Assembly (NCBI GenBank): GCA_964592335.1
Contig: CAZQEU010000002.1
Span: 1 to 53,839, forward strand
DNA from: an uncultured Thermoplasmatales archaeon
GTDB taxonomy: Archaea; Thermoplasmatota; E2; DHVEG-1
Length of the DNA stretch: 53,839 nucleotides
Direction of reading: 5' to 3'
Shown: positions 1 to 53,839 of the stretch, in pieces
Layout: each line of letters begins with the position of its first letter
Numbering within the stretch: position 1 is the first letter of the stretch
The notes under the pieces: model-generated
What the model was told of the DNA's origin: nothing
Databases searched by the model: none
What the model saw: only the letters and a program-made list of their open reading frames with translations
Made by a program: the position numbers and the translations under genes

Positions 1-530
1 TTTTTTGCATAAATTTGCCTCCTTATGTGTAAGTCTTTTTTTATTCCCCCATGGCAATAATATATATAGCCATAGCTAGAAGCCCAATAACAAAACAATA
101 TATAAAGGTATCGATAAAAATTTTTTGTAATCTATTCTATTTTAGATTTAAGACGATATATTTTTTGCATTTTTCTATTTTTTCTATAGATGGTGAAACA
201 AATGTTGCATTTTACATGGATAGTTTAATAAAACACCCATTCTTAATCCTATTTATATCTTCCCACATATTTTATTATAATAATATCTAGATAATAACTT
301 GGGAGTTTATGAATCTCGTGTTTTGGATTACATGTTTAGATTCTACACATTGATATAGTTATTTATATAGTATCTTAACATTATATTATGATTTTAGTAT
401 TGAGTGGTTGGCGCGATCATAATCATAAATTCTAAATTTTAAAACTCAAATCTTAACTTTTAATTTTTTCCCCAAACAATTCCAACCCTGTCTAATTCCC
501 GCGTCTTTTCCAGTCCTTCAATAGATCCAT

Positions 531-610
531 AATCATACTCAATTTAACTCAAATTAACTCATTTTAACTCAAATTAACTCGATTTAATTCGAGTTGACTC
601 GAATTAAAAC
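531..610. repeat. Tandem array of about 8 degenerate 10-bp units (consensus RAWTTAACTC), phased at one helical turn
   Basis: Read directly: aatcatactc aatttaactc aaattaactc attttaactc aaattaactc gatttaattc gagttgactc gaattaaaac. It lies inside about 900 bp of non-coding DNA (11-916). Confidence 0.8.
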
Positions 611-916
611 AAGGTATTCTCTTTTGTATGGTAATAGAGTCTGTACCAATTGATTGTTCAATTTCCGAGTCTTTTAAACCCTTGCAATTCTGTCTAAAAT
701 TTGTGTCTCAAATTTGACTTGTATATTAACCCTTGTTCAAAATCTGTGGCTTGCCTTTTGTCTAATCTTTGTGGCTTTTTTTTAGTATATAACAAAAATA
801 ATATGGCAGATATTGACTCAAATAATCGTTTAAGAATTTTTGAGAGGCAGAATTAACTTTGAGACAATTAAAATTTCTTTTGATTTAGTTTCTTCATGTA
901 TACCAAATCAGTTAAT

Positions 917-1870
917 TTATTTCCTAGAAGAAAGTAATCTCGGGATGACACATTTTGCTTCTGATGGATTATATTCATAGTAACCATCTTTATCAAACCA
1001 TGCACATCTAATTTTTTCCAGCGATGTTTTCGTTCTAAATGATAGTCCTAGAGCATAGTGGTATAGTTGATCAGTTGCTTTTTTGTCTTTAGATGCATCA
1101 GGTTTGTAATCCAAAATATAGACAATACTATTTCTTACTTGGATTAGATCTATATGGCCTGTAACTCCGTTATCAATTTTTTTATCCCAGTACCATACAG
1201 GTATCTCACATGCTATTGTTGCTTTGTCATTTATAAGCATAAATTTTTCAACTATTTTGTGTCTATCGCGATTATTACATGCAGCTTTTACTGCAAAACC
1301 TGCTATTTTGCATGCTAAATTATTGGTTTTTCTCACTTTAACTTTTATTTGAAAACTTGGTTTCGAGCATCGTTTTCCTACTTCAAAAAATGTATCTGGG
1401 CATCCACTCTCAAAATTTGTGATGTATCTAAATAAACCACGGAATTGCTCTTTTACTTGGGTATCTAGTTTGTATGTGTGGTACATAAACTCATAGTCTA
1501 GATTTTCATGTTCAAAACGTTTAGTAAACAAAACATTTTTCTTTCCTTTTTTATCAGAAAAATTGTCTCTGATAGTTAAGATCGGGCAGAAATCTCTATA
1601 CTTTTTTATCCAATAGAAAATAGTGCTTCTATGGGTTTTAACCTTATATTTTTTATTTATCAGTCTGCTACTTTTGTCAAGTGTGTTTCCAAGGTTGTAG
1701 TAATTTAAAGCGTTGTATATGATTTGTGGAGAATACATCTTATGCTTTAGTATCTTATCTGCAAATCTTTTGCCACATTTTTTGCAGTAGTATATTTGTG
1801 TATTATCAAATCTAGTTTTTCTTTTCCCTCTTTTGATAATCTTTTTACTCTTACAGTCAGGGCATATCAT
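917..1870 (-). CDS. Zn-ribbon + HTH (IS1 InsA/transposase-like N-terminus) fused to a PD-(D/E)XK (RecB/Cas4-like) nuclease domain
   Basis: N-terminus is CPDC-x18-CKKC, followed by a helical region. C-terminus has GHIDLI (motif II), ILDYK (D/ExK) and QLYHY (QxxxY) in canonical order. Confidence 0.55.
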   Translation of the reverse strand: MICPDCKSKKIIKRGKRKTRFDNTQIYYCKKCGKRFADKILKHKMYSPQIIYNALNYYNLGNTLDKSSRLINKKYKVKTHRSTIFYWIKKYRDFCPILTIRDNFSDKKGKKNVLFTKRFEHENLDYEFMYHTYKLDTQVKEQFRGLFRYITNFESGCPDTFFEVGKRCSKPSFQIKVKVRKTNNLACKIAGFAVKAACNNRDRHKIVEKFMLINDKATIACEIPVWYWDKKIDNGVTGHIDLIQVRNSIVYILDYKPDASKDKKATDQLYHYALGLSFRTKTSLEKIRCAWFDKDGYYEYNPSEAKCVIPRLLSSRK

Positions 1871-2041
1871 ATGTTTATTCCTTTTCTACCGCCGATTTTT
1901 GATATACTAATATGGATATCGGTTTTGTTTAGTATGGTATATATGATTTCTTTTGCGATACGACTGATAACAAGATTTTGTTGTACTGTTTTATACTATT
2001 TTAATTAAAATCGTAGCAAAATCTGTTTTTTTTAGGTACAT

Positions 2042-2236
2042 CTAGATTATATCCTTAATACTCTCAGATAAACTTAACTTAACATTCTTTGACGTTTCTA
2101 CTTTACTTATAATATTTGATTTTAACAATTCATTTGTTACTCTATATTTTGTCATATTGCTTAGGTCGTTTTCTAGATCTAGCTTCTTACAGTACATATC
2201 AGCTGTTCGAATAACACTTTTTATGCTCTTGCTCAT
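2042..2236 (-). CDS. Hypothetical small protein (64 aa)
   Basis: ORF only, with no recognisable motif. Confidence 0.25.
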   Translation of the reverse strand: MSKSIKSVIRTADMYCKKLDLENDLSNMTKYRVTNELLKSNIISKVETSKNVKLSLSESIKDII

Positions 2237-2313
2237 ATGATCCCTATGTTTTAGAAAAACAATTGTTACAATGCTTGCATATGTAGAAGATTTCGTTTTA
2301 ACCTACCCCTGTT

Positions 2314-2333
2314 TTATATCATATTTGTTATAA
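2314..2333 (+). repeat. Left copy of an exact 20-bp direct repeat, TTATATCATATTTGTTATAA
   Basis: Identical 20-mer at 3697-3716. This left copy also overlaps a perfect 16-bp palindrome, ATTTGTTATAACAAAT (2323-2338). Confidence 0.85.
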
Positions 2334-2398
2334 CAAATCTGTTATTAAAATAGGCTATTTAACATTTTTCAAATTTTACAGATGCTACATTTTCATAC

Positions 2399-3568
2399 TT
2401 AGCATATTTGTTTTGCCAGATTATGCACATCAGTATAAATTACCTTGCAACCATTAATATTTGTGTTTCCTTTTTTACCTTTTAAACTTACAATAACAGC
2501 TTTTTTTGGTTTATATTCCTCAATAAATGAACGCAGGCTTCTTTCTATCTTTCCAATTTCTGCATGAATTTTTACCTCAACTGGAATTACATTATTTTCA
2601 TTTTCAATTACAAAATCAACTTCAGCTTTGGTTTTTGTCCTCCAATACTTTGGATTAAAACCTGTTTTTAAAAGCTCGGATAATACATAATTTTCAAATA
2701 GTTTCCCATCTATATTTAAATCAAAACTCTTAGCAATTATATTCCGAAGTCCTGTATCTACAAAATAAAGTTTTGGTTGTTTAACTATTTCTCTTTTTTT
2801 ATTTGTAAAAAATGGCAGAACCCTATAAATCAGATAACTTTTTTCCATTGCATCAAGATATTTTTTTACCGTTTGAAAGGACATGTTTAGATTATTGCTT
2901 ATCTTATCATAGGATATAATCTCCCCGATTGAAAAAGAGAGATACTTGGAAAATTCTTCTAATGATCTAATATCATCTATAGAAAAAGTACGTGCTACAT
3001 CTTTTAAAAGCATCGTTTCATAAAGATCACTTAGAATTGTCTTTTTTATATCAGTATCTTCTGTTGTAACAACTTTTGGATAACCTCCATAATTTATGTG
3101 TTCCCATATCATGCGCTCCATGGTTTTTGATGTCATTTCTCTTTGACCTTTGGCAGTTAAGAACTCATTAAAAGAAAATGGAAATAGTTTGATGATTGAA
3201 ACTCTGCCTACAAGAAACGATAGTATTTCTTTTGAAAGAATTATTTCTGAAGAAGAAGTGATCCATAATTTGTGATCTGAATCAACTAAATATTTTAGTT
3301 TTCCACCTGCTTTTTTGCAGTATTGAACCTCGTCTAAAACAGAAACATTGTAGCTTGATATGAATTGTTTTTCAAATTTTTTAATATCTTCTTCAAAAAG
3401 AGATCTAGCATCAGGGTCATCAAATAAGATGTATGAGGAGTTTTTGTTTTTGATTTGTTTTTTAAGAAAAGTTGTTTTACCTGATTGTCTTGCTCCGACT
3501 AATGCGATCATGTTATAGCTATTGGATATTTTATCAAACTTACTTCTTATATCTCTTTTTACGTACAT
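2399..3568 (-). CDS. AAA+ ATPase of the COG1373 type (AAA_14 + DUF4143, C-terminal restriction-endonuclease-like fold)
   Basis: Walker A is GARQSGKTT. Walker B-like is VLDEVQ. C-terminus has EVDFV...PVEVK, a PD-(D/E)XK-like motif typical of DUF4143. Confidence 0.75.
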   Translation of the reverse strand: MYVKRDIRSKFDKISNSYNMIALVGARQSGKTTFLKKQIKNKNSSYILFDDPDARSLFEEDIKKFEKQFISSYNVSVLDEVQYCKKAGGKLKYLVDSDHKLWITSSSEIILSKEILSFLVGRVSIIKLFPFSFNEFLTAKGQREMTSKTMERMIWEHINYGGYPKVVTTEDTDIKKTILSDLYETMLLKDVARTFSIDDIRSLEEFSKYLSFSIGEIISYDKISNNLNMSFQTVKKYLDAMEKSYLIYRVLPFFTNKKREIVKQPKLYFVDTGLRNIIAKSFDLNIDGKLFENYVLSELLKTGFNPKYWRTKTKAEVDFVIENENNVIPVEVKIHAEIGKIERSLRSFIEEYKPKKAVIVSLKGKKGNTNINGCKVIYTDVHNLAKQIC

Positions 3569-3610
3569 ATAATATAGTTAGTACATTAGACTATAAATAC
3601 TTTACTAAAG

Positions 3611-3659
3611 TTAAACTAGAGTTTAAGAATAGTAATACTAAAATTAAACTAGAGTTTAA
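3611..3659. promoter_or_regulatory. Two copies of the palindrome TTAAAC-N4-GTTTAA (3611-3626 and 3644-3659), 33 bp apart, just upstream of the ATPase gene start
   Basis: ttaaactagagtttaa is read twice. Its position upstream of 2399..3568 (-) suggests an operator. Confidence 0.45.
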
Positions 3660-3696
3660 TAAAAGTTAAGATTTGAGTTGCTAAAAAGAATACAGA

Positions 3697-3716
3697 TTAT
3701 ATCATATTTGTTATAA
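3697..3716 (+). repeat. Right copy of the exact 20-bp direct repeat; it forms the last codons and stop of the HAD gene
   Basis: Same 20-mer as 2314-2333. Its reverse complement encodes ...ITNMI*. Confidence 0.85.
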
Positions 3717-4440
3717 TACTACAGAGCTTCATTAGATCTTTTTCATCAATTACAACATCAGCATACTTTTTAACACAATCATCATCAGGGTTGAAGGCAA
3801 CACCCATACCTGCTACTTCAAACATAGGGATATCAAAACAAGAATTACCAACTGATACTATATCTTCATTATTAATACCTAGTTTTTTTGCCAAATTTTC
3901 AACTACCTCATCTTTTGCTTTTAGCCTAACACCTATTATTCCTTTTTGTGTTAAAAAACCATTTTTATCTACAACTAAACCATTTGAATAAATAAAATCG
4001 ACACCCAGTTTTTTTCCTACTCTTTCTGCAAGAAAATTAAGACCTGCACTTACAATCGCGGTTTTAATATTTTTTTCTTTAAGAGCTTTTATACATTCTT
4101 TTGCTCCCGGCATCAACGAAATATTTGAAAGAATCTTTACGAGTTTTTTTTCTGTAATTGCTTTACCGTTTTCCTTCCAAAGACTTGCATCTCTTCTAAT
4201 AAACTCTTCATCATCAATTTCGCCTTTTAGATATGCATCAACTGATTTTTCATTTGATGTATTAAAAAACTCATGAACATATTTCCATGAGCTATAGGTA
4301 TCTGTGAGAACACCATCCATATCAAATACTACGAGTTTTACATCTTTGATTCTGTTTTTTTGTTTTTTTGTTTTAAAACCGTTTTGTCTATAGCAGTACT
4401 TACATTTTTCATCTGTCATTTCTGACTTGGCATAAATCAA
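3697..4440 (-). CDS. HAD-superfamily hydrolase, phosphoserine phosphatase (SerB)-like, subfamily IB
   Basis: DxD motif FDMDGVL, then SAG, then a GNSCFD..M terminal motif. The start codon is uncertain because the N-terminal 35 aa are atypical. Confidence 0.7.
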   Translation of the reverse strand: MIYAKSEMTDEKCKYCYRQNGFKTKKQKNRIKDVKLVVFDMDGVLTDTYSSWKYVHEFFNTSNEKSVDAYLKGEIDDEEFIRRDASLWKENGKAITEKKLVKILSNISLMPGAKECIKALKEKNIKTAIVSAGLNFLAERVGKKLGVDFIYSNGLVVDKNGFLTQKGIIGVRLKAKDEVVENLAKKLGINNEDIVSVGNSCFDIPMFEVAGMGVAFNPDDDCVKKYADVVIDEKDLMKLCSIITNMI

Positions 4441-4527
4441 GTTGTATAATAAATTTTAGACCTTGTTAGAAAAAGTTTATACTATATAATAGACATATCA
4501 TATATTAATAATGGGGGCAATATAAAA

Positions 4528-5973
4528 ATGAAAAATATGAAAAAAATAATTGTTTTGATGATGCTTTCTTTTTTTGTTATATCATCTTTTACAACAATTT
4601 TAAATGCTAGAACTATAAAAAATGATGATTATTCTGATGATGTTTTTGTCTCAGATAATATCAAATATGATTTACTGATAATTACACATCCTAGTTTCTA
4701 CAATGCACTTCAGCCTTTAAAAGATCATAAAATGAACTATGGTGTTAAAACCAAGATAATAACTCTTGATGAGGCATATTCTCTTGGCTCTATGGGTTTT
4801 GATAATCCTGAGAAAATAAAACTTTGTATTGAGAAGTACTACAATCAAGCAGATATAGAATATGTTATGCTTGTCGGAGATTTTAGAAAGATGCCTGTTA
4901 GATATGTATATAATAATGAGCCCGGTGGTTATTATGAGCCACGTTATATATCTGAGCTTTACTACGCGGATTTATATAATGAAACCAGTGTTTTTCAGAC
5001 CTGGGATGAAGACGGAGATGGTGTTTATGGTGAATGGATCATCAATGAGACCAGTGCACGTGATAGATACATTGATCTCAGACCTGATGTTTATGTCGGC
5101 CGGCTTGCCTGTAGAAATATTTTTGAAGTAAAAATTATGGTTGATAAAATAATAAAATATGAGTCAAACACCTATGGTGCTGATTGGTTTGATGATTTTG
5201 TGGTTATTGCAGGTGATACTTATCCTGAAGGTCAATATGATTTTAATACATCAGGTTATGAAGGTGAGGAAAACACTGAGAGTGCAATAGAGAACATGAC
5301 ATCTTTTAACCCTAAAAGGATATGGGTTTCAAATGGGAATTTTACTGGCCCCAAGGATGTAATAAATGTGATAAATAAGGGATGTGGGATAATGTTTTTT
5401 GAAGGACATGCTTCTCCTGGTGCATGGGGTACTCATCCATATAATAGCCATAAATTCATATTTGGTCTTAAAAATACTCATATGTGGAGACTGTTTAATT
5501 TTTATAAACTCCCGGTTGTTGTTGCTGCAGCATGTCATAATGGTATGTTTGATGTAACACCTTTTAATTTTTTGAAAAAACTTGATTTTATTGCTGGTGT
5601 TTATCATCCAGGTGATGAGAGTTTGGAGTGTTGGGCATGGAAGCTTGCCAGCAAACCATTTGGTGGCTCAATTGCAACTATTTCAAATACAGGTCTTGGG
5701 ATGACAAAAGAGGATAAGAAATCACTAGAAGGAGCTGGTGATTATATCGATCAGCAGTTTTTTTATGTCTATGGCAATGGTATGAGTGATATACTTGGTG
5801 AGTGCTGGGGTATGACCATAGATAGATACATTGATGCTTATCCTGTGGACTGGGATATTGATGATAATGATGAGTTTGTTGTTGACATGAAATATGATCT
5901 TAAAACACCTCAGCAGTATATATTGCTGGGTGATCCAAGTCTTAAAATTGGTGGTTATCCACCATTATCTTAA
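4528..5973 (+). CDS. Secreted peptidase C25 (gingipain)-like cysteine protease
   Basis: N-terminal signal/TM segment. LLIITHP...YVMLVGD block. Candidate catalytic His in FFEGHASPG and Cys in VVAAACHNG. Confidence 0.55.
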   Translation: MKNMKKIIVLMMLSFFVISSFTTILNARTIKNDDYSDDVFVSDNIKYDLLIITHPSFYNALQPLKDHKMNYGVKTKIITLDEAYSLGSMGFDNPEKIKLCIEKYYNQADIEYVMLVGDFRKMPVRYVYNNEPGGYYEPRYISELYYADLYNETSVFQTWDEDGDGVYGEWIINETSARDRYIDLRPDVYVGRLACRNIFEVKIMVDKIIKYESNTYGADWFDDFVVIAGDTYPEGQYDFNTSGYEGEENTESAIENMTSFNPKRIWVSNGNFTGPKDVINVINKGCGIMFFEGHASPGAWGTHPYNSHKFIFGLKNTHMWRLFNFYKLPVVVAAACHNGMFDVTPFNFLKKLDFIAGVYHPGDESLECWAWKLASKPFGGSIATISNTGLGMTKEDKKSLEGAGDYIDQQFFYVYGNGMSDILGECWGMTIDRYIDAYPVDWDIDDNDEFVVDMKYDLKTPQQYILLGDPSLKIGGYPPLS

Positions 5974-6079
5974 CTTTTTTTCTTTTTTTGATTTTTATGC
6001 TATTTTCTTTAAGATTTGTTCTTAATTGAAACAAAAGTTTAATTAACTAGTTTAACTATAGTTATACTTACTGGTTAAA

Positions 6080-6316
6080 ATGATATCTAAAAATATACTG
6101 GCAAAAGGCCAGATAGTAATACCAAAAACAATCAGAGATCTACTAGGATTAAACATCGGAGATGAATTAACAATTGATGTAAAAGATAAAAAAATAATAC
6201 TATCAAAAAAACAAAACGTAAAAGATATATTCTTAGAAGTTTCTAATAAAAACTCAGATAAACTCTCAATGAAAAAAATAAAGAAAGATTTAAAAGAAAG
6301 ATACAAGGGGGATTAG
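6080..6316 (+). CDS. vapB: AbrB/SpoVT-family antitoxin (VapB-like)
   Basis: GQIVIPKTIRDLLGLNIGDELT swapped-hairpin motif, immediately upstream of a PIN gene. Confidence 0.8.
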   Translation: MISKNILAKGQIVIPKTIRDLLGLNIGDELTIDVKDKKIILSKKQNVKDIFLEVSNKNSDKLSMKKIKKDLKERYKGD

Positions 6317-6320
6317 TCCC

Positions 6321-6734
6321 TTGTATATAGACTCAAATATTTTTGTATTTGCTGCAACAGACAAAAACAAAAAAGGAAAAAACTGCAGAAAAATAATTGA
6401 AATGATAAATGAAAACAAAATCGTATGTGCAGCATCTTATTTGGTGATAGATGAAGTAATATGGATTTTAAAAAAACATTTGGGAAGAAAAGATTCCATA
6501 AAAATTACAAAAGCTATACTTTCTCTGCCTATAAAATGGATTGACTTAGATAAAACCGTTGTAGTAAATATGGTAAATATATTAGAGAAAACAAAACTAG
6601 ATCCCAGAGATGCAACACATCTTGCGTCAATGGAAAAAATGGGTTTATCATCTATTATAAGTGAAGATTCTGATTTTGATAAAATAAAAGAAGTAAAACG
6701 TATTAATGCATCAACTTTAATAGAAAAATACTAA
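6321..6734 (+). CDS. vapC: PIN-domain ribonuclease toxin (VapC-like)
   Basis: YIDSN (Asp1), IDEV, DATHLA and SEDSDFD acidic residues in PIN order. TTG start. Confidence 0.8.
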
Positions 6735-6895
6735 TTTTTAGCTCTTGACCAACCGTATTTTCTGATTTTTTTGCTTTTACCAAATCCACATGCGGCACAT
6801 ACTTTTTTTTGTACATGATATGCATGTTTTCCGCATCGTCTGCACATGGTATGGGTTTTTTTACCGCCCATATGTGATGGAGTTCCTTTGCTCAT
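6731..6895 (-). CDS. rpl37e: 50S ribosomal protein L37e (54 aa; below the ORF-track cutoff)
   Basis: Hand translation gives [54 protein letters not shown], with a CxxC..CxxC zinc ribbon. It sits downstream of LSm, as in many archaea. Confidence 0.9.
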
Positions 6896-6923
6896 CTATA
6901 TTACCTCAAAAACTAATTTTTTT

Positions 6924-7145
6924 TTATGCTGGTGAGACATATATAATATTGTCGCCTCTAACAATTATTGTATCATGTTTTTCTTTTGTTTCACCGTTTA
7001 TTACTTCTTCTGCGTTTTTTAAAACCAAGTTCATATGTGGTACGTCGTAACCATCGAGTTTTCCATGATAGCCTCTTCTTCCTCGAAGTTCTACCATTAC
7101 TCTGCTGTTTAAGCTTCCATGTAATATTTTAAGTGGTTTGTCCAT
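6924..7145 (-). CDS. Archaeal Sm-like (LSm) protein
   Basis: Sm1/Sm2 motifs: VMVELRGRRGYHGKLDGYDVPHMNLVL ... IIVRGDNIIYV. Confidence 0.9.
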   Translation of the reverse strand: MDKPLKILHGSLNSRVMVELRGRRGYHGKLDGYDVPHMNLVLKNAEEVINGETKEKHDTIIVRGDNIIYVSPA

Positions 7146-7258
7146 AAGTCTACTACCTTGGAAGCACGAAATATACTTCCTATTTATAAGGATTTGGGCA
7201 GTTCCTGTCGTTAAATGATAAATGTTATATGATGTATGTAAATGTCTTTTTTTTGTTT

Positions 7259-7756
7259 ATGAGTACAAAGATTAAAAATCGTCATCGTTTGAAAAATAAA
7301 GAGATTCGTGAGATAAATAATATTTTGAGCAAAGATTTTGATAGTATCGAGTTAGAATCTGATTCTGTTATAGAGGTGGGTGATGTTGAAGATACAAAAT
7401 TTGTATTTGTTGATGGTCAAGCAGTTCTCATGTATTTTGAGAATAGACTCTGTTTTACACTAAAGGGTATTGAACTTTTTAATCCAAAAGAAAAATTTGT
7501 TGTAGTGGATATGGGTGCTGTAAAGTTTGTTACAAATGGTGCAGATGTAATGTCCCCAGGTATTATTGATGCTGATAAATATATAAAACAAAATGATTTT
7601 GTATGGATTTGTGATGAGCGTAATAAAAAAGCCCTGGCCACAGGCTTTGCAATCATTTCAGGTGAAGAGATGATATCAGGAGAAAAAGGCAAAGCAGTAC
7701 GTGTTATTCATTATGTTGGAGGCCCTATCTGGTCTTTTTCCGCCAAAAGTTTATAA
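7259..7756 (+). CDS. PUA-domain RNA-binding protein (MCT-1/Tma20-like, COG2016)
   Basis: C-terminal PUA signature: GADVMSPGI...VWICDE..KKALATGFA. ATG 7259 is preferred over the hydrophobic 10-aa extension starting at 7229. Confidence 0.7.
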   Translation: MSTKIKNRHRLKNKEIREINNILSKDFDSIELESDSVIEVGDVEDTKFVFVDGQAVLMYFENRLCFTLKGIELFNPKEKFVVVDMGAVKFVTNGADVMSPGIIDADKYIKQNDFVWICDERNKKALATGFAIISGEEMISGEKGKAVRVIHYVGGPIWSFSAKSL

Positions 7757-7810
7757 AGAGATTAATATATATTGATTACGAGTTAAAACACTTAGGAGTT
7801 GATTATTATT

Positions 7811-8179
7811 ATGGGAATTGTGAACAAGATTTTTGGAGATAAAAAAACAGGTGATGTGGAAGGATACGTTGATTTAGAAAAATATGTAGATAGTACTGGT
7901 GACACGGGTCCTGCTAGTATGTACGTTCGTGTCGGTGAGATTCAACGCTATGAAGATCTAAAGAGTTTTTCTGACTATGTTTATGGCGGAAATGTTCTCA
8001 TACTTGATTTTTCACCAATTGCAGAAGAAGAAGTTATTTTGAAAAGAATTACAAATGATCTTAAAAAAATGGCTAAAGAAATCAATGGTGATATAGCAGG
8101 TATAGGCAACAATCTTATGATTGTATCACCTTCAAATGTAAAAGTCGAAAGACGTAAACTTAGAGGAAAATTTGCATAA
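7811..8179 (+). CDS. sepF: Cell division protein SepF (DUF552) homologue
   Basis: YVRVGEIQRYEDLKSFSDYVYGGNVLILDF...ITNDLKKMAKEINGDIAGIGNNLMIVSP. ATG 7811 lies downstream of TAGGAG. Confidence 0.8.
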   Translation: MGIVNKIFGDKKTGDVEGYVDLEKYVDSTGDTGPASMYVRVGEIQRYEDLKSFSDYVYGGNVLILDFSPIAEEEVILKRITNDLKKMAKEINGDIAGIGNNLMIVSPSNVKVERRKLRGKFA

Positions 8180-8194
8180 TTTTTTTTAGATTAA

Positions 8195-8460
8195 AATGAA
8201 ACCCAAGTGAGAAACCCCCAAACTTTAGTTTGTGGGATGAATCGCATGGAACGATAATTTAAAACACCGTTAGGTGTTTTGTTTCCCTAGAGGGAAAAGT
8301 CACGACATTTATGTCATGGAAGGGGTGACAATTAAGGTAACTCCTCATCTTTTTTTATTTTATTCACCTAAGAGTTTTAGAGAGAGAAGGGAAGGAATCT
8401 GGAGGGTGGATGGTAAAGATGAAAGGAAGAAAACAAAAGTTTCTATCCAGATTCCTTTGT
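8195..8460 (+). ncRNA. Candidate structured non-coding RNA(s), family unidentified
   Basis: The intergenic stretch is visibly more G+C-rich than neighbouring spacers. Hairpins: cccccaaac/gtttgtggg, aaaacacc-gtta-ggtgtttt, ttccc-taga-gggaa, gtcac...gtgac. A 10-bp long-range stem pairs ggaatctgga (8393-8402) with tccagattcc (8446-8455). A T-run sits at about 8348-8357. The 66-aa ORF here looks non-coding. Confidence 0.3.
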
Positions 8461-8553
8461 GTTATACTTTCTAAATAATAGTATATAAGTGTTACTTGTA
8501 ATTTTGTCTTTTTGAAATTTTTACTAACTTATGAAAGATTATAATAAAAAATA

Positions 8554-8627
8554 CGGACCCATGGGGATTCGAACCCCAGTTACCGGCTCCGAAGGCCGGT
8601 AGGATATCCAGACTACCTTATGGGCCC
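8554..8627 (-). tRNA. tRNA-Arg (anticodon UCG)
   Basis: The reverse complement folds as a cloverleaf. Acceptor is GGGCCCA/TGGGTCC. Anticodon stem is CCGGC/GCCGG with loop CTTCGGA. T-arm is GGGGTTCGAATCCCC. No CCA is encoded. Confidence 0.9.
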
Positions 8628-8920
8628 ACTATTTTTTTACGAATCAACAAAGATGATATAAACTTATTTAACCAAGTTTTTTTAACATAATATATTAATT
8701 AACCTTGCAATTAAAGAAAGATATAAATAGCCATTAAAACATAACAAAAACAGCTGGATGAGATGCGCATAAAATGTTTACCTTCAGAAATTATGATATG
8801 TTAACAGCCATTAGTGTAAACGTTTGTAAAATATAAAAAATGATGTGAAGGGATGTGGATGCAATATAGGAGAGATAACACATATTTCCTTGCTTTATTT
8901 AGTATAAAGGAGAGGTTGAC

Positions 8921-11794
8921 TTGAGCAAGGATAAAGATACTAAAAATAAACTAAAGGAACACAAAAATATCGCTGAAGTTGAACGATTAGTTGACCAGAT
9001 AATAACCAAAAACAGAGAAAAACTAGATGAAGCATATAAAAAAGAAATCCAGTCAAATCGTTTTTCAATAAATAATAAAATCAACTCATCATTCTATCTC
9101 AAGAAAAATAAAGAAAAAAAGAAGAGTCATAAAGGAATTAGCAACAAAATAATCTCCCAAGCAAGAGCAAATCTAGGTGAAAAACCAATAAAAAAAGAGG
9201 CTTTCACACCTCCCTTTGAAACAAAAGAAAGCTTTAAACCAACAGAAAACAAAAACATGAGAAAAGACTCAGTTCAAAAACAAAAAAAAGAGAGCGAAAT
9301 AAAAGATGACACTACTTCTAAAATTCATGATTCAAAAGAGATATTGCAATCAGATGAATTTGAAGAAGTAATATCTGATTTTGAAAAAGAATCAAGCGTA
9401 GATATTAACAATGAAAAAAGCCCTGACTCAAAAATAATTGATGAGAATATAGAAAAAACTGATTTAGAGAAAAAAACAGTTAAAGAAAAAAATCATGCTG
9501 AGGATAAGTTAAAAGAATTAACTAAGAAACGAGGAATTTTTGATAAAAGAAAAGTTGGTTATAAGAGAAAAATTCCAAAAAACAAAAAAGAAACAGATGA
9601 AATCTTTGATGCTTTTTTAGATGATGACTCTTCTAAAATAGATGAAAACCTTAAAAATGATACTGCAGATGAGACAAACGACTCTTCTTTGTCAAATTCT
9701 GATGAAAATATAAAAGAAGAAACAAAAGAAGAGAGAGGAATATTTTTTGGTAGAAAAAACCCGAAGGAGGATAAAAAACATACACATGAAAAACAGCCTT
9801 CATATTCTTTTAAACCACGTTTTCATGTTGAAAATCATCCAGATGATAAAAGAGATTCTGATAGTCTAATTTTAGATGAGAAACTAAAAAATGAGGAAGC
9901 TGTCGTTGAAACTAAAGATGCTTTTGAAAATGTTGAGTTAAAAGCTCAGGAATATGCAAAAAAACACCTAAAAGATAAACCTAAACCTTCTGCAAATCCT
10001 TTTAAAAAAAGTGAAAACAAAAAAAACAATGAACTAAAAAATGAAGACTTTTCACTTGAAAACACAGATAACGATAGTGAGCATGTTTTTTTTGATGAGC
10101 ATGAGGATTCTTCTTTTACTGGTTGGAGCCCAAATATTTCAGACAAACAAAGAAAAGAGATTTTACTTCCAGCAACAGATAAACCTGAAGATAGGCCTGA
10201 ACTTTCACCTGAATCTGCACTTGGGGAAGTAGGTGATGTTGAACTTCCGAAAGAAGTTCTAAGTATGGACTCAGTTAAACTAAGTGATCTTGGTTTTTCT
10301 GAAAACGAATGGGATGAACTTGATTTTTATGCACTCAGTGAACCTTTTGCTTATGTTGAAATACTTCGTGAAAGAGAATCCCTTGAAAAATGTTATTTTT
10401 TGGTAGAAGTGGAGATAACTGAGGAGGAACAAGATACATTAAATTTTATCAGAGATACGCTTCTTAAAATGCATATTGAAACAGAGGATTTAGAAAAAAG
10501 TGGAGACGATGAATATCTTGCCTCCAGAGTAAAAAAAATAATCCAGGAGTATAATCTACAAATATCTGAGGAATCATTAAACAAGGTTCTGTATTATCTT
10601 TCAAAGACTTCTTTGGGGCTGTCAAAAATCGATCCATTGATGAATGATCCAAACATTGAGGATATCAGCTGTGATGGAGCAGATGTTCCTTTATTTTTGT
10701 ATCATCGTAAGTTCGGCTCTTTGAAAAGCAATGTATCATTTGATACTGAAGAAGAACTATCTTCTTTTATTTTTAAACTTGCACAGAAATGTGGTAAACA
10801 TATCAGTATCGCAGAACCAATTTTAGATGCAACTATGCCTGATGGGTCTCGTATTCAGATGACTCTGTCTGATGAGATAACTGCTCGAGGCAGTACTTTT
10901 ACTATCCGTAAATTTAGATCAGATCCTTTCAGCCCACCTGATCTTATAGAGTTTAACACTATGAGCTCTGAGATGGTGGCATATATGTGGCTTGCCATAG
11001 AAAATGGTATCAATATGCTGTTTGCAGGGGGAACAGCATCTGGTAAAACAACAGCTCTTAATGCACTTTCCTTATTTATTCCACCGGAAGCAAAGATTGT
11101 AAGTATTGAAGAAACTCGTGAGATTAATCTGCCTCATTCAAATTGGATACCTGGTGTTAGCCGTAGTGGTTTTGGATCGGTTGTTTCCGATAGGGTTGTA
11201 GGGCAGATTGATATGTATGATCTTATGAAGGCTGCTCTTCGTCAGCGTCCAGAGTATATTATTGTAGGTGAGATTCGTGGTCGTGAGGCATATGTTTTGT
11301 TTCAGGCTATGGCTACAGGTCATGCAACGTATAGCACGGTTCATGCGGATAGTGCCCATTCACTTATTCATCGTCTTGAGGGAAAACCAATTAACATACC
11401 TCGTGTAATGTTACAGTCTCTTGATGTAGTATCTCTTCATGTTACAACAAAAGTTAAAAACAAACGTGCTCGTCGTTGTAAGCAGATAATTGAGATTATT
11501 GATATTGATCCTACCACCAAAGAGATTCTTACAAATGAGGTATTTCGCTGGGATCCAGTTGAAGATAATTTTGTTTACTCTGGTAAAAGCTATGTCCTTG
11601 AGCGTGTTCGTGCTGAAAAAGATATGTCTAGAGAAGAAATAACTAGTGAGATTAAATCTCGTAAGAAACTTGTAGAACTTATGAACAAGAATAATATAAG
11701 AGAATTTAGAGGAGTAGCTCGTATTATTTCAAAATATCTGGATAACCCCTCTAATACATTTTCTATGATGGAGAAAGGTGCTATAAAAGAATGA
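8921..11794 (+). CDS. FlaI/GspE/VirB11-family type IV pilus assembly ATPase with an N-terminal low-complexity extension of about 450 aa
   Basis: Walker A is GGTASGKTT. Walker B is YIIVGEIRG. His box is GHATYSTVHA. The extension is Lys/Glu/Asp/Ser/Asn-rich. TTG start lies 5 nt after AAGGAGAGG. Confidence 0.85.
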   Translation: MSKDKDTKNKLKEHKNIAEVERLVDQIITKNREKLDEAYKKEIQSNRFSINNKINSSFYLKKNKEKKKSHKGISNKIISQARANLGEKPIKKEAFTPPFETKESFKPTENKNMRKDSVQKQKKESEIKDDTTSKIHDSKEILQSDEFEEVISDFEKESSVDINNEKSPDSKIIDENIEKTDLEKKTVKEKNHAEDKLKELTKKRGIFDKRKVGYKRKIPKNKKETDEIFDAFLDDDSSKIDENLKNDTADETNDSSLSNSDENIKEETKEERGIFFGRKNPKEDKKHTHEKQPSYSFKPRFHVENHPDDKRDSDSLILDEKLKNEEAVVETKDAFENVELKAQEYAKKHLKDKPKPSANPFKKSENKKNNELKNEDFSLENTDNDSEHVFFDEHEDSSFTGWSPNISDKQRKEILLPATDKPEDRPELSPESALGEVGDVELPKEVLSMDSVKLSDLGFSENEWDELDFYALSEPFAYVEILRERESLEKCYFLVEVEITEEEQDTLNFIRDTLLKMHIETEDLEKSGDDEYLASRVKKIIQEYNLQISEESLNKVLYYLSKTSLGLSKIDPLMNDPNIEDISCDGADVPLFLYHRKFGSLKSNVSFDTEEELSSFIFKLAQKCGKHISIAEPILDATMPDGSRIQMTLSDEITARGSTFTIRKFRSDPFSPPDLIEFNTMSSEMVAYMWLAIENGINMLFAGGTASGKTTALNALSLFIPPEAKIVSIEETREINLPHSNWIPGVSRSGFGSVVSDRVVGQIDMYDLMKAALRQRPEYIIVGEIRGREAYVLFQAMATGHATYSTVHADSAHSLIHRLEGKPINIPRVMLQSLDVVSLHVTTKVKNKRARRCKQIIEIIDIDPTTKEILTNEVFRWDPVEDNFVYSGKSYVLERVRAEKDMSREEITSEIKSRKKLVELMNKNNIREFRGVARIISKYLDNPSNTFSMMEKGAIKE

Positions 11795-13665
11795 GTAAAA
11801 AAGTTGCTATTTGCCCGGGTTGTCATACAAAAATAGATGTTGAAGGTGAACCTGGTCAAAAAGTAGAAGTTAAATGCCCAAGCTGCGGTAAAACCGGTAA
11901 TATCAGCTTTAAGGCTGAGCTCGATCAACTTGATTTTTATCCATTAAAAGAACCTTATGCCTATGCAAAAATTTTAAAAAACTCAGATACTCTTGAGAAA
12001 TTTTACAAAATAATTGAGCCTTATTTATCAGATGAAGAACAAAAAAAACTTAATTTCATCTGGGAGACACTAATGAAAACTTTCAGTATGAGGTTAGATG
12101 AACTTGACACAAAAAAAGCAGAGAGTTATCTTAATGAACAGGTTGAAAAGGTTATTGCTAACTATGAGATGGATGTAGATGAGGTTACTAAAAAGAAAAT
12201 TTTGTACTATATTAAACGTGAGTCATTAGGCTATGGAAAAATCGATCCTTTAATGCTTGATCCAAATATTGAGGATATTAGCTGTGATGGGCAGAATGTT
12301 CCAATATTTTTATATCATCGTAAATATGGTTCACTTAGAAGTAATATCGAATTTGGTAATGAAGAAGAGTTATCTTATTTTGTAGTTCGTCTTGCACAGA
12401 AATGTGGCAAACATATCAGTATCGCAGAGCCTATGCTTGATGCTACAATGCCTGATGGGTCTCGTATTCAGATGACTCTGAGCAGCGAGGTTACAACAAA
12501 AGGCTCTACTTTTACTATCCGTAAATTCCGCGCTGATCCTTTTACACCTCCTGATCTTATAGCACTCAACACTGTTTCATCTGAGATAATGGCGTATTTC
12601 TGGCTTGCAGTTGAAAATCGTGTAAATGCACTTATTGCAGGGGGAACAGCTTCAGGTAAAACAACGATTCTTAACGCTCTTTCATTGTTTATCCCACGTG
12701 ATGCAAAGATTGTAAGTATTGAAGAAACTCGTGAGATTAATCTACCTCATCCTAACTGGATACCTGGTGTTAGCCGTAGTGGTTTTGGAGAAATAGTCGC
12801 AGATAAGATGGTAGGCGAAATTGATTTATATGATCTTATGAAGGCTGCTCTTCGTCAGCGTCCTGAGTATATTATTGTAGGTGAGATTCGTGGTCGTGAA
12901 GCATATGTTTTGTTTCAAGCTATGGCTACAGGTCATGCAACGTATAGCACGGTTCATGCTGATAGTGCAAAAAGCCTTATTCATCGTCTTGAGGGAAAAC
13001 CAATTGATATACCAAGGATAATGTTGCAGTCTCTTGATGTAGTATCTATTCATATTACAACCCGTGTTAAAGGTAAAAGAGTACGTCGTTGTAAGCAGAT
13101 AATTGAGATTATTGATATTGATCCTACCACCAAAGAGATTCTTACAAATGAGGTATTTCGCTGGGATCCATTTGAGGATAAATTCATATACACCGGAAAA
13201 AGCTATGTTTTGGAAGGAATACGTGCTCGTTGGGATATTGGTAAAGAAGAGATTACTAAAGAGATTAGACAACGTGCAGAAATACTTGAATGGATGAAAG
13301 ATACAAATGTTAGAACCTTTTTAGAGGTTGCCAAGGCTATATCACGTTATGTTGATAACCCTGAGGATTTTTTGAAAAAACTAAGAAAAACTAAGAAAAA
13401 TAATAAAAAAACAAAACAAAAAAATAATAATACAAAGAAAACTAAGGATGAAAATAAAAAGGAGATATATAGTTCTGAGGATACTAAATCTGATTTAACT
13501 GTTTTGAATAGTGTTAATAAAAAAACTGCAGAGAAACTATATGAAAATAAGATTGAGACCGTTCAGGATTTAAAGAAACACTCAATTTCAGAATTAAGTA
13601 CTATGGGATTGAAAAAAGGAGAGGCAAAAAAGATAAAGAAAGAAATAAATAAGAGATATAAATAA
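11791..13665 (+). CDS. FlaI/GspE-family pilus ATPase paralogue with an N-terminal zinc ribbon and a C-terminal Lys-rich + helix-hairpin-helix-like tail
   Basis: CPGC-x17-CPSC at the N-terminus. Same Walker/His boxes as the upstream paralogue. The tail is KKxxK-rich followed by VNKKTAEKLYENKIETVQDL...ELSTMGLKKGEAKKI. Confidence 0.85.
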   Translation: MSKKVAICPGCHTKIDVEGEPGQKVEVKCPSCGKTGNISFKAELDQLDFYPLKEPYAYAKILKNSDTLEKFYKIIEPYLSDEEQKKLNFIWETLMKTFSMRLDELDTKKAESYLNEQVEKVIANYEMDVDEVTKKKILYYIKRESLGYGKIDPLMLDPNIEDISCDGQNVPIFLYHRKYGSLRSNIEFGNEEELSYFVVRLAQKCGKHISIAEPMLDATMPDGSRIQMTLSSEVTTKGSTFTIRKFRADPFTPPDLIALNTVSSEIMAYFWLAVENRVNALIAGGTASGKTTILNALSLFIPRDAKIVSIEETREINLPHPNWIPGVSRSGFGEIVADKMVGEIDLYDLMKAALRQRPEYIIVGEIRGREAYVLFQAMATGHATYSTVHADSAKSLIHRLEGKPIDIPRIMLQSLDVVSIHITTRVKGKRVRRCKQIIEIIDIDPTTKEILTNEVFRWDPFEDKFIYTGKSYVLEGIRARWDIGKEEITKEIRQRAEILEWMKDTNVRTFLEVAKAISRYVDNPEDFLKKLRKTKKNNKKTKQKNNNTKKTKDENKKEIYSSEDTKSDLTVLNSVNKKTAEKLYENKIETVQDLKKHSISELSTMGLKKGEAKKIKKEINKRYK

Positions 13666-13711
13666 AGTATAATAAGAGAAAAAATATAACTATACTTAAT
13701 AAAATACGCTG

Positions 13712-14581
13712 GTGAGGAGAATGCCGCTTAATAATTATGAGAAGTTATGCTATAGATGGTTTGGAAGATCAGCTGAAAATATAGCCTCAGACAGACTAAA
13801 AAGAGCTTTAGAGAGGGCACATATGGATATGCGTGCTGGAGCTTATCTTTCTTGGGTCTGGGTAAATACGATACTTGCAGCTCTTATTTCAACTGTTGTA
13901 ATTTTAAGTCTGATAGCTTTTTTAAACCTGGTTTTAGTTATTATAGTACTACTTTTATTTGCTCCTATTTTTGCAACTATTCTTACTTATTTCTATCTTA
14001 TGAATCTACCAGCTTCAAAAGCAAAAGCCCGTGGTAAAAAGATAGATATGCACTTGCCTTATGCACTAAATTTTATCTCTGCGATGAGCTCTGCAGGTAT
14101 TACTCCTACTGAAATATTTAAAAGCCTTTCTAAACAAAAGATATATGGTGAGATACGTGAAGAAGCTCTTTGGATTTATAGAGATGTTAGTCTTTTAGGT
14201 AGGGATATAATATCTGCTATTAAATCAAATATTGACCGAACGCCTTCTGAAAAATTTAAAGAGTTTCTGCAGGGTGCAATTGTTACAGTTCAGTCAGGCG
14301 GTGCTTTAAAACCTTATTTTATGACAAAAGCAGATCAATACACTCGTGAGAACCGTGTTGTACAAAAACAACTTATAGAAAGTCTTGGTATTATGGCAGA
14401 AGCATATGTTACTGCAGCTGTTGCAGGTGTTCTACTAATCATAATCATTCTTCCTTTGCTCATGATAATGTCTGGTGGTAAAGACCAGTTAATTATTATA
14501 TATGTCTTTGTCCTCTTGGTTGTACCTCTTATTCATTTTAGTTTTTCTTATGTTTTGTCTTCAATGTCATCTAGGGTGTGA
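13712..14581 (+). CDS. Pilus platform membrane protein with a single T2SSF domain (TadB/FlaJ N-half-like)
   Basis: TM segments flank a cytoplasmic T2SSF-like domain (LPYALNFISAMSSAGITPTEIFKSL...GRDIISAI). GTG start, or ATG at 13721. Confidence 0.75.
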   Translation: MRRMPLNNYEKLCYRWFGRSAENIASDRLKRALERAHMDMRAGAYLSWVWVNTILAALISTVVILSLIAFLNLVLVIIVLLLFAPIFATILTYFYLMNLPASKAKARGKKIDMHLPYALNFISAMSSAGITPTEIFKSLSKQKIYGEIREEALWIYRDVSLLGRDIISAIKSNIDRTPSEKFKEFLQGAIVTVQSGGALKPYFMTKADQYTRENRVVQKQLIESLGIMAEAYVTAAVAGVLLIIIILPLLMIMSGGKDQLIIIYVFVLLVVPLIHFSFSYVLSSMSSRV

Positions 14582-15546
14582 TAAAAGTGGCCGATAATAA
14601 AAGTAAAAATAGTGAAATGAAAAAACAGGGTTTTCTGAAAAGATTGTCTATGACTGGGCAGATGTCAAGATTTATTGTTTATCTTGCGGCAGGGATACCA
14701 TCTATTATCTGTATTTTTCTTGCGATACTTTCTCTTACATCTTTTTTGAATTATACAGAATTTACTTTTGGTGATAGTACTATAAAACTTTTTACTTGGT
14801 ATGACTTCATTATCTTTGCACTTATTATTTTTACTGGTGTTTATGGGATATATGAATGGTTTAGATTACGTCGCGTTCGTATGATTGATAAACGTTTTCC
14901 TGATTTTGTACGTGATCTTGCTGAATCTAGACGTGCAGGTATGACTTTTACTAAGGCTATTATGTACTCGGCAAAGGGAAACTATGGTGTGCTTACAGAT
15001 GAAATTAAAAAGATTTCTATGCAGATATCATGGGGAAATAGTGTTGAGAATGCACTAAGGGCTTTTGCAAAAAGAGTTAAAACCAAGCTTGTTATTCGTA
15101 CTATTTCACTTATAATTGAGGCTAGTAGAAGTGGAGGAAATGTTGCTGATGTTTTAGATGCAGCTAGTAAAGATGCACGTGAAATTAAACTCTTGGATTC
15201 AGAGCGACGTGCAAGTATGCTTTCATATGTTGCAGTAATATATGTTGCTATGTTTGTTTTTCTACTTATTATGATAGTTCTTTCAAAGAGTCTAATACCA
15301 AACATGGTAGGTGAAGGCGCAGCTGGATTAAAATCAGCGGGGGCCCTAGGAGGATCTTCGGGTAACCAAATTTCTCAGGATGAAATAACACAGCTTTTCT
15401 TTATAGCAAGTATCATCCAGGGTGGTTTCATGGGTATTGTTGCTGGTGTTTTTGAAGAAGGAAATGTTATCTCTGGAGTAAAACATGCGTTCTTTATGAT
15501 ACTTATCAATTGGATTGCATTGAAATTCATAGTAGGTGGAGTGTGA
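14578..15546 (+). CDS. Pilus platform membrane protein with a single T2SSF domain (TadC/FlaJ C-half-like)
   Basis: FPDFVRDLAESRRAGMTFTKAI...GNSVENALRAFAKR... plus TM segments. GTGA overlap with the upstream gene. Confidence 0.75.
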   Translation: MIKVADNKSKNSEMKKQGFLKRLSMTGQMSRFIVYLAAGIPSIICIFLAILSLTSFLNYTEFTFGDSTIKLFTWYDFIIFALIIFTGVYGIYEWFRLRRVRMIDKRFPDFVRDLAESRRAGMTFTKAIMYSAKGNYGVLTDEIKKISMQISWGNSVENALRAFAKRVKTKLVIRTISLIIEASRSGGNVADVLDAASKDAREIKLLDSERRASMLSYVAVIYVAMFVFLLIMIVLSKSLIPNMVGEGAAGLKSAGALGGSSGNQISQDEITQLFFIASIIQGGFMGIVAGVFEEGNVISGVKHAFFMILINWIALKFIVGGV

Positions 15547-15578
15547 TATAATAGTTTTGAGGGGGGTTTTATCTAGAT

Positions 15579-18500
15579 TTGAATAAATCAAATGCTGTAA
15601 GTTCAGTTATTTCTTTATTTCTTGTTTTAATGATAGTTTCAACTACTACCGCTTCTGTTTTTTTATGGGGCCTGCCAGCAATTGACAGTATGAAAGCAGA
15701 TTCCAATAATAGAAAAATGGCTGAGAAATTTGAAGATTTTCATGAAACCGTAAATCAAGTTATTTCAAGTGGTACAAGTGCCTATGTTACTGAGCGTATG
15801 TCAATTGAAGAAGGATCCCTTGAGATTGATTCAGAAGGAGACAGATTGGTTACGTGGTATTCATACGATCCTGATTGGGATTTTAATGTATCTGGTCTTG
15901 AACCAGGCGATGGAAACAAGAAGGATATTTCGATAGATATTACTGATTCTCCAGGCGGTGCGGGATGTAATAAACGTGATTTTTATTGGCTTAATGAGAC
16001 TTGTTTTCTAGCTGGGACGAAGGTTTTGATGGCAAATGGAATGAGTAAAAACATCGAAGACATTAAACCTGGTGATCTAGTAAAGTCGTATGACTTTGAT
16101 AATAAAAAAATGGTAGACTCAGAGGTTGCATATCATCATGAACACTTAGCTGAGGAGATGGGAGGTTATTATCTAGTTATAAACAACAATTTATGTGTTA
16201 CGCCTAACCATAGGTTTTACACCAAAAATGGATTGGTGCAGGCTGGTAACCTAGAGGTTAAGGACAAAATATTTTCAAATGTACAAGGTACATATTGCCC
16301 TGTAAGTTCCATAAAAAAAGTATATTGCCCTAGTAAAACCTATGATCTATCAATTAAGAATCTCAATAATTACTATGTAAAATCCAATGATAAATTTTTA
16401 CTGGTACACAATGCTGGAGTAGATATAGAGCTAACTGTAGAAGAAGACATTGAATTGCAGAACCTTGAAATTGACTCCTACGGTTCCTTCATCAAATTTA
16501 ATATAAATCCGTTATATGAGCTAGGAGAAATAAATATTATTGATGCTAGACTGGAGTTATATGTTAAAGATAAGGGTGGATGGGAGCCTGTAATTTTGGT
16601 TAGCGGTGGTGGAGAGAAATGGACAGATAGTTCGGACACAGAGATAATCCAAGGTATGATTGATCCATCACAGTCATCTGTTAAACCTATCTCTATTGAA
16701 AGGTTTGATGGTGAACCTAAGAGATGGTGGCAGGCAGCAGGTATTGAAGATCTAATCATAGAAGATTATAACGCCGTAAGCGAATCGTGTTCCTTAAAAA
16801 TAGAACACCCAGGTTTCCCGTTGGATGAAATTAACGATTACACTAACAACGAGTTAATATCTATTGGTAGTCTAGCTAAATCAATTTTTATAAGATTTTT
16901 ATCCCAAGAAGTAGAACCAGACTTTTGGCCAAAATTAGTTGTTACTTATGAAACCGGCTCTTCAAATAATCCTCCAACAACCACTATTTATGACATTCCA
17001 GATCAAGTGGAGCCTACACAGCTATCTATTATATGTGGTAATGCATCCGATACTGATGGTACAATCGCAGGCGTCTACCTGAATATCCATGATGATACAG
17101 AAGACCTCTATTGGTGTGGATCATCCTGGAGTGGTACGTGTTCACCATTGCCTTCTGGTTGCTCTATGATACTTTCCGCTATGGCAAGGGATGGAAGTTT
17201 TAATGAGGAATATGAGGAATGGAATTATCTCTCTAGTAGTGTTAGTTGGACTAATGGTAATCAATATACGATAACTGCTAAGGCTAAGGATGATGATGGA
17301 GACTGTGATACCGATGGTGCAAGTGATACTTTTGTTTATGTAGAGGGTAATAGTCCTCCTGATACAGGTGTTGAAGATTTTCCTGAAAATGCTGGTCCAG
17401 AACATGTTTCTGAGATTACGGGTACTTCTTTGGATACTGATGGTACAGTTGCTGGTGTTTATTTAAGGATATATGACAGAACCAATGGCAATTATTGGAC
17501 GGGTAGCGGATGGAATTCTTTTGGGGGTGTTGTACCAGGTCAATGTAGCTATGAACTTTCCGCTGTGGCTTCTGATGGTAATGGTTTTAACAGCGGTGAT
17601 GAGGATTGGTTGTATGATTGTGAAGCTGAGGGTGTTACCTGGACTTCTGGGCATGAGTACACGGTTTATGCTAAGGCTAAGGATGATGATGGAGCTTGTG
17701 ATACCGATGGTGCAAGTGATACTTTTGTTTATGTAGAGGGTAATAGTCCTCCTGATACAGGTGTTGAAGATTTTCCTGAAAATGCTGGTCCAGAACATGT
17801 TTCTGAGATTACGGGTACTTCTTTGGATACTGATGGTACAGTTGCTGGTGTTTATTTAAGGATATATGACAGAACCAATGGCAATTATTGGACGGGTAGC
17901 GGATGGAATTCTTTTGGGGGTGTTGTACCAGGTCAATGTAGCTATGAACTTTCCGCTGTGGCTTCTGATGGTAATGGTTTTAACAGCGGTGATGAGGATT
18001 GGTTGTATGATTGTGAAGCTGAGGGTGTTACCTGGACTTCTGGGCATGAGTACACGGTTTATGCTAAGGCTAAGGATGATGATGGAGCTTGTGATACCGA
18101 TGGTGCAAGTGATACTTTTGTTTATGTAGAGGGTAATAGTCCTCCTGATACACCTTCTAATCCTGATCCTGAGAGTGATGCTGTTGATGAGAGTATAGAT
18201 GTGGAGTTATCTTGGACTGCTAGTGATCCTGATAGTAATTATGCTACTTCAGCGGTTTATTTTTCTGATCCAGCTGAGCCTGGTGATGATGAATCTGAAG
18301 CTGAGACTATAAATAATTTAGAGGATAGGATCAATTCAGATGATAATGATCAAAATACTAGTTCTAATTCGTTTGATCCAGGGGTATTAGAGTATAATAA
18401 GAAGTATTTTTGGAAGATAATCGTTTGGGATGATAAAGGGTTGAGTACTGAGGGTCCTATTTGGAATTTCACTACCGAATCAGATCCTGTGGTGAATAAT

Positions 18501-19817
18501 CCTCCTGAGATTACATATCATTATCCTGTTAATGGCTCCATCGATATTCCTGCATCTCCTACTTGTAAGGTAACTGTTTATGATGATGATAGGGATGATG
18601 TAATAAGGGTAGTTATTAAAAGCAAGCCTGAGGGTGGTTCTTGGTCTGATCCTCAGTATGATAGTACGCATTCAAGTGGTGATACAATTTCTTGGGATTA
18701 CACAAGCGCAGATGGCTCAAGTGGTGTGTTTACATATTATTGGCTTGTAACTTTAACTGATCCAAACGATGAATCTATATCTATAGAAGAAGTTTATCAT
18801 TTTACGATTTCATTGGATCCGATAGTTACTGATATTTCAGAGCCATGGGATATTAGCATGGATTATTTATCCTATTATAATGATACTGATTATGATTTTT
18901 ATGCTTCTGCATCAACACCTCATAATTTTGATATTTACTTTAACTTTTCATGGGGTGATGGAACTTCCTCAGGATGGTTGCTAGAATCTGCTGTATCTCC
19001 AGGTTCCTGTTCTGCTACACATCAGTGGTTAAATGCTGGTGTGTACCCTGTAAAAGTACAGGTTGCAAGTGACCCTGATGATGATGGCCATGGAGGTACA
19101 GGAAATAGCGATGATGCTTTTTATAGTGGTTGGACTGATCCAGTTTTTATTAAAATAGAAAACACAGTTATGGTTCCTTGTGATATTGCAATTGATGAAG
19201 CCGGTAACCCGAAGTTACATTCGGATGCTGGCTCAGGAAATGTACCTTATAATCTGGAAGGAATTGTTAGAATCGATTTATACAGTAATGATTACCCTGA
19301 TTCAAGTGACTATGGCTCAGATGTTTCAGGCAGGATTCCTTTCGGGCAAATCTGGATTTTTGATTTAGGAAAAATAACTCAAACTTATCGGGGAGCTGAG
19401 GATATATACAAAACAATTTTTGAAAATGGTGGCATAATAAGCTCAAAATCAGAATATCATTCAATGACTGAAAATTCAAATATATATAATTACAGCTCTT
19501 ATCTTGTATTCAAGTTAAATCTTGTTAGAGGTATCAACTCGATTTCAGGTAGTGGAAGCGGTATATTCAAGCTAAAACTTAAAATCAATAATAGCTATAT
19601 TAGAAATGAGCAAAACAGGATGTCCTCTAATTTAAAAGTTCAAATGTTTGGGGATTACAAAGAAGTCTGGTATGATTTTTTGACTAGTCCACTTCGCAGT
19701 TATAATTTCCAAGAGTATTCTTCAAATTCAGATATATTGCTTTATGATGAGGGTAGGTCAACTCGTTTGATACTTTCAAGCAATGTGTTAATTGCGTCTA
19801 TCTCAGGAGTGTTATAA
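15579..19817 (+). CDS. Giant (1412 aa) pilin-like surface protein: class III signal/pilin N-terminus, Hint domain, three 131-aa Ig-like repeats, FN3-like and PKD-like modules, conserved C-terminal pilin-core half
   Basis: N-terminus is MNKSNAVSSVISLFLVLMIVSTTTASVFLWG (PF07790-like). Hint blocks are CFLAGTKVLM / VTPNH / LLVHN. The WGDG motif is PKD-like. TTG start follows GAGGGGGG. Confidence 0.8.
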   Translation: MNKSNAVSSVISLFLVLMIVSTTTASVFLWGLPAIDSMKADSNNRKMAEKFEDFHETVNQVISSGTSAYVTERMSIEEGSLEIDSEGDRLVTWYSYDPDWDFNVSGLEPGDGNKKDISIDITDSPGGAGCNKRDFYWLNETCFLAGTKVLMANGMSKNIEDIKPGDLVKSYDFDNKKMVDSEVAYHHEHLAEEMGGYYLVINNNLCVTPNHRFYTKNGLVQAGNLEVKDKIFSNVQGTYCPVSSIKKVYCPSKTYDLSIKNLNNYYVKSNDKFLLVHNAGVDIELTVEEDIELQNLEIDSYGSFIKFNINPLYELGEINIIDARLELYVKDKGGWEPVILVSGGGEKWTDSSDTEIIQGMIDPSQSSVKPISIERFDGEPKRWWQAAGIEDLIIEDYNAVSESCSLKIEHPGFPLDEINDYTNNELISIGSLAKSIFIRFLSQEVEPDFWPKLVVTYETGSSNNPPTTTIYDIPDQVEPTQLSIICGNASDTDGTIAGVYLNIHDDTEDLYWCGSSWSGTCSPLPSGCSMILSAMARDGSFNEEYEEWNYLSSSVSWTNGNQYTITAKAKDDDGDCDTDGASDTFVYVEGNSPPDTGVEDFPENAGPEHVSEITGTSLDTDGTVAGVYLRIYDRTNGNYWTGSGWNSFGGVVPGQCSYELSAVASDGNGFNSGDEDWLYDCEAEGVTWTSGHEYTVYAKAKDDDGACDTDGASDTFVYVEGNSPPDTGVEDFPENAGPEHVSEITGTSLDTDGTVAGVYLRIYDRTNGNYWTGSGWNSFGGVVPGQCSYELSAVASDGNGFNSGDEDWLYDCEAEGVTWTSGHEYTVYAKAKDDDGACDTDGASDTFVYVEGNSPPDTPSNPDPESDAVDESIDVELSWTASDPDSNYATSAVYFSDPAEPGDDESEAETINNLEDRINSDDNDQNTSSNSFDPGVLEYNKKYFWKIIVWDDKGLSTEGPIWNFTTESDPVVNNPPEITYHYPVNGSIDIPASPTCKVTVYDDDRDDVIRVVIKSKPEGGSWSDPQYDSTHSSGDTISWDYTSADGSSGVFTYYWLVTLTDPNDESISIEEVYHFTISLDPIVTDISEPWDISMDYLSYYNDTDYDFYASASTPHNFDIYFNFSWGDGTSSGWLLESAVSPGSCSATHQWLNAGVYPVKVQVASDPDDDGHGGTGNSDDAFYSGWTDPVFIKIENTVMVPCDIAIDEAGNPKLHSDAGSGNVPYNLEGIVRIDLYSNDYPDSSDYGSDVSGRIPFGQIWIFDLGKITQTYRGAEDIYKTIFENGGIISSKSEYHSMTENSNIYNYSSYLVFKLNLVRGINSISGSGSGIFKLKLKINNSYIRNEQNRMSSNLKVQMFGDYKEVWYDFLTSPLRSYNFQEYSSNSDILLYDEGRSTRLILSSNVLIASISGVL
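16002..16412 (+). other. Hint (intein/Hedgehog-type) domain, 137 aa, Cys142 to Asn278 of the 1412-aa protein
   Basis: Block A is C-FLAGTKVLMANG. Block B is VTPNH. Blocks F/G are TYDLSI...FLLVHN. The +1 residue after Asn is Ala, not Cys/Ser/Thr. There is no endonuclease insert. Confidence 0.8.
17277..18152 (+). repeat. In-frame tandem repeat with a 393-bp period; 17304-18152 is nucleotide-perfect (about 2.16 copies), and a diverged copy lies upstream
   Basis: Compared block by block at offset 393 (e.g. 17341-17520 vs 17734-17913, and 17641-17700 vs 18034-18093). The antisense ORFs 17473..17736 and 17866..18129 in the track are identical. Confidence 0.95.
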
Positions 19818-19826
19818 TAAGATACA

Positions 19827-22739
19827 ATGATAAAAACAAATATATTTAAAAGCAACATAGCTGTAAGCCAGGTTTTATCGACGATATTAGTGTTATCTAT
19901 AGTTCTATCCTGTGTTGCTGGAATTATGGCTTGGGGGGTTCCTTATATTGAAGAAAATAAAATGAAAAGCCAAAGGGAGACTATTTTTAGTAACTTTGAG
20001 GTTTTTGACAATACTATTGCTAATTTACTGGTAGATGGCCCTAATTCAGCTGACACAGGAGTTATATCAAGCAATGTTGATGAAGGTGCTATTAATATTA
20101 ACTCGTTTGATTATTTCGTTGAGGGTTCTACAGACAGATTGGTTCTTTGGTATTCATATCATAATGGGACTAATTTTACAGTAGAAGGTTTAGATGATGC
20201 TGATGATACTTTTAGTGTGATGCCTACAGGATCAGATTTGGTTTTTGGTGATTGGGCATATGAAAGCTATTCTCTTAGAAAAAAATTAACTATCAATAGT
20301 GAATATGTCGATGAGGATCTATCAAATTTTCCGGTTCTTGTTAGATCAACGGTATTTACTGCAACAGATGATAATAAGGATATTATATTTGCAGATGAGT
20401 CTGGTACAAAACTTGATTATGAAATTGAAAGTTTAGACGAGGGTTCCGGTTATTTAATTGCGTGGGTAAATATACCTTATGTTTCTTCAACAGAAGATAC
20501 TGTCTTTTATCTTTATTCTAATAATGCAGAGGAAGACGATCCTCAAGAAAACTCAGAAGCTGTTTGGGATTCAGATTATATATTGGTCCACCACTTTGAA
20601 GAAACAGCAACTACTACAGTTGATGATTCTACATCTAATCAGAATGATGGTAACTTTTATGGTTTAACAGACATGTTTCGTCTTTTTTATATTAATGGAG
20701 CATTAGATTTTAATGGATCTAGTAACTATATTGATCTAGGTGATATCTCTGTTTTAGATAGCGTTGATGATTTAACTATTGAAACATTGATATTCCCAAG
20801 ACAGGAAACATATTCGGATAGTACCTCTTTAGTTGGACAAGTTAATTATTCTAATCCTAATCTATTTGGCAAATGCTGGCTTACATTAGATACAGGACTA
20901 AAGTGGGGATTTACAATAGATCCCTCAGCAGGTGATCCAAGAACTTATTGGGCCGATACATCCATTCAAAATTCTTCCTTTCAATATTTAGTTACAACTT
21001 TTGATGATAAAGGTGGTTCAGATGGTTCTTTAAACTTTTATCTAGATGGTGAATCAGATGGATCAAATGATAATATTGAAAAAGATTTAACATCAAGCGA
21101 TGAGGATTGGAAAGTAGGCTGGAATGGCAATATCTTTTTTAATGGTACATTAGATGAGATTAGAATTTCAAAGACTATCCGTGATCCATCATGGATAAAA
21201 GCAAACTACAACAATTTATTCAAGTACGATTTCGTTGAACAAGGATATGCTGTTAATCAAGGAGGAGCGCTTTTCATAGATGATGCATCAATCTATCATC
21301 TCGATCCCGGGAAAGAAGAAGATATAGATACCAAAACTTATGTTTCTATATATGATACTTATAAATATTCTCAATCTTTTAAATGCCCTTTTGAAAATGA
21401 CGAACTTGACAAAATAAAATTGTATATCGGAAAAGTAGGAAATATCTATGATAGTCTAACTGTGTCGATATATGGTGATTCTGGTGGATCCCCTGACCCA
21501 ACTGACAATTTAGGCTCTTTTGAGATTTACTCTGATAATGTTTCAACAACTATGGATTGGGTAGAATGTGATTTTTACCAAGATATTCCTCTTTTGCAAG
21601 ATACTACCTATCACATAGTGGTAAACACTAGTAGCTCTACTGGGTCTTCAGGATTTTATAAATGGCGTTATGAAAATCCTTCTGTCTATGAGGACGGATA
21701 TGCAAAATATTATGATGGATTTAATTGGGTTTATATAGAAAGTGATGATGAGTATGACTTATACAAACGTATTGTTTATAAAAACTATGATAGTCCCTCT
21801 GCTCCAAAGATAAGCGGAAGTATTCCAATACGTTCTAATCCCTATGGTTATTCGGGGGTTAAATATAATTTTTTGTTAAACAACGAAGATATGTTTGGTG
21901 ATAACTATTGGTATAAAGCCGATTGGGGTGATGGAACTACAACTGGCTGGTGTGAATCAGGAACCACTTTTTATACAAATCATACTTGGACAAAAACAGG
22001 GTTGTTTAACCCTGTGTTTAAAATTAGAAAGAAGATAGACAGTACCGATGTTTTTATTGAAAATGAGTTTGATAATGAAACGTTGTCTAATCTTTATATT
22101 CATGAAGGTATTTCATCACCTGTTAATATTTTAGATTATGGAAATCCTCAAATAACAGATGGCAGTATAATTACAACAAATATTAACTTAAATGGAACTG
22201 TATTAATCAACTTATTTAATGATGCATATCCAGCTGAATTTGGTCCACAATATATGGGAAAGATACCATTTGCTAGGATATGGGTCTTTGATCTTGGATC
22301 TATTGAATATACAGTACCATCTATTTCAGGTGTAAATACTGTTTCTCTTCAAAATGGTGCGGTTTTATCAAATGGTTTTTCTGGTTTTTCTAATAGTTTT
22401 ATAAAAAATGAACCAGCTTTTGTGGAAACAGATAAGGCTATTGCTTTACGATTGATACAAACAAAGGGTATTGGAGCTATGGCTGGTTCCGGAAGATATA
22501 AGATAAATGTCGTTCATAAAGCGTCTTATAATTGTGAAAAACCAACGCTTTATTTTGTCGATAATGTATCAAATTTTAAGATGCAGTTTTCCGGTTCAAA
22601 TTCAGACATATGGCTAAATTATTTTTTAGATAATTATGATTTTGGAATACAGGGTGATACCTTATTTTATAAGCACAATGAAAGAATATTGCTTCTCGAC
22701 AATTCTCTTTTTGAATATTATGTGGGGGGGATTTATTGA
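19827..22739 (+). CDS. Giant (970 aa) pilin-like surface protein with DUF2341 + LamG (concanavalin-like lectin) + PKD-like insert
   Basis: N-terminus is NIAVSQVLSTILVLSIVLSCVAGIMAW. DUF2341 is LRKKLTINSEYV..LSNFPVLV..DIIFADESGTKLDYEIES...AWVNIPYV...FYLYSNN. LamG is LDFNGSSNYIDLGD...LDEIRISKTIRDPSWIKANYNN. A WGDG motif is present. Confidence 0.8.
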   Translation: MIKTNIFKSNIAVSQVLSTILVLSIVLSCVAGIMAWGVPYIEENKMKSQRETIFSNFEVFDNTIANLLVDGPNSADTGVISSNVDEGAININSFDYFVEGSTDRLVLWYSYHNGTNFTVEGLDDADDTFSVMPTGSDLVFGDWAYESYSLRKKLTINSEYVDEDLSNFPVLVRSTVFTATDDNKDIIFADESGTKLDYEIESLDEGSGYLIAWVNIPYVSSTEDTVFYLYSNNAEEDDPQENSEAVWDSDYILVHHFEETATTTVDDSTSNQNDGNFYGLTDMFRLFYINGALDFNGSSNYIDLGDISVLDSVDDLTIETLIFPRQETYSDSTSLVGQVNYSNPNLFGKCWLTLDTGLKWGFTIDPSAGDPRTYWADTSIQNSSFQYLVTTFDDKGGSDGSLNFYLDGESDGSNDNIEKDLTSSDEDWKVGWNGNIFFNGTLDEIRISKTIRDPSWIKANYNNLFKYDFVEQGYAVNQGGALFIDDASIYHLDPGKEEDIDTKTYVSIYDTYKYSQSFKCPFENDELDKIKLYIGKVGNIYDSLTVSIYGDSGGSPDPTDNLGSFEIYSDNVSTTMDWVECDFYQDIPLLQDTTYHIVVNTSSSTGSSGFYKWRYENPSVYEDGYAKYYDGFNWVYIESDDEYDLYKRIVYKNYDSPSAPKISGSIPIRSNPYGYSGVKYNFLLNNEDMFGDNYWYKADWGDGTTTGWCESGTTFYTNHTWTKTGLFNPVFKIRKKIDSTDVFIENEFDNETLSNLYIHEGISSPVNILDYGNPQITDGSIITTNINLNGTVLINLFNDAYPAEFGPQYMGKIPFARIWVFDLGSIEYTVPSISGVNTVSLQNGAVLSNGFSGFSNSFIKNEPAFVETDKAIALRLIQTKGIGAMAGSGRYKINVVHKASYNCEKPTLYFVDNVSNFKMQFSGSNSDIWLNYFLDNYDFGIQGDTLFYKHNERILLLDNSLFEYYVGGIY

Positions 22740-24700
22740 AAAAGATTTTTAGTAATTCTTTGGCTGTTTCACAGGTCGTGGGTTTTATTTTATCTCTTTC
22801 ACTTATGAGTCTTGTTGCGACTTCTTCAATTCTTGTTGTAAATACTATAATCGATGAAAAAACTTCTTCAGCAGCAGAGATTCATGCTAGGGATATTGCA
22901 AATAAAATTTCAGATGCAATTATTAATGTTTGTTTATTTAAGGAGAATTATCCATCTGCTAATTATTCAACTACGGTTGATATTCCATATCAATTAATTG
23001 ATTATTTTAATTACTATATTGAGCTAAATAATAACTTTGTATTTATTAATTCCACAGATGGTTTAGTAAATGTGAAAAACTCGCTTTATAATTGCTCGGG
23101 TAGGATTGGCTGGGATATACAAGGTAGAGTAGATGGTGCAGACAAGTTGGTTATTAGTTGTAACAGCAGTAATTATGTTTATAAATTTGATTTTGGAACC
23201 AGCAATTCATCAAGTGCAAAGGGTTATACTAGAATATCTGAGAATTGTGATAACTCGGTTTGGTATACTACTTCAGGGGTTTGGAAATATAGAGTACCTA
23301 TTTTTGTTTCTAATCCTTTAAGTGAGCCGATAGATGATTATGCAGTTCTAATTCAGCTCAAAGATAAAAATTTTAATCATATATTAGTAAATGAGAACTT
23401 AAGTGATATTAGGTTTTTTGATGATGCTGGCTCTGAGCTTTACTACTGGATTGAAAACTGGTATTCAGATACTACAAAAACTTCAAGGATTTGGGTAAAT
23501 GTGTCATCGATACCTGTTGATGGATGTATGATACATATGTATTTTGGGAGATCTGCAGATAGTAGTAATCAGTATCATGATGGATCGAAAACATTTTTGT
23601 TTTTCGATAACTTTAGTAAAAATACTATGAATAAATGGGATCTTTACTATTATAACGCTGATTCTAGGATAAATATCATGGATGGTAGTCTAGTTTTAAA
23701 AAATGGTGCTGCAGTTATTTCAAAAACATATATCAATCCAGATAGTACACCTTACATACTCGAAACAAAATCAAAATCAATAAGTGAAACAGAAATTGGA
23801 CAAGGTTATGATAATCCAATAGAAGCTAGTATTTTTGCAAGAAAAACAAATGGCTCTTTTAACCCACCTTATCATCATGCTTCTGTTTTTTCTTCAGGAA
23901 CATTCGAATATCGTCCAACTGATGCTCATTATTTTGATAATGCAATTGTATATTATCAAGATGGTAAGTGGAACAATTATACTGATTATGAAACACAAGG
24001 TATAAATCAAGGATGGTATAGGCTAAAATACATATTAAATCACTCAGATGATGTGGCTGCAAGGTATTTTTATGATAACTTTGTTCTAGATGGAGAACCA
24101 AAATCTATTTCATACCGTGGTACAAAAGATGGAGCGTTTGGTCTTTGCATAGCAAATACTGAATATATTGATGAGGATTTTAATATCACAGCATATTATG
24201 ATTGGATTTTTGCAAGAAAATTCGTGTCAAATCCTAATGCTGTTTCTAGTAGGGAAGAATCAGAACCTATTGCATATGTTGGCGCGGTTCAATCAGAGGA
24301 TTATGGATGGGATACTGCTTCTGATAATATTTTATCAAAATCATCAGGTGGAACAGGAGTTGGAGATGATTTAGTGTATAGTAATGATAATAATGTTCAT
24401 TTCGAAGTTAATAATCTATCTGATTCTAAATATTATAGCATATTTTTTACAATAGGTGATTATGATACTCCACAAGATATAGAGGGTATGTCTATTGATA
24501 TTACTCATTCTGAAGGTACTGAATTATTAAGCTTTTCAGATTGTTCTGAAAACATACCTCATAAAAAACGTTGGATTTCAAATCTACAAACAGCTTCAGG
24601 AGATTTTATCTTTAGTTTTTCAAGCAGTAATAAATGGGCTATAAATGAAATAACAATAATGGAAGGAGAAAGAATTATATGGCTAGAAGGAAAAAATTAA
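22736..24700 (+). CDS. Pilin-like surface protein (654 aa) with DUF2341 and a concanavalin-like domain
   Basis: N-terminus is NSLAVSQVVGFILSLSLMSLVATSS. DUF2341 is WKYRVPIFVSN...DIRFFDDAGSELYYWIENW...IWVNVSSIP...MYFG, followed by LFFDNF...KWDL. TTG start follows GGGGGGG and overlaps the previous stop. Confidence 0.75.
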   Translation: MKKIFSNSLAVSQVVGFILSLSLMSLVATSSILVVNTIIDEKTSSAAEIHARDIANKISDAIINVCLFKENYPSANYSTTVDIPYQLIDYFNYYIELNNNFVFINSTDGLVNVKNSLYNCSGRIGWDIQGRVDGADKLVISCNSSNYVYKFDFGTSNSSSAKGYTRISENCDNSVWYTTSGVWKYRVPIFVSNPLSEPIDDYAVLIQLKDKNFNHILVNENLSDIRFFDDAGSELYYWIENWYSDTTKTSRIWVNVSSIPVDGCMIHMYFGRSADSSNQYHDGSKTFLFFDNFSKNTMNKWDLYYYNADSRINIMDGSLVLKNGAAVISKTYINPDSTPYILETKSKSISETEIGQGYDNPIEASIFARKTNGSFNPPYHHASVFSSGTFEYRPTDAHYFDNAIVYYQDGKWNNYTDYETQGINQGWYRLKYILNHSDDVAARYFYDNFVLDGEPKSISYRGTKDGAFGLCIANTEYIDEDFNITAYYDWIFARKFVSNPNAVSSREESEPIAYVGAVQSEDYGWDTASDNILSKSSGGTGVGDDLVYSNDNNVHFEVNNLSDSKYYSIFFTIGDYDTPQDIEGMSIDITHSEGTELLSFSDCSENIPHKKRWISNLQTASGDFIFSFSSSNKWAINEITIMEGERIIWLEGKN

Positions 24701-25170
24701 TTTCAACTAATAATGGTCAAATGCATGTCATGGAGGCAGTTATAGTTGCAGGTTTAATTTTTTCAGCTTTATTTTTTATAAGTAATATGGAAGTTTCTAG
24801 TTATACTACAATTGAAAAGCAAAATAAGCTAAAGCAGTTAGGTGCAAAAATATTAGAAAACGCTGAGGCAAAAGAAGATTCTACTGGAAACTATGATAAT
24901 TTTTTAATTTATTGTGTAGAAGAGAATATAAATTATTTGTATTATGATCTGGTTTCAAGCTTGCCAGAAGGTACTTTGTTTCGTTTGACAGTTGTAAATA
25001 TGTCTAAATTGTTTCATGATAATTCTGCATCTTATAATGATTGTATTTATACCAGTATTGGAACTGATATATGGGTTGATGAAGAAACAAGGGTTTCAAG
25101 AATTATAGCTTTTAATGGTTTTATCTATGAGATTGTATTGCAACTGTGGCTTAATACGGGAGGTGATTAA
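24679..25170 (+). CDS. Small pilin-like protein (163 aa) with a class III signal peptide
   Basis: MARRKKLISTNNGQMHVMEAVIVAGLIFSALFFI has a basic N-region, a G-Q junction, Glu, then a hydrophobic helix (PF04021-like). GGAAGGAG lies upstream. Confidence 0.65.
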   Translation: MARRKKLISTNNGQMHVMEAVIVAGLIFSALFFISNMEVSSYTTIEKQNKLKQLGAKILENAEAKEDSTGNYDNFLIYCVEENINYLYYDLVSSLPEGTLFRLTVVNMSKLFHDNSASYNDCIYTSIGTDIWVDEETRVSRIIAFNGFIYEIVLQLWLNTGGD

Positions 25171-25214
25171 ATCTGAAATATAATCTTATTAAAAAACTTG
25201 TAAATAAAAACTCT

Positions 25215-25631
25215 TTGTATGATAAGGATGATGCTCAGATCGTTCTAGTGGGTGGAATAATTATTACAATTGCAATTCTTAGTTTTGGTGTTATAATTAC
25301 TAGTCTTAGTGATGTGACCGAAACTATTGATAAAGAATCTTATTTGCTGTATAATTACAATAATATCCGTAAGGAATTTGGTTTGGTATTAAAGCAAAAC
25401 CTTCAACAGAATATGGATAATGATTATTTAGATTCAGATATTATTGGTTATTACTTTAATGATTCAAGGGACATACTTGTTTTCGCCGAATCCTCTCATG
25501 GTGTTTTCTTTGATGCAGAGCTTATTAGAATCGTTTATAAGGGAGAAAACATAAACGGCTTGGAAGCTAGGTTAACTCTTAGTAACGAGTATGATTATAT
25601 ATCTGAAGAGGTTACTTATTATTTTGGATAA
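25215..25631 (+). CDS. Small pilin-like protein (138 aa or more) with a class III-like N-terminus
   Basis: ...KDDAQIVLVGGIIITIAILSFGVIITS. The start is uncertain. GGGAGGTGA (25158-25166) sits 6 nt before an in-frame CTG at 25173, and the frame is open back to 25167. Confidence 0.55.
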   Translation: MYDKDDAQIVLVGGIIITIAILSFGVIITSLSDVTETIDKESYLLYNYNNIRKEFGLVLKQNLQQNMDNDYLDSDIIGYYFNDSRDILVFAESSHGVFFDAELIRIVYKGENINGLEARLTLSNEYDYISEEVTYYFG

Positions 25632-25867
25632 ATTGTACTCTTTGTTATTCTTATAAGTAAGGCTTAAATAATATGTGCATATAATATTAATATAATGGAA
25701 TGTTGGGTGAAAGTGGGATGAGCTTTAAGCTTGATAGGCTATTTGGTAATGTTATTTTACCATTTTGTCATTTTTTTACGAAGATTATATATATCATGGT
25801 TGACAGAGTGCATCATATAACTTTAGCATTAAACTTAGATATATACTCCGTTAAGGGGTGAGATAGG

Positions 25868-28204
25868 ATGAGAAAAAGAATAATAAAAAATAGATATGGT
25901 GTTACGCCACAATTCGAAGCAATTTTTGTTGTTATAACCGTTGTATCAGCGACAGCTTTAGGAGCAGTTGCTATAGGTAATTTTTTTAGTGGCTCAAACG
26001 TTGAAAAAAAGAGTCTTGAAGCTACAGCATTAGAGGTCTCTTCTCTTTTAACCCAAACCAGAGGGCAGAGCTTAGATGGTAGTCAAGCCTGGTTTGAAAA
26101 TGTTGAACATGTTAGCAGTATTGGTTTAAAAGCAGATTTAGGGGAAGAAACATGGCTACATGTGTTATATGATGTAGGGAGCTCTTCACCAGAGGAACAG
26201 GAAAATAGTAAACCAACTGTACCTGAGGTTACAGGTGAGAATGGTGAAGTAGATAAAGATTTAACTTTTACAGCGGTATCTGAAGATGTAGATGGAGATC
26301 AAATTAGATATGTATGGATTTGGGGTGATGGAGATTCAGAAGTAAGCAATTATTATGAGTCTGGTGAAAGCGATAGTCGTACTCATTCTTATTCTAATCA
26401 AGGTGGTTATACTGTAAAAGTAAGAGCCCAAGATGATGGTAACCCTGTAATGGAGAGCACTTATGCAACTATTAGTATAGAAGTTACTGATAGTAGTTCT
26501 TCAAATAATTTTCCAAATAAACCAAGTACGCCAGTTATAGTAAATCAATTTGGTGGGATTGTTAGTCCTCCCCCTGATGTGCCGAAAGCATTTTCTATTT
26601 CAGTTATTGCAAATGATACTGCGTACAATTATGGGACTGATACAACAGATCCTGATGGGGATAAATTAGAGTATGGCTGGGATTGGAATGATGATGATAA
26701 CGTGGATGGTTGGGATGATAATAAAGGGTCTTATTATGATTCAGGTGCTACAATTTCAACTGGGCATACATACAACCAATATGGTTTTTATAACCTAAAA
26801 GTTAAAGCAAGAGATACACCTGCTGGTGATAGTAGTGCTTATTCAGATTCGATTATTGTCTTTAATGATAATCGCCCTGATAAACCTGTAACTCCTTTTT
26901 CTAATGCAGCTTCTTTTTCTGCTGGAAGTTCTTATTATTTTTTTACATATACAAGTGATCCGGATGATGATTATTTGTATTATAAATTCAGGGTTCAGAA
27001 TGAAGATACTGGTGAAATATTAGAGCCTTCTGGTTGGTCACTTGTGCCCAAGGAAAGTGCTCCAAGTGGTGGTCCACCAGGGAATGAGTATGTTTATTCA
27101 GAAGAATATGTTATACCCCTTGATTGGAGTGGATGTAGCGCTAGTATTAGATCAAAGGCTAAGGATGTTACTCTTCATGAGGACTATGGTGTTGTTGAAG
27201 GACTTGAAAGTCTATGGTCTGATAGTCTTGTTATATCTATAGAAGAAGAACCAAGTGGCCCAGGTGGAGGAGGCACTCCAACTGGGTGTTGTGCTTGGGG
27301 CAAGGGTGGAAGGTGTATTGGTTATTATAACGAAGATGGTCATTGCTTAGTTAACCAAAATCCTTGTTTTCTTGCGGGTAGTAAAATATTGATGGCGGAC
27401 CGATCTGTTAAAAATATTGAAGAGATACAAGTTGGAGATACTATTCTTAATTATGATACAGAAAATGCTGTTTTTGCAAAGGATAGGGTGACTAAGGTAT
27501 TTCACCATGAACCTGACGAGCTTATAGCGGGTTATTATCTTATCATAAATGAGGAGCTAAAAGTTACACCGAACCATCCTTTGTATGTAGATGGTGAATG
27601 GGTAAAAGCAGAAGATCTAGAAATCGGTGATTCTTTGTCAAGTGGCGGCAAAATATTTTCAATTGAGAAAATAAATGAAAGAGCACCAACGTATCATATG
27701 ATAACAGAATTGTATCACAACTATGTAATAGTATTTGAAGAAGACTATGTAATTGCGATAAATGGTGATCCGGTTGGAGTATATGTAGTAGAAGCTGAAA
27801 AGGAAGTAAACCCTGTTGGAGATTATATACTTGGTGACTATGAAGAAGAACCCTCTGAAAACAGTGAAATATCTCAGCTTAACCAGGCAACAAGTATATC
27901 TTACAGCTCAGTACTTAGCATGAACAAAGTATATTCATTATCAGAAATACCCTATTCTAAGTTCAAGGAGATATTCAATCTAGATGAATTTGTAGATGTA
28001 AGCATACAGATTACTAGAATAGATCAGGAAGACCAAGAATTCTTATCATATCATCCAGATAACGGCAGATCATCTGAAAATGCTGATCAGGTAGCAGTTC
28101 ACTCTGAAAACGTCATAATATTTGCAAGACAACAAACATCCAGCTATTCACAGCAGTACTCTGATAGGTATGTACCATGTGAGCTTGAGATATCAGTTTA
28201 TTAA
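25868..28204 (+). CDS. Pilin-like surface protein (778 aa): class III-like N-terminus, about 3 PKD-like domains, Cys-rich linker, Hint domain, C-terminal region of about 146 aa
   Basis: N-terminus is KNRYGVTPQFEAIFVVITVVSATALGAVAIG. PKD motifs are WIWGDGDSE...YTVKVRAQDDG and YGWDWNDDD...YNLKVKARD. Hint blocks are CFLAGSKILM / VTPNH / YVIAIN. Confidence 0.8.
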   Translation: MRKRIIKNRYGVTPQFEAIFVVITVVSATALGAVAIGNFFSGSNVEKKSLEATALEVSSLLTQTRGQSLDGSQAWFENVEHVSSIGLKADLGEETWLHVLYDVGSSSPEEQENSKPTVPEVTGENGEVDKDLTFTAVSEDVDGDQIRYVWIWGDGDSEVSNYYESGESDSRTHSYSNQGGYTVKVRAQDDGNPVMESTYATISIEVTDSSSSNNFPNKPSTPVIVNQFGGIVSPPPDVPKAFSISVIANDTAYNYGTDTTDPDGDKLEYGWDWNDDDNVDGWDDNKGSYYDSGATISTGHTYNQYGFYNLKVKARDTPAGDSSAYSDSIIVFNDNRPDKPVTPFSNAASFSAGSSYYFFTYTSDPDDDYLYYKFRVQNEDTGEILEPSGWSLVPKESAPSGGPPGNEYVYSEEYVIPLDWSGCSASIRSKAKDVTLHEDYGVVEGLESLWSDSLVISIEEEPSGPGGGGTPTGCCAWGKGGRCIGYYNEDGHCLVNQNPCFLAGSKILMADRSVKNIEEIQVGDTILNYDTENAVFAKDRVTKVFHHEPDELIAGYYLIINEELKVTPNHPLYVDGEWVKAEDLEIGDSLSSGGKIFSIEKINERAPTYHMITELYHNYVIVFEEDYVIAINGDPVGVYVVEAEKEVNPVGDYILGDYEEEPSENSEISQLNQATSISYSSVLSMNKVYSLSEIPYSKFKEIFNLDEFVDVSIQITRIDQEDQEFLSYHPDNGRSSENADQVAVHSENVIIFARQQTSSYSQQYSDRYVPCELEISVY
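27365..27763 (+). other. Hint domain, 133 aa, Cys500 to Asn632 of the 778-aa protein
   Basis: Aligns block for block with the Hint domain at 16002-16412. It ends ...VIAIN followed by Gly. The penultimate residue is Ile rather than His. Confidence 0.75.
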
Positions 28205-28277
28205 AAAAATCCTTCTTTTACTTTTTTTTGCAAACTTTTTTAAACAACTCTTTTTTTCTTAAAAGTTATTAAGCATT

Positions 28278-28592
28278 ATGATAAAAAAAAGAAAAAAAGA
28301 TAAAAAAGAACAAAAAAACATTGCAAAAAAAAGAATTGAAAAACTTTTTTTACTTGCAAAAAGAAATGCTCTTGACTCAAAATTTGATTTATCAGATAGA
28401 TACGTAAAAATTGCAAGGAAAATCGCGATGAAATATCAGATTAAAATGCAGAGAGATCATAAAAGAAACTTTTGTAAATATTGCTACTCATATCTTCTCC
28501 CAAATGTAAATTCTAGAGTAAGAATAAACAAAGGAAAAATCACGATTTATTGTAAAAACTGTAATAAATACATGCGTTTTTTAATAAAATAA
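28278..28592 (+). CDS. rnp4: RNase P protein component 4 (Rpp21/Rpr2 family)
   Basis: Basic helical N-terminus plus zinc ribbon CKYC...CKNC. Confidence 0.85.
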   Translation: MIKKRKKDKKEQKNIAKKRIEKLFLLAKRNALDSKFDLSDRYVKIARKIAMKYQIKMQRDHKRNFCKYCYSYLLPNVNSRVRINKGKITIYCKNCNKYMRFLIK

Positions 28593-28671
28593 ATGTTTCC
28601 GTTATGCTTATATATATTATCATTTATTAGCCTAACCTACTTTAACCCTTACTTACAGGAGTAAAAAAGTT

Positions 28672-29124
28672 ATGACTACCGTATATGATGTCCCAGCAAA
28701 GGAATTAATCGATGAAGTTGCAAAGAAATTAAAAAATGATGAAAATATTAAAACACCTGAAGAAAATATTTATTCTAGAACAGGTGTAAGCAAAGAAAAA
28801 CCCCCAGAAAACCTTGACTGGTGGTACATACGCTGTGCAAGTATCCTACGTAAAATCTATATTAAAAACGTTATAGGAATCGAGCATCTGCGTGCAGAAT
28901 ACGGTGGAAAAAGAAACCGCGGTTCAAAACCATCAAAGGCAAGATCTGCAAGCGGGACAATTATAAGAAGAGCAATTCAACAACTTGAAAAGGCAGGATA
29001 TGTCACAAAAATGCGTGGAAAAGGACGTATGCTTACAGGTAAAGGCCGGTCCTTTGTAGATAACGCATCACATGAATTACAAAAAAATATAGGATCTAAT
29101 TACCCTGGAATTGAAAAATATTAA
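28672..29124 (+). CDS. rps19e: 30S ribosomal protein S19e
   Basis: VYDVPAKELIDEVAKKLK...DWWYIRCASILRKIY...GGKRNRGSKP... Confidence 0.9.
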   Translation: MTTVYDVPAKELIDEVAKKLKNDENIKTPEENIYSRTGVSKEKPPENLDWWYIRCASILRKIYIKNVIGIEHLRAEYGGKRNRGSKPSKARSASGTIIRRAIQQLEKAGYVTKMRGKGRMLTGKGRSFVDNASHELQKNIGSNYPGIEKY

Positions 29125-29150
29125 CTAAAAGAAGTGTTGTTGTTTGATTT

Positions 29151-29486
29151 ATGGATGAAGAACTTGAAAAACTGAAGAAAAAACGCCTTGAGGAGTTGCA
29201 ACAGCAAGCAAATCAAGAAGATATTGAAGAGCAGCAGGAAACACAAAAAAAACAGATGGAAGAACAAAAAAAAGCAATCCTGCGAACTGTTCTAACACCA
29301 GAAGCAAGACAAAGACTAGGAAGAATAAAAGTAGCAAGACCAGAGGTTGTAGAATCCATAGAAAACCAACTGATAATGATTGCTAGAAGTGGACAACTTG
29401 AAAATAAAATAAATGATGAGCAGCTGAGAAAGCTGCTTTTAAAAGTAATACCCAAAAAAAGAGATATAAAAATTAAAAGAAGGTAA
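29151..29486 (+). CDS. DNA-binding protein, PDCD5/TFAR19 family (COG2118)
   Basis: ILRTVLTPEARQRLGRIKVARPE...IENQLI. Conserved position between S19e and L39e. Confidence 0.85.
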   Translation: MDEELEKLKKKRLEELQQQANQEDIEEQQETQKKQMEEQKKAILRTVLTPEARQRLGRIKVARPEVVESIENQLIMIARSGQLENKINDEQLRKLLLKVIPKKRDIKIKRR

Positions 29487-29492
29487 AAATAT

Positions 29493-29651
29493 ATGTCAAC
29501 TCACAAATCACTAGGTAAAAAAATTCGATTAAATAAAGCAACAAAGAGTAACAGAAGAGTTCCAGCTTGGATTATGATAAAAACAAATAGACGTTTTACC
29601 CGTCATCCAAAAACCCGTAACTGGCGTAGGAACAAACTTAAAAAAAGTTAA
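29493..29651 (+). CDS. rpl39e: 50S ribosomal protein L39e (52 aa; below the ORF-track cutoff)
   Basis: Hand translation gives [52 protein letters not shown]. Confidence 0.9.
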
Positions 29652-29669
29652 AAAAAGGATTGATTTTTT

Positions 29670-30344
29670 ATGGCAGAAGAAATTGAAAGAATATATGTAA
29701 TTCCACTAAAAAAAACTGGTTTTAAATCAAGCAAAGCAGCACCAACCGCGATAAAAAGAGTTAAAAAATATTTAACACGCCATATGAAAGTGGAAGAAAA
29801 AAATATTTGGATAGACGACTCACTAAATACCATGCTTTGGAGCAAAGGCAGATACAATATGCCCAGCAAAATACGTGTAAAAGCAGTAAAGTTTGATGAT
29901 GGAGTGGTAGAAGCATATCTGCCAGAACTTGAATTTAAAAAATCACGTCGTGAACTACTCAAAGAAGAAAGAGAAAAGAAGGAACCAATACTTAGAAAAG
30001 AGGAAATGCCAGAAGAAGCTGAGGGTGAAGAATCAGGAACAGATGATTACGAAATGGTTCCAACATCAGATGGAGATGTTAAATTAAAGAAGAAAAAACC
30101 TGCGAAGGAAACAAAGGAAAAAGAAACTGAAGAGAAAAAAGAAAAAAAAGAAGCAGAAGAGAAACCAAAAAGCAAAGAAGAAAGTAAAAAAGGAGAAAAA
30201 AAGAAAGAAAAAATAGTAGAAAAACCAAAGAAAAAAGAAACAACGAAGAAAACCACTTCTTCTAGTAAAAAAACTTCTACTAAAACCAAATCTTCTTCTA
30301 AAAAAAGTTCTTCTAAGAAAAAATCAACAAGTAAAAAAAAGTAG
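29670..30344 (+). CDS. rpl31e: 50S ribosomal protein L31e with a C-terminal Lys/Glu/Ser-rich extension of about 130 aa
   Basis: The L31e core is ERIYVIPLKK...PSKIRVKAVKFDDGVVEAYL, followed by a KKKKPAKETKEK...SSKKKSTSKKK tail. Confidence 0.85.
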   Translation: MAEEIERIYVIPLKKTGFKSSKAAPTAIKRVKKYLTRHMKVEEKNIWIDDSLNTMLWSKGRYNMPSKIRVKAVKFDDGVVEAYLPELEFKKSRRELLKEEREKKEPILRKEEMPEEAEGEESGTDDYEMVPTSDGDVKLKKKKPAKETKEKETEEKKEKKEAEEKPKSKEESKKGEKKKEKIVEKPKKKETTKKTTSSSKKTSTKTKSSSKKSSSKKKSTSKKK

Positions 30345-30361
30345 AAAAGTGGTAATAATCT

Positions 30362-31027
30362 ATGCTTCAAATACTCGATTTTTTTGAAAATCCTAATCTT
30401 GGTGTTTTTTGCCGAGTAAATGATGATGTTGGTTTTATAAGAAAAGGTCTTCAAAAAAAGATTAAATCAAAGATTGTTGAAACACTTGAGATAGATCTTA
30501 TAGAGTTAAATATCGCTGATGCAACGATTGTAGGCTCTCTTTTATGTATAAATTCAAAAGGAGCTATACTCTGTGATTTTGCAGAAAAAGAAGTAATAGA
30601 TATTGTCGAATCAGCTGGTTTTAAAACATGTGTTGTTACTGATAAGATAAATGCGGCAGGAAATGATATATTAGCAAATGATAATGGTTGTTTAGTTCAT
30701 CCTAAGTTAAAACAAAAATCTGTCAAAAAAATAGAAGAAACATTAGATGTACCTGTTAAACAAGGTACAATTGCAGATCTTTCTACTGTTGGAATGTGTG
30801 CTGTTGTTACAAATAAGGGTTGTTTGTGTCATCCTAAGGTAACAGATGAAGAAAAACATGTTTTGGAAAAACTTTTTTCTGTTCCTGTTATGATTGGAAC
30901 AGTAAATCATGGAAGCCCAGTTATTGGCTCTGGGTTGGTTGCAAATACTAAGGGTGCTATTATCGGGAATCAAACAACAGGTATTGAGATGGGAAGAATT
31001 GAGGAAGCATTAGGTTTTTTAACATAA
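30362..31027 (+). CDS. eif6: Translation initiation factor 6 (aIF6)
   Basis: Pentein-repeat pattern: FENPNLGVF..., GSLLCINSKGAIL, GNDILANDNGCLVHP, GMCAVVTNKGCLCHP, GSGLVANTKGAIIG. Confidence 0.9.
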   Translation: MLQILDFFENPNLGVFCRVNDDVGFIRKGLQKKIKSKIVETLEIDLIELNIADATIVGSLLCINSKGAILCDFAEKEVIDIVESAGFKTCVVTDKINAAGNDILANDNGCLVHPKLKQKSVKKIEETLDVPVKQGTIADLSTVGMCAVVTNKGCLCHPKVTDEEKHVLEKLFSVPVMIGTVNHGSPVIGSGLVANTKGAIIGNQTTGIEMGRIEEALGFLT

Positions 31028-31116
31028 TTATTATTTTCTTTATTTTATTTAATCAAAAGATTTATAAATACATATTATATTAATATCAACAGAAATATAA
31101 AATTAAGGTCGATAAT

Positions 31117-31497
31117 ATGGTTCAAAATACACATTATAAACTCACAAAACAAGATGAAAAAGTAGTTAAAATATTCCAGGACCTTGGAATGCCTAGAAAT
31201 CTTGCTAAAACCTTGATTTATATAAGCCAAGTCGAGGAATGTAGAAGCTCAGAAATAGAGAGAAACGCAAAACTACGTCAACCAGAAGTAAGTGTTGCAA
31301 TGCAAGAACTACATGAAAAAGGCTGGATAACAAAACGCGATCTTAAAAAGAAAGGTAAAGGACGCCCAGTTCATCTATACACTTTAAGCCAACCCATTGA
31401 AGGTATTATTAAGGATTTTGAAGAAGAAAAAACCCAAGAAATAAATGAAATAAAAAAAGACCTTGATGATCTTAAAAAACTATTAAACAATTTTTAA
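31117..31497 (+). CDS. Winged-HTH transcriptional regulator (TrmB/ArsR-like)
   Basis: HTH is SSEIERNAKLRQPEVSVAMQELHEKGWI. Wing is GKGRPVHLY. C-terminal coiled coil. Confidence 0.6.
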   Translation: MVQNTHYKLTKQDEKVVKIFQDLGMPRNLAKTLIYISQVEECRSSEIERNAKLRQPEVSVAMQELHEKGWITKRDLKKKGKGRPVHLYTLSQPIEGIIKDFEEEKTQEINEIKKDLDDLKKLLNNF

Positions 31498-31573
31498 TCA
31501 AAATATTTTTCCCTCTTTTTTTTCAAAAAAACTTTATATACATTTTTTTCTTTATAATTATTACTAACGGTAT

Positions 31574-32899
31574 ATGGATTGGTTGCACTCGATGGATAAA
31601 AAATTGATTATTTCAATTTGTATTATAGCAGTTTATCTTATTCTTTTAGCCAATTTTATTATTCCAAATACAAACCCTGAGACTTTAGACTATGTAAAAA
31701 CAACTTATGGAAATAAAAACGCTGATGTTACCATACAATTATTTGTATATAACGGAGAATGTGGAAGTTGCGATGATGCAAAAGAAATATTATTCAATGA
31801 TATATTACCTGGAAATGAAAGTGTTTTATTTATAGAAGAATACCCTATCGACAGTTCAGATAAGTTAAATAATAACTATAATCTATTTTCATCTTACCTG
31901 TTTACAACTACTCCTTCAATCGCAGTTATAAATACATCACATCCTAAGTTAAAAAACTACACAACTACACTAACATACTCAGATATAATAAATACTAAAA
32001 ACAAGACTTTTGAAAAAGCAGTGCTTTATCATCTAAAAGGCAATTATTCAACAGAGCTGAATCTTTCAGATGATACATATATTTTTGATACACTCTTAGG
32101 AGAACTCGATTTATCAGATTTATCAATACCAATTATAACAATAATCTTGGGTGCAATGGATAGTATAAACCCCTGCTCATTTTTTATACTTCTTTTTTTA
32201 CTCAGCATATTGCTTTACACTAATTCAAGAAAAAAAATGATTCTCATAGGTTCAATATTCATATTTTTCTCAGGATTAATCTATTTTTTAATCATGTTCT
32301 TTTTATTACAAACATTTAAATTAACAGGTGAACAAGCAATTATAACGATTCTAGCGGGTATAATTGCAATAATGTTTGGTATACTCAATATAAAAGATTT
32401 CTTTTTCTTTAAAAAAGGCCTTTCAGCAAGCATACCTGACAGTCAAAAATCCAAGTTATACAAACAGATAAGAAAACTTGTAAAAATCACATCAATTCCT
32501 TCACTTATAGCTGCAACAGTTATACTAGCAGTGAGTGCAAACACAGTGGAGCTTTTATGTTCACTAAATCTCCCCGTTATATATACCGCAATTTTAAACT
32601 CTTATAATTTAAGCTCTTCTGAATCCTTTATGTACCTATTTTTCTATAACTTGATATATATCATACCACTATTGGTTATCACCTCTATCGTGGTAATTAC
32701 CTTTGGAAAAAAGAAACTAAGCGAGTTTCAGGGTAGAATGCTAAAGTTATTCTCAGGTGTTATGATATTTTCACTTGGAGAAATACTTTTGATAAACCCA
32801 AATATCTTATCAGATGTGTTTATAGCAATTGAAATATTAATTTTAAGCTTGATAATTACATTTGTAATATATGTTGTCTCTAAATATTTTGAAAATTAA
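31574..32899 (+). CDS. Membrane protein: N-terminal thioredoxin-like CxxC domain fused to a DsbD/CcdA-like thiol-disulfide transporter core
   Basis: CGSC motif in the extracytoplasmic N-domain. Polytopic C-half with the SINPCSFF motif typical of the DsbD_2/CcdA family. Confidence 0.45.
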   Translation: MDWLHSMDKKLIISICIIAVYLILLANFIIPNTNPETLDYVKTTYGNKNADVTIQLFVYNGECGSCDDAKEILFNDILPGNESVLFIEEYPIDSSDKLNNNYNLFSSYLFTTTPSIAVINTSHPKLKNYTTTLTYSDIINTKNKTFEKAVLYHLKGNYSTELNLSDDTYIFDTLLGELDLSDLSIPIITIILGAMDSINPCSFFILLFLLSILLYTNSRKKMILIGSIFIFFSGLIYFLIMFFLLQTFKLTGEQAIITILAGIIAIMFGILNIKDFFFFKKGLSASIPDSQKSKLYKQIRKLVKITSIPSLIAATVILAVSANTVELLCSLNLPVIYTAILNSYNLSSSESFMYLFFYNLIYIIPLLVITSIVVITFGKKKLSEFQGRMLKLFSGVMIFSLGEILLINPNILSDVFIAIEILILSLIITFVIYVVSKYFEN

Positions 32900-32974
32900 A
32901 GAGATTAACCATATAATTTATAAGTAGTAATTCTTTGACCTTTTTTATTCTTAATACATGGATGGATCAGTTAG

Positions 32975-35677
32975 ATGAGCGATTATAACCAGATAGAAAT
33001 TGAAAAAAAATGGCAGAAACACTGGCAAAAAGAAAAAATATATCATTTCAACTTTGAATCAAACAAAAAACCATATAGCATAGATGTACCACCACGTTAT
33101 GCATCAGGACCACTTCACGCAGGCCATGCCGTACATTACACCCATATAGATTTTGCAGCAAGATACAAACGTATGAAAGGATACGAAGTATTTTTCCCAC
33201 TATGTTTTGACGTAAACGGGATACCAATCGAAGAACGCGTTGAAAGACAAATGGGTATAACAAGAAAAGACATAGACAGACATAAATTTACAAAACTATG
33301 CAGCAAATTTGCAAATAAAAACATCAAAACAATGACAAATCAATTCATCATACTTGGAGAAAGCATGGACCCGAGTATATACTATCAAACAGATGCAGAA
33401 TATTACCGCCGTCTCACTCAGATAAGCTTTATCGAGCTTTTTGATAAAGGACTTATCTACAAAGGAAAATTTCCAGTAAACTGGTGCCCAAGATGTATGA
33501 CTGCGATGGCAGATGCAGAAGTAAATTACAAAGATAGACAGACCAAACTAAACACTATAAAATTTTATTTCAAAGACCGACCTGCAGAGCAAATACTAAG
33601 CTATCATGGCATCGGAAAAGACAAAAAAGGAATCTATGTAGAAATTGCGACAACCAGACCTGAGATGCTACCAAGCTGTCAAATAGTAGCAGTACACCCA
33701 ACTGATGAACGTGCACCATGGCTAGTAAATCAAACCCTTCTGGTACCTGTTTTTGAAAAAGAAGTAAAAATCGTGGAAGACGATGCAGTTGACCCTGATT
33801 TCGGATCAGGAGTTGTGATGATATGTACAGTTGGAGACAAAGAAGATCTAAACTGGGTATTCAAATATAAACTACCAATAGAGATGAGCATCAACGAAGA
33901 AGGATGCATGACAGATATCTGTGGCAAATACAAAGATATGAAAATAAAAGATGCCAGAGATAATATCATATCTGATATGAAAAAAGAAGGACTCCTTCTA
34001 AAATCAGTCCCTCTTGACCAAAATGTGGGTGTATGCTGGCGATGTAAAACACCTGTTGAGTTTGTAAACGCTGAGCAATGGTTCCTCAAAACCACTGATT
34101 TTAAAAAACTAGTCCTTAAAAAATCAGATGAGATGAACTGGTACCCAGAATACATGAAAGTAAGACTAGAAGAATGGGTAAACAGCCTTGAATGGGACTG
34201 GGTAATATCAAGACAACGATATTTTGCAACACCAATACCTCTTTGGGAATGTGAAAAATGCAAAAAAGTAATACTTGCAAGAAAAAAAGATTGTTATATC
34301 GACCCAACAATAGATAAACCACCAGTTGAAAAATGCCCTAAATGCGGTGGTAAACTAATAGGCTGTGAAGATGTATTTGATACATGGATGGACTCAAGTA
34401 TATCACCACTCTACAATACTTTCTGGAATCGCGATGACAAAAAATTCAAAAAACTCTATCCAATGAGCGTTCGACCACAATCCCATGATATCATTCGAAC
34501 ATGGGCTTTTTACACAATTCTAAGATGCACACTTATAACAGATGAAAAACCCTTTGAAAACATAATGATGGGGGGTTTTATCCTCTCAGAAGATGGAACA
34601 CCAATGCATGCAAGCCTAGGAAATGTAATAGACCCACTAAAAATAATAAAAAAACATGGCACAGATGCATTCAGATGCTATGCAGCAAGCTGCTCACTAG
34701 GAGAAGACAACCCATTTAGACAAAAAGATGTAATACGTGGCAAAAAACTACTTCGTAAAATATACAACGTTCAAAACTTTATAATAAACATTTTAAAAGA
34801 TGAAAAACCCAAGAAAACAGAACTATCTATGGTTGATAAATGGATTCTTACAAAATATAGTAAACTGGTAGAAAAATGTACAAAACAAATGAATATTTTT
34901 GACTACAGCCAGACAATGAAAGACGTTGAATACTTTTTATGGCATGAACTAGCAGATCACTACCTTGAAATGATAAAATCAAGTATCCATAAAAACAAAA
35001 ATACTGATAGTATAAAATACACGCTTTACACAATAGGTCTTGGGACACTCAAACTTTTTGCAGTGTTCTTCCCACATATAACAGAAGAAATCTATCAAAA
35101 CTTCTACAAAGAATTCGAAAAGGACAAAAGTATACATCTATCCAGCTGGCCCAAACCTGTTTTAAAGGATGCAGATGCAGAAAAAAACGGTGAAAACATC
35201 AAAAACTATATCTCACAGATACGTAGTTGGAAAAGCGAACAAGGAATAGCACTAAACGCTCCAATACAAGCAATAGCAACCTATTCATCAAAAAACTATA
35301 TAGATAGCATCAAAACAAGTGATTTTATAATTAAATCAACCCTAAAATATCCTGATAAACATGATTTTATAATTGGAAAACCAGAAGTCGAAGAAAAAAT
35401 AACAAAGATCAAACCTGTTTTTTCAAAAATAGGCCCAAATCTTAAATCAGAGGCAAAAAAACTTGTAAATTACTTGAAACAAAAACAGGATGAGATAATT
35501 ACTAAAATCGAATCTGAGGGAGACCTACTTCTTTTGCAAATACCTAGCATAAACATTGATTCAAAAGAAAAACTGCTAAAAGATGGCTACATACAAGTTG
35601 AAAAAGAAGTAAATGTCAAAGGAAAAGATAGCCACATAATCTCTTTTAATGGCTTTTATTTGGAGATAAAAGATTAA
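32975..35677 (+). CDS. valS: Valine--tRNA ligase (archaeal/type-2 ValRS)
   Basis: PPRYASGPLHAGHAVHYTHIDFAARYKRMKGYEVFFPLCFDVNGIPIE (HIGH region), WCPRC, DTWMDSS, RPQSHDIIRTWAFYT. The KMSKS position reads PMHAS. Confidence 0.8.
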   Translation: MSDYNQIEIEKKWQKHWQKEKIYHFNFESNKKPYSIDVPPRYASGPLHAGHAVHYTHIDFAARYKRMKGYEVFFPLCFDVNGIPIEERVERQMGITRKDIDRHKFTKLCSKFANKNIKTMTNQFIILGESMDPSIYYQTDAEYYRRLTQISFIELFDKGLIYKGKFPVNWCPRCMTAMADAEVNYKDRQTKLNTIKFYFKDRPAEQILSYHGIGKDKKGIYVEIATTRPEMLPSCQIVAVHPTDERAPWLVNQTLLVPVFEKEVKIVEDDAVDPDFGSGVVMICTVGDKEDLNWVFKYKLPIEMSINEEGCMTDICGKYKDMKIKDARDNIISDMKKEGLLLKSVPLDQNVGVCWRCKTPVEFVNAEQWFLKTTDFKKLVLKKSDEMNWYPEYMKVRLEEWVNSLEWDWVISRQRYFATPIPLWECEKCKKVILARKKDCYIDPTIDKPPVEKCPKCGGKLIGCEDVFDTWMDSSISPLYNTFWNRDDKKFKKLYPMSVRPQSHDIIRTWAFYTILRCTLITDEKPFENIMMGGFILSEDGTPMHASLGNVIDPLKIIKKHGTDAFRCYAASCSLGEDNPFRQKDVIRGKKLLRKIYNVQNFIINILKDEKPKKTELSMVDKWILTKYSKLVEKCTKQMNIFDYSQTMKDVEYFLWHELADHYLEMIKSSIHKNKNTDSIKYTLYTIGLGTLKLFAVFFPHITEEIYQNFYKEFEKDKSIHLSSWPKPVLKDADAEKNGENIKNYISQIRSWKSEQGIALNAPIQAIATYSSKNYIDSIKTSDFIIKSTLKYPDKHDFIIGKPEVEEKITKIKPVFSKIGPNLKSEAKKLVNYLKQKQDEIITKIESEGDLLLLQIPSINIDSKEKLLKDGYIQVEKEVNVKGKDSHIISFNGFYLEIKD

Positions 35678-35741
35678 AAATCTTTTTTTTCTCGATACCT
35701 ATTTAAATAAGTTTTTAATTTAGCCCGACCAGTGATTTATT

Positions 35742-37055
35742 ATGGTAGCTAAAAAATCATCAAAAAATGACGCTAAAGTAATGAACCGATGGCTAATTGT
35801 GATTGGGGCTATAATGATTCAAGTTGCACTTGGTGCAATATATGCATGGAGTGCTTTTACCGGAGCCCTTCAATCAGAGACATTTGCATTTAGTAAAACA
35901 GAAACCCAAGCAATTTTTAGTGCAGGTCTTGCAACATTTGCAGTATTTACAATAATTGGTGGCAGACTTGCTAAAAGATATAGCCCAAGAAATATCGCAC
36001 TTCTGGGTGGTGTATTTTTAGGTCTTGGATATATACTTGCAAGTTTTGTTGGCGCAAGCTTTCCATTAAAACTACTTTTCTTAGGTGTAATGGGTGGCGC
36101 TGGTATTGGTCTTGGATACGTTGTACCAATAGCAGTAGGAGTTAAATGGTTCCCAGATAAAAAAGGACTAGTAAGTGGTCTTGCGGTTGCAGGGTTTGGT
36201 TTTGGAGCATTTATATGGATACTTATTGCAAATCCTCCAGCAGTCCTTGGATTCAATGGTTTAATATCTGGTAATTTTGCCATAGCAAACGTTGATATGG
36301 CTTTTAGAATCTATGGAATAGCATTTTTAGCACTTGTTGTACTTGGCTCACTTGTTATGGTGAATCCACCGCAGGGATGGCTTCCAAAAGGATATAAACC
36401 ACCTGAGGAAGACAAATCTGGTAAAAAGAAATTTAAGATTGATTTAAAACCCAAAGAAATGCTTCATACAAGACAATTCTATCTTTTATGGATGATGTTT
36501 TTCATAGGTGCTCTTGCAGGACTTATGGTTATAGGTAATATTCAGAATTTTGCTACATCTGGTACCGATGGATTTGCAGCTTCTATGCCTGATGCCCAAG
36601 CAAAAGATATAGCTGTTATTGGTGCTGCATTATGTCTTCCTATATTCAACGGTCTTGGAAGAATTATTTGGGGTAAAGTATCAGATAATCTTGGAAGAAA
36701 AAAATCAATTATTGCAATGTGTATCTTCCAAGGAATTATGATGCTAGCATTCTTCTATACTACAGTAAACCCAATGTTTTTCTATGTAGCAGCCGCTCTT
36801 ATTGGTTTTAACTTTGGTGCAAACTTTGCGTTGTTCCCAGCAGCAACAGCAGATAGTTTCGGCTCAGAAAACGTTGGTCTGAACTATGGTTTCGTATTCA
36901 CATCATATGGTGTAGGCGGAATCGTAGGACCAATTCTAGCGGGTATGGTAAAAGATGCTGGTATGAGCTATATGTATGCATTTATTCCTGCAGCAATTCT
37001 CTGTTTTGTTGCAGCAGGTATTGCACTAATATACAAACCACATGTTGAGAAATAA
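35742..37055 (+). CDS. MFS transporter, oxalate/formate antiporter (OFA)-like
   Basis: 12-TM pattern. N-terminus is RWLIVIGAIMIQVALGAIYAWS, with a GGRLAKRYSPR loop motif. Confidence 0.75.
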   Translation: MVAKKSSKNDAKVMNRWLIVIGAIMIQVALGAIYAWSAFTGALQSETFAFSKTETQAIFSAGLATFAVFTIIGGRLAKRYSPRNIALLGGVFLGLGYILASFVGASFPLKLLFLGVMGGAGIGLGYVVPIAVGVKWFPDKKGLVSGLAVAGFGFGAFIWILIANPPAVLGFNGLISGNFAIANVDMAFRIYGIAFLALVVLGSLVMVNPPQGWLPKGYKPPEEDKSGKKKFKIDLKPKEMLHTRQFYLLWMMFFIGALAGLMVIGNIQNFATSGTDGFAASMPDAQAKDIAVIGAALCLPIFNGLGRIIWGKVSDNLGRKKSIIAMCIFQGIMMLAFFYTTVNPMFFYVAAALIGFNFGANFALFPAATADSFGSENVGLNYGFVFTSYGVGGIVGPILAGMVKDAGMSYMYAFIPAAILCFVAAGIALIYKPHVEK

Positions 37056-37093
37056 TCTTATTTCTCACTTTTTTTATTTCTTTTTTTTTTTAA

Positions 37094-37642
37094 TTGATGG
37101 AGTTTTTTTTAATGGAAAAGTTAACAATTGGGTCTCTTAAAGAGTCTAATAAAAACTTTATTTCTAAGAATACTTCCGGGCTAAAAAAACATGTAGCAGG
37201 TCAAGATCCTAAACTGGTAGTTCTTACTTGTGCTGATTCACGTGTTGTCCCTGAGTTTATCTTTGATAAAAAGATAGGTGAGATATTTGTTGTAAGGGTC
37301 GCAGGAAATGTAGCATTTGATCCTAGCGTAATTGCTTCTTTAGAATATGCTGTAGATCATCTAAAACCAGATATCCTGTTAATCCTCGGTCATACTAATT
37401 GTGGTGCTGTAAAAGCCGCAGAAGAATGTACAGAAGAATGCGGGGATTTATTAAACGAGGTTAAAAAGGGTTTTAGTCTTAATTCAAACCATGTTATTGG
37501 AAATTTGAAAAGGCAATTTGAGCTTCTTCCGGGCAGAAGTAAAGTTATTTCAAAAGCAATATATGAAGGAAAAATAAAACTAGTTGCAGGAATTTATGAT
37601 CTTCAAACAGGTATTATAAATTTTTTCTCAGATTTCGATTAA
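37094..37642 (+). CDS. Beta-class carbonic anhydrase
   Basis: CADSRV and GHTNCGAV zinc-ligand motifs. Confidence 0.8.
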   Translation: MMEFFLMEKLTIGSLKESNKNFISKNTSGLKKHVAGQDPKLVVLTCADSRVVPEFIFDKKIGEIFVVRVAGNVAFDPSVIASLEYAVDHLKPDILLILGHTNCGAVKAAEECTEECGDLLNEVKKGFSLNSNHVIGNLKRQFELLPGRSKVISKAIYEGKIKLVAGIYDLQTGIINFFSDFD

Positions 37643-38608
37643 TTGGTATTTAGTACTACCCAGACCTATCTCCTCACCATATTTTATTTGTTTTTCAGGA
37701 TCAACATTGTTTTCTTTTTTAAATATATCTGGTTTTATATCATTTACCAAATCAAGGCTTGCCTTGTCTATTGCCACTGGATCATCAGATACAAGATAAC
37801 CAATATCTGGACATATTACTGGTCCTGCTCCTGGATCACAGTCACAACCTTTTGAAATACGATTAACATCATTTAGATAAACAACGTTTTTATCTTTTAA
37901 AGCAGCATATGCGGCACATGCCAACAGGTACTGAAAGTTTTTATCTTCATTTACAATCCCACCTTGTTTACAGTTGTCAACACATACTCCGCATCCAAAA
38001 CATTTCTTTTTTGAAATACTCCATTTTCCTTCTGACACCTTTATTGCATTAAAAGGACATACCTCAGCACATACCCCACAATAAGTACATTTATCTTTTT
38101 TGTAATCGGGCCTACTTGCATAATGGATTTCTTTCTTTGTTTTTTTTGTAACTCCACCCATTCCAAAGTTTTTAATCGCAGCGCCCATACCACTTGCTAT
38201 ATGTCCTTTTACATGTGAAAAGGCAAAGACACAATCTGATTTATATAAAGATTTTGCTACCTTATAATCTCTACCTTCAACTGAAACATTTTTCCCTCTG
38301 TTATCTATTACAACATCTGCACCCAATTTGCTGAAACCATGTATCTTTGCAACTCTCTTGTATCCTACTTTAAAACCTCTGGGGCCGGGGTATGCCACAG
38401 TTGTATCATAAAGGAAGGGTTTTCCTTTTCTTTTAAAAAGTTCATTTAGTACTTTTCCAACAGTTTCAGGCCTTGGAAAATACTTGTTTTTAATCTCCCC
38501 CATGTGAAGTTTGAAAGGATATCTTTTGTTTTCAAAGCTAGTTAAATCAAAGTTGTCAAGTGCCTCACCTATCTTATTTTCATCAGTAAAAAATACTACT
38601 TTTTTCAT
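37628..38608 (-). CDS. DUF362-family Fe-S protein with a 2x[4Fe-4S] ferredoxin insert (COG2768)
   Basis: CTYCGVCAEVCP and CFGCGVCVDNC. The ATG at 38608 forms an ATGA overlap with the upstream stop and follows GGGAGA, so it is preferred over 38626. Confidence 0.75.
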   Translation of the reverse strand: MKKVVFFTDENKIGEALDNFDLTSFENKRYPFKLHMGEIKNKYFPRPETVGKVLNELFKRKGKPFLYDTTVAYPGPRGFKVGYKRVAKIHGFSKLGADVVIDNRGKNVSVEGRDYKVAKSLYKSDCVFAFSHVKGHIASGMGAAIKNFGMGGVTKKTKKEIHYASRPDYKKDKCTYCGVCAEVCPFNAIKVSEGKWSISKKKCFGCGVCVDNCKQGGIVNEDKNFQYLLACAAYAALKDKNVVYLNDVNRISKGCDCDPGAGPVICPDIGYLVSDDPVAIDKASLDLVNDIKPDIFKKENNVDPEKQIKYGEEIGLGSTKYQLIEI

Positions 38609-39897
38609 CCTATTTTTTTCTCCCATTTTTTGACTTTTACAACGGTTTCCAGACTTGAACCTGATTTTATTTCTTCACGTATACGATTTTCATGTTCTTT
38701 TACATCAAGGGCTCTATTCGTGATCTCCTGAGCTATTTCCTGTGGTACTACAACAAGGCCTGAATCATCCCCTATTATCCAGTCACCTGTCCTTATTTTC
38801 TGACCGCCACAGCTTATCTCTGCACCTATTTCACCAAGCCCTTTTGGTTCCCCAGCGTTAGGTGCTATATACCGGCTATAGATTGGTATATCTATTTTTA
38901 CAATGTCATCTAGATCCCTTATAGCTCCATCTATTACTACACCTGCAAGTTTTTTTTGTTTTGCACTATGTGTTGCAAGCTCGCCCCATACAGCAGTTTT
39001 GCCGCCGTTTACATCTATTACTATTACTTCTCCAGGTTTTGCCTTGTCGATTGCTTCTACGGGTTTTGCCCAGTCTCCATCGATGGTTCTTACTGTTAAT
39101 GCTTGCCCTGTCATATGAAAACCTTGTTTTACAGGTTTTATACCAGTTATTGCGCCTGTTTTGTGCATTGCATCAGATATATTTGGTGTTGATACAAGTG
39201 AGAATGCTTTTTTCAAATCTGTTTTATCATATTTTTTAAAAAGATCTGTTTTAATAATTTTTTTGTCAACTATTGATTTTTTAATTTTTTTTGTAGCAGA
39301 TTCCACATCTTTTGCTTTTGTAATTGCCCCACCAACAATTATTATACTTGCTCCTGATTTTACCATCTCAGGTGCTGTTTCGCTGTTTATTCCACCAGCA
39401 ACAGCGACTGGAATATTTGTTTTTTTAGCTATTTTTTTTAGTGTTTCAGTTGGTTTTTTTCCAGTCATCTGCTCATCAATTCCTACATGGATACATATAT
39501 AATCAGCACCTATTTTTTCTAGTTCTTCTGCTCTTTTTATTTTGTTTTTTACACCTATTAAATCTATCATTATTTTTGAGCCATATTTTCTAGCTGATTT
39601 TACTGCATCTTTAATGGTGCTATTATCTGCTGCGGCAAGTATCACTACTACGTCTGCTCCTGCTTTACTAGCCATTTCTGTTTCAAATGCACCTGTATCC
39701 ATTGTTTTCATATCTGCTACAATTGTTTTTTCTGAGTGTTTTTCTTTAAGTTTTCTTATAATATTCATTCCCTCTGATTTTATAAGAGGTGTTCCTGCTT
39801 CTATAAAATCTGCTCCGCCTCTCACAGTTTCTTTTGCTATTTGTATTGCTCTATGTTCGTTTAATAAATCTAGGGCTACTTGTAGAACTGGTTTCAT
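38605..39897 (-). CDS. Bifunctional 3-hexulose-6-phosphate synthase (HPS) / RraA-like (aldolase-regulator fold) fusion protein
   Basis: The N-half is LQVALDLLN...GADFIEAGTPLIK (OMPdecase/HPS family). The C-half is ISDAM...GELATHSAKQKKLAGVVIDGAIRD (RraA family). Confidence 0.75.
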   Translation of the reverse strand: MKPVLQVALDLLNEHRAIQIAKETVRGGADFIEAGTPLIKSEGMNIIRKLKEKHSEKTIVADMKTMDTGAFETEMASKAGADVVVILAAADNSTIKDAVKSARKYGSKIMIDLIGVKNKIKRAEELEKIGADYICIHVGIDEQMTGKKPTETLKKIAKKTNIPVAVAGGINSETAPEMVKSGASIIIVGGAITKAKDVESATKKIKKSIVDKKIIKTDLFKKYDKTDLKKAFSLVSTPNISDAMHKTGAITGIKPVKQGFHMTGQALTVRTIDGDWAKPVEAIDKAKPGEVIVIDVNGGKTAVWGELATHSAKQKKLAGVVIDGAIRDLDDIVKIDIPIYSRYIAPNAGEPKGLGEIGAEISCGGQKIRTGDWIIGDDSGLVVVPQEIAQEITNRALDVKEHENRIREEIKSGSSLETVVKVKKWEKKIG

Positions 39898-39938
39898 TAA
39901 AAAAAGGAATAAACAACTCTTTATTTAAAGGATAGTGC

Positions 39939-40436
39939 TTATTTTGATGAAGTAAAATTTCTTGTTTTTTCACAATTTTTTATTAAATCCCAGGGTCCTT
40001 CTGCAATTCCCATTAGTTTTTCTTTTTCTAATTGCATTTCTTCTAATGCTTTTATAATAAATACAAATAATCCTTCTGTTTTATTTTCTTTATGAATTTT
40101 TGCATATCCATATGTTACATTGTTAGGATCAATGTTTGTGAGATATATTCCACTGCTACCACCATCTAAAATTTCATATTCATCTATGTTTTCTTTGTTT
40201 TCATACCAGCTTACTATATTTGATATCTCTGAGTTTGTAACATATAATGTTTTATTTAGATTCGAGCTTACATTCATTATATCCCAAATTGTTTCATTTT
40301 TATATGATGTTTGCTCTACGTCTGGAAACAAAGGATAAGAAACAGTTGTATTCTCTGATGTACAACCTGATAAAATAAGTATTAATAATATTAAAAACCC
40401 TGTTAATCCTTTTAGAATTTTTTTGTTCATATACAT
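39939..40436 (-). CDS. Hypothetical lipoprotein
   Basis: Signal peptide with a lipobox-like LILSGC. Confidence 0.5.
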   Translation of the reverse strand: MYMNKKILKGLTGFLILLILILSGCTSENTTVSYPLFPDVEQTSYKNETIWDIMNVSSNLNKTLYVTNSEISNIVSWYENKENIDEYEILDGGSSGIYLTNIDPNNVTYGYAKIHKENKTEGLFVFIIKALEEMQLEKEKLMGIAEGPWDLIKNCEKTRNFTSSK

Positions 40437-40531
40437 CCCACAACAGACCGGAATAGTTTTTTTAATTAATTAATTCTTTGCATTTTAAAAAGAAAGGTTT
40501 ATACAAAAAATCTTTATTATATTAGTTTGAG

Positions 40532-41344
40532 ATGAAAAAAACAAAAAATCAGAATTTTCATAAAAGATCTTCAGAGGATTTCAATGATTTTGTAAAAAAA
40601 TTAGAATTACAAGCAATTGAGACTGCAGAAGAAAGAATACCTCTCTATCTTAAAATAGGGGTCAAAGATGCAGATCTAATACTGGATGTTGGCTGTGGTT
40701 CAGGGATGGTTACAAGGGATATCGTGCATCTAACCAAAGGAAAAGTAATAGCATCAGATGGTTCAGATGAGATGATTAAGGCAGCAGAAAAGGTTCTTAA
40801 AAATTATGATAATGTTGAACTTAAAAAAGAAAACGCTGAAAACTTTTCCTTTAAAGACAACACCTTTGATATAGTTACATGTAATCTTTTTCTTATGTGG
40901 GTAGAAAATCCACAAAAAGTTGTAAATGAAATGGCACGTGTTATAAAACCAGGTGGAATAGTACTTGCTTCTTTGGAGCCTGATTATGGTGGTAAACTAC
41001 ATTACCCCGAAAACCCTCGTGTTGACAGAATTTTTGCAGGAGAAGCTATAAAAAAACGAGGTGGTGACCCTCATATCGGCCGTAAACTACGACTTTTATT
41101 TGTACGTGCTGGTTTAAAAACACAGGTTGGGATTGGAAATAACCGTATTTGGAGCTGCAAAGAGGATAAAGCATATTATCATCATTCACGTGATTTTTAT
41201 GTAAAAGCCTTAAAAGATGCAGGGCTTTCACAGGAGGAAATAGACTCTTGGGAGTTTGACTATCTTAGGTCCTTGGATGAAGGAGTTCAATTGAATTTTT
41301 TCCCTCAGTTTTATGCAATTGGCAGGAAACCAGAGGATTTATAA
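40532..41344 (+). CDS. Class I SAM-dependent methyltransferase
   Basis: Motif I is LDVGCGSGMV, plus post-I acidic and motif II/III spacing. Confidence 0.75.
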   Translation: MKKTKNQNFHKRSSEDFNDFVKKLELQAIETAEERIPLYLKIGVKDADLILDVGCGSGMVTRDIVHLTKGKVIASDGSDEMIKAAEKVLKNYDNVELKKENAENFSFKDNTFDIVTCNLFLMWVENPQKVVNEMARVIKPGGIVLASLEPDYGGKLHYPENPRVDRIFAGEAIKKRGGDPHIGRKLRLLFVRAGLKTQVGIGNNRIWSCKEDKAYYHHSRDFYVKALKDAGLSQEEIDSWEFDYLRSLDEGVQLNFFPQFYAIGRKPEDL

Positions 41345-41372
41345 CCGCCTTGAAAATTTCATTTTTTGATTA

Positions 41373-42224
41373 TTGATGGTTGCAAAAATTATCGATGGTA
41401 GAAAAATTTCCGAAAATATTTTTGAGGGAGTTTCTAAAGAAATAAAAAGACTTTATAACAAATATGATATAAAACCAAGAATAGCGTCTGTTATAATAGG
41501 TGAAAATAAAGAGTCAAATCTTTACCTAAATTTAAGAGATAAAGCATGTGAAAAAGTAGGTATTTCTTGCGTTCATGTCAGGCTTTCTGAAGATTCATCT
41601 GAAGAAAAAGTTATATCAAAAATATTGGAGTTAAACAATGATGATAGCATTCATGGTATTTTAGTTCAAATGCCTTTACCTGAGCATATTGATTCTAACA
41701 AAATTTTCGAGATTATGGATTCTTGTAAAGATGTCGAGGGTTTCACTCCTTATAATATGGGTCGTATGTTGCTTGGTGATGAACTCGTTGTTCCTTGTAC
41801 ACCTCTTGCTGTTTTAAAAATACTTGAGCATGAAAAAGTAGATTTAAAGGGAAAAGACGCTGTCATAATAAATCATAGTAATGTTGTTGGTAAACCACTT
41901 TCTGATCTTTTTTTAAATAGAAATGCATCTGTATCTGTCGTACATGTATTTACAAAAGATTTAAAGTTTTATACTAAAAATGCTGATATTTTAGTATCTG
42001 CTACAGGTGTTGCAAATATTATTAAAAAAGAACATGTAAAACCAGGTGCTTTTGTTGTTGATGTTGGTATTATAAAAACAAAAGATGGAGTAACAGGTGA
42101 TGTGGATGAATCTGTAAAGCAGATTGCAGGAAAACTAACACCTGTCCCAGGTGGTGTGGGCCCTTTAACAGTTGCTTGCTCTCTTTTAAATATGCTTAAA
42201 ACTTTTAAAAAATGTATTAAATAA
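41373..42224 (+). CDS. folD: Bifunctional methylenetetrahydrofolate dehydrogenase / methenyl-THF cyclohydrolase
   Basis: KIIDGRKIS..., HGILVQMPLP, CTPLAV, PVPGGVGPLT. Confidence 0.9.
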   Translation: MMVAKIIDGRKISENIFEGVSKEIKRLYNKYDIKPRIASVIIGENKESNLYLNLRDKACEKVGISCVHVRLSEDSSEEKVISKILELNNDDSIHGILVQMPLPEHIDSNKIFEIMDSCKDVEGFTPYNMGRMLLGDELVVPCTPLAVLKILEHEKVDLKGKDAVIINHSNVVGKPLSDLFLNRNASVSVVHVFTKDLKFYTKNADILVSATGVANIIKKEHVKPGAFVVDVGIIKTKDGVTGDVDESVKQIAGKLTPVPGGVGPLTVACSLLNMLKTFKKCIK

Positions 42225-42229
42225 ATTTT

Positions 42230-42994
42230 TTATGCTTCACTTTTGCTGAACATGTAACTACCGATCGAAAGTAGTATTATACAGATTACAAGAACTACTG
42301 CAAAATCTACTAGTGGAGGTAAAATAGTAGTTTGCGGTCCGAGCAGGCTTCCTCTCAGTCCATCTACCATATAAAATAAAGGATTGAAAAATGCGATATT
42401 TTTTAATATCTGGCTTTGTGCCAATGGGAAAAAGGCTGAGGATAGAAGTAAAAGCGGCATCATTACAAGATTCATAATTATTGGAAAAGATTGAAAATCA
42501 TTCATCTTTGATGCAAGAATTAAACCGAATCCTACTGCTGTAAAAGCCATTAAAATCATAAATATTATTGCAAGTATTATCCCATTAACACTTGACGGCC
42601 TTATTCCAAGACCAATTGCTATAGCTAAAATAAAAAACCCCTGTATAAGAGCTGTAGTAGCTCCACCAAGCGTTCTGCCTATTGTAATTGACATTCTACT
42701 TACAGGTGCGACAAGAACTTCCTGTAAAAAACCAAATTGTTTATCCCATAAGATGGAGACACCTGTAAACATACTTGAAAAAATTATTGACATTGAAATA
42801 ATGCCGGGTGCAAAAAAATGTAGGTAATCGCCTTCAAGTCCACCTATCGAAAGTGATCTAAAACCTGAACCTAGAATGAATAAAAAGAGTAGAGGCTGTG
42901 CAACACTTACAAGCAGACGACTTTTAGAACGGACAAATCTTTTCATTTGCCTAAGCCACATAACATATATTGCTTGAAGATTGACTATTTTCAT
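42230..42994 (-). CDS. ABC-2 type transporter permease
   Basis: 6-TM ABC-2 pattern, directly downstream of the ABC ATPase gene. Confidence 0.75.
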   Translation of the reverse strand: MKIVNLQAIYVMWLRQMKRFVRSKSRLLVSVAQPLLFLFILGSGFRSLSIGGLEGDYLHFFAPGIISMSIIFSSMFTGVSILWDKQFGFLQEVLVAPVSRMSITIGRTLGGATTALIQGFFILAIAIGLGIRPSSVNGIILAIIFMILMAFTAVGFGLILASKMNDFQSFPIIMNLVMMPLLLLSSAFFPLAQSQILKNIAFFNPLFYMVDGLRGSLLGPQTTILPPLVDFAVVLVICIILLSIGSYMFSKSEA

Positions 42995-43000
42995 TATTTA

Positions 43001-44062
43001 TTACCTCCTGAATCTTGGATGAATGGGAAACATACTTGTTTTTTCTTCTTCGTTGCTTATTGTCCTTCCAGTATAAGAAATAAAAACATCATCAAGAGTA
43101 GGTTTTCTAACACTTATCGATTTTATTTTAATATTATGTTTTTGTGCTATTTCAATAACTATCGGTATCTTTTCATCACCTTTCTCAGTTCCAATTTTAA
43201 GGACGCTTTCGAGTTTTTTTATATTAGTTGACCATTCTTCTGTCTCAAGTATCTCTTTGAGTTTTGATAGATTATCACAGGATAATGTTATAACATCTTT
43301 TCCTATGGATGTTTTAAGGTTATTTAATGTATCTTTAACTAGTATCTCTCCTCTATCTATTATCGCAACTCTATCACATAAAAAATCTGCCTCATCCATA
43401 TAATGAGTAGTAAGAAAAATTGTAGTATCCTCTTCTCTGTTCATTTTTTTAATGTATTCCCATATAACACGTCTTGTTCCTGCGTCAAGACCGAGTGTTG
43501 GCTCATCTAAAAAAAGGACTTTAGGATAATGCATAAGGCCTCTTGCTATCTCAAGTCTTCTCTTCATACCTCCTGAGTAGTTTTTTACCAATACCTTTCT
43601 TTTTTCTTCTAGGTCTACAAGACTAAGTACTTCATCTATTCTTTTTTTTCTATTTGATTTATTAATGCCATACATTCTAGCATGATATTCAAGATTTTCT
43701 TCTCCGCTAAGTTCTATGTCCAATGCTGGTTCCTGGAAAACTATTCCGATGTTTTGCCTTACCTGATTTCTTTGTGTTACTATATCAAAATCTACGATAG
43801 TTGCATCTCCTTCTGTAGGATTTAGCAGTGTTGTAAGCATTTTAATTGTTGTAGTTTTACCAGCACCGTTTGGTCCAAGAAAACCAAATATCTCTCCTTT
43901 TTTAACAGAAAAAGATATATGATTTACTGCTGTTAGTTTTTTGAATTTTTTTGTAAGATTATTGACTTTTATTATATCCAATTTCTTGTACTCCTTGTAT
44001 AGTTTTTTGAATCTTAGTTTATTTAATAAATGTATCATTATTTTTAGGTTTTTTTTCATCAA
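43001..44062 (-). CDS. ABC transporter ATP-binding protein (DrrA/CcmA-like)
   Basis: GPNGAGKTT, signature SGGMKRRLEIA, Walker B LFLDEPT. The start is possibly an internal Met. Confidence 0.85.
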   Translation of the reverse strand: MMKKNLKIMIHLLNKLRFKKLYKEYKKLDIIKVNNLTKKFKKLTAVNHISFSVKKGEIFGFLGPNGAGKTTTIKMLTTLLNPTEGDATIVDFDIVTQRNQVRQNIGIVFQEPALDIELSGEENLEYHARMYGINKSNRKKRIDEVLSLVDLEEKRKVLVKNYSGGMKRRLEIARGLMHYPKVLFLDEPTLGLDAGTRRVIWEYIKKMNREEDTTIFLTTHYMDEADFLCDRVAIIDRGEILVKDTLNNLKTSIGKDVITLSCDNLSKLKEILETEEWSTNIKKLESVLKIGTEKGDEKIPIVIEIAQKHNIKIKSISVRKPTLDDVFISYTGRTISNEEEKTSMFPIHPRFRR

Positions 44063-44102
44063 AGGTTTTTTATCCTTGTTTTTATTGAAAGGTCCTTTGT
44101 TT

Positions 44103-45689
44103 ATGGATTTCTACTCTGAAATAATAAGTCTTATTCTTTCAAAAAAAATTCAGAGTAAAGAAGAGATTCATAAGACTAAGATTCGTCTTTGTAAAAGATA
44201 TAAGATTAAGAGCATTCCTGCTGATAGCGATATACTTGCAAGAGTTCCTGATGATTTTTCAGATGAAGAAAAAGAACTGGCAACATCATTGCTTCGTAAA
44301 AAAGCCACAAGAAGCATTTCAGGTGTAGCTGTCGTTGCTGTTATGACTAGTCCTGCAGATTGTCCTCATGGTCTTTGCATTCCTTGCCCAGGTGGCCCTA
44401 AAGCAGGTACTCCTCAGAGTTATACAGGTCATGAGCCTGCTGCTCTTCGTGCAAGCTTGAATAATTTTGATCCTTTTCTTCAAACAAGAAACCGTATAAA
44501 ACAGCTTGAAATAATTGGTCATCCAGTAGACAAAATTGATTTTATTATCATGGGTGGCACCTTTACTGCACGTGATCCTTTTTATCAGGAATGGTTTGTA
44601 AAAAGATGTTATGATGGTTTAAACAATGAAGAATCAAAATCTTTAGAAGAAGCTAAATTGATTAATGAAAAAACCAAGAGTCGCTGTATCGGCCTTACTG
44701 TTGAAACCCGTCCAGATTGGTTCCGGCTTCGTCATATAGATATGTCTCTTTCTTGGGGTGCTACTCGTGTTGAGCTTGGTGTTCAGAGTGTTTTTGATGA
44801 TTTATTGTATAACATAAAACGTGGCCATAGTGTCTCAGATTCTGTAATTGCTACAAGGGCTGCAAAAGATGCTGGTTTTAAGGTCTGTTATCATCTCATG
44901 CCTGGTTTACCTGGTTCAGATTTTGATCGCGATATTGAATGTTTTGAAACAGTTTTTGCTGATACTCGTTTTAAACCTGATATGATTAAGATTTACCCCA
45001 CTCTAACAATTAAAGGTACAAAACTTTTTGATATGTGGCAAAAAGGTCAATATGCTCCTTTGAGTACAAAAGAAGGAGCAATACTTGTTGCACGTCTTAA
45101 AACAATTGTACCTGAGTGGGTTCGTATACAACGCATACAAAGAGATGTACCATCTCAGTTTATTGATGCAGGTGTTACAAAAAGTAATCTACGTCAGATC
45201 GTTGAAGATGAAATGAAAAAGAATAATTGGGTTTGCAGGTGCATACGTTGTCGAGAAATGGGTCATAAGATTTTAAAAGAAAAAATAAATCCTTCTGAAG
45301 AAAACATCGGTTTATCTACAACTTTTTATGAAGCAAGCGATAGTGATGAAGTATTCATTTCTCTTGTTGATGAAAAACATGATGCATTAATTGGATATCT
45401 GAGACTTCGGGATATTTCAAACTCTCATAGAAAAGAGCTTTCTACAAATCCCTGTATGATAATAAGAGAGCTTAAGGTAGTTGGAAGGGAGCTTTCAATA
45501 GGTAAAAAATCGAAGAAAGAAATTCAACACAGAGGATATGGTAAGGAACTTATATCTGAGGCTGAGAGGATATGCAGAGAAGAATATGATAAGAAACGTT
45601 TATTTGTCCTAAGCGGGGTTGGCGTTAAAGAATACTACAGAGCGTTAGATTTTAAAGATCAAGGCCCATATCTTTTGAAAACACTATAA
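44103..45689 (+). CDS. elp3: Elp3-family radical SAM + GNAT tRNA uridine(34) modification enzyme
   Basis: SGVAVVAVMTSPADCPHGLCIPCPGGP, a radical-SAM core and a C-terminal GNAT (QHRGYGKEL). The hydrophobic extension starting at 43941 overlaps the divergent ABC gene and is rejected. Confidence 0.85.
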   Translation: MDFYSEIISLILSKKIQSKEEIHKTKIRLCKRYKIKSIPADSDILARVPDDFSDEEKELATSLLRKKATRSISGVAVVAVMTSPADCPHGLCIPCPGGPKAGTPQSYTGHEPAALRASLNNFDPFLQTRNRIKQLEIIGHPVDKIDFIIMGGTFTARDPFYQEWFVKRCYDGLNNEESKSLEEAKLINEKTKSRCIGLTVETRPDWFRLRHIDMSLSWGATRVELGVQSVFDDLLYNIKRGHSVSDSVIATRAAKDAGFKVCYHLMPGLPGSDFDRDIECFETVFADTRFKPDMIKIYPTLTIKGTKLFDMWQKGQYAPLSTKEGAILVARLKTIVPEWVRIQRIQRDVPSQFIDAGVTKSNLRQIVEDEMKKNNWVCRCIRCREMGHKILKEKINPSEENIGLSTTFYEASDSDEVFISLVDEKHDALIGYLRLRDISNSHRKELSTNPCMIIRELKVVGRELSIGKKSKKEIQHRGYGKELISEAERICREEYDKKRLFVLSGVGVKEYYRALDFKDQGPYLLKTL

Positions 45690-45718
45690 ATACCTGTTTT
45701 TGTTTCAGGGTTTTTGTT

Positions 45719-46597
45719 ATGAAAATTCAAACTGAATGCGTTCCATGTTTACTTAAGCGAATAATCTTTGAATCTGAGATCAGCACAGATGATATTAAAC
45801 TAAGACAAAAAACTTTGAAAAAAGCCTGCACTCTTCTAGCAGAGTTATATGATCCAAATTCTTCTAGTGTAAGTATTGCAACTAAAGTTCATAAAATGGT
45901 TTATGAAACACTAGGAGATGAAGATCCTTATAAAAATCTTAAAGAAAAAGCAAATAAAGCAGCATTAAAACTGGTTCCAAGAGTCGAAGAGCTAGTTAGT
46001 ATTTGCGAAGATCCTCTGAGAATGAGTATGCTAGCAAGTATAGTCGGCAACATGATGGATTTTGGAATTGCTGGTGCAAGTACCAATCCTGATGATCTGC
46101 TTGATATTTTTGAAAGAACTGTTGAAGAAGATATTGGATATGATGATTATGAAAATTTGAAAAAATTTATTTCAAATTCAAAAAATATTGTTTTTTTTAC
46201 AGATAACTGTGGTGAGATAGTATTTGATAAAATTTTATGCAGAGAAATTAAAAAGCTCAATCCTATTTTAAATCTTACACTTGTTGTAAAAGGTGAGCCT
46301 GTTTTATCTGATGCAACGATGAAAGATGCAACAGAGTTTGGTCTTGGTGAGGTAGTAGATGAAATCCTTACAACAGGCTGCTTTGCTGTAGGTGTTGATT
46401 TTAATAATCTTCCTAAAAAAGTTTTAAAAATTCTTGATAGCACAGATCTTATAATCTGCAAAGGTATGGGTAACTACGAGGCTTTTTCAGAAACAGATTA
46501 CAGACCTATAGCATATCTTATGCGTACAAAATGCTCTGCTATTGCAAAATCTATGGATGTACCTCAGGATATAAATGTTATTAAACTATATAACTAA
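45719..46597 (+). CDS. DUF89 (ARMT1-like damage-control phosphatase) family protein
   Basis: CVPCLLKR..., DNCGEIVFD and KGMGNYE motifs. Confidence 0.8.
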   Translation: MKIQTECVPCLLKRIIFESEISTDDIKLRQKTLKKACTLLAELYDPNSSSVSIATKVHKMVYETLGDEDPYKNLKEKANKAALKLVPRVEELVSICEDPLRMSMLASIVGNMMDFGIAGASTNPDDLLDIFERTVEEDIGYDDYENLKKFISNSKNIVFFTDNCGEIVFDKILCREIKKLNPILNLTLVVKGEPVLSDATMKDATEFGLGEVVDEILTTGCFAVGVDFNNLPKKVLKILDSTDLIICKGMGNYEAFSETDYRPIAYLMRTKCSAIAKSMDVPQDINVIKLYN

Positions 46598-47262
46598 ACG
46601 GGTATTATTCCATACGATTCTAAAAATGTTTGAATTGCTGTAAACATGAACTGAATTGCAATTGCAACTGTTAAAAGCCCCATTATTCTTGTAAAAGCAT
46701 CCATTCCTTTTTTTCCAAGTGCTTTTATCACATACTTTGAGCTTATGAATATGAAATAAGTTATAATCATTACAAGAATTATTGATAAAATTGCAAGTAT
46801 TATGCTTATAATCCAGGGTAATGCTTGGATATCTGCGCTTCCTTCTGTCAAGTTTTTCATGCTTACAATAATTACGGTAATGGCGCCTGGTCCTGATAAT
46901 GAGGGCATTGCAAGTGGTACTATTGCATAGTCTGCCTTTTGTTCTGCCCCTGGAGGGCTTTCGCCAAATTGTTGACCACGTCGAGTCATATCAAGACCAA
47001 CAAAAGCAAGTAGTATCCCTCCAGCAATTCTTAGAGAGTATATTTCTATTCCAAGGTACTCGAGTATTCCTGAACCGGCTATTGCAAATATAAAAAGCAA
47101 TATTGTTGCGTATTTTACAGCGTTTTTTGCAAGTTGTTTTCTCTGTTCTTTTGTATAATTAATTGTAATTGAGCTAAAAAGTGCAAGTGTTGACGAAGGA
47201 TTGACTATAATAAATAGTGGTATGAACACCGCCAGAAAACCCGGTAGTATTGCTTCTATCAT
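46594..47262 (-). CDS. MarC/UPF0056 family membrane protein
   Basis: 6-TM protein with an N-terminal IVNPSSTLALF motif. Confidence 0.65.
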   Translation of the reverse strand: MIEAILPGFLAVFIPLFIIVNPSSTLALFSSITINYTKEQRKQLAKNAVKYATILLFIFAIAGSGILEYLGIEIYSLRIAGGILLAFVGLDMTRRGQQFGESPPGAEQKADYAIVPLAMPSLSGPGAITVIIVSMKNLTEGSADIQALPWIISIILAILSIILVMIITYFIFISSKYVIKALGKKGMDAFTRIMGLLTVAIAIQFMFTAIQTFLESYGIIPV

Positions 47263-47298
47263 CTTTTGGTTGTATTAAAAAAGGGTTTATAAGGATTA

Positions 47299-49275
47299 TT
47301 AATCCTTAGAAAGCATTTCCCTGATTGGTATGTAAAATACTAATAGTGCTATGAACAGCCACAGTAAAACTCCAGGTAATACTGGTGGTACGTCAAACAT
47401 TGTAATGTTTAGTCCTGCAATGATTATGAATGCTACTATTACCCCGGTTAGTGCTTCTCCTGCGATAAGTCCTGCTGTAAACAAAAGCCCTGTTCTAACA
47501 ATTCGCTCTTTTGGTTTTACTTTTGTTTGTTTTATCGCTAGTTCCCATTCACTTATTTCTTCATCGTCTTTTCCATATTTTTTCTCTATTTTCTTGTTTG
47601 TGAAATGTCTGATTATACCGCCTATAAATATTGGTGTTGCAAGGGTGAATGGTAAATAAATTCCAATTGCAACCGGTAGTATTGGTATATCTATTAGAAT
47701 TAGAATGAATGCAAGAACCATTCCTGCTATTACAAATGGCCAGGTCATCTCTCCACCCAGTACTCCTTGTATTACTCCAGCCATAAGACCTGCTTGTGGT
47801 GCTGGCAGGTTTATGCTTCCTATTGTGTATGCTTTATGAAGTGCTGATACTACAAATGCAAGCACTGGTGCTGCTGCAAGTATTCCAACAAGCTCTGCTA
47901 ATTGTTGTTTCCACGGCGTGGCACCTATCATTTGTCCTGCAGTCATTGATTGCAGAACGTCTCCAGATATTGCTGCGCAACATGCGATTACTGTTGCAAT
48001 TAGAAGTGCTACTCCATATGATGTTGTCCCAGAGAAACCTAGTCCTAAAAGGATTAATGATGTAATAAGAAGTATTGATACAGTTACTCCAGATGTTGGA
48101 TTGTTTGAAGAACCCACGAGCCCTGCCATATATCCTGCAATTGCACTTGCGATAAATGCAAATAATATTGCAAATATGGCCATTACCCCAGATATGAATA
48201 CGTTTTGTGATAGCCATAAGTATACTATAAAAATAGGTATTGTTAGTAGTCCTATTGCTAAAAAGACATATTTTGGGTTAAGATCTTTGTCTGTTCGTTT
48301 TTTTGTACTATCATGCCCACCTTTTATCCCAATTATTGCTTCTTTAATTCCATCTGCAAGATTGTTTCGTAATTTGAATATTGTATAAAGTCCACCTACG
48401 AGCATTGCTCCTACGCCTATGTATTTAACGTAATGACTCCAAACATGAAAGAATGCATCTAACGGTTCTTTTATGCCATCAGGCATTCCTGTTGCAAGAA
48501 GTATTAGTGGTGTTATTATAACCCATCCGAGTAATCCGCCTATTAAAACAAATGATGATATTTTTGGTCCAATAATCCAACCAACACCAAGTAGTGCTGG
48601 CGATGTTGCGACTCCTCCATAGATATATGCATTGTTTGACCCTGCTCCAATGTTGTATTTTCCAATACTTGCTATTCCTTCTATTCTTCCTTGTATTGCT
48701 TTAAGTCCTACTTGGCCGAATTTAAGCAAGGCTCCTAGTGCAGCTCCCATCAATAGCCATATTCCTGATACTCCTCCATTACCTGTTTTTTTCTTTGTGT
48801 CGTCGCCTACTGTAGTAGTTAGTACTGCAGCAACTGCTACACCCTCAGGAAATGGCAAGTCTGTTTTAATGATTAGCGCTCGTCTAAGTGATACCATCCA
48901 TAGAACACCCAGGATACCTCCTAAAGCAGCAACTATTGTTGTTTCTACATAGTTTATATCTGTCCATGCTCCTAGAAAGAGCATTGCAGGGATTGTAAAT
49001 ATTATTCCTGCAGCAAGAGCGGTCCCTGCTGCAGCACCCATCATTCCTATGTTTACTTCAAGAATTGTTCCTTTTAAGGGTTTTAAAAGTGCAAAGGCCA
49101 TAACAGCTCCAGGAATTGCAGCAGATACTGTCATTCCTGCGTATAATCCAAAATAAGCATTTGCTGAGCCCAGTATAATTGCAAGTAAAGCTCCAATTAA
49201 CACTGCTTTTAGTGTCAACTCTGGTATATTTTTTGATGCCGGTATAAATGATTTGAAGTTTTCTCTAGATGACAT
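47299..49275 (-). CDS. OPT-family oligopeptide transporter
   Basis: ELTLKAVLIGALLAIILGSANAYFGLYAGMTVSAAIP N-terminal signature in a polytopic 658-aa protein. Confidence 0.8.
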   Translation of the reverse strand: MSSRENFKSFIPASKNIPELTLKAVLIGALLAIILGSANAYFGLYAGMTVSAAIPGAVMAFALLKPLKGTILEVNIGMMGAAAGTALAAGIIFTIPAMLFLGAWTDINYVETTIVAALGGILGVLWMVSLRRALIIKTDLPFPEGVAVAAVLTTTVGDDTKKKTGNGGVSGIWLLMGAALGALLKFGQVGLKAIQGRIEGIASIGKYNIGAGSNNAYIYGGVATSPALLGVGWIIGPKISSFVLIGGLLGWVIITPLILLATGMPDGIKEPLDAFFHVWSHYVKYIGVGAMLVGGLYTIFKLRNNLADGIKEAIIGIKGGHDSTKKRTDKDLNPKYVFLAIGLLTIPIFIVYLWLSQNVFISGVMAIFAILFAFIASAIAGYMAGLVGSSNNPTSGVTVSILLITSLILLGLGFSGTTSYGVALLIATVIACCAAISGDVLQSMTAGQMIGATPWKQQLAELVGILAAAPVLAFVVSALHKAYTIGSINLPAPQAGLMAGVIQGVLGGEMTWPFVIAGMVLAFILILIDIPILPVAIGIYLPFTLATPIFIGGIIRHFTNKKIEKKYGKDDEEISEWELAIKQTKVKPKERIVRTGLLFTAGLIAGEALTGVIVAFIIIAGLNITMFDVPPVLPGVLLWLFIALLVFYIPIREMLSKD

Positions 49276-49367
49276 TATGTATTACCAAAATAATATTATT
49301 TTACAAATATATAAATTAATCGTAAAAAACAGCAATATTAACGATATACTGATTGTTAAAAATGAGG

Positions 49368-49452
49368 TGCAAGGGGCCGGATTCGAACCGGCGAACCTCT
49401 GCAGGAATAGATCTTGAGTCTATCGCCGTTGACCTAGCTTGGCTACCCTTGC
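49368..49452 (-). tRNA. tRNA-Leu (anticodon CAA), with long variable arm
   Basis: The reverse complement is GCAAGGG...CCCTTGCA. Anticodon stem is ATAGA/TCTAT with loop CTCAAGA. T-arm is GCCGGTTCGAATCCGGC. Confidence 0.9.
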
Positions 49453-49639
49453 AATAGAAAGCCAAGAATAGTTTAATAATAATAAAATTTTGGCATTTTT
49501 TTCATTTAATGTATTTTTACACATCATCTTTAGATATCCTTTATACGAAAAAATTTATTTTTTAGATGAGGTTAAGAGGGAGACATAGCTTGTTTCATTT
49601 TTATAATACATACACTCGTTGGTTAAGTGAATTGGTCAA

Positions 49640-52600
49640 TTACTTCTTAGCTTTCTTTTTTGATGAATATGGCGTTATTAGATATCCATATTTCTTTTTC
49701 TTCCAGCGTCCCCAGAACATAAGGGCAGGTGGTAGGATAAATATACTTGTTAGAAATGCAAATAGAATTGTAAGAGCAGTGATTAACCCAAATTGTTGCT
49801 CAACAGGCATTGGTGTAAGCATTAACATTCCAAAACCTGCCATGGTTGTAATCGCTGCTATCATAAGTGCACCACCCGTGTGACCAACTGTTTCTGATAC
49901 AGCCCCCATTACATCACCGGTTTTATCTGCAATTAATCTAAAACGCTCAATCGCGTGTATTGCGTATGTTATACCTAGCCCTATTGTAAGAGATGTAATC
50001 ATAATTGTCATAACATTTAGGCTGTAACCAATGAAGTACATTGTTCCTACAATCCATATTGTTGAAATACAGACAGGTATCATTGCAAGTAGGCCGAGGC
50101 TTAGTTTTCTATATGCAATGATTAGTACTATTGCTGCAAGTGCGATACATATTGCTGTTGAAAGTATTTGACTTTCTGTCATTGATTGCATTATACTATA
50201 CATCATACTGTTGTCACCTGTAACTGCTGCTGAGTTTCCATTTAAATCAGCTATATCATCTTGTAAATCAAAGTACAGTTCCTCCATTGCTTTGTTTAAA
50301 TCCTCGTCTCCAGCATTATATGTGTTTGAATAAACAACTATTATTGTTGCATCAAATACATCGTCATCATTTCTATGTAAAATCTCATTTGTCTCATATT
50401 TGTAGTTGTCATTGTCATATAAATAACTAAAAAGTTTTTTTACATCAGTGTTGGTCTTTGGAATGTTTTCTGAGTCTAGATTAAAGCTTTTTATAATTGA
50501 GTTGTTGTTTTCAACAGCATTATCTATTATTGATAGAATTGAGTTTGTTTTAGGATTATTTTCTCTTGTGTATAGTACATATTTATCATCATCCATGTTG
50601 CTGATTGTTTGCCTTATGCCTCTTAGGGTTTGAACAGTTGCGATATTTCCTTCGATTAAAATATTTTCTTTTTCCTGGCTGGAAAATGGGAACTCATCAG
50701 TTATCTTGTTTAGCACTTGGACTGATTCATTTTCCTCAGGTAAAAAATCCTTCATGTTAAAACCGGTTTGAACCTGTGTTGCTCCAAATACCATAACCGC
50801 TGTTATTAGTAGTGTGGTTATTAGAATGGTTTTTGGATGGGTGCAGACGATACGTGCGGTTTTTTTCATTAGTTTTCCATTTGGATTATGTCTGGTTTTT
50901 AGTTTGTCCTTGTTTTTTCTTCTATCCAGGATGTATCTTACTGCTGCCTGCAAGGTAATTGTTACAATAAATACATAGGCTATACCTATTGCACATAACA
51001 CTCCGAAGTCACGGAGTGGAACCATTGTTGCAGTAAGAAACGATAAAAACGCGATAAAAGTAGTGATTGTTGCAAGTAGCATCGCCATTCCTACATCTGT
51101 GATACTTGCAATAATTGCCTCTGCAGCATTTTTTCCTTTATCAAGTTCTGCTCTATAGTTATGAAACATATGTACACTATAGTCAACTCCCAGACCCATA
51201 AGCATTGGAATGAGTGCTACTTCCATTATCATAAAATCCATTCCAAATAATACCATTGTGCCAAAGAGCCATATCACAGATATACTCAGTCCTAAAAGTG
51301 GTAGAACAACATAGGAGATTTTAAAGAAACTAAGAAACAGTATTATGCTTATTACAACAAAAATGAGAGGTACTACAATCTGGTTTGCCTCCATTGAAAC
51401 ACCAGTTATTTCGTATTCAATAATGCTGTTACCTGTTGCACGCATTGAAACATAGTTTTCTTCTGAATCATAATTTTTTGTTTTTTCTAGGATTTCGCCG
51501 CTAATCTCTGATTTTTCCCCTGATGTTAATGATCCGTTTATTTGTATCATCATAATTGCTGCGTTTGCATCAGAGTATTCTTTGTCATATGATAAAAAAT
51601 TGATACTTCCTTCTTTTAAACCATCATAAAAACTTGGTTTTATAAATAAACTCTCAGTTGATCTCTGTGTATCTGGACTAAGATCTGTTGTTGTCCAAAG
51701 GCTTTCAATGTCTTTAAGGCTGATTTCATCGATCTTGAAATTGTTTTCTTCAAGCATCTTAAATATTTCATTGAAATCTTCCCAGGTAAAATCATTGTAA
51801 CGCATAAGGATTTTTTCAGAGATACTACCAATTATAGGTTTGTTTTGAATATCTTGAATTTTTTGTTTTAGGTAGTTAAAATCAACTACGACTCTTTTCC
51901 AGGGTAGATTCAAAACTGGTCTTTGAAAATATCTAAAACCTGCAAGGCTATTTCCAATTCTTGTAGGTAGTCCAAAACCATTCATCTCTGTTGCTATACC
52001 ATATTTGCCTAGTTCTTCTTTTGAAACAGATATAGATATCTTGTTTTCATCTGTGTTAAAACTAATGTTTCCTGTTTCAAGTTTGATTGGAAGTGAAACA
52101 GGTTGATTTGGCATACTAACCCAGAGAAAAGTGTTTTTTTCATAGCTTTTTTTGTTTTGTTTAAAAGCACCTTTTAGATTGTTAATAAAACCTTTACCTA
52201 CTTCCCATGATGTATCTTCAGGTTCAATATGTGCACTTATTTTATATGTCATATTTAGTGCTTCATCTGGTATTATTAGGTTTTTAAATTCAAAAAACCA
52301 TTCATAGACAGTAAGTCCTCTTGCAGGGCTTATCATATCTTTTTCAAAACCTGATAAATCATATACTTCAAATGTAAAAATGTAAGTTTCTTCATTCTGT
52401 TTCATGTAATAGTTTTTCAGATCAATGCTATCAATATTTTTTCCTTTGGAAATCTTAGGGTATCTATTATAATCAATAGGTTCATTTGGATCATCGTTTT
52501 CAAGCATTTTGTGTTCAGAGTAATCTGGTTCATCCATCAAATCATTAAAAACAGTTAATATTTCTTCATCTGAGCACTGAGTAACTTTTTTTTGAAACTC

Positions 52601-52957
52601 AGTTCTACATATCGTATTTACAAAACTTGAAATGCTCATAACTTCTACTATTTCATCAAAATCATTTTTTAGATTTTTTGAGACCTTATACATCTCTTTT
52701 AATGAAGCTGCTGCTGTAACACTATCTGCTTTGTCTTTTTCCACATAAACCATTATTGTTTCTACGTCCCGACCAAAATACTTGTTGATTCTCTGGTTTG
52801 CAAGAACTGTTTCATCTTCGGGTAAAAAGTTATCCATTGTTGTTTTCATTTCAAGGCCGGGTAGCAGACTTGCAAAACCTATTGTTATAATTAATATAAT
52901 TCCTACTACCAGCCATGGGTGTTTTGAAATAAAAACTCCTGTTTTTTTAAGTATCAT
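49640..52957 (-). CDS. MMPL/RND-superfamily exporter (two 6-TM bundles, two large extracytoplasmic loops)
   Basis: Duplicated TM-bundle architecture with SSD-like segments (GLGVDYSVH.., GLGITYAIH..). Confidence 0.75.
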   Translation of the reverse strand: MILKKTGVFISKHPWLVVGIILIITIGFASLLPGLEMKTTMDNFLPEDETVLANQRINKYFGRDVETIMVYVEKDKADSVTAAASLKEMYKVSKNLKNDFDEIVEVMSISSFVNTICRTEFQKKVTQCSDEEILTVFNDLMDEPDYSEHKMLENDDPNEPIDYNRYPKISKGKNIDSIDLKNYYMKQNEETYIFTFEVYDLSGFEKDMISPARGLTVYEWFFEFKNLIIPDEALNMTYKISAHIEPEDTSWEVGKGFINNLKGAFKQNKKSYEKNTFLWVSMPNQPVSLPIKLETGNISFNTDENKISISVSKEELGKYGIATEMNGFGLPTRIGNSLAGFRYFQRPVLNLPWKRVVVDFNYLKQKIQDIQNKPIIGSISEKILMRYNDFTWEDFNEIFKMLEENNFKIDEISLKDIESLWTTTDLSPDTQRSTESLFIKPSFYDGLKEGSINFLSYDKEYSDANAAIMMIQINGSLTSGEKSEISGEILEKTKNYDSEENYVSMRATGNSIIEYEITGVSMEANQIVVPLIFVVISIILFLSFFKISYVVLPLLGLSISVIWLFGTMVLFGMDFMIMEVALIPMLMGLGVDYSVHMFHNYRAELDKGKNAAEAIIASITDVGMAMLLATITTFIAFLSFLTATMVPLRDFGVLCAIGIAYVFIVTITLQAAVRYILDRRKNKDKLKTRHNPNGKLMKKTARIVCTHPKTILITTLLITAVMVFGATQVQTGFNMKDFLPEENESVQVLNKITDEFPFSSQEKENILIEGNIATVQTLRGIRQTISNMDDDKYVLYTRENNPKTNSILSIIDNAVENNNSIIKSFNLDSENIPKTNTDVKKLFSYLYDNDNYKYETNEILHRNDDDVFDATIIVVYSNTYNAGDEDLNKAMEELYFDLQDDIADLNGNSAAVTGDNSMMYSIMQSMTESQILSTAICIALAAIVLIIAYRKLSLGLLAMIPVCISTIWIVGTMYFIGYSLNVMTIMITSLTIGLGITYAIHAIERFRLIADKTGDVMGAVSETVGHTGGALMIAAITTMAGFGMLMLTPMPVEQQFGLITALTILFAFLTSIFILPPALMFWGRWKKKKYGYLITPYSSKKKAKK

Positions 52958-53076
52958 TTTATGCCTATTTTATAGAGACTATTTAATTATTTTAACTTGT
53001 AATGGTAGTTATTTTAACAGCTATATTAAATTTATTACATATTATTATATATAGGGACAATAAAACCTGTATTTTT

Positions 53077-53697
53077 TTATTGTAAAAAAACGTTTTTATA
53101 AAAAATATTTAGGCTTTTTTTTGCATTTTTTATGTTTCTAATAAACTGCCTCTGAGCCTTGATTATTGCAAAAAAAGGTTTTTTCTCAGGAACAATATCG
53201 CTTACAGTTCTTATAAGAATCATTGGAATATTATGTTTTTTTGCTTCTTCTACCGCGCCATAAGATTCCATTTCGACACCAATTACATCTGATGATACAT
53301 CCTTTTTAGAAAGAACTACATCATCAAATGTCTGTAATCTTCCTATGCAAAAATTGATTTTATTTTTCACAAGTTTTTGTTTTACAAACTCTAAGCTTTG
53401 TTTATCTATCTGTAATTCTTTACCATTATAACATATGCCATCTGCAAGAAACAAATCACATGCGTTGCAATCTTTTAAAACTCCTCCACAGAAACCCAGG
53501 AAAAAAATTATGTCTGGTTTATACTCTCTGCATAGTTTTTTTGTTGCCTCTATTGCATTTTTTTGACCTACTCCTGAGACTATCAATCCTATTTCGTTTT
53601 CTTTGTTTTTAATTATTTGAATATCTCTTGATTTGTTGTATTTTATTTGATCGGGTACTTCGATATCTAATGCAGTTATAAGTCCTATTTTTTTCAT
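53077..53697 (-). CDS. Nucleoside phosphorylase family I (PNP_UDP_1) protein, MTA/SAH-nucleosidase- or futalosine-hydrolase-like
   Basis: MKKIGLITALDIE, GVGQKNA, GFCGG, VEMESYG...IRTVSD. The ATG at 53697 forms an ATGA overlap with the upstream gene's stop. Confidence 0.65.
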   Translation of the reverse strand: MKKIGLITALDIEVPDQIKYNKSRDIQIIKNKENEIGLIVSGVGQKNAIEATKKLCREYKPDIIFFLGFCGGVLKDCNACDLFLADGICYNGKELQIDKQSLEFVKQKLVKNKINFCIGRLQTFDDVVLSKKDVSSDVIGVEMESYGAVEEAKKHNIPMILIRTVSDIVPEKKPFFAIIKAQRQFIRNIKNAKKSLNIFYKNVFLQ

Positions 53698-53839
53698 TTC
53701 TTTGAAACCCCAATCCACCTGTTTGTATTTTTCATATATCTTTTGTAATCCTCTCCATATTTTTCTATGCAGAATTCTTCTTCGTATTCAACTATTAAAA
53801 CTGTAATTAGTATGTAGACAAATGTAAGCATTAGAAAAA
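53694..53839 (-). CDS. 3' end of an isoprenylcysteine carboxyl / phospholipid methyltransferase-like membrane protein (5'-truncated by the window edge)
   Basis: Hand translation gives ...LIVEYEEEFCIEKYGEDYKRYMKNTNRWIGVSKK*, matching the E-E-x-L-x3-FG-x2-Y-x2-Y C-terminal signature. Confidence 0.55.
   Translation of the reverse strand, partial: FLMLTFVYILITVLIVEYEEEFCIEKYGEDYKRYMKNTNRWIGVSKK

Follow-up and report, generated by a model that had tools for sequence, protein, structure and literature searches.

Predicted intein-like Hint domains in large pilin-like proteins of a type IV filament locus from an uncultured archaeon

An analysis of 53.8 kb of DNA (the window) from an uncultured Thermoplasmatota archaeon found a type IV filament locus of ten co-directional plus-strand genes, at 8921-28204, that contains two intact ATPases of the afGspE/FlaI family, a split FlaJ/TadC platform, and six proteins with prepilin-like N-termini. 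Self-cutting domains of the Hint/BIL kind, predicted from their conserved residues, occur in two of the giant pilin-like proteins; these are apparently new, while the motor and platform are of a kind already known. Split platforms and large DUF2341 "adhesin" pilins of archaea are catalogued by Makarova 2016 (PMC4858521) and by Sivabalasarma & Albers 2026 (bioRxiv 10.64898/2026.04.22.720090), and loci with two ATPases are on record as well; the preliminary description of this DNA, which took the layout of the core to be unusual, is not supported on that point. Because these features are already catalogued in archaea, the core is probably one version of the type IV filament that euryarchaea of clade 2 have (Makarova clade-2-like), with BIL-type Hints in two of its giant adhesin-like pilins.

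All ten open reading frames lie at the coordinates given for them earlier, and four pairs of neighbors overlap, by 4 to 22 bp. The genes of the putative assembly module are as follows.

8921..11794, plus strand: gene 1, ATPase 1, 957 aa (T2SSE, E 2e-34, Pfam)
11791..13665, plus strand: gene 2, ATPase 2, 624 aa (T2SSE, E 6e-35, Pfam)
13712..14581, plus strand: gene 3, platform protein, FlaJ/TadC N-half, 289 aa, one T2SSF domain (E 3e-18, Pfam)
14578..15546, plus strand: gene 4, platform protein, FlaJ/TadC C-half, 322 aa, one T2SSF domain (E 1e-21, Pfam)

Both ATPases keep the Walker A (GTASGKT) and Walker B (YIIVGEIR) motifs and the Asp box. In ATPase 1, the FlaI/afGspE-family core (residues ~478-940) follows a low-complexity extension, residues 1-470, that is rich in K/E/D/S/N (K makes up 17% and E 13% of the N-terminus); in every related locus an ortholog, 838-1439 aa long, precedes ATPase 2. 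ATPase 2 runs from an N-terminal Zn-ribbon through the same type of core and a K-rich linker to a C-terminal helix-hairpin-helix domain. Its Pfam match to HHH_5 scores 27.4 bits (gathering score 27), the match to Zn_ribbon_4 is weak, and most long homologs have HHH_5, HHH_2, HHH_3, or RNA_pol_A_CTD-type domains. Precomputed annotations give weak PilB3_N matches for the ATPases. The two cores are 70% identical, the orthologs of each form separate clades, and the pair is kept in every related locus. The top PDB sequence match of ATPase 2 is A. fulgidus GspE (2OAP) at 474 bits, compared with 298 for FlaI and 157 for CpaF, and the nearest ATPase relatives outside the Thermoplasmatota are found in Methanocellales, Methanosarcinales, and Aenigmatarchaeota. 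Against the FlaI equivalog model of NCBIfam, both proteins score 418-419 bits (ATPase 1, 419), below the cutoff of 550. The window contains no archaellin and no FlaC-H gene, including ArlF/ArlG and ArlCDE/X/H, and an archaellum was rejected as the identity of the locus. On this point, as on the two FlaI/GspE-family ATPases and on the two platform proteins with a single T2SSF domain each, the preliminary description is borne out.

Genes 3 and 4 align with positions 5-235 and 295-538, respectively, of the 555-position FlaJ model (NCBIfam), and orthologs of gene 3 in related loci are 55-78% identical to it. This platform had been likened to bacterial TadB/TadC rather than to the usual fused archaeal FlaJ/PilC, a comparison that is not supported. 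The possession of two tadC-like genes is what defines System 1 (clade 1) of archaea, and many clade-2 loci have two as well (PMC4858521; bioRxiv 10.64898/2026.04.22.720090); since the split platform is native to archaeal systems too, no bacterial affinity need be invoked. The bacterial Tad/Flp pilus (TadA/CpaF, TadB, TadC) does have, like this locus, two platform proteins with a single T2SSF each, and its ATPase belongs to the same superfamily (the CpaF match at 157 bits); the ATPases here, however, are far nearer to archaeal afGspE and FlaI, and neither a Flp-type pilin nor a secretin accompanies them.

Gene neighborhoods were compared across MAGs, as had been proposed, and the gene order, Hint-bearing members included, is shared by 8 or more related loci from MAGs; it was found in the window and in L001/L004, L006, L008, L010, L012, L014, and L031. 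The conserved order is ATPase 1, ATPase 2, TadC, TadC, a Hint pilin, (a paralog), a DUF2341 pilin, two small pilins, and a Hint/PKD protein, with Rpr2 and S19e genes further downstream. These last two directly follow gene 10 in the window, while in L031 three additional genes intervene. The ATPase/TadC module is not obligatorily linked to the pilin cassette, because the ATPase pairs of L003, L009, L013, and L016 have no adjoining cassette; L003 lacks an adjoining TadC as well. Searches of the window found no prepilin peptidase (PibD/FlaK/EppA), in agreement with the earlier finding, and no obvious gene for a small, high-copy or major pilin of the PilA type. A gene for a gingipain-family secreted protease lies near the pilus locus.

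Downstream of the platform genes are the six genes of the pilin-like cassette, the first of which contains a tandem repeat.

15579..19817, plus strand: gene 5, prepilin-like, Hint-bearing, 1412 aa (PT-HINT, E 7e-10; DUF7289 sub-threshold at the N-terminus, Pfam)
17276..18152, plus strand: tandem repeat within gene 5, 393-bp unit, 2.2 copies, 99% identical (Tandem Repeats Finder score 1740)
19827..22739, plus strand: gene 6, Hint-less paralog of gene 5, 970 aa (DUF2341, E 3e-6; Laminin_G_3, E 1e-11; choice_anch_R, E 1e-8)
22736..24700, plus strand: gene 7, prepilin-like N-terminus followed by DUF2341, 654 aa (DUF2341, E 1e-17; DUF7266 sub-threshold)
24679..25170, plus strand: gene 8, small pilin-like protein, 163 aa, motif 'G|QMHVMEAVIV' (family motif, AlphaFold2 model)
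25215..25631, plus strand: gene 9, small pilin-like protein, 138 aa, motif 'DDA|QIVLVGGIII' (FlaFind-like motif match; Kyte-Doolittle 2.8)
25868..28204, plus strand: gene 10, prepilin-like, Hint-bearing, 778 aa (PKD, E 5e-11; PT-HINT, E 3e-11, Pfam)

Prepilin-like N-termini had been described for all six, and the architecture fits throughout: a short polar N-terminus, Ala or Gly, and one hydrophobic segment (Kyte-Doolittle 2.2-2.8), with no later transmembrane segment in any of them. The expected Pfam families did not follow, as neither Pilin_N (PF07790) nor the family for class III signals (PF04021) matches any of the six, and all matches to other pilin HMMs (DUF7289, DUF7266, DUF7288, DUF7261) fall below the gathering score, that of gene 6 to DUF7289 at 26.7 bits against 27. 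Of the six, one or two fit a strict FlaFind-like regular expression. The predicted class III signals rest on sub-threshold HMM matches and conserved motifs, among them the '[KRDN]-A|VSxV' shared by gene 5 family starts.

Three giant adhesin-like pilins had been counted; large adhesin-like proteins are indeed present, but there are four (1412, 970, 654, and 778 aa). Of the lectin and adhesion modules previously assigned, DUF2341 (genes 6 and 7), Laminin_G_3 (gene 6), and PKD are present, the significant PKD match being in the 778-aa protein, and FN3 was not detected. Gene 5 comprises a prepilin-like N-part (residues 1-141), a BIL-like Hint (142-278), about 860 aa of repetitive beta-rich modules, where the 393-bp repeat encodes 131-aa protein repeats, and a conserved C-part (~1140-1412) that by alignment is homologous to the C-parts of gene 6 and of homolog P0121. 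Its orthologs in 8 loci have a Hint at the same site. In gene 6 the prepilin-like N-part is followed by DUF2341, LamG_3, choice-of-anchor-R, a PKD-like motif, and the C-part common to gene 5. Gene 7 is the best-conserved member of the cassette (26-38% identical in L001, L006, L007, L010, and L031). All 19 sequences of the gene 8 family have Gln at +1 and Glu at +6; gene 9, which matches no Pfam family, has orthologs in L001, L010, and L031. Gene 10 proceeds from its N-terminus ('YG|VTPQFEAIF') through PKD modules and a BIL-like Hint (500-634) to a conserved C-terminal domain of ~140 aa, and its ortholog in L001, P0140, has three tandem Hints and a homologous C-terminus.

AlphaFold2 models of P0121 (pLDDT 79.8, pTM 0.74) and gene 8 (pLDDT 80.8) each show an N-terminal helix of 55-60 residues and then a beta domain; in gene 8 the long helix spans 11-64 and precedes a 4-stranded sheet. 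Foldseek found no significant match of either model to any solved pilin, nor of the gene 8 model to any fold in PDB. The pTM value is what the predicted co-folding of the N-part and C-part of the gene 5-type scaffold rests on.

The tentative assignment to clade 2 draws on several resemblances. Clade-2 systems (System 2 of Sivabalasarma & Albers 2026) have ATPases of the afGspE/PilB3-PilB4 clade, often extended at their ends, with one or two tadC genes and sometimes a second ATPase. The ATPases here are of the arCOG01817 type, are nearest to afGspE, and have extra N- or C-terminal domains; clade-2 loci likewise include large adhesin-like proteins and an ATPase/TadC module with or without adjoining pilins. 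The ATPases of A. fulgidus and Aciduliprofundum are listed as Clade_2, and Aciduliprofundum has the order pilin-ATPase-TadC-TadC-ATPase within one locus (PMC4858521), resembling the present case in its two ATPases and two half-size TadC genes per locus and in its Thermoplasmatota-related host. Its ATPases, however, flank the TadC genes and belong to different sub-branches, whereas here they are adjacent sister paralogs with the 70% core identity given above. Also unlike clade 2 as described are the ~470-aa low-complexity N-terminus of ATPase 1, the Zn-ribbon and HhH of ATPase 2, and a six-gene cassette with DUF2341/LamG/PKD pilin fusions and Hints.

By homology, the tandem paralogous ATPases, presumably hexameric, and the two half-size FlaJ/TadC proteins would form an assembly module that pulls prepilin-type proteins from the membrane and polymerizes them, drawing on the variable cassette of six prepilin-type genes downstream. 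A class III signal peptidase from another part of the genome would have to cleave off the leaders. The small proteins of genes 8 and 9 are candidates for core or minor subunits, and genes 5, 6, 7, and 10 would be pilin scaffolds that display DUF2341, LamG, PKD, or repeat modules. By analogy to minor pilins, PilY1, and the published clade-1 model, the large pilin-like proteins most likely make up a tip or priming complex for attachment. Makarova 2016 linked DUF2341 to PilY-type adhesins (PMC4858521), and bacterial type IVa minor pilin operons with PilY1 similarly combine several low-abundance pilin-like proteins with large adhesins. The pilin-like proteins here nevertheless have no sequence or fold match to PilY1, and in them adhesin modules and pilin-like parts make up single proteins. 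The filament itself is predicted from the genes.

Gln at +1, as in genes 8 and 9, is typical of EppA substrates, and it favors reading the locus instead as one of the Epd-type pili (System 1, Makarova clade 1) that methanogens and Thermococci have. The 2026 survey names the split platform as the hallmark of that system (bioRxiv 10.64898/2026.04.22.720090), and the published clade-1 model has two large DUF2341 proteins as proposed tip adhesins and five or more minor pilins (PMC4858521), to which genes 6 and 7 and the other four would correspond; the Epd pilus of Methanococcus maripaludis and relatives shares all of these, its minor pilins being of class III. Yet the ATPase of System 1 is single and belongs to another clade, where two are found here; its major pilins are ~70 aa long, EppA and MinD are in the locus, its hosts are of other lineages, and no Hints are reported for it. 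The window has no EppA (peptidase A24) or MinD/FleN gene. Here the nearest solved ATPase is afGspE, and the nearest outside relatives are not class I methanogens or Thermococci but come from taxa typical of clade 2. Two tadC genes are also present in many clade-2 loci, and Aciduliprofundum, a relative of the Thermoplasmatota, is Clade_2; we consider a System 1 pilus distinctly unlikely. It is unlikely too, albeit less so, that the machine forms no long pilus but a short pseudopilus or a scaffold for surface display, like a bindosome or a T2SS, which would anchor large binding proteins in the cell envelope. All six class III-type proteins resemble cargo or minor pilins and the window has no gene for a small PilA-like protein of high copy number, the 2026 survey argues that type IV filament machines of archaea are widely 'functionalised' through binding proteins of class III (bioRxiv 10.64898/2026.04.22.720090), and the gingipain-family protease would suit a surface-bound scavenging lifestyle. 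Against it, a Pfam search placed none of the six in a substrate-binding-protein family, and the missing major pilin is uninformative because in clade-1 and clade-2 systems the gene for the major pilin often lies apart from the locus (PMC4858521). DNA uptake or transfer, instead of or besides adhesion, is suggested by the helix-hairpin-helix at the end of ATPase 2, after its Lys-rich linker, and by the similar domains of most long homologs, but such domains can also hold proteins together, the window revealed neither a nuclease nor a ComEC-like channel nor a Ced-like gene, and the cassette proteins resemble adhesins; a role in DNA handling is highly improbable.

The Hints that set this putative clade-2 variant apart lie within genes 5 and 10.

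16002..16412, plus strand: Hint of gene 5, 'ET|CFLAGTKV ... TPNH ... LLVHN|A' (Cys1, TPNH, HN, +1 Ala)
27365..27769, plus strand: Hint of gene 10, 'NP|CFLAGSKI ... TPNH ... VIAIN|G' (Cys1, TPNH, +1 Gly)

Each of the two is ~137 aa long. By sequence, the gene 5 Hint is matched best in PDB by 2LWY (E 3e-9), an intein-like domain from the bacterium C. thermocellum, and the top fold matches, 6Y75, 6TMM, and 2LWY, are all BIL domains and rank above mini-inteins. A type-A BIL domain is defined by the Hint fold, an N-terminal Cys, a C-terminal His-Asn, and the lack of a +1 nucleophile (PMC4031507). We surveyed 152 family representatives with 130 complete Hints. The first residue is Cys in 129/130 and the last two are HN in 121/130, while the +1 residue is mostly Ala, Asp, Lys, Gly, or Pro and is non-nucleophilic in 117/130 (Ser/Thr in 13/130, Cys in 0/130). 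By the definition above, these counts identify the family as predicted type-A BIL domains, and the Hints of genes 5 and 10 are type-A BIL-like by sequence, gene 10 departing from the definition in that Ile replaces the penultimate His (Ile-Asn). Terminal HN is lost in some other members (P0124, P0126, L014), of which P0124 and P0126 keep Cys1 and TPNH. Like the type-A BIL domains of Amitai 2003 and Dassa 2004, as PMC4031507 summarizes them (structures 2LWY, 6Y75, 6TMM), those described here are ~135 aa long, with Cys1, a TxxH block, a C-terminal His-Asn, and neither a +1 nucleophile nor an endonuclease, and they occur, often in several copies, in variable secreted or surface proteins. They differ in their archaeal host, in their fixed site within a pilin-like scaffold with a class III signal in a type IV filament locus, and in nucleotide-level signs of recent copying between paralogs; excision is predicted. 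A canonical (class 1) intein was rejected: in gene 5, Cys1, TPNH, and HN fit, but the +1 residue is Ala (Gly in gene 10) rather than Cys, Ser, or Thr. A polymorphic toxin with PT-HINT, which would call for a hypervariable C-terminal toxin domain and an immunity gene after it, was also rejected: P0140, P0161, P0224, and P0143 share a homologous C-terminal domain with gene 10, and the next genes are Rpr2 and S19e.

Throughout the large pilin-like family the Hint occupies a fixed site, "YWLN(D/E)T|C", and an empty site can be recognized by comparing the Hint-less homolog P0129, 'YWLNDT|GLS', with P0121, 'WLNDT|C..HN|E'. Between 2 and 7 Hints, including tandem arrays, occur in 45/152 family representatives. 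L010, which is from one metagenome assembly, has a 433-bp Hint copy that is 100% identical in two paralogs with no other nucleotide similarity, and the identity ends precisely with the Asn codon. Certain Hints share 75-86% identity although their host proteins are <50% identical. Hints thus appear to move between pilin genes, and the pattern suggests a convertible, mobile cassette that the scaffold would tolerate because, as we propose, Hints remove themselves. Neither Makarova 2016 (PMC4858521) nor the 2026 survey (bioRxiv 10.64898/2026.04.22.720090) mentions Hint or intein domains, full-text searches of the literature turned up no archaeal pilins with Hint/BIL domains, and the Hint-bearing homologs have only the automatic database name 'Hint domain-containing protein'. 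Such domains in pilins seem to be undescribed, and the earlier statement that the combination of pilus and Hint could not be matched to a described system is supported.

In gene 5 the Hint sits at the junction of the two halves of the pilin-like scaffold and, judging from residue conservation, would be expected to excise itself after export. A thioester at Cys1 would be followed by cyclization of the C-terminal Asn, and then either by ligation through aminolysis or by a two-chain product. The Hints might instead be domesticated switches, in which N-cleavage yields two-chain adhesin-pilins (for detachment, activation, or release) or frees the C-terminal domain of gene 10 as in PT-HINT toxins. 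This unlikely reading would account for the position of the Hint, which orthologs share even though the ATPases of their loci have only 72-84% identity, and for PT-HINT as the top Pfam model, and P0124 and P0126 could still N-cleave. But both termini are conserved (Cys1 99%, HN 93%), which points to full excision over N-cleavage alone, Hint-less homologs and paralogs exist, and the copy number differs between orthologs, with one Hint in gene 10 and three in P0140. The toxin version in particular is unlikely because homologs conserve the C-terminal domain of gene 10 and the genes that come next are Rpr2/S19e, with no immunity gene. It is quite improbable that the thioester at Cys1 ligates the N-part of the pilin to a nucleophile of a neighboring subunit, the S-layer, or the envelope or, in a related version, that the Hint is an endonuclease-free mobile cassette homing into 'YWLNDT'. 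The ligation would make an isopeptide or ester bond to lysine or another nucleophile, with the thioester as an ATP-independent source of energy outside the cell, and a BIL2 domain of Tetrahymena performs such a ligation with ubiquitin-like domains (PMC8616854). If true, it would give a covalently cross-linked or anchored archaeal filament without a sortase, and homing, if true, would mean that the Hint drives the shuffling of adhesin modules among pilin genes.

The interval 8921-28204 of the window is filled by ten plus-strand ORFs, separated by small gaps or overlapping by 4-22 bp. Pfam models identify T2SSE in genes 1 and 2 (ATPase 1 and ATPase 2), one copy of T2SSF in each of genes 3 and 4, Hint-type (intein-like) families in genes 5 and 10, DUF2341 in genes 6 and 7, Laminin_G_3 in gene 6, and PKD in gene 10; the C-terminal parts of genes 5, 6, 7, and 10 have no Pfam match. 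ORFs and Pfam together thus confirm the co-directional ten-gene locus, with two ATPases and two single-T2SSF proteins, of a preliminary description made from the sequence alone. That description had also listed FN3 among the adhesin modules, which was not found, in addition to DUF2341, Laminin_G_3, and PKD, which were, and had counted three giant pilin-like proteins where the large ones number four. As it had stated, the 53.8-kb window lacks genes for a prepilin peptidase, for archaellins, and for archaellum accessory proteins; further small pilin-like ORFs were not found there either. An archaellum is ruled out, as archaellins and accessory genes are absent and the ATPases score under the FlaI cutoff. 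The locus encodes a type IV filament system whose motor and platform are of the ordinary archaeal kind. Features within its genes are as follows.

8921-10330, plus strand: low-complexity N-terminus of ATPase 1, about 470 residues, rich in Lys, Glu, Asp, Ser, and Asn
11809-11892, plus strand: N-terminal Zn-ribbon (CxxC..CxxC) of ATPase 2, residues 7-34
13492-13651, plus strand: C-terminal helix-hairpin-helix (HhH) domain of ATPase 2, residues 568-620, after a Lys-rich linker
Within gene 5 (15579-19817), plus strand: Hint domain, 'ET|CFLAGTKV..TPNH..LLVHN|A'
17276-18152, plus strand: 393-bp tandem repeat within gene 5, 2.2 copies, 99% identical, encoding near-identical 131-residue repeats
Within gene 10 (25868-28204), plus strand: Hint domain, 'NP|CFLAGSKI..TPNH..VIAIN|G'

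Against the NCBIfam model for FlaJ, gene 3 covers the first half and gene 4 the second. The platform is therefore truly split, as first described. The accompanying suggestion that it resembles a bacterial Tad platform rather than an archaeal one is not supported: a bacterial Tad origin is unnecessary, since the split is native to archaeal systems of clade 1, clade 2, 4A, and 4B. Walker A, Walker B, and Asp box motifs are intact in both ATPases, whose cores share 70% identity and whose closest solved protein is the A. fulgidus GspE, with FlaI and CpaF ranking behind. A neighbour-joining tree separates the orthologs of ATPase 1 from those of ATPase 2 as sister clades; the duplication must therefore be older than this group, with both copies retained in tandem. 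Every ATPase 1 ortholog (838-1439 residues) has a long, poorly conserved N-terminus, which marks the extension as a feature that has been kept. HhH-type domains occur in most long ATPase 2 homologs, and DNA binding could be their meaning. Neither the HhH domain nor the Zn-ribbon of ATPase 2 is mentioned in PMC4858521 or in a 2026 survey (bioRxiv 10.64898/2026.04.22.720090).

Much of this core has been catalogued. In clade 1, a system comprises a single ATPase, two TadC genes, at least five minor pilins, EppA, and a pair of large DUF2341 proteins for which a role as tip adhesins has been proposed; two tadC-like genes are also found in many clade-2 loci, and Aciduliprofundum has a locus with two ATPases, in the supplementary order pilin-ATPase-TadC-TadC-ATPase under Clade_2 (PMC4858521). 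In the 2026 survey, which needed a special search mode for this phylum, a split platform is the hallmark of System 1, while System 2 has extended ATPases and large adhesins (bioRxiv 10.64898/2026.04.22.720090). Because split platform, paired ATPases, and DUF2341 adhesins are all on record, the core of the locus must be viewed as a variant of known systems.

Database searches find hundreds of ATPase 2 homologs at 70-85% identity, the named ones from Thermoplasmatales or Thermoplasmatota metagenome-assembled genomes (MAGs), and the genes that flank the locus, S19e, L31e, eIF6, Rpr2, and SepF among them, mark the host as an archaeon. A genome scan and contig look-ups recovered about twenty related loci. 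By BLAST synteny, the order ATPase 1, ATPase 2, TadC (N-terminal half), TadC (C-terminal half) is found in every sufficiently long Thermoplasmatota locus except one, L003, in which no TadC adjoins the ATPase pair. Distant relatives have one ATPase each, with TadC fused in Methanocellales and Methanosarcinales and split in Aenigmatarchaeota. The complete cassette of genes 5 to 10, in the order Hint pilin, paralog, DUF2341 pilin, two small pilins, and Hint/PKD protein, is present in eight distinct loci, duplicates not counted. Rpr2 and S19e lie downstream; in the window they directly follow gene 10, and in locus L031 three further genes come between. In three loci, L009 (6037-8400), L013 (13710-14200), and L016 (4339-5900), the cassette is missing downstream of the module. 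The S19e ribosomal-protein block follows TadC immediately in L013 and behind one unidentified 415-residue ORF in L009; unrelated genes follow the module in L016. These three loci show the cassette to be a variable insert beside a stable assembly module, a 12.6-kb indel between TadC and Rpr2/S19e. The paired-ATPase variant with its adhesin-rich pilin cassette is well conserved.

All six cassette proteins begin alike, with a few polar or basic residues followed by Ala or Gly and a single strongly hydrophobic segment, and none has a later transmembrane segment. This much of the class III signal first attributed to them stands; in HMM searches, however, neither Pilin_N nor the class III signal family matched any of the six. 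Scanned at E <= 10, the N-termini yielded only sub-threshold matches to pilin-related haloarchaeal families (DUF7289, DUF7266, DUF7288, and DUF7261), for which a literature text search found no mention. At the family level, Gln(+1) and Glu(+6) are invariant in 'A|QMxVLE' across gene 8 (24679-25170) and its homologs P0275-P0294, and Glu also occupies +6, counted from the predicted cleavage site, in gene 10-type proteins; this Glu resembles Glu5 of bacterial pilins. Most representatives of the gene 5 family begin with '[KRDN]A|VSxV'. AlphaFold2 models of a gene 5 homolog and of gene 8, the latter built from database homologs, show an N-terminal helix of 55-60 residues and then beta structure. 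Foldseek searches of the PDB with the models of gene 8 and of the gene 5 homolog P0121 matched no solved pilin; matches to the P0121 model were Hint domains throughout, while those to the gene 8 model were insignificant, to ribosomal S3-like alpha/beta folds. A class III signal in the six proteins is plausible, with weak support from HMMs and stronger support from the families.

Genes 5 and 6 (19827-22739) are paralogs in which a common N-terminal part (about 140 residues) and a common C-terminal part (about 230-270 residues) flank a variable middle. The 508-residue P0121 consists of N-part, Hint, and C-part and nothing else, whereas in P0129 (389 residues) the N-part is fused straight to the C-part without a Hint; the junctions read 'IYWLNDT|GLS' in P0129 and 'IFWLNDT|C...VHN|EGL' in P0121. 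The AlphaFold2 model of P0121 (pLDDT 79.8) has a helix at 8-66, strands at 76-142, the Hint at 147-282, a disordered linker at 284-307, and then the beta-rich C-part. Because its pTM is 0.74, we infer that N-part and C-part would pack as a single scaffold, with a single permissive site accommodating the Hint and the adhesin modules. The tandem repeat in gene 5 points to a recent duplication or else to variable length of the adhesin region.

A word-indexed search with the first 300 residues of gene 5 finds three homologs. An exhaustive HMMER search with P0121 finds 7315 matches at E <= 1e-3, including at least 150 at E <= 1e-30, the latter being clusters at 50% identity. We analyzed 152 family sequences, comprising the listed HMMER representatives and two word-indexed matches, of which 151 are distinct, since one is gene 5 of the window itself. 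A pilin-like hydrophobic N-terminus is present in 124 of the 152, and 96 combine it with a Hint whose first residue lies between positions 100 and 200. From 2 to 7 Hints occur in 45 of the sequences. By MAG titles, the hosts are Thermoplasmatota, probably of the sediment group MBG-D, to judge from SG8-52 names.

The first residue is Cys in 129 of 130 complete Hints, and the last two are HN in 121. At the +1 position are found Ala (31), Asp (25), Lys (12), Gly (10), Pro (9), Ser (8), and Thr (5), and never Cys, and this residue rules out a canonical intein. A polymorphic-toxin reading of gene 10 is likewise rejected, given a C-terminus that is conserved and the lack of an immunity gene downstream. 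The best PDB sequence match to the gene 5 Hint is 2LWY, a bacterial intein-like (BIL) domain from C. thermocellum, and a fold search with the P0121 model ranks Tetrahymena BIL2 and 2LWY best, with mini-inteins and Hedgehog behind. As judged from sequence, the Hints of this family match the published definition of type-A BIL domains, which can splice via aminolysis, with cleavage products dominating (PMC4031507). Conservation at both ends of the Hint argues for selection on full excision rather than on N-cleavage alone. Thioester-driven ligation has been shown for Tetrahymena BIL2 (PMC8616854), and by analogy, though with low probability, the pilin Hints may carry out such ligation extracellularly.

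Several lines of evidence bear on how these Hints spread. Locus L010 has tandem Hint-pilin paralogs (13753-15672 and 15689-17677) whose proteins are about 41% identical and whose genes have 433 bp in common at 100% nucleotide identity, with no nucleotide similarity outside that stretch. The 433 bp comprise the final 21 nt of the YWLNDT junction and the whole Hint, and stop exactly after the terminal Asn codon. Such identity implies that the Hint would have been copied very recently, without an endonuclease or 3' homology. Elsewhere, several Hints are 75-86% identical though their host proteins are less than 50% identical overall, and are sometimes placed differently. Copy number varies: the gene 10 ortholog in L001 (P0140, 845 residues) has three tandem Hints where gene 10 has one, the gene 5 ortholog in L006 (13718-17041) carries about three, and P0175, another member of the family, carries seven. 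Hint C-termini have decayed in P0124, P0126, and L014. The identical L010 copy, the excess of Hint similarity, the variation in copy number, the decay, and a homolog with an empty site together make the pilin Hint look like an intein-like element that would spread by conversion, endonuclease-free and without homology on the 3' side.

The new element is a BIL-type Hint family, of predicted activity, embedded in pilin-like subunits. The combination of Hint and pilus appears to be undescribed, as first suggested: Hint or intein domains go unmentioned in both filament surveys (PMC4858521; bioRxiv 10.64898/2026.04.22.720090), literature text searches found no Hint or BIL domain in archaeal pilins, and no earlier report was found that ties intein-like autoprocessing to type IV filament subunits. 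Here the Hint is conserved in a large and so far uncharacterised family. This offers a natural system in which a Hint has to fold and work once exported, in the extracellular space, as well as a possible case of intein-like mobility without an endonuclease. Archaeal cell-surface biology gains a well-conserved machine of paired ATPases and split platform.

Other genes in the window were recorded. A Peptidase_C25 (gingipain family) gene upstream of the locus (4528-5973, plus strand) is syntenic in L001; sediment archaea of the MBG-D group typically have secreted proteases of the gingipain type. An AAA_14/DUF4143 ATPase gene (2399-3568, minus strand), also syntenic in L001, adjoins a gene (917-1870, minus strand) whose 317-residue product carries a double CxxC Zn-finger at its N-terminus and matches no Pfam family. 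A stand-alone PIN-domain gene (6321-6734, plus strand) and a tRNA-Arg(TCG) gene (8553-8628, minus strand) lie in the interval that separates the SepF/PUA genes from the pilus locus. At 38605-39897 (minus strand), OMPdecase/HUMPS-type and RraA-like aldolase domains are fused, beside a DUF362/4Fe-4S protein.

Follow-up and report, generated by a model that had tools for sequence, protein, structure and literature searches.

A predicted self-processing Hint domain at the module junction of a pilin-like protein from a Thermoplasmatota-like archaeon

Hint and bacterial intein-like (BIL) domains are already known to process themselves in secreted bacterial toxins and adhesins, in Hedgehog proteins and in inteins. 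A-type BIL domains, reportedly introduced by Amitai et al. in 2003 and Dassa et al. in 2004, are found in variable regions of non-conserved exported proteins of bacteria. Class 1 mini-inteins (such as Ssp DnaB and Mtu RecA) reside in conserved, usually cytoplasmic, enzymes and require a Cys, Ser or Thr at the +1 position to form a branched intermediate. Hedgehog proteins, which are secreted, are cut by way of a thioester where the Hint begins, and they have a sterol-recognition region that recruits cholesterol but no terminal His-Asn. The BIL2 domain of Tetrahymena BUBL proteins likewise makes productive use of its N-terminal thioester, conjugating a ubiquitin-like N-extein to lysines in the eukaryotic cell. 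Type A BILs that end in His-Asn and have no +1 nucleophile can ligate by aminolysis, but cleavage products dominate (PMC4031507). The pre-toxin Hint (PT-HINT, PF07591) of bacterial polymorphic toxins is an extracellular autoproteolytic module that parts the delivery portion of the protein from its payload (Zhang et al. 2012, PMC3482391). Our literature search found no report of Hint or BIL domains in pilins or archaeal surface filaments.

Here we analyse a window of 53,839 nucleotides (the whole stretch of DNA under study) in which a Hint domain is embedded in a 1412-residue protein. Judged from its sequence and gene neighborhood, the host protein is a pilin-like subunit of a type IV pilus operon from a Thermoplasmatota-like archaeon. 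The arrangement, with a Hint at the junction of a pilin module and an insert, is common to hundreds of related proteins of uncultured archaea and, as far as we found, is apparently undescribed.

The coordinates of the Hint are exact to the codon, and the domain is real, with similarity far past chance. The interval 16002-16412 (+) translates to CFLAGTKVLM...VTPNH...FLLVHN, 137 stop-free codons in frame with the 15579-19817 ORF (Table 1). The domain starts at the residue directly after a conserved N-terminal pilin-like module and exits as LLVHN/AGVDIEL, the slash marking its boundary. The N module opens with the short charged leader MNKSNA, continues as a hydrophobic stretch resembling a class III signal (VSSVISLFLVLMIV...) and closes with beta strands that end in FYWLNET; the N terminus of the protein reads MNKSNA/VSSVISLFLVLMIVSTTTASVFLWG. 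In relatives a long N-terminal helix is predicted at residues 10-67 and 13-66. The variable insert contains a 393-bp tandem repeat (17276-18152), and a Pfam scan of its residues 279-1227 returned no confident domain and just weak Ig/PKD-like signals. The C module that ends the protein is kept in all relatives with N and C modules, whether a Hint is present or absent.

Table 1. Features of the pilus operon, the Hint-bearing protein and its modules in the window
Feature	Coordinates	Strand	Basis or remark
Two T2SSE-family (PilB-like) ATPases	8921-11794, 11791-13665	+	Pfam; directly upstream of Hint gene
Two T2SSF (PilC-like) platform proteins	13712-14581, 14578-15546	+	Pfam; directly upstream
Pilin-like precursor ORF, TTG start, 1412 aa (N module, Hint, variable insert, C module)	15579-19817	+	Translation, local HMMs
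N module, residues 1-141	15579-16001	+	N HMM E 2e-47
Hint domain, BIL A-type / PT-HINT type, residues 142-278, no endonuclease insert	16002-16412	+	Profile and structure matches
Cys142, Hint position 1	16002-16004	+	Predicted N-S acyl shift nucleophile, Thr141-Cys142 bond
Block B TPNH, T208-H211	16200-16211	+	T and H each in 61/61 relatives
Terminal His277-Asn278, then Ala279 at +1	16407-16415	+	Translation
Variable insert, residues 279-1227	16413-19259	+	Repeat and Pfam scan
C module, residues ~1228-1412	19260-19817	+	C HMM E 4e-58
Hint-less paralog, 970 aa, N 8-141, C 792-971, DUF2341 + Laminin_G_3 insert at same junction	19827-22739	+	Pfam, local HMMs
Pilin-like gene, DUF7266 + DUF2341	22736-24700	+	Pfam
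Pilin-like gene, DUF7288	24679-25170	+	Pfam
Pilin-like gene, 138 aa	25215-25631	+	Gene order syntenic with L001
Last operon gene, 778 aa: N-terminal hydrophobic segment, PKD domains, second Hint, conserved ~140-aa tail	25868-28204	+	
Second Hint, in 778-aa protein: NP/CFLAGSKILM...VIAIN/G	~27365-27763	+	

The gene order of the operon is syntenic with that of a second locus (L001), whose operon has four Hint-bearing proteins. The pilin-related family DUF7289 aligns with residues 6-87 of the window protein at 21 bits, under its cut-off of 27, and reaches 27.4-35 bits in relatives, 13 of 23 members scoring above the cut-off; Pilin_N (PF07790) gave only E 0.51 on the homolog P0003. No peptidase A24 gene was found among the window ORFs scanned against Pfam, a set that took in about two thirds of the ORFs of at least 150 aa. 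Archaeal markers in the window include S19e, L31e and eIF-6, and the fusion of this head to a Hint recurs in about 16 Thermoplasmatota MAG loci. A family profile search returned 509 representatives at E<=1e-30, including Hint-less proteins with N and C modules and relatives with multiple Hints. Close relatives of the Hint from CPR bacteria, Woesearchaeota and actinobacteria proved on inspection not to be pilin fusions. From the class III signal-like N terminus and the pilus operon, we infer that the 1412-residue protein would be exported.

The whole protein matched PT-HINT at E 7.4e-10 and 39.6 bits (cut-off 27.7), with residues 151-279 aligned to positions 4-137 of the 137-position profile, and matched Hint (PF01079) at 29.9 bits (cut-off 29.7), covering profile positions 11-102 of 213. 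Searched alone, the Hint domain reached E 2e-11 against PT-HINT. TIGR01445 (intein_Nterm) scored slightly under its cut-off; in our alignment of 23 family members, PT-HINT matched 16. The top PDB sequence match by phmmer was the bacterial intein-like domain 2LWY, the A-type BIL domain of Clostridium thermocellum (E 1.9e-9, an end-to-end alignment including VLVHN). Evidence for the fold comes from an AlphaFold2 model of P0003, an N-Hint-C homolog about 40% identical to the window protein; built on a 4-sequence alignment, this model is confident in the Hint only (pLDDT 75-91) and not in the packing of N and C. In Foldseek searches with it the leading matches were BIL domains (TM 0.74-0.86) and mini-inteins came next (TM 0.65-0.78). 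Tetrahymena BIL2 (6Y75/6TMM) was the top match, with E 2.5e-10 and 26% identity, while 2lwy ranked fifth by E-value with a TM of 0.86, the highest target-normalised TM-score among the matches. The Hedgehog match was much weaker (1at0, E 6.7e-5). These profile and structure matches confirm that the 137-residue domain is a genuine Hint, nearest to the BIL and PT-HINT autoprocessing domains. The initial annotation had proposed a Hint at residues 142-278, directly behind a conserved N-terminal pilin segment, on sequence motifs; the significant profile hits bear out its identity, and the alignment and N HMM its position. Its likening of the domain to both BIL and Hedgehog Hints holds better for the former: the domain is nearer to A-type BILs than to Hedgehog, and its terminal His-Asn is kept.

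With A-type BIL domains it has in common a length of about 137 residues, an N-terminal Cys, TxxH, a C-terminal His-Asn, no +1 nucleophile, no endonuclease, and a position in a variable region of a non-conserved, presumably exported protein. By contrast, the host here is an archaeon instead of a bacterium and carries the domain in a type IV pilin-like subunit. The Hint holds a fixed position at a module junction that is conserved throughout a large family, whose operons encode several such proteins. Among Pfam families PT-HINT matches best, and its role in bacterial toxins would be paralleled here if the predicted activity holds. However, neither a C-terminal toxin domain nor an immunity gene follows the Hint, the next gene being a pilin-like paralog; the Hint lies near the N terminus, ahead of the payload, and the protein finishes with a conserved structural C module. 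Archaeal type IV pilus export is, moreover, absent from the routes listed for HINT-bearing toxins. A polymorphic toxin was accordingly rejected, as there is no toxin domain. Unlike BIL2, the window protein has no ubiquitin-like domain, and unlike Hedgehog, with which it shares the Hint fold, Cys1 and TxxH, it has no sterol-recognition region detectable by Pfam. Class 1 mini-inteins share the fold, Cys1, TxxH and His-Asn and are the next-best structural matches after BILs, but the +1 residue here is Ala and the host is a variable secreted protein with the insertion in a predicted junction loop. A canonical intein was rejected on +1 statistics and host context.

The counts out of 61 derive from complete N-Hint-C relatives with an N-adjacent Hint, taken as representatives clustered at <=50% identity. 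Cys1 is present in 60 of these, the remaining one having a gap, and in 72 of the 73 N-adjacent Hints overall; T67 and H70 of block B are found in every one (61/61) and do not vary in the alignment used for the family profile search either. We count this near-invariance at such low identity as a probable sign of selection on catalysis. The terminal His-Asn is present in 51/61. It has been lost in roughly one in six N-adjacent Hints (for example ...GFLV[KR]SD), which retain Cys1 and TPNH. In the window protein Asn263 stands in place of the block F His, as it does in 9/61 relatives, a substitution that could weaken the predicted C-terminal cleavage. At +1 the family carries A, D, P, S, Q, G, T, E and others but never Cys; Ser or Thr occurs in 10/58 (17%, against a background of 17.7%) and Pro in 8/58. 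Because the +1 residue is Ala here and is not a conserved nucleophile in the family, canonical class 1 splicing is excluded.

Of all parts of the protein the Hint is conserved best, its mean pairwise identity being 48%, compared with 29% in N and 27% in C. Its divergence correlates poorly with that of the N and C modules (Spearman 0.15), whereas N and C divergence correlate with each other (0.58), and the low correlation is compatible with some exchange of Hints between genes. In the paralogs of locus L012 the Hints are 72% identical and the N and C modules only 32-33%, which suggests copying between genes.

N and C HMMs always co-occurred across the architectures scanned. Hint-less proteins with both modules include the paralog in the window, a 338-aa protein from another locus (L016) and the 330-aa P0129, which is N plus C alone; Hint-less paralogs bear different inserts at the same N/C junction. 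The AlphaFold2 model of P0129 (23-sequence alignment) has pLDDT 84.5 and pTM 0.80, and its lowest confidence falls at residues 141-160, the insertion point, just past WLNDS at 140-144. From the pTM and pLDDT of this one model, N and C are predicted to fold as a single packed unit with the Hint and variable insert in the junction loop. With the N-C model as query, Foldseek found no significant match in the PDB. The position of the Hint within this framework varies in relatives, lying just before C, in mid-insert or near both junctions, and a protein can carry up to seven Hints. P0014 has one directly after N, ending in HS instead of HN, and a second abutting C.

We favor, with somewhat better than even confidence, an active autoprocessing Hint of the A-type BIL / PT-HINT kind in the loop that joins the two parts of a pilin-like carrier, acting by cleavage and not splicing. 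The precursor would be exported by the adjacent type IV pilus machinery by way of its class III signal-like N terminus, as the genomic context suggests, and the Hint would then fold outside the cell. With the help of T208 and H211, Cys142 is predicted to attack the carbonyl of Thr141 in an N-S acyl shift, giving a thioester that would be resolved mainly by hydrolysis, and cyclization of Asn278 would cut the Asn278-Ala279 bond. As a net outcome the chain would be broken and the Hint excised, and the ends would rarely if ever be rejoined; the N module, some 140 residues long, would remain in the membrane or filament, and the insert would be held through the C module alone, presumably by non-covalent packing of C against N. 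A closed loop of about 950 residues would thus become a free-ended arm. Because N and C are predicted to fold as one unit, cleavage would open or nick the loop and need not shed the downstream part. In this scheme we infer catalytic activity, cleavage over ligation, non-covalent retention of the fragments and the extracellular site of the reaction.

A splicing outcome would leave a continuous N-insert-C chain: after thioester formation at Cys142 and cyclization of Asn278, the freed amino group of Ala279 would attack, removing the Hint, which would then be a passenger or a maturation timer. The initial annotation had regarded splicing with ligation as impossible on account of the Ala at +1. That observation is correct, and +1 is not a conserved nucleophile family-wide, which disposes of canonical splicing; as a general verdict 'impossible' is too strong, as type A BILs can ligate by aminolysis without a +1 nucleophile (PMC4031507). 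Retention of His-Asn in about 84% of members is equally required by such aminolytic splicing, and paralogs that have no Hint, and whose N-insert-C chain is continuous, evidently function. We nonetheless consider splicing unlikely. Cleavage dominates in characterized A-type BILs, about 16% of orthologous Hints have no His-Asn and still keep Cys1 and TxxH, and Pro occurs at the unconserved +1 position; the several Hint positions between N and C, with multiple copies per protein, fit cutting better than seamless removal. Taken together, the background-level +1, the loss of His-Asn and the varied positions probably count against ligation as the selected outcome. The N-terminal chemistry, which is more conserved than any other part of the Hint and outlasts His-Asn loss, would also suit transfer of the Thr141 thioester to a nucleophile other than water, for instance a glycan, a lipid or a lysine on a different pilus protein. 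The N module would thereby become covalently attached, as happens in Hedgehog-cholesterol or Tetrahymena BUBL conjugation. The top structural neighbor, BIL2, makes Lys isopeptide bonds with its N-extein, and one HN-less subfamily has a semi-conserved segment after the Hint. But the resemblance to BIL2, at 26% identity, is one of general Hint/BIL similarity, neither N nor C holds an invariant Lys or other obvious acceptor, and Pfam found no sterol-recognition-like or adduct-recruiting region. Transfer, which had been raised in the initial annotation, has no specific support and seems to us improbable.

The same annotation had pictured a head followed by more than 1100 residues of adhesin, from which self-cleavage would part it. 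On this reading a cut between Thr141 and Cys142 would free everything downstream of the anchored head, and the pilus machinery would serve as a secretion route for the insert. A cleavage site directly after the anchor module suits this picture, and the two Hints of P0014 could release its insert entirely, with the caveat that the first ends in HS. However, the last ~185 residues make up the conserved C module, which is never found without N; the two modules are predicted to be packed together, and their divergences are correlated. As C is always paired with N and predicted to pack against it, the downstream part would be expected to stay bound, and we hold complete shedding to be quite unlikely; the adhesin label is putative, the insert having no confident Pfam domain. 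It appears very improbable that the Hint is a mini-intein that is selfish or in decay, or a structural domain without catalytic activity or any role in the host protein. Its divergence is weakly coupled to that of the host modules, and the L012 paralogs suggest copying, as such an element might show. Against this, it has neither a homing endonuclease nor the +1 nucleophile that a true intein needs, it occupies the variable junction of a secreted protein and not a conserved site of a cytoplasmic enzyme, and its catalytic residues are near-invariant in the best-conserved part of the protein. BIL-type cleavage within a retained N-C carrier thus remains our preferred reading.

More tentatively, and with the odds against it, the family may constitute a type IV pilus display and release system of uncultured Thermoplasmatota, in which cargo domains are carried in a loop of the N and C carrier. 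Hints placed behind N, ahead of C, inside the insert or close to both junctions would set the fate of the cargo after export, whether tethering at one end, cutting into pieces or release; thioester-mediated covalent attachment could be included. If so, nothing described to date would correspond to this self-processing pilin-cargo system. If the Hint is active, self-cleavage following export would be the way in which large pilus-associated proteins of abundant uncultured archaea mature, and this would change how subunit composition and tip or adhesin architecture are modelled. The family is also a possible source of compact, naturally extracellular, nucleophile-independent Hint tools for protein engineering.

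The motif WLND[TS] at the end of the N module occurs in Hint-less paralogs as well. A conserved Thr at -1 was considered as a requirement of the Hint and rejected, since the motif is found without a Hint; because Hint-less paralogs carry it too, WLND[TS] belongs to the N module.

The Hint domain that the initial annotation had placed in a pilin-like protein is real. Its 137 stop-free residues (CFLAGTKVLM...VTPNH...FLLVHN) translate in the reading frame of the 1412-aa target ORF, which begins with TTG, and the annotated numbering proved exact: residue 1 is Cys142, block B is T208-P-N-H211, and the C-terminal H277-N278 is followed by Ala279 at position +1 (the residue after the terminal Asn). 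Pfam searches returned two families above their cut-offs, PT-HINT (PF07591, the pre-toxin Hint of bacterial polymorphic toxins; E 7.4e-10, score 39.6 bits, curated cut-off 27.7, full profile covered) and Hint PF01079 (29.9 bits, cut-off 29.7). Intein_splicing, Hom_end_hint and Vint gave sub-cut-off matches, and intein_Nterm (NCBIfam) scored slightly under its own. The top match among PDB sequences was 2LWY, a bacterial intein-like (BIL) domain from Clostridium thermocellum (E 1.9e-9), aligned from position 1 through the terminal VLVHN. Homolog P0003 was modelled with AlphaFold2; the model, confident in its Hint part only (pLDDT 75–91), had 6y75, the BIL2 domain of Tetrahymena (E 2.5e-10), and 2LWY (TM 0.86) as best Foldseek neighbours, with DnaB and RecA mini-inteins ranking after the BIL domains and Hedgehog 1at0 far down (E 6.7e-5).

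By sequence, structure and motif pattern, the domain is a BIL A-type/PT-HINT-like Hint. Where a canonical intein needs a nucleophile at +1, the target has Ala279, and its domain sits at the junction of a variable protein, whereas canonical inteins occupy conserved sites of their hosts. Hedgehog-type domains are defined by a sterol-recognition region and the absence of the C-terminal His-Asn (HN), whereas the target has HN; polymorphic-toxin PT-HINT domains have a toxin and its immunity gene downstream, unlike the target. The annotation's reading of a BIL-like or Hedgehog-type domain lacking a +1 nucleophile therefore survives in its BIL-like half, given Ala279 and a +1 position that is unselected across the family, and we set aside the Hedgehog half on the strength of HN and the weak 1at0 match.

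The target gene is the fifth in a block of co-oriented genes, and each of the six block proteins from 15579 to 28204 has a short charged leader and a hydrophobic N-terminus. Archaeal markers (S19e, L31e, eIF-6) lie downstream and GC content is ~33%; the block is a chromosomal, archaeal type IV pilus-like operon. Its last protein (778 aa) holds a second Hint, NP|CFLAGSKILM...VIAIN|G, which keeps TPNH, has no penultimate His and shares ~37% identity with that of the target (51 identities/139 columns). A syntenic pilus operon with identical gene order occurs at locus L001 (6973-17857 of contig CAYMOC010000033.1, GCA_964391965.1), where four proteins of 1003, 508, 360 and 660 aa bear Hints. The Hints of the 360- and 660-aa proteins end in VSN|V and VSN|A, and the 360-aa protein has a tail similar to the conserved ~140-aa tail that follows the second Hint of our operon. 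At 957 aa the first ATPase is of unusual length, with no Pfam match in the initial ~600 aa, and a 481-aa gingipain-like Peptidase_C25 protein is encoded ~3 kb upstream of the operon.

Features of the pilus-like operon and its surroundings
Feature	Position	Strand	Match
Peptidase_C25	4528-5973		E 3.9e-56
T2SSE-family ATPase 1	8921-11794	+	Pfam
T2SSE-family ATPase 2	11791-13665	+	Pfam
T2SSF platform protein 1	13712-14581	+	Pfam
T2SSF platform protein 2	14578-15546	+	Pfam
Target, pilin-like with Hint	15579-19817	+	
N-module end with sequon	15990-16001		
Target Hint	16002-16412	+	
Asn263	16788-16790		
Tandem repeat	17276-18152		
Pilin-like, DUF7289 + DUF2341 + Laminin_G_3	19827-22739	+	
Pilin-like, DUF7266 + DUF2341	22736-24700	+	
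Pilin-like, DUF7288	24679-25170	+	
Pilin-like	25215-25631	+	
Last operon protein, PKD domains + second Hint	25868-28204	+	PT-HINT E 2.6e-11
Second Hint	~27365-27763		

Four close homologs (39–45% identity) share the target's layout, with Q, E, E and S at +1. A genome scan found the fusion of head and Hint (query residues ~3–280) at ~16 loci, all in Thermoplasmatota, Thermoplasmata or Thermoplasmatales MAGs; remoter Hint matches, in CPR bacteria, Woesearchaeota, Elusimicrobia and actinobacteria, sit in unrelated, non-pilin host proteins. When 1.84 billion representatives were searched exhaustively with a profile, 509 proteins scored E<=1e-30. We described architectures with three local HMMs, for the N module (first ~140 aa), the Hint (H) and the C module (last ~180 aa). 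Among the best 150 representatives, 68 are N-H-C, 10 N-H (mostly truncated), 11 N-C, 5 N-H-H(-H)-C and 56 other, mostly multi-Hint proteins without N and with up to seven Hints.

In complete proteins of the loci N and C always come as a pair, and the Hint of most members begins right at the first residue past N. Position varies among the N-H-C proteins: most Hints abut N, others lie mid-insert, and in P0034, P0053, P0101 and P0131 the Hint is ~35-40 aa ahead of C; P0014 has two, one directly after N and one abutting C. Paralogs with N and C and no Hint include the Laminin_G_3 protein of our operon and a 338-aa protein of locus L016 that is approximately N joined to C. The AlphaFold2 model of the 330-aa, Hint-less P0129 (mean pLDDT 84.5, pTM 0.80, from a 23-sequence alignment) combines a long N-terminal helix with beta structure from both halves, which indicates that N and C are predicted to form a single, confidently arranged unit; Foldseek found no significant PDB neighbour for it. 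Confidence is lowest at residues 141–160, the site of Hint and insert in relatives. The N–C pairing, the Hint-less paralogs and this model lead us to replace the annotated picture, in which over 1100 aa of adhesin follow a head: the target consists of a carrier in two parts, whose predicted junction loop houses the Hint and a ~950-aa variable insert. Because Hint-less members likewise have the WLND[TS] with which the N module closes, the conserved Thr at −1 is a feature of the carrier and not of the Hint. The N-module end, W-L-N-[DE]-[TS] in the target and relatives, forms an N-x-S/T glycosylation sequon directly ahead of the scissile bond.

We counted residues in 61 complete N-H-C representatives of at most 50% mutual identity. 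Cys1 is present in 60/61, block B T67 and H70 in all 61, and the terminal HN in 51; the remaining ten have other ends, for example a ...YFADGFLV[KR]SD subfamily that keeps Cys1 and TPNH. The +1 residue is A in 11, D in 10, P in 8, S in 6, Q, G and T in 4 each and E in 3, with a few others and no Cys, so that Ser and Thr together (10/58, 17%) are as frequent there as S+T+C are in these proteins overall (17.7%). The Hint is the best conserved part (mean pairwise identity 48%, vs 29% for N and 27% for C). From these values it follows that, as read from sequence, N-terminal acyl-shift chemistry is strongly selected, C-terminal Asn cyclisation is kept usually, not always, and a +1 nucleophile is under no selection at all. 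The block F His is the family norm (46/61); the target has Asn263 instead (LNNYYV), as do 9/61 relatives with Asn, and this might weaken Asn278 cyclisation.

Type A BIL domains, with HN and no +1 nucleophile, form an N-terminal thioester and cleave C-terminally via Asn cyclisation; aminolytic ligation is possible, yet cleavage products predominate (PMC4031507). Their hosts are non-conserved proteins, in which they occupy hypervariable regions (PMC7765530). The conservation pattern here, at the level of motifs, is that of type A BILs, and makes a selfish or dead domain unlikely. Autoproteolysis after export would best explain the target: the chain would be cut at Thr141|Cys142 and, in this particular protein, at Asn278|Ala279 as well, leaving the N module anchored and the insert held via the C module packed on N, so that a closed loop would turn into an arm with a free end. 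BIL-type splicing would instead rejoin the chain seamlessly, but Hints are found at one junction, at the other or at both, and at several sites within a protein; this placement and the existence of HN-less members favour chain breaking. Transfer of the thioester to another nucleophile has a precedent in the top structural neighbour, Tetrahymena BIL2, which conjugates its own N-extein to lysines (PMC8616854); no conserved acceptor was found here. A further rival is complete shedding of the part downstream of the cut. For autoproteolysis, we infer that the Hint is catalytically active, that it hydrolyses rather than ligates or transfers, that the fragments are retained non-covalently, and that the protein assembles into a filament.

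The novelty apparently lies in finding the domain in an archaeon and on a pilin-like carrier, at a junction position that is fixed, with Hints recurring across the proteins of a single pilus operon. Full-text searches, with most subscription journals outside their scope, turned up no publication that connects pilins or archaeal type IV filaments with Hint, intein or BIL domains, and a survey of type IV filament systems in archaea, dated 2026, mentions none of these domains.

The target insert has no confident Pfam domain. It includes 2.2 copies of a tandem repeat of 393 bp (99% identity, unit 131 aa), which makes a putative adhesin plausible; the repeat may reflect recent duplication or a collapse or expansion made by assembly. 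Junction Hints of the YFADGFLV[KR]SD type occur in the first pilin-like genes of loci L007, L013, L014 and L015, followed in L007, L014 and L015 by a semi-conserved segment, V.SS.GVS.MS.AP..L..LG. Adjacent paralogs at locus L012 (6750-8504, 8503-10491) have Hints 72% identical and N and C modules only 32–33% identical, which suggests copying of the Hint between paralogs, or gene conversion. Family-wide, Hint divergence correlates poorly with that of N/C (Spearman 0.15, vs 0.58 for N with C). P0008, P0018, P0026, P0106 and other relatives carry two to seven Hints per chain, some back to back (...AVHN|KNPD|CFLPGT...), an arrangement suggestive of polyprotein-like self-fragmentation of secreted precursors.

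Follow-up and report, generated by a model that had tools for sequence, protein, structure and literature searches.

A resident Hint domain nested in a pilin-like protein of an archaeal type IV pilus operon

Hint and BIL domains are known so far as inteins, as Hedgehog processing modules and as toxin-release devices. The described group that gives the best sequence and fold match to the domain reported here is that of the A-type BIL and PT-HINT domains (PF07591), which includes the BIL of Clostridium thermocellum (2lwy) and the Hints of MafB and Rhs toxins. A-type BIL domains are expected to undergo autocleavage at either end (PMC7765530). Another kind of BIL domain is BIL2 of the BUBL locus in Tetrahymena thermophila, in which the thioester ligates the upstream domain to a lysine (PMC8616854). 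In Hedgehog and Hog proteins, an exported N-terminal module is followed by the Hint, and the Hint by a sterol- or adduct-recognition region. Canonical mini-inteins reside within a host domain, occur as occupied and empty alleles at one site and end at a +1 Cys, Ser or Thr in conserved housekeeping proteins.

Modularity of another sort is seen in type IV pilins. In the PilB and PilC proteins of Streptococcus sanguinis, which are encoded in the pilus operon, the pilin scaffold displays PKD, lectin-like and other adhesion modules. These modules are grafted at the C-terminus, and no self-processing domain is present. In the literature searched, neither a paper describing a Hint domain in an archaeal pilin-like protein nor a description of self-processing as a step of type IV pilus biogenesis was found.

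The locus described here lies on a stretch of 53,839 nucleotides from an uncultured Thermoplasmatales archaeon, which is referred to as the window. It holds a pilus operon of two ATPase genes, two T2SSF platform genes and six pilin-like genes, all in one direction (+ strand) and syntenic in several MAGs. The first pilus ATPase, of the T2SSE family (8921..11794, +; Pfam T2SSE, E 2.2e-34), carries a charged N-terminal extension of about 430 aa and is 74-79% identical to its homologues in the syntenic Thermoplasmata loci L012, L027 and L030. It is followed by its paralogue, pilus ATPase 2 (11791..13665, +), recognised from the ORF translation and from the synteny conserved in tblastn searches. 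Further, two T2SSF/TadC-like membrane platform genes are present (13712..15546, +), at 13712-14581 (Pfam T2SSF, E 3e-18) and 14578-15546 (E 1e-21). No prepilin peptidase (peptidase A24) gene was seen among the window ORFs scanned, which were a subset of all. A gene with an MMPL/Patched sterol-sensing-type (SSD) match lies 22 kb off and is regarded as a coincidence.

The first pilin-like gene (15579..19817, +) encodes a protein of 1412 aa with DUF7289-like N- and C-terminal parts (Pfam PT-HINT, E 7.4e-10; DUF7289, E 2.6e-4). Hint #1 occupies its residues 142-280 (16002-16418, +), with the junctions LNET/CFLAGTKV and LLVHN/AG, where the slash marks the domain boundary. The insertion site, W..[END]T/C at residues ~142-147, is common to L012, L016, L018, L027, L029, L030 and P0005. 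Next come four Hint-less pilin-like genes (19827..25631, +), assigned by Pfam, with products of 970 aa (DUF7289, DUF2341, LamG), 654 aa (DUF7266, DUF2341), 163 aa (DUF7288-like) and 138 aa; their order is kept in L005, L006, L017, L018, L027, L030 and L081. The last pilin-like gene of the operon (ORF 25868-28204, +) encodes the 778-aa protein in which the second Hint is found. Hints in the first and last pilin-like genes are recurrent in several Thermoplasmata MAGs. Operons of this kind that hold 2-6 Hints are found in L004, L005/L029, L017, L018, L027 and L030.

The presence of a second Hint in a second pilin-like protein of one pilus locus, as the original prediction had it, is borne out. 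Nucleotides 27365..27763 (+) encode residues 500-632 of the 778-aa protein, and their translation runs from CFLAGSKILM to YVIAIN. The Pfam PT-HINT family matches this protein with E 2.6e-11 (44.4 bits against a cut-off of 27.7), and Vint (PF14623) also lies above its cut-off (E 2.9e-8). Hog Hint (PF01079; 29.4 bits against 29.7) falls marginally below its own, Intein_splicing slightly below, and TIGR01445 reaches 19.2 bits against a cut-off of 24.5. Among PDB sequences, phmmer retrieves 2lwy (E 1.4e-7). The AlphaFold2 model has a pLDDT of 93-97 over residues 500-633, and its top Foldseek matches in the PDB are the Tetrahymena BIL2 structures 6y75 and 6tmm (E 4e-9, TM 0.75, 26-28% identity); 2lwy also gives a TM of 0.75, and BIL and intein structures together span 0.70-0.75. 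The modelled fold is therefore that of a Hint, and not the non-Hint beta fold which had been named as a possible refutation. Thus, residues 500-632 are a bona fide Hint domain, on which Pfam, the sequence search of solved structures, the model and the fold search concur. An exact-sequence look-up of the 778-aa protein found no record.

Hint #2 aligns block for block with Hint #1, as predicted, at 36% identity, and the two have Cys1, TPNH and the terminal Asn in common. Cys500 and Thr567-Pro-Asn-His570 are invariant in family alignment A4 and nearly so in A2. At the C-terminal end, the translation agrees with what had been noticed earlier: the penultimate His is replaced by Ile631, and Asn632 is kept and followed by Gly633. 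The residue at -1 is Pro499. With 133 aa and no endonuclease domain, Hint #2 is a minimal form, and classical splicing is excluded since Gly633 provides no +1 nucleophile.

The minimal size, the missing endonuclease, Cys1, TxxH, the C-terminal Asn and the missing +1 nucleophile are all common to Hint #2 and the A-type BIL domains, and so is their occurrence in secreted, variable surface proteins. Unlike the known A-type BILs, however, Hint #2 has an archaeal host, namely a type IV pilin-like protein encoded in a conserved pilus operon, and it is lodged, at a fixed position, within a loop that belongs to a conserved host domain, with no toxin downstream. It also differs from its relatives in the penultimate residue. 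Of the 126 complete family Hints, all have Cys1 (100%), nearly all have TxxH, 123 have the terminal Asn and 122 the penultimate His; the exceptions to the last include the 778-aa protein (Ile) and its orthologue P0050 (Lys). Among 66 pilin-nested copies, only 6 have a +1 nucleophile.

The surroundings of the domain had been read as Hedgehog-like, with an exported cargo, the Hint and a C-terminal tail of about 146 aa. This layout is not supported. Residues 676-778 (27893..28201, +) correspond to the C-half of a DUF7287-like pilin-like domain, which also occurs in Hint-less proteins of 164-250 aa, and the remainder of the supposed tail is an acidic, probably disordered spacer (residues 633-675; 27764..27892, +), with a pLDDT of <50 over 635-665 and the pattern Y..GG.DEE... 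at this place in orthologues. The C-half is made up of one short strand, two helices and four strands (pLDDT 90-97). The N-half (residues 1-112; 25868..26203, +) comprises a class-III-signal-like N-terminus, a hydrophobic helix and the N-terminal half of the DUF7287-like domain, and is recognised by a BLASTP match to the N-terminus of P0018 (E 2e-7). It starts MRKRIIKNRYG/VTPQFEAIFVV... and ends with the SIGLKADL strand. Its beginning, in which MRKRIIKNRYG is followed by VTPQFEAIFVVITVVSATALGAVAIG, fits the family consensus K.(N/D)..G(V/I)(S/A/T)P.(L/I)E, that is, a short leader with charged residues, a motif resembling a Gly/Ala cleavage site and a hydrophobic helix at the N-terminus. The N-half is 58% identical to that of P0050 and is also found in family alignments A4 and A7; its AlphaFold2 model is poor (pLDDT <50).

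Between the N-half and the Hint lies a passenger of PKD-like Ig modules (26204..27247, +; Pfam PKD, E 4.9e-11; PKD_4, E 5.8e-8). AlphaFold2 places beta domains at residues 120-203 and 252-333, and Foldseek matches the passenger to 4xed, a PKD domain from a Thermoplasmatales peptidase (TM 0.77). Three such domains had been predicted; two stretches are recognised by Pfam, and the third module is degenerate. An NCBIfam match to the CPR pilus PamR family in the PKD region was discarded as it lies far below its cut-off. A Gly-rich and Cys-rich linker follows (27248..27364, +), with cysteines at 474, 475, 483 and 493; its Cys-rich part, GCCAWGKGGRCIGYYNEDGHC, spans residues 473-493 (nt 27284-27346), and the linker ends NQNP directly before Cys500.

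In the Hint-less relatives, both host halves are joined by a loop, which is ~6 aa in the shortest, so that minimal members pass from '...RLGLA' to 'YGVLS..KI..L' within ~6 aa. The PKD modules, the Cys-rich linker and the Hint therefore make up a 576-aa insertion at this place. The architecture is thus that of a host domain split by an insertion nested within it, following the logic of inteins and BILs, with the PKD modules as co-inserted passengers. Canonical mini-inteins resemble it in their placement within a host domain and in the existence of occupied and empty alleles at one site. They differ from it in their +1 Cys, Ser or Thr, where the 778-aa protein has Gly633, in their conserved housekeeping hosts and in the absence of co-inserted passengers.

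The host is called DUF7287-like on the strength of a transitive homology chain, which runs from the tail profile through 112 proteins and P0106 to DUF7287. These 112, each representing a cluster, came from an exhaustive profile search with the C-half and include many small pilin-like proteins that have no Hint. P0106 aligns with DUF7287 from end to end (E 9.5e-6; 26.7 bits, with the cut-off at 27), and the tail of P0003 matches the C-terminal half of DUF7287 (E 0.006). Pfam scans of the tail, the N-half, a chimera of N-half and tail and the 778-aa protein gave no direct match to a pilin family. PF07790, the pilin family named originally, was not detected in the 778-aa protein at E<0.1, and P0018 matches it weakly (E 0.05). 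BLAST of the tail against the other proteins of the locus gave nothing significant. The Hint-less host domain of P0113 is modelled with a pLDDT of 90 and a pTM of 0.73, and a fold search with the intact host-domain model gave no PDB relative (best E 0.08). Word-indexed searches with the whole protein or with a five-orthologue profile, were dominated by PKD matches and returned no full-length orthologue; P0050 was recovered solely through the exhaustive tail-profile search.

This syntenic orthologue (P0050/L081) keeps the Pro-Cys and Asn-Gly junctions, as well as the equivalents of Cys500, Thr567, His570 and Asn632. At 66% identity and a dN of 0.25, the Hint is by both measures the best conserved of the protein's four large segments; dS against L081 is saturated, and dN and identity alone are usable.

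Across the family, the position of the Hint follows a rule. Among 36 Hint-bearing representatives, it lies 30-50 aa past the N-half in 30 and 5-27 aa ahead of the C-half in 5, including the 778-aa protein (27 aa), P0121 being the exception. In all but one of the 36, the Hint adjoins one edge of the insertion. Passengers of 200 aa or more, Hints not counted, are present in 16/36 Hint-bearing members versus 1/24 Hint-less ones (Fisher p = 9e-4, uncorrected for phylogeny). Large passengers are thus nearly always accompanied by a Hint. The one without is seen in P0147, and passenger-less, 'Hint-only' insertions in P0061, P0067 and P0089. Hint clustering follows the host gene and the position, and not the genome. 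A recent duplication of the two window Hints was rejected, as they are 36% identical and fall in separate clades. Judged by this grouping, the two window copies are old residents, each of which groups with Hints of the same gene and the same position elsewhere.

On balance, we consider it probable that the 778-aa protein carries a catalytically equipped resident Hint nested in the DUF7287-like loop, and that autoprocessing after export frees one end of an adhesin stalk. The protein would first be exported and then anchored via its N-terminal pilin helix, as the motif and the operon suggest. The Hint would fold, and Cys500, with Thr567 and His570, would drive an N-to-S acyl shift at Pro499-Cys500 by the chemistry typical of the family. 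The thioester would be resolved, most simply by hydrolysis, and the chain would be cut at the C-terminal edge of the passenger. With His631 missing, the cyclisation of Asn632, which would remove the Hint from the C-half, has probably become slow or been lost in this lineage. The outcome would be a two-chain minor pilin, whose PKD stalk is attached solely through the N-half, while the C-half, with or without the Hint, completes the pilin-like domain non-covalently.

The proposed cut has a structural rationale. In minimal relatives, the ends of the host loop are ~6 residues apart, and a linear chain of Ig-like modules is unable to return to where it started; therefore, one end of it would need cutting. 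A Hint by itself can be accommodated there, since its termini are expected to be close together, as in inteins, by a general property of the fold. Since the N-half is poorly modelled and no PDB relative was retrieved for the host fold, the packing of the two halves is a proposal only. In characterised inteins, a Pro at -1 disfavours cleavage at the N-terminal junction, and natural inteins without the penultimate His can still cleave. That Hint #2 performs N-terminal chemistry only, as first suggested, is not established: Asn632 is kept in every member of the pre-C-half Hint clade, and Pro499 would, if anything, be unfavourable for the N-terminal step.

The two Hint copies in one locus had also been taken to argue for function rather than a selfish insertion. 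Conservation does not decide this matter, since purifying selection is equally expected of a self-removing parasite. Possible, though less likely, is an account in which duplication and recombination have carried selfish or near-neutral BIL-type elements into permissive loops of surface proteins that evolve fast; catalysis would then be kept only since an unprocessed Hint harms the host protein, with no benefit to the pilus. Copy number indeed differs among close relatives, as P0050 has an additional Hint where the 778-aa protein has the Cys-rich linker only. The minimal 133-aa form, however, has no homing endonuclease domain, and removal of a Hint without a +1 nucleophile leaves a nick, so the insertion would not be traceless. 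Tandem or multiple arrays are found in L007 (6 Hint matches, three partial), P0121/L008 (3), L030 (3), L017 (3) and P0001, while P0058 and P0076 are 'empty' at the homologous site and 25/65 full-length family representatives are Hint-less, all of which would suit such elements. Scattered insertion, on the other hand, is at odds with the position-specific clades across genomes, with the highly conserved insertion site and -1 residue (Thr in 26/32 post-N sites) and with the association of Hints with large loop passengers, at the passenger edge. A further point in favour of such elements is that A-type BILs are described from hypervariable regions of non-conserved proteins (PMC7765530).

A transfer reaction of the Hedgehog or BUBL kind is doubtful. 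Here, the Cys500 thioester would be resolved by a specific nucleophile, such as a lysine in another protein of the pilus or envelope, or else a lipid or a surface molecule of a partner cell, and the pilin N-fragment with its PKD stalk would be attached covalently without an enzyme. The same low confidence goes to the wider proposal that the operon Hints are enzyme-free ligases, in which a lysine or hydroxyl captures the thioester formed at Cys500 and, in the first pilin-like protein, at Cys142; this group would belong to an adjacent pilus subunit, to the cell envelope or to a partner cell. Tetrahymena BIL2, the closest of the solved structures, does conjugate the upstream Ubl to lysines by an isopeptide bond without ATP (PMC8616854). 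It is, however, a cytoplasmic domain of a eukaryote, and the domains on its flanks are ubiquitin-like, whereas the 778-aa protein shows no sign of an acceptor, and its sequence yields no candidate for one. The loss of His631 with Cys500 kept suits a specialist of the N-terminal step, and in bacterial-type pilins with a strictly C-terminal Hint (P0006-P0008, L033) only N-terminal chemistry makes sense; most family members, though, keep His-Asn and are thus equipped for double cleavage. With the Hog-Hints, the 778-aa protein has in common the exported N-terminal module ahead of the Hint and the Cys1 and TxxH chemistry. Hog-Hints have no C-terminal Asn and are followed by the sterol- or adduct-recognition region, whereas here Asn632 is conserved and the disordered acidic spacer and the pilin C-half follow, leaving no acceptor-recognition region.

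More doubtful still is a catalytically dead, domesticated Hint that serves as a structural spacer or an interaction module. The 778-aa protein and P0050 are unusual at both junctions, with Pro at -1, Ile or Lys for the penultimate His and His in place of Asp/Asn after the block-F Tyr. Pro at -1 is found as well in the otherwise canonical L015/P0154 copies, and the four catalytic positions are kept in both orthologues along with 66% identity of the domain, which speaks against decay, even if the C-terminal motifs are clearly gone in the L029, L030, L022, L025 and P0012 copies. The role classically assigned to a PT-HINT, in which a C-terminal toxin domain is set free, is very improbable and was rejected: Pretoxin HINT is the best Pfam match and related Hints precede C-terminal toxin-sized tails in Streptomyces Rhs-like proteins, but the tail here is homologous to the C-half of small Hint-less pilin-like proteins, and the genes downstream are Rpr2, S19e, L39e, L31e and eIF6, among them RNase P and ribosomal-protein genes, with no immunity gene.

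Small archaeal BIL domains that are putatively extracellular could serve as self-cleaving or ligation tags. If the operon Hints were ligases, archaeal pili would be covalently cross-linked or covalently adhesive, and they would be the equivalent, among archaea, of sortase-built pili and thioester adhesins, by way of Hedgehog/BUBL chemistry. For the preferred reading, in which a resident Hint frees one end of the stalk, the pattern is that of 2-6 Hints per operon across a clade of Thermoplasmata, and bacterial-type pilins have apparent counterparts at the C-terminus. This reading suggests a general design answer to the question of how a compact scaffold can display a long, linear adhesin stalk from one of its internal loops. 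Conserved, position-fixed Hints in pilin-like proteins would add self-processing to pilus biogenesis.

A second Hint domain was predicted originally at 27365-27763, in the 778-aa ORF at 25868-28204 (+), and its presence is borne out by Pfam, by alignment with the first Hint domain, by an AlphaFold2 model and by PDB fold matches. The translation reads CFLAGSKILM...VTPNH...TYHM...YVIAIN, with Cys500, Ile631, Asn632 and Gly633 as the residues of interest. Residues 500-632 match PT-HINT (PF07591; E 2.6e-11, 44.4 bits against a cut-off of 27.7) and, also above cut-off, Vint (PF14623; E 2.9e-8); Intein_splicing, Hog Hint and Hom_end_hint fall slightly below their own cut-offs, and Hint_2, the B-type BIL model, far below. 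The full domain aligns with the first Hint of the locus, which occupies aa 142-280 of a 1412-aa protein (15579-19817, +); the two are 36% identical and have Cys1, TPNH and the terminal Asn in common. In the model, built from 62 family sequences, residues 500-633 have a pLDDT of 93-97. The top fold match is Tetrahymena BIL2 (6y75/6tmm; E 4e-9, TM 0.75), the other best ones being the Clostridium thermocellum BIL 2lwy (TM 0.75) and class 3 inteins; 2lwy is also the nearest solved protein by sequence (E 1.4e-7).

The archaeal contig is of low GC (~33%). Its pilus locus comprises two T2SSE ATPase genes (8921-11794 and 11791-13665, +), two T2SSF platform genes (13712-15546, +) and six genes with pilin-like N-termini, all running in the same direction on the + strand. 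The first pilin-like gene bears the first Hint and the last bears the second; the four middle ones, with DUF7289, DUF2341, LamG, DUF7266 and DUF7288-like parts, are without Hint. The first ATPase has a Lys/Glu/Asp-rich, low-complexity N-terminal extension of ~430 residues that is missing from its paralogue. Directly 5' of the locus lies a Peptidase_C25 (gingipain-like) protein (4528-5973, +), and C25 peptidases fused to PKD domains are also present among the Thermoplasmatota PKD homologues. Genes for Rpr2, S19e, L39e, L31e and eIF6 lie 3' of the locus; the L31e-like gene (29670-30344, +) ends in a Lys/Glu/Ser-rich tail of ~100 residues (KKKEK...SSSKKSSSKKKSTSKKK). A 1105-aa MMPL/RND protein with sterol-sensing-domain and Patched-SSD matches (49640-52957, -) is encoded 22 kb from the Hint genes; that a Patched-like protein shares the contig with Hedgehog-type domains is probably a coincidence.

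The ~146 aa that follow the second Hint had been read as a Hedgehog-type tail, and this reading is not supported, as the tail is homologous to the C-terminal half of small Hint-less pilin-like proteins. A word-indexed homologue search with aa 455-778 gave Hint matches only. In a further homologue, P0018, residues 6-92 align with residues 1-87 of the target (BLASTP, E 2e-7) and show the same type of N-terminus. P0018 carries a Hint at aa 130, then a PKD-like module and a tail-like segment, which aligns to the tail of the homologue P0003 (E 1e-7) and more weakly to that of the target. An exhaustive profile search with these three tails recovered 112 cluster representatives, many of them Hint-less proteins of 164-250 aa. 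Such small relatives have a class-III-signal-like N-terminus, a helical N-terminal half ending in a '..LGL.' strand and a C-terminal segment of the target type (consensus Y.(V/I)LD..KI..L....Y...K.ALGL...Y.FNI.I....L.YG....S.SR.V.I....A.LTV.VF.). One of them, P0106, matches DUF7287 end to end (Pfam, E 9.5e-6); the model of another, P0113, has pLDDT 90 and pTM 0.73, and a PDB fold search with its host domain gave no significant neighbour (best E 0.08). Because the same segment occurs in these proteins, with only ~6 residues between the halves in the smallest, homology points to aa 676-778 as the C-terminal part of a DUF7287-like pilin-like domain and to aa 1-~90 as its N-terminal half. The stretch between is accordingly predicted to be a ~576-residue insertion into one loop, made up of PKD-like modules, a Cys-rich linker, the Hint and an acidic spacer.

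A genome scan with the Hint alignment, taking one genome per species, found its best matches in Thermoplasmatota/Thermoplasmata MAGs, often at two loci per genome. The whole operon is syntenic at L005/L029, L017, L018, L027 and L030 and partly so at L004, L006, L008 and L081 (related-genome loci), with ATPase identity of up to 79%; the syntenic operons hold 2-6 Hints each, mostly in the first and last pilin-like genes. DUF7289-like hosts without exception carry the Hint at aa ~142-147, following W..[END]T↓C (↓, junction). In DUF7287-like hosts it keeps to an edge of the passenger, 30-50 aa past the N-terminal half in 30 of 36 representatives and 5-27 aa ahead of the C-terminal half in 5, the target included, leaving one exception. 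At least one Hint is present in 40 of the 65 full-length DUF7287-like representatives, and non-Hint passengers of at least 200 aa occur in 16/36 Hint-bearing versus 1/24 Hint-less members (Fisher p 9e-4, the representatives being phylogenetically non-independent).

On balance, we favour a post-export autoprocessing by which the loop insertion becomes an appendage with a single tether. Following the presumed export, an acyl shift at Cys500 would generate a thioester at Pro499-Cys500, to be resolved most simply by hydrolysis. The PKD stalk would be freed by this cleavage at its C-terminal end and remain anchored via the N-terminal pilin helix. The C-terminal half would complete the pilin-like domain as a second, non-covalently associated chain, which would retain the Hint if Asn632 reacts slowly.

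Among 126 family Hints with complete ends, Cys1 is present wherever readable, TxxH in nearly all, the terminal Asn in 123 and the penultimate His in 122, the exceptions including the target (Ile) and its orthologue P0050 (Lys). A +1 Cys, Ser or Thr is rare (6/66 pilin-nested Hints), which excludes classical splicing for the family. From what is described of A-type BIL domains (PMC7765530), the chemistry to expect is cleavage at either of the two junctions; the loss of His631 has probably weakened the C-terminal step in the target lineage. Engineered inteins are slowed at the N-terminal step by Pro at -1, and Pro499 may act likewise here; Pro at -1 is also seen in the otherwise canonical L015/P0154 copies. 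Among orthologues of the first pilin-like gene, L018 and L027 have Thr at +1 (HN↓T), which could permit splicing, and L029:9431-13294 and L030:9560-12895 retain Cys1 but no longer have the C-terminal His-Asn (FLVR↓SD, FLVK↓SD); Hint chemistry appears to differ between orthologues.

Thermoplasmata surface proteins with three to six Hint matches each also occur (L007:5396-13684, L008/P0121, L030:9560-12895, L017:8270-10807, P0001); some of these Hints lie directly in tandem (HN-x2-3-C), and several have degenerate ends. Mid-protein Hints with very regular junctions (GGGG↓CFLAGTK...VHN(E/D/Q)KGG) are found in ~1500-1900-aa proteins of CPR-like MAGs, some labelled Gammaproteobacteria (L037-L047, L052, L059, L061). 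In bacterial-type type IV pilin-like proteins (P0006, P0007, P0008 and L033:9329-10414, the last from a Planctomycetales MAG), PT-HINT sits at the extreme C-terminus. Their N-termini read GF(T/S).IE(L/M), with only a weak Pfam N_methyl match in P0007 and P0008; a poly-Gly linker precedes the Hint (PPGGGG↓CFLAGT), which ends in HN plus 2-15 residues. It is these proteins that truly follow the Hedgehog-like 'cargo-Hint' order, and for such a layout no chemistry but N-terminal cleavage or transfer makes sense.

A less probable reading, though one to be taken seriously, is that of a self-removing, near-neutral BIL element within a permissive loop. It draws on tandem arrays, empty sites and a gain or loss of Hint between orthologues, as shown by P0050 (936 aa, L081; 51% identity, syntenic). 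P0050 keeps Pro↓Cys...Asn↓Gly at the counterpart of the second Hint and has an extra Hint of a different subtype with a long insertion (aa ~468-628; L081:3775-6585), where the target has its Gly/Cys-rich linker alone (27248-27364); this linker may be the scar of a lost Hint.

Compared with P0050, none of the four large segments of the target is as well conserved as the second Hint (66% identity, dN 0.25; N-terminal half 58%, PKD region 42%, C-terminal half 62%); dS is saturated. In a neighbour-joining tree, without bootstrap, the second Hint is sister to the P0050 Hint within a 'pre-C-half' clade of other genomes, and the first Hint groups with same-site Hints of L029 and L030. Since each groups with Hints of other genomes, both are old residents, and a recent duplication is ruled out. 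Such purifying selection and vertical inheritance fit a near-neutral element and a host function alike; what speaks against the former is that Hints go with large passengers and keep strictly to an edge.

Transfer chemistry at the second Hint is improbable: its closest structure, BIL2, ligates the upstream domain to lysines (PMC8616854), but the target is without an acceptor-recognition region. A dead structural module is more doubtful still. Toxin release can hardly be entertained, since both the homology of the tail and the genes downstream contradict it.

By sequence, fold and motifs, the second Hint belongs to the A-type BIL/PT-HINT family, with a degenerate His-Asn. Unlike Hog proteins, the target has no adduct-recognition region and keeps the terminal Asn; it also lacks the +1 nucleophile of canonical inteins and the toxin of toxin-associated PT-HINT. 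No description of an archaeal pilin-nested Hint turned up in full-text literature searches for Hint or intein together with pilin or type IV pili. The novelty is that of context: an archaeal Hint that sits at fixed positions inside a split pilin-like domain and belongs to a conserved pilus operon holding several Hint copies.
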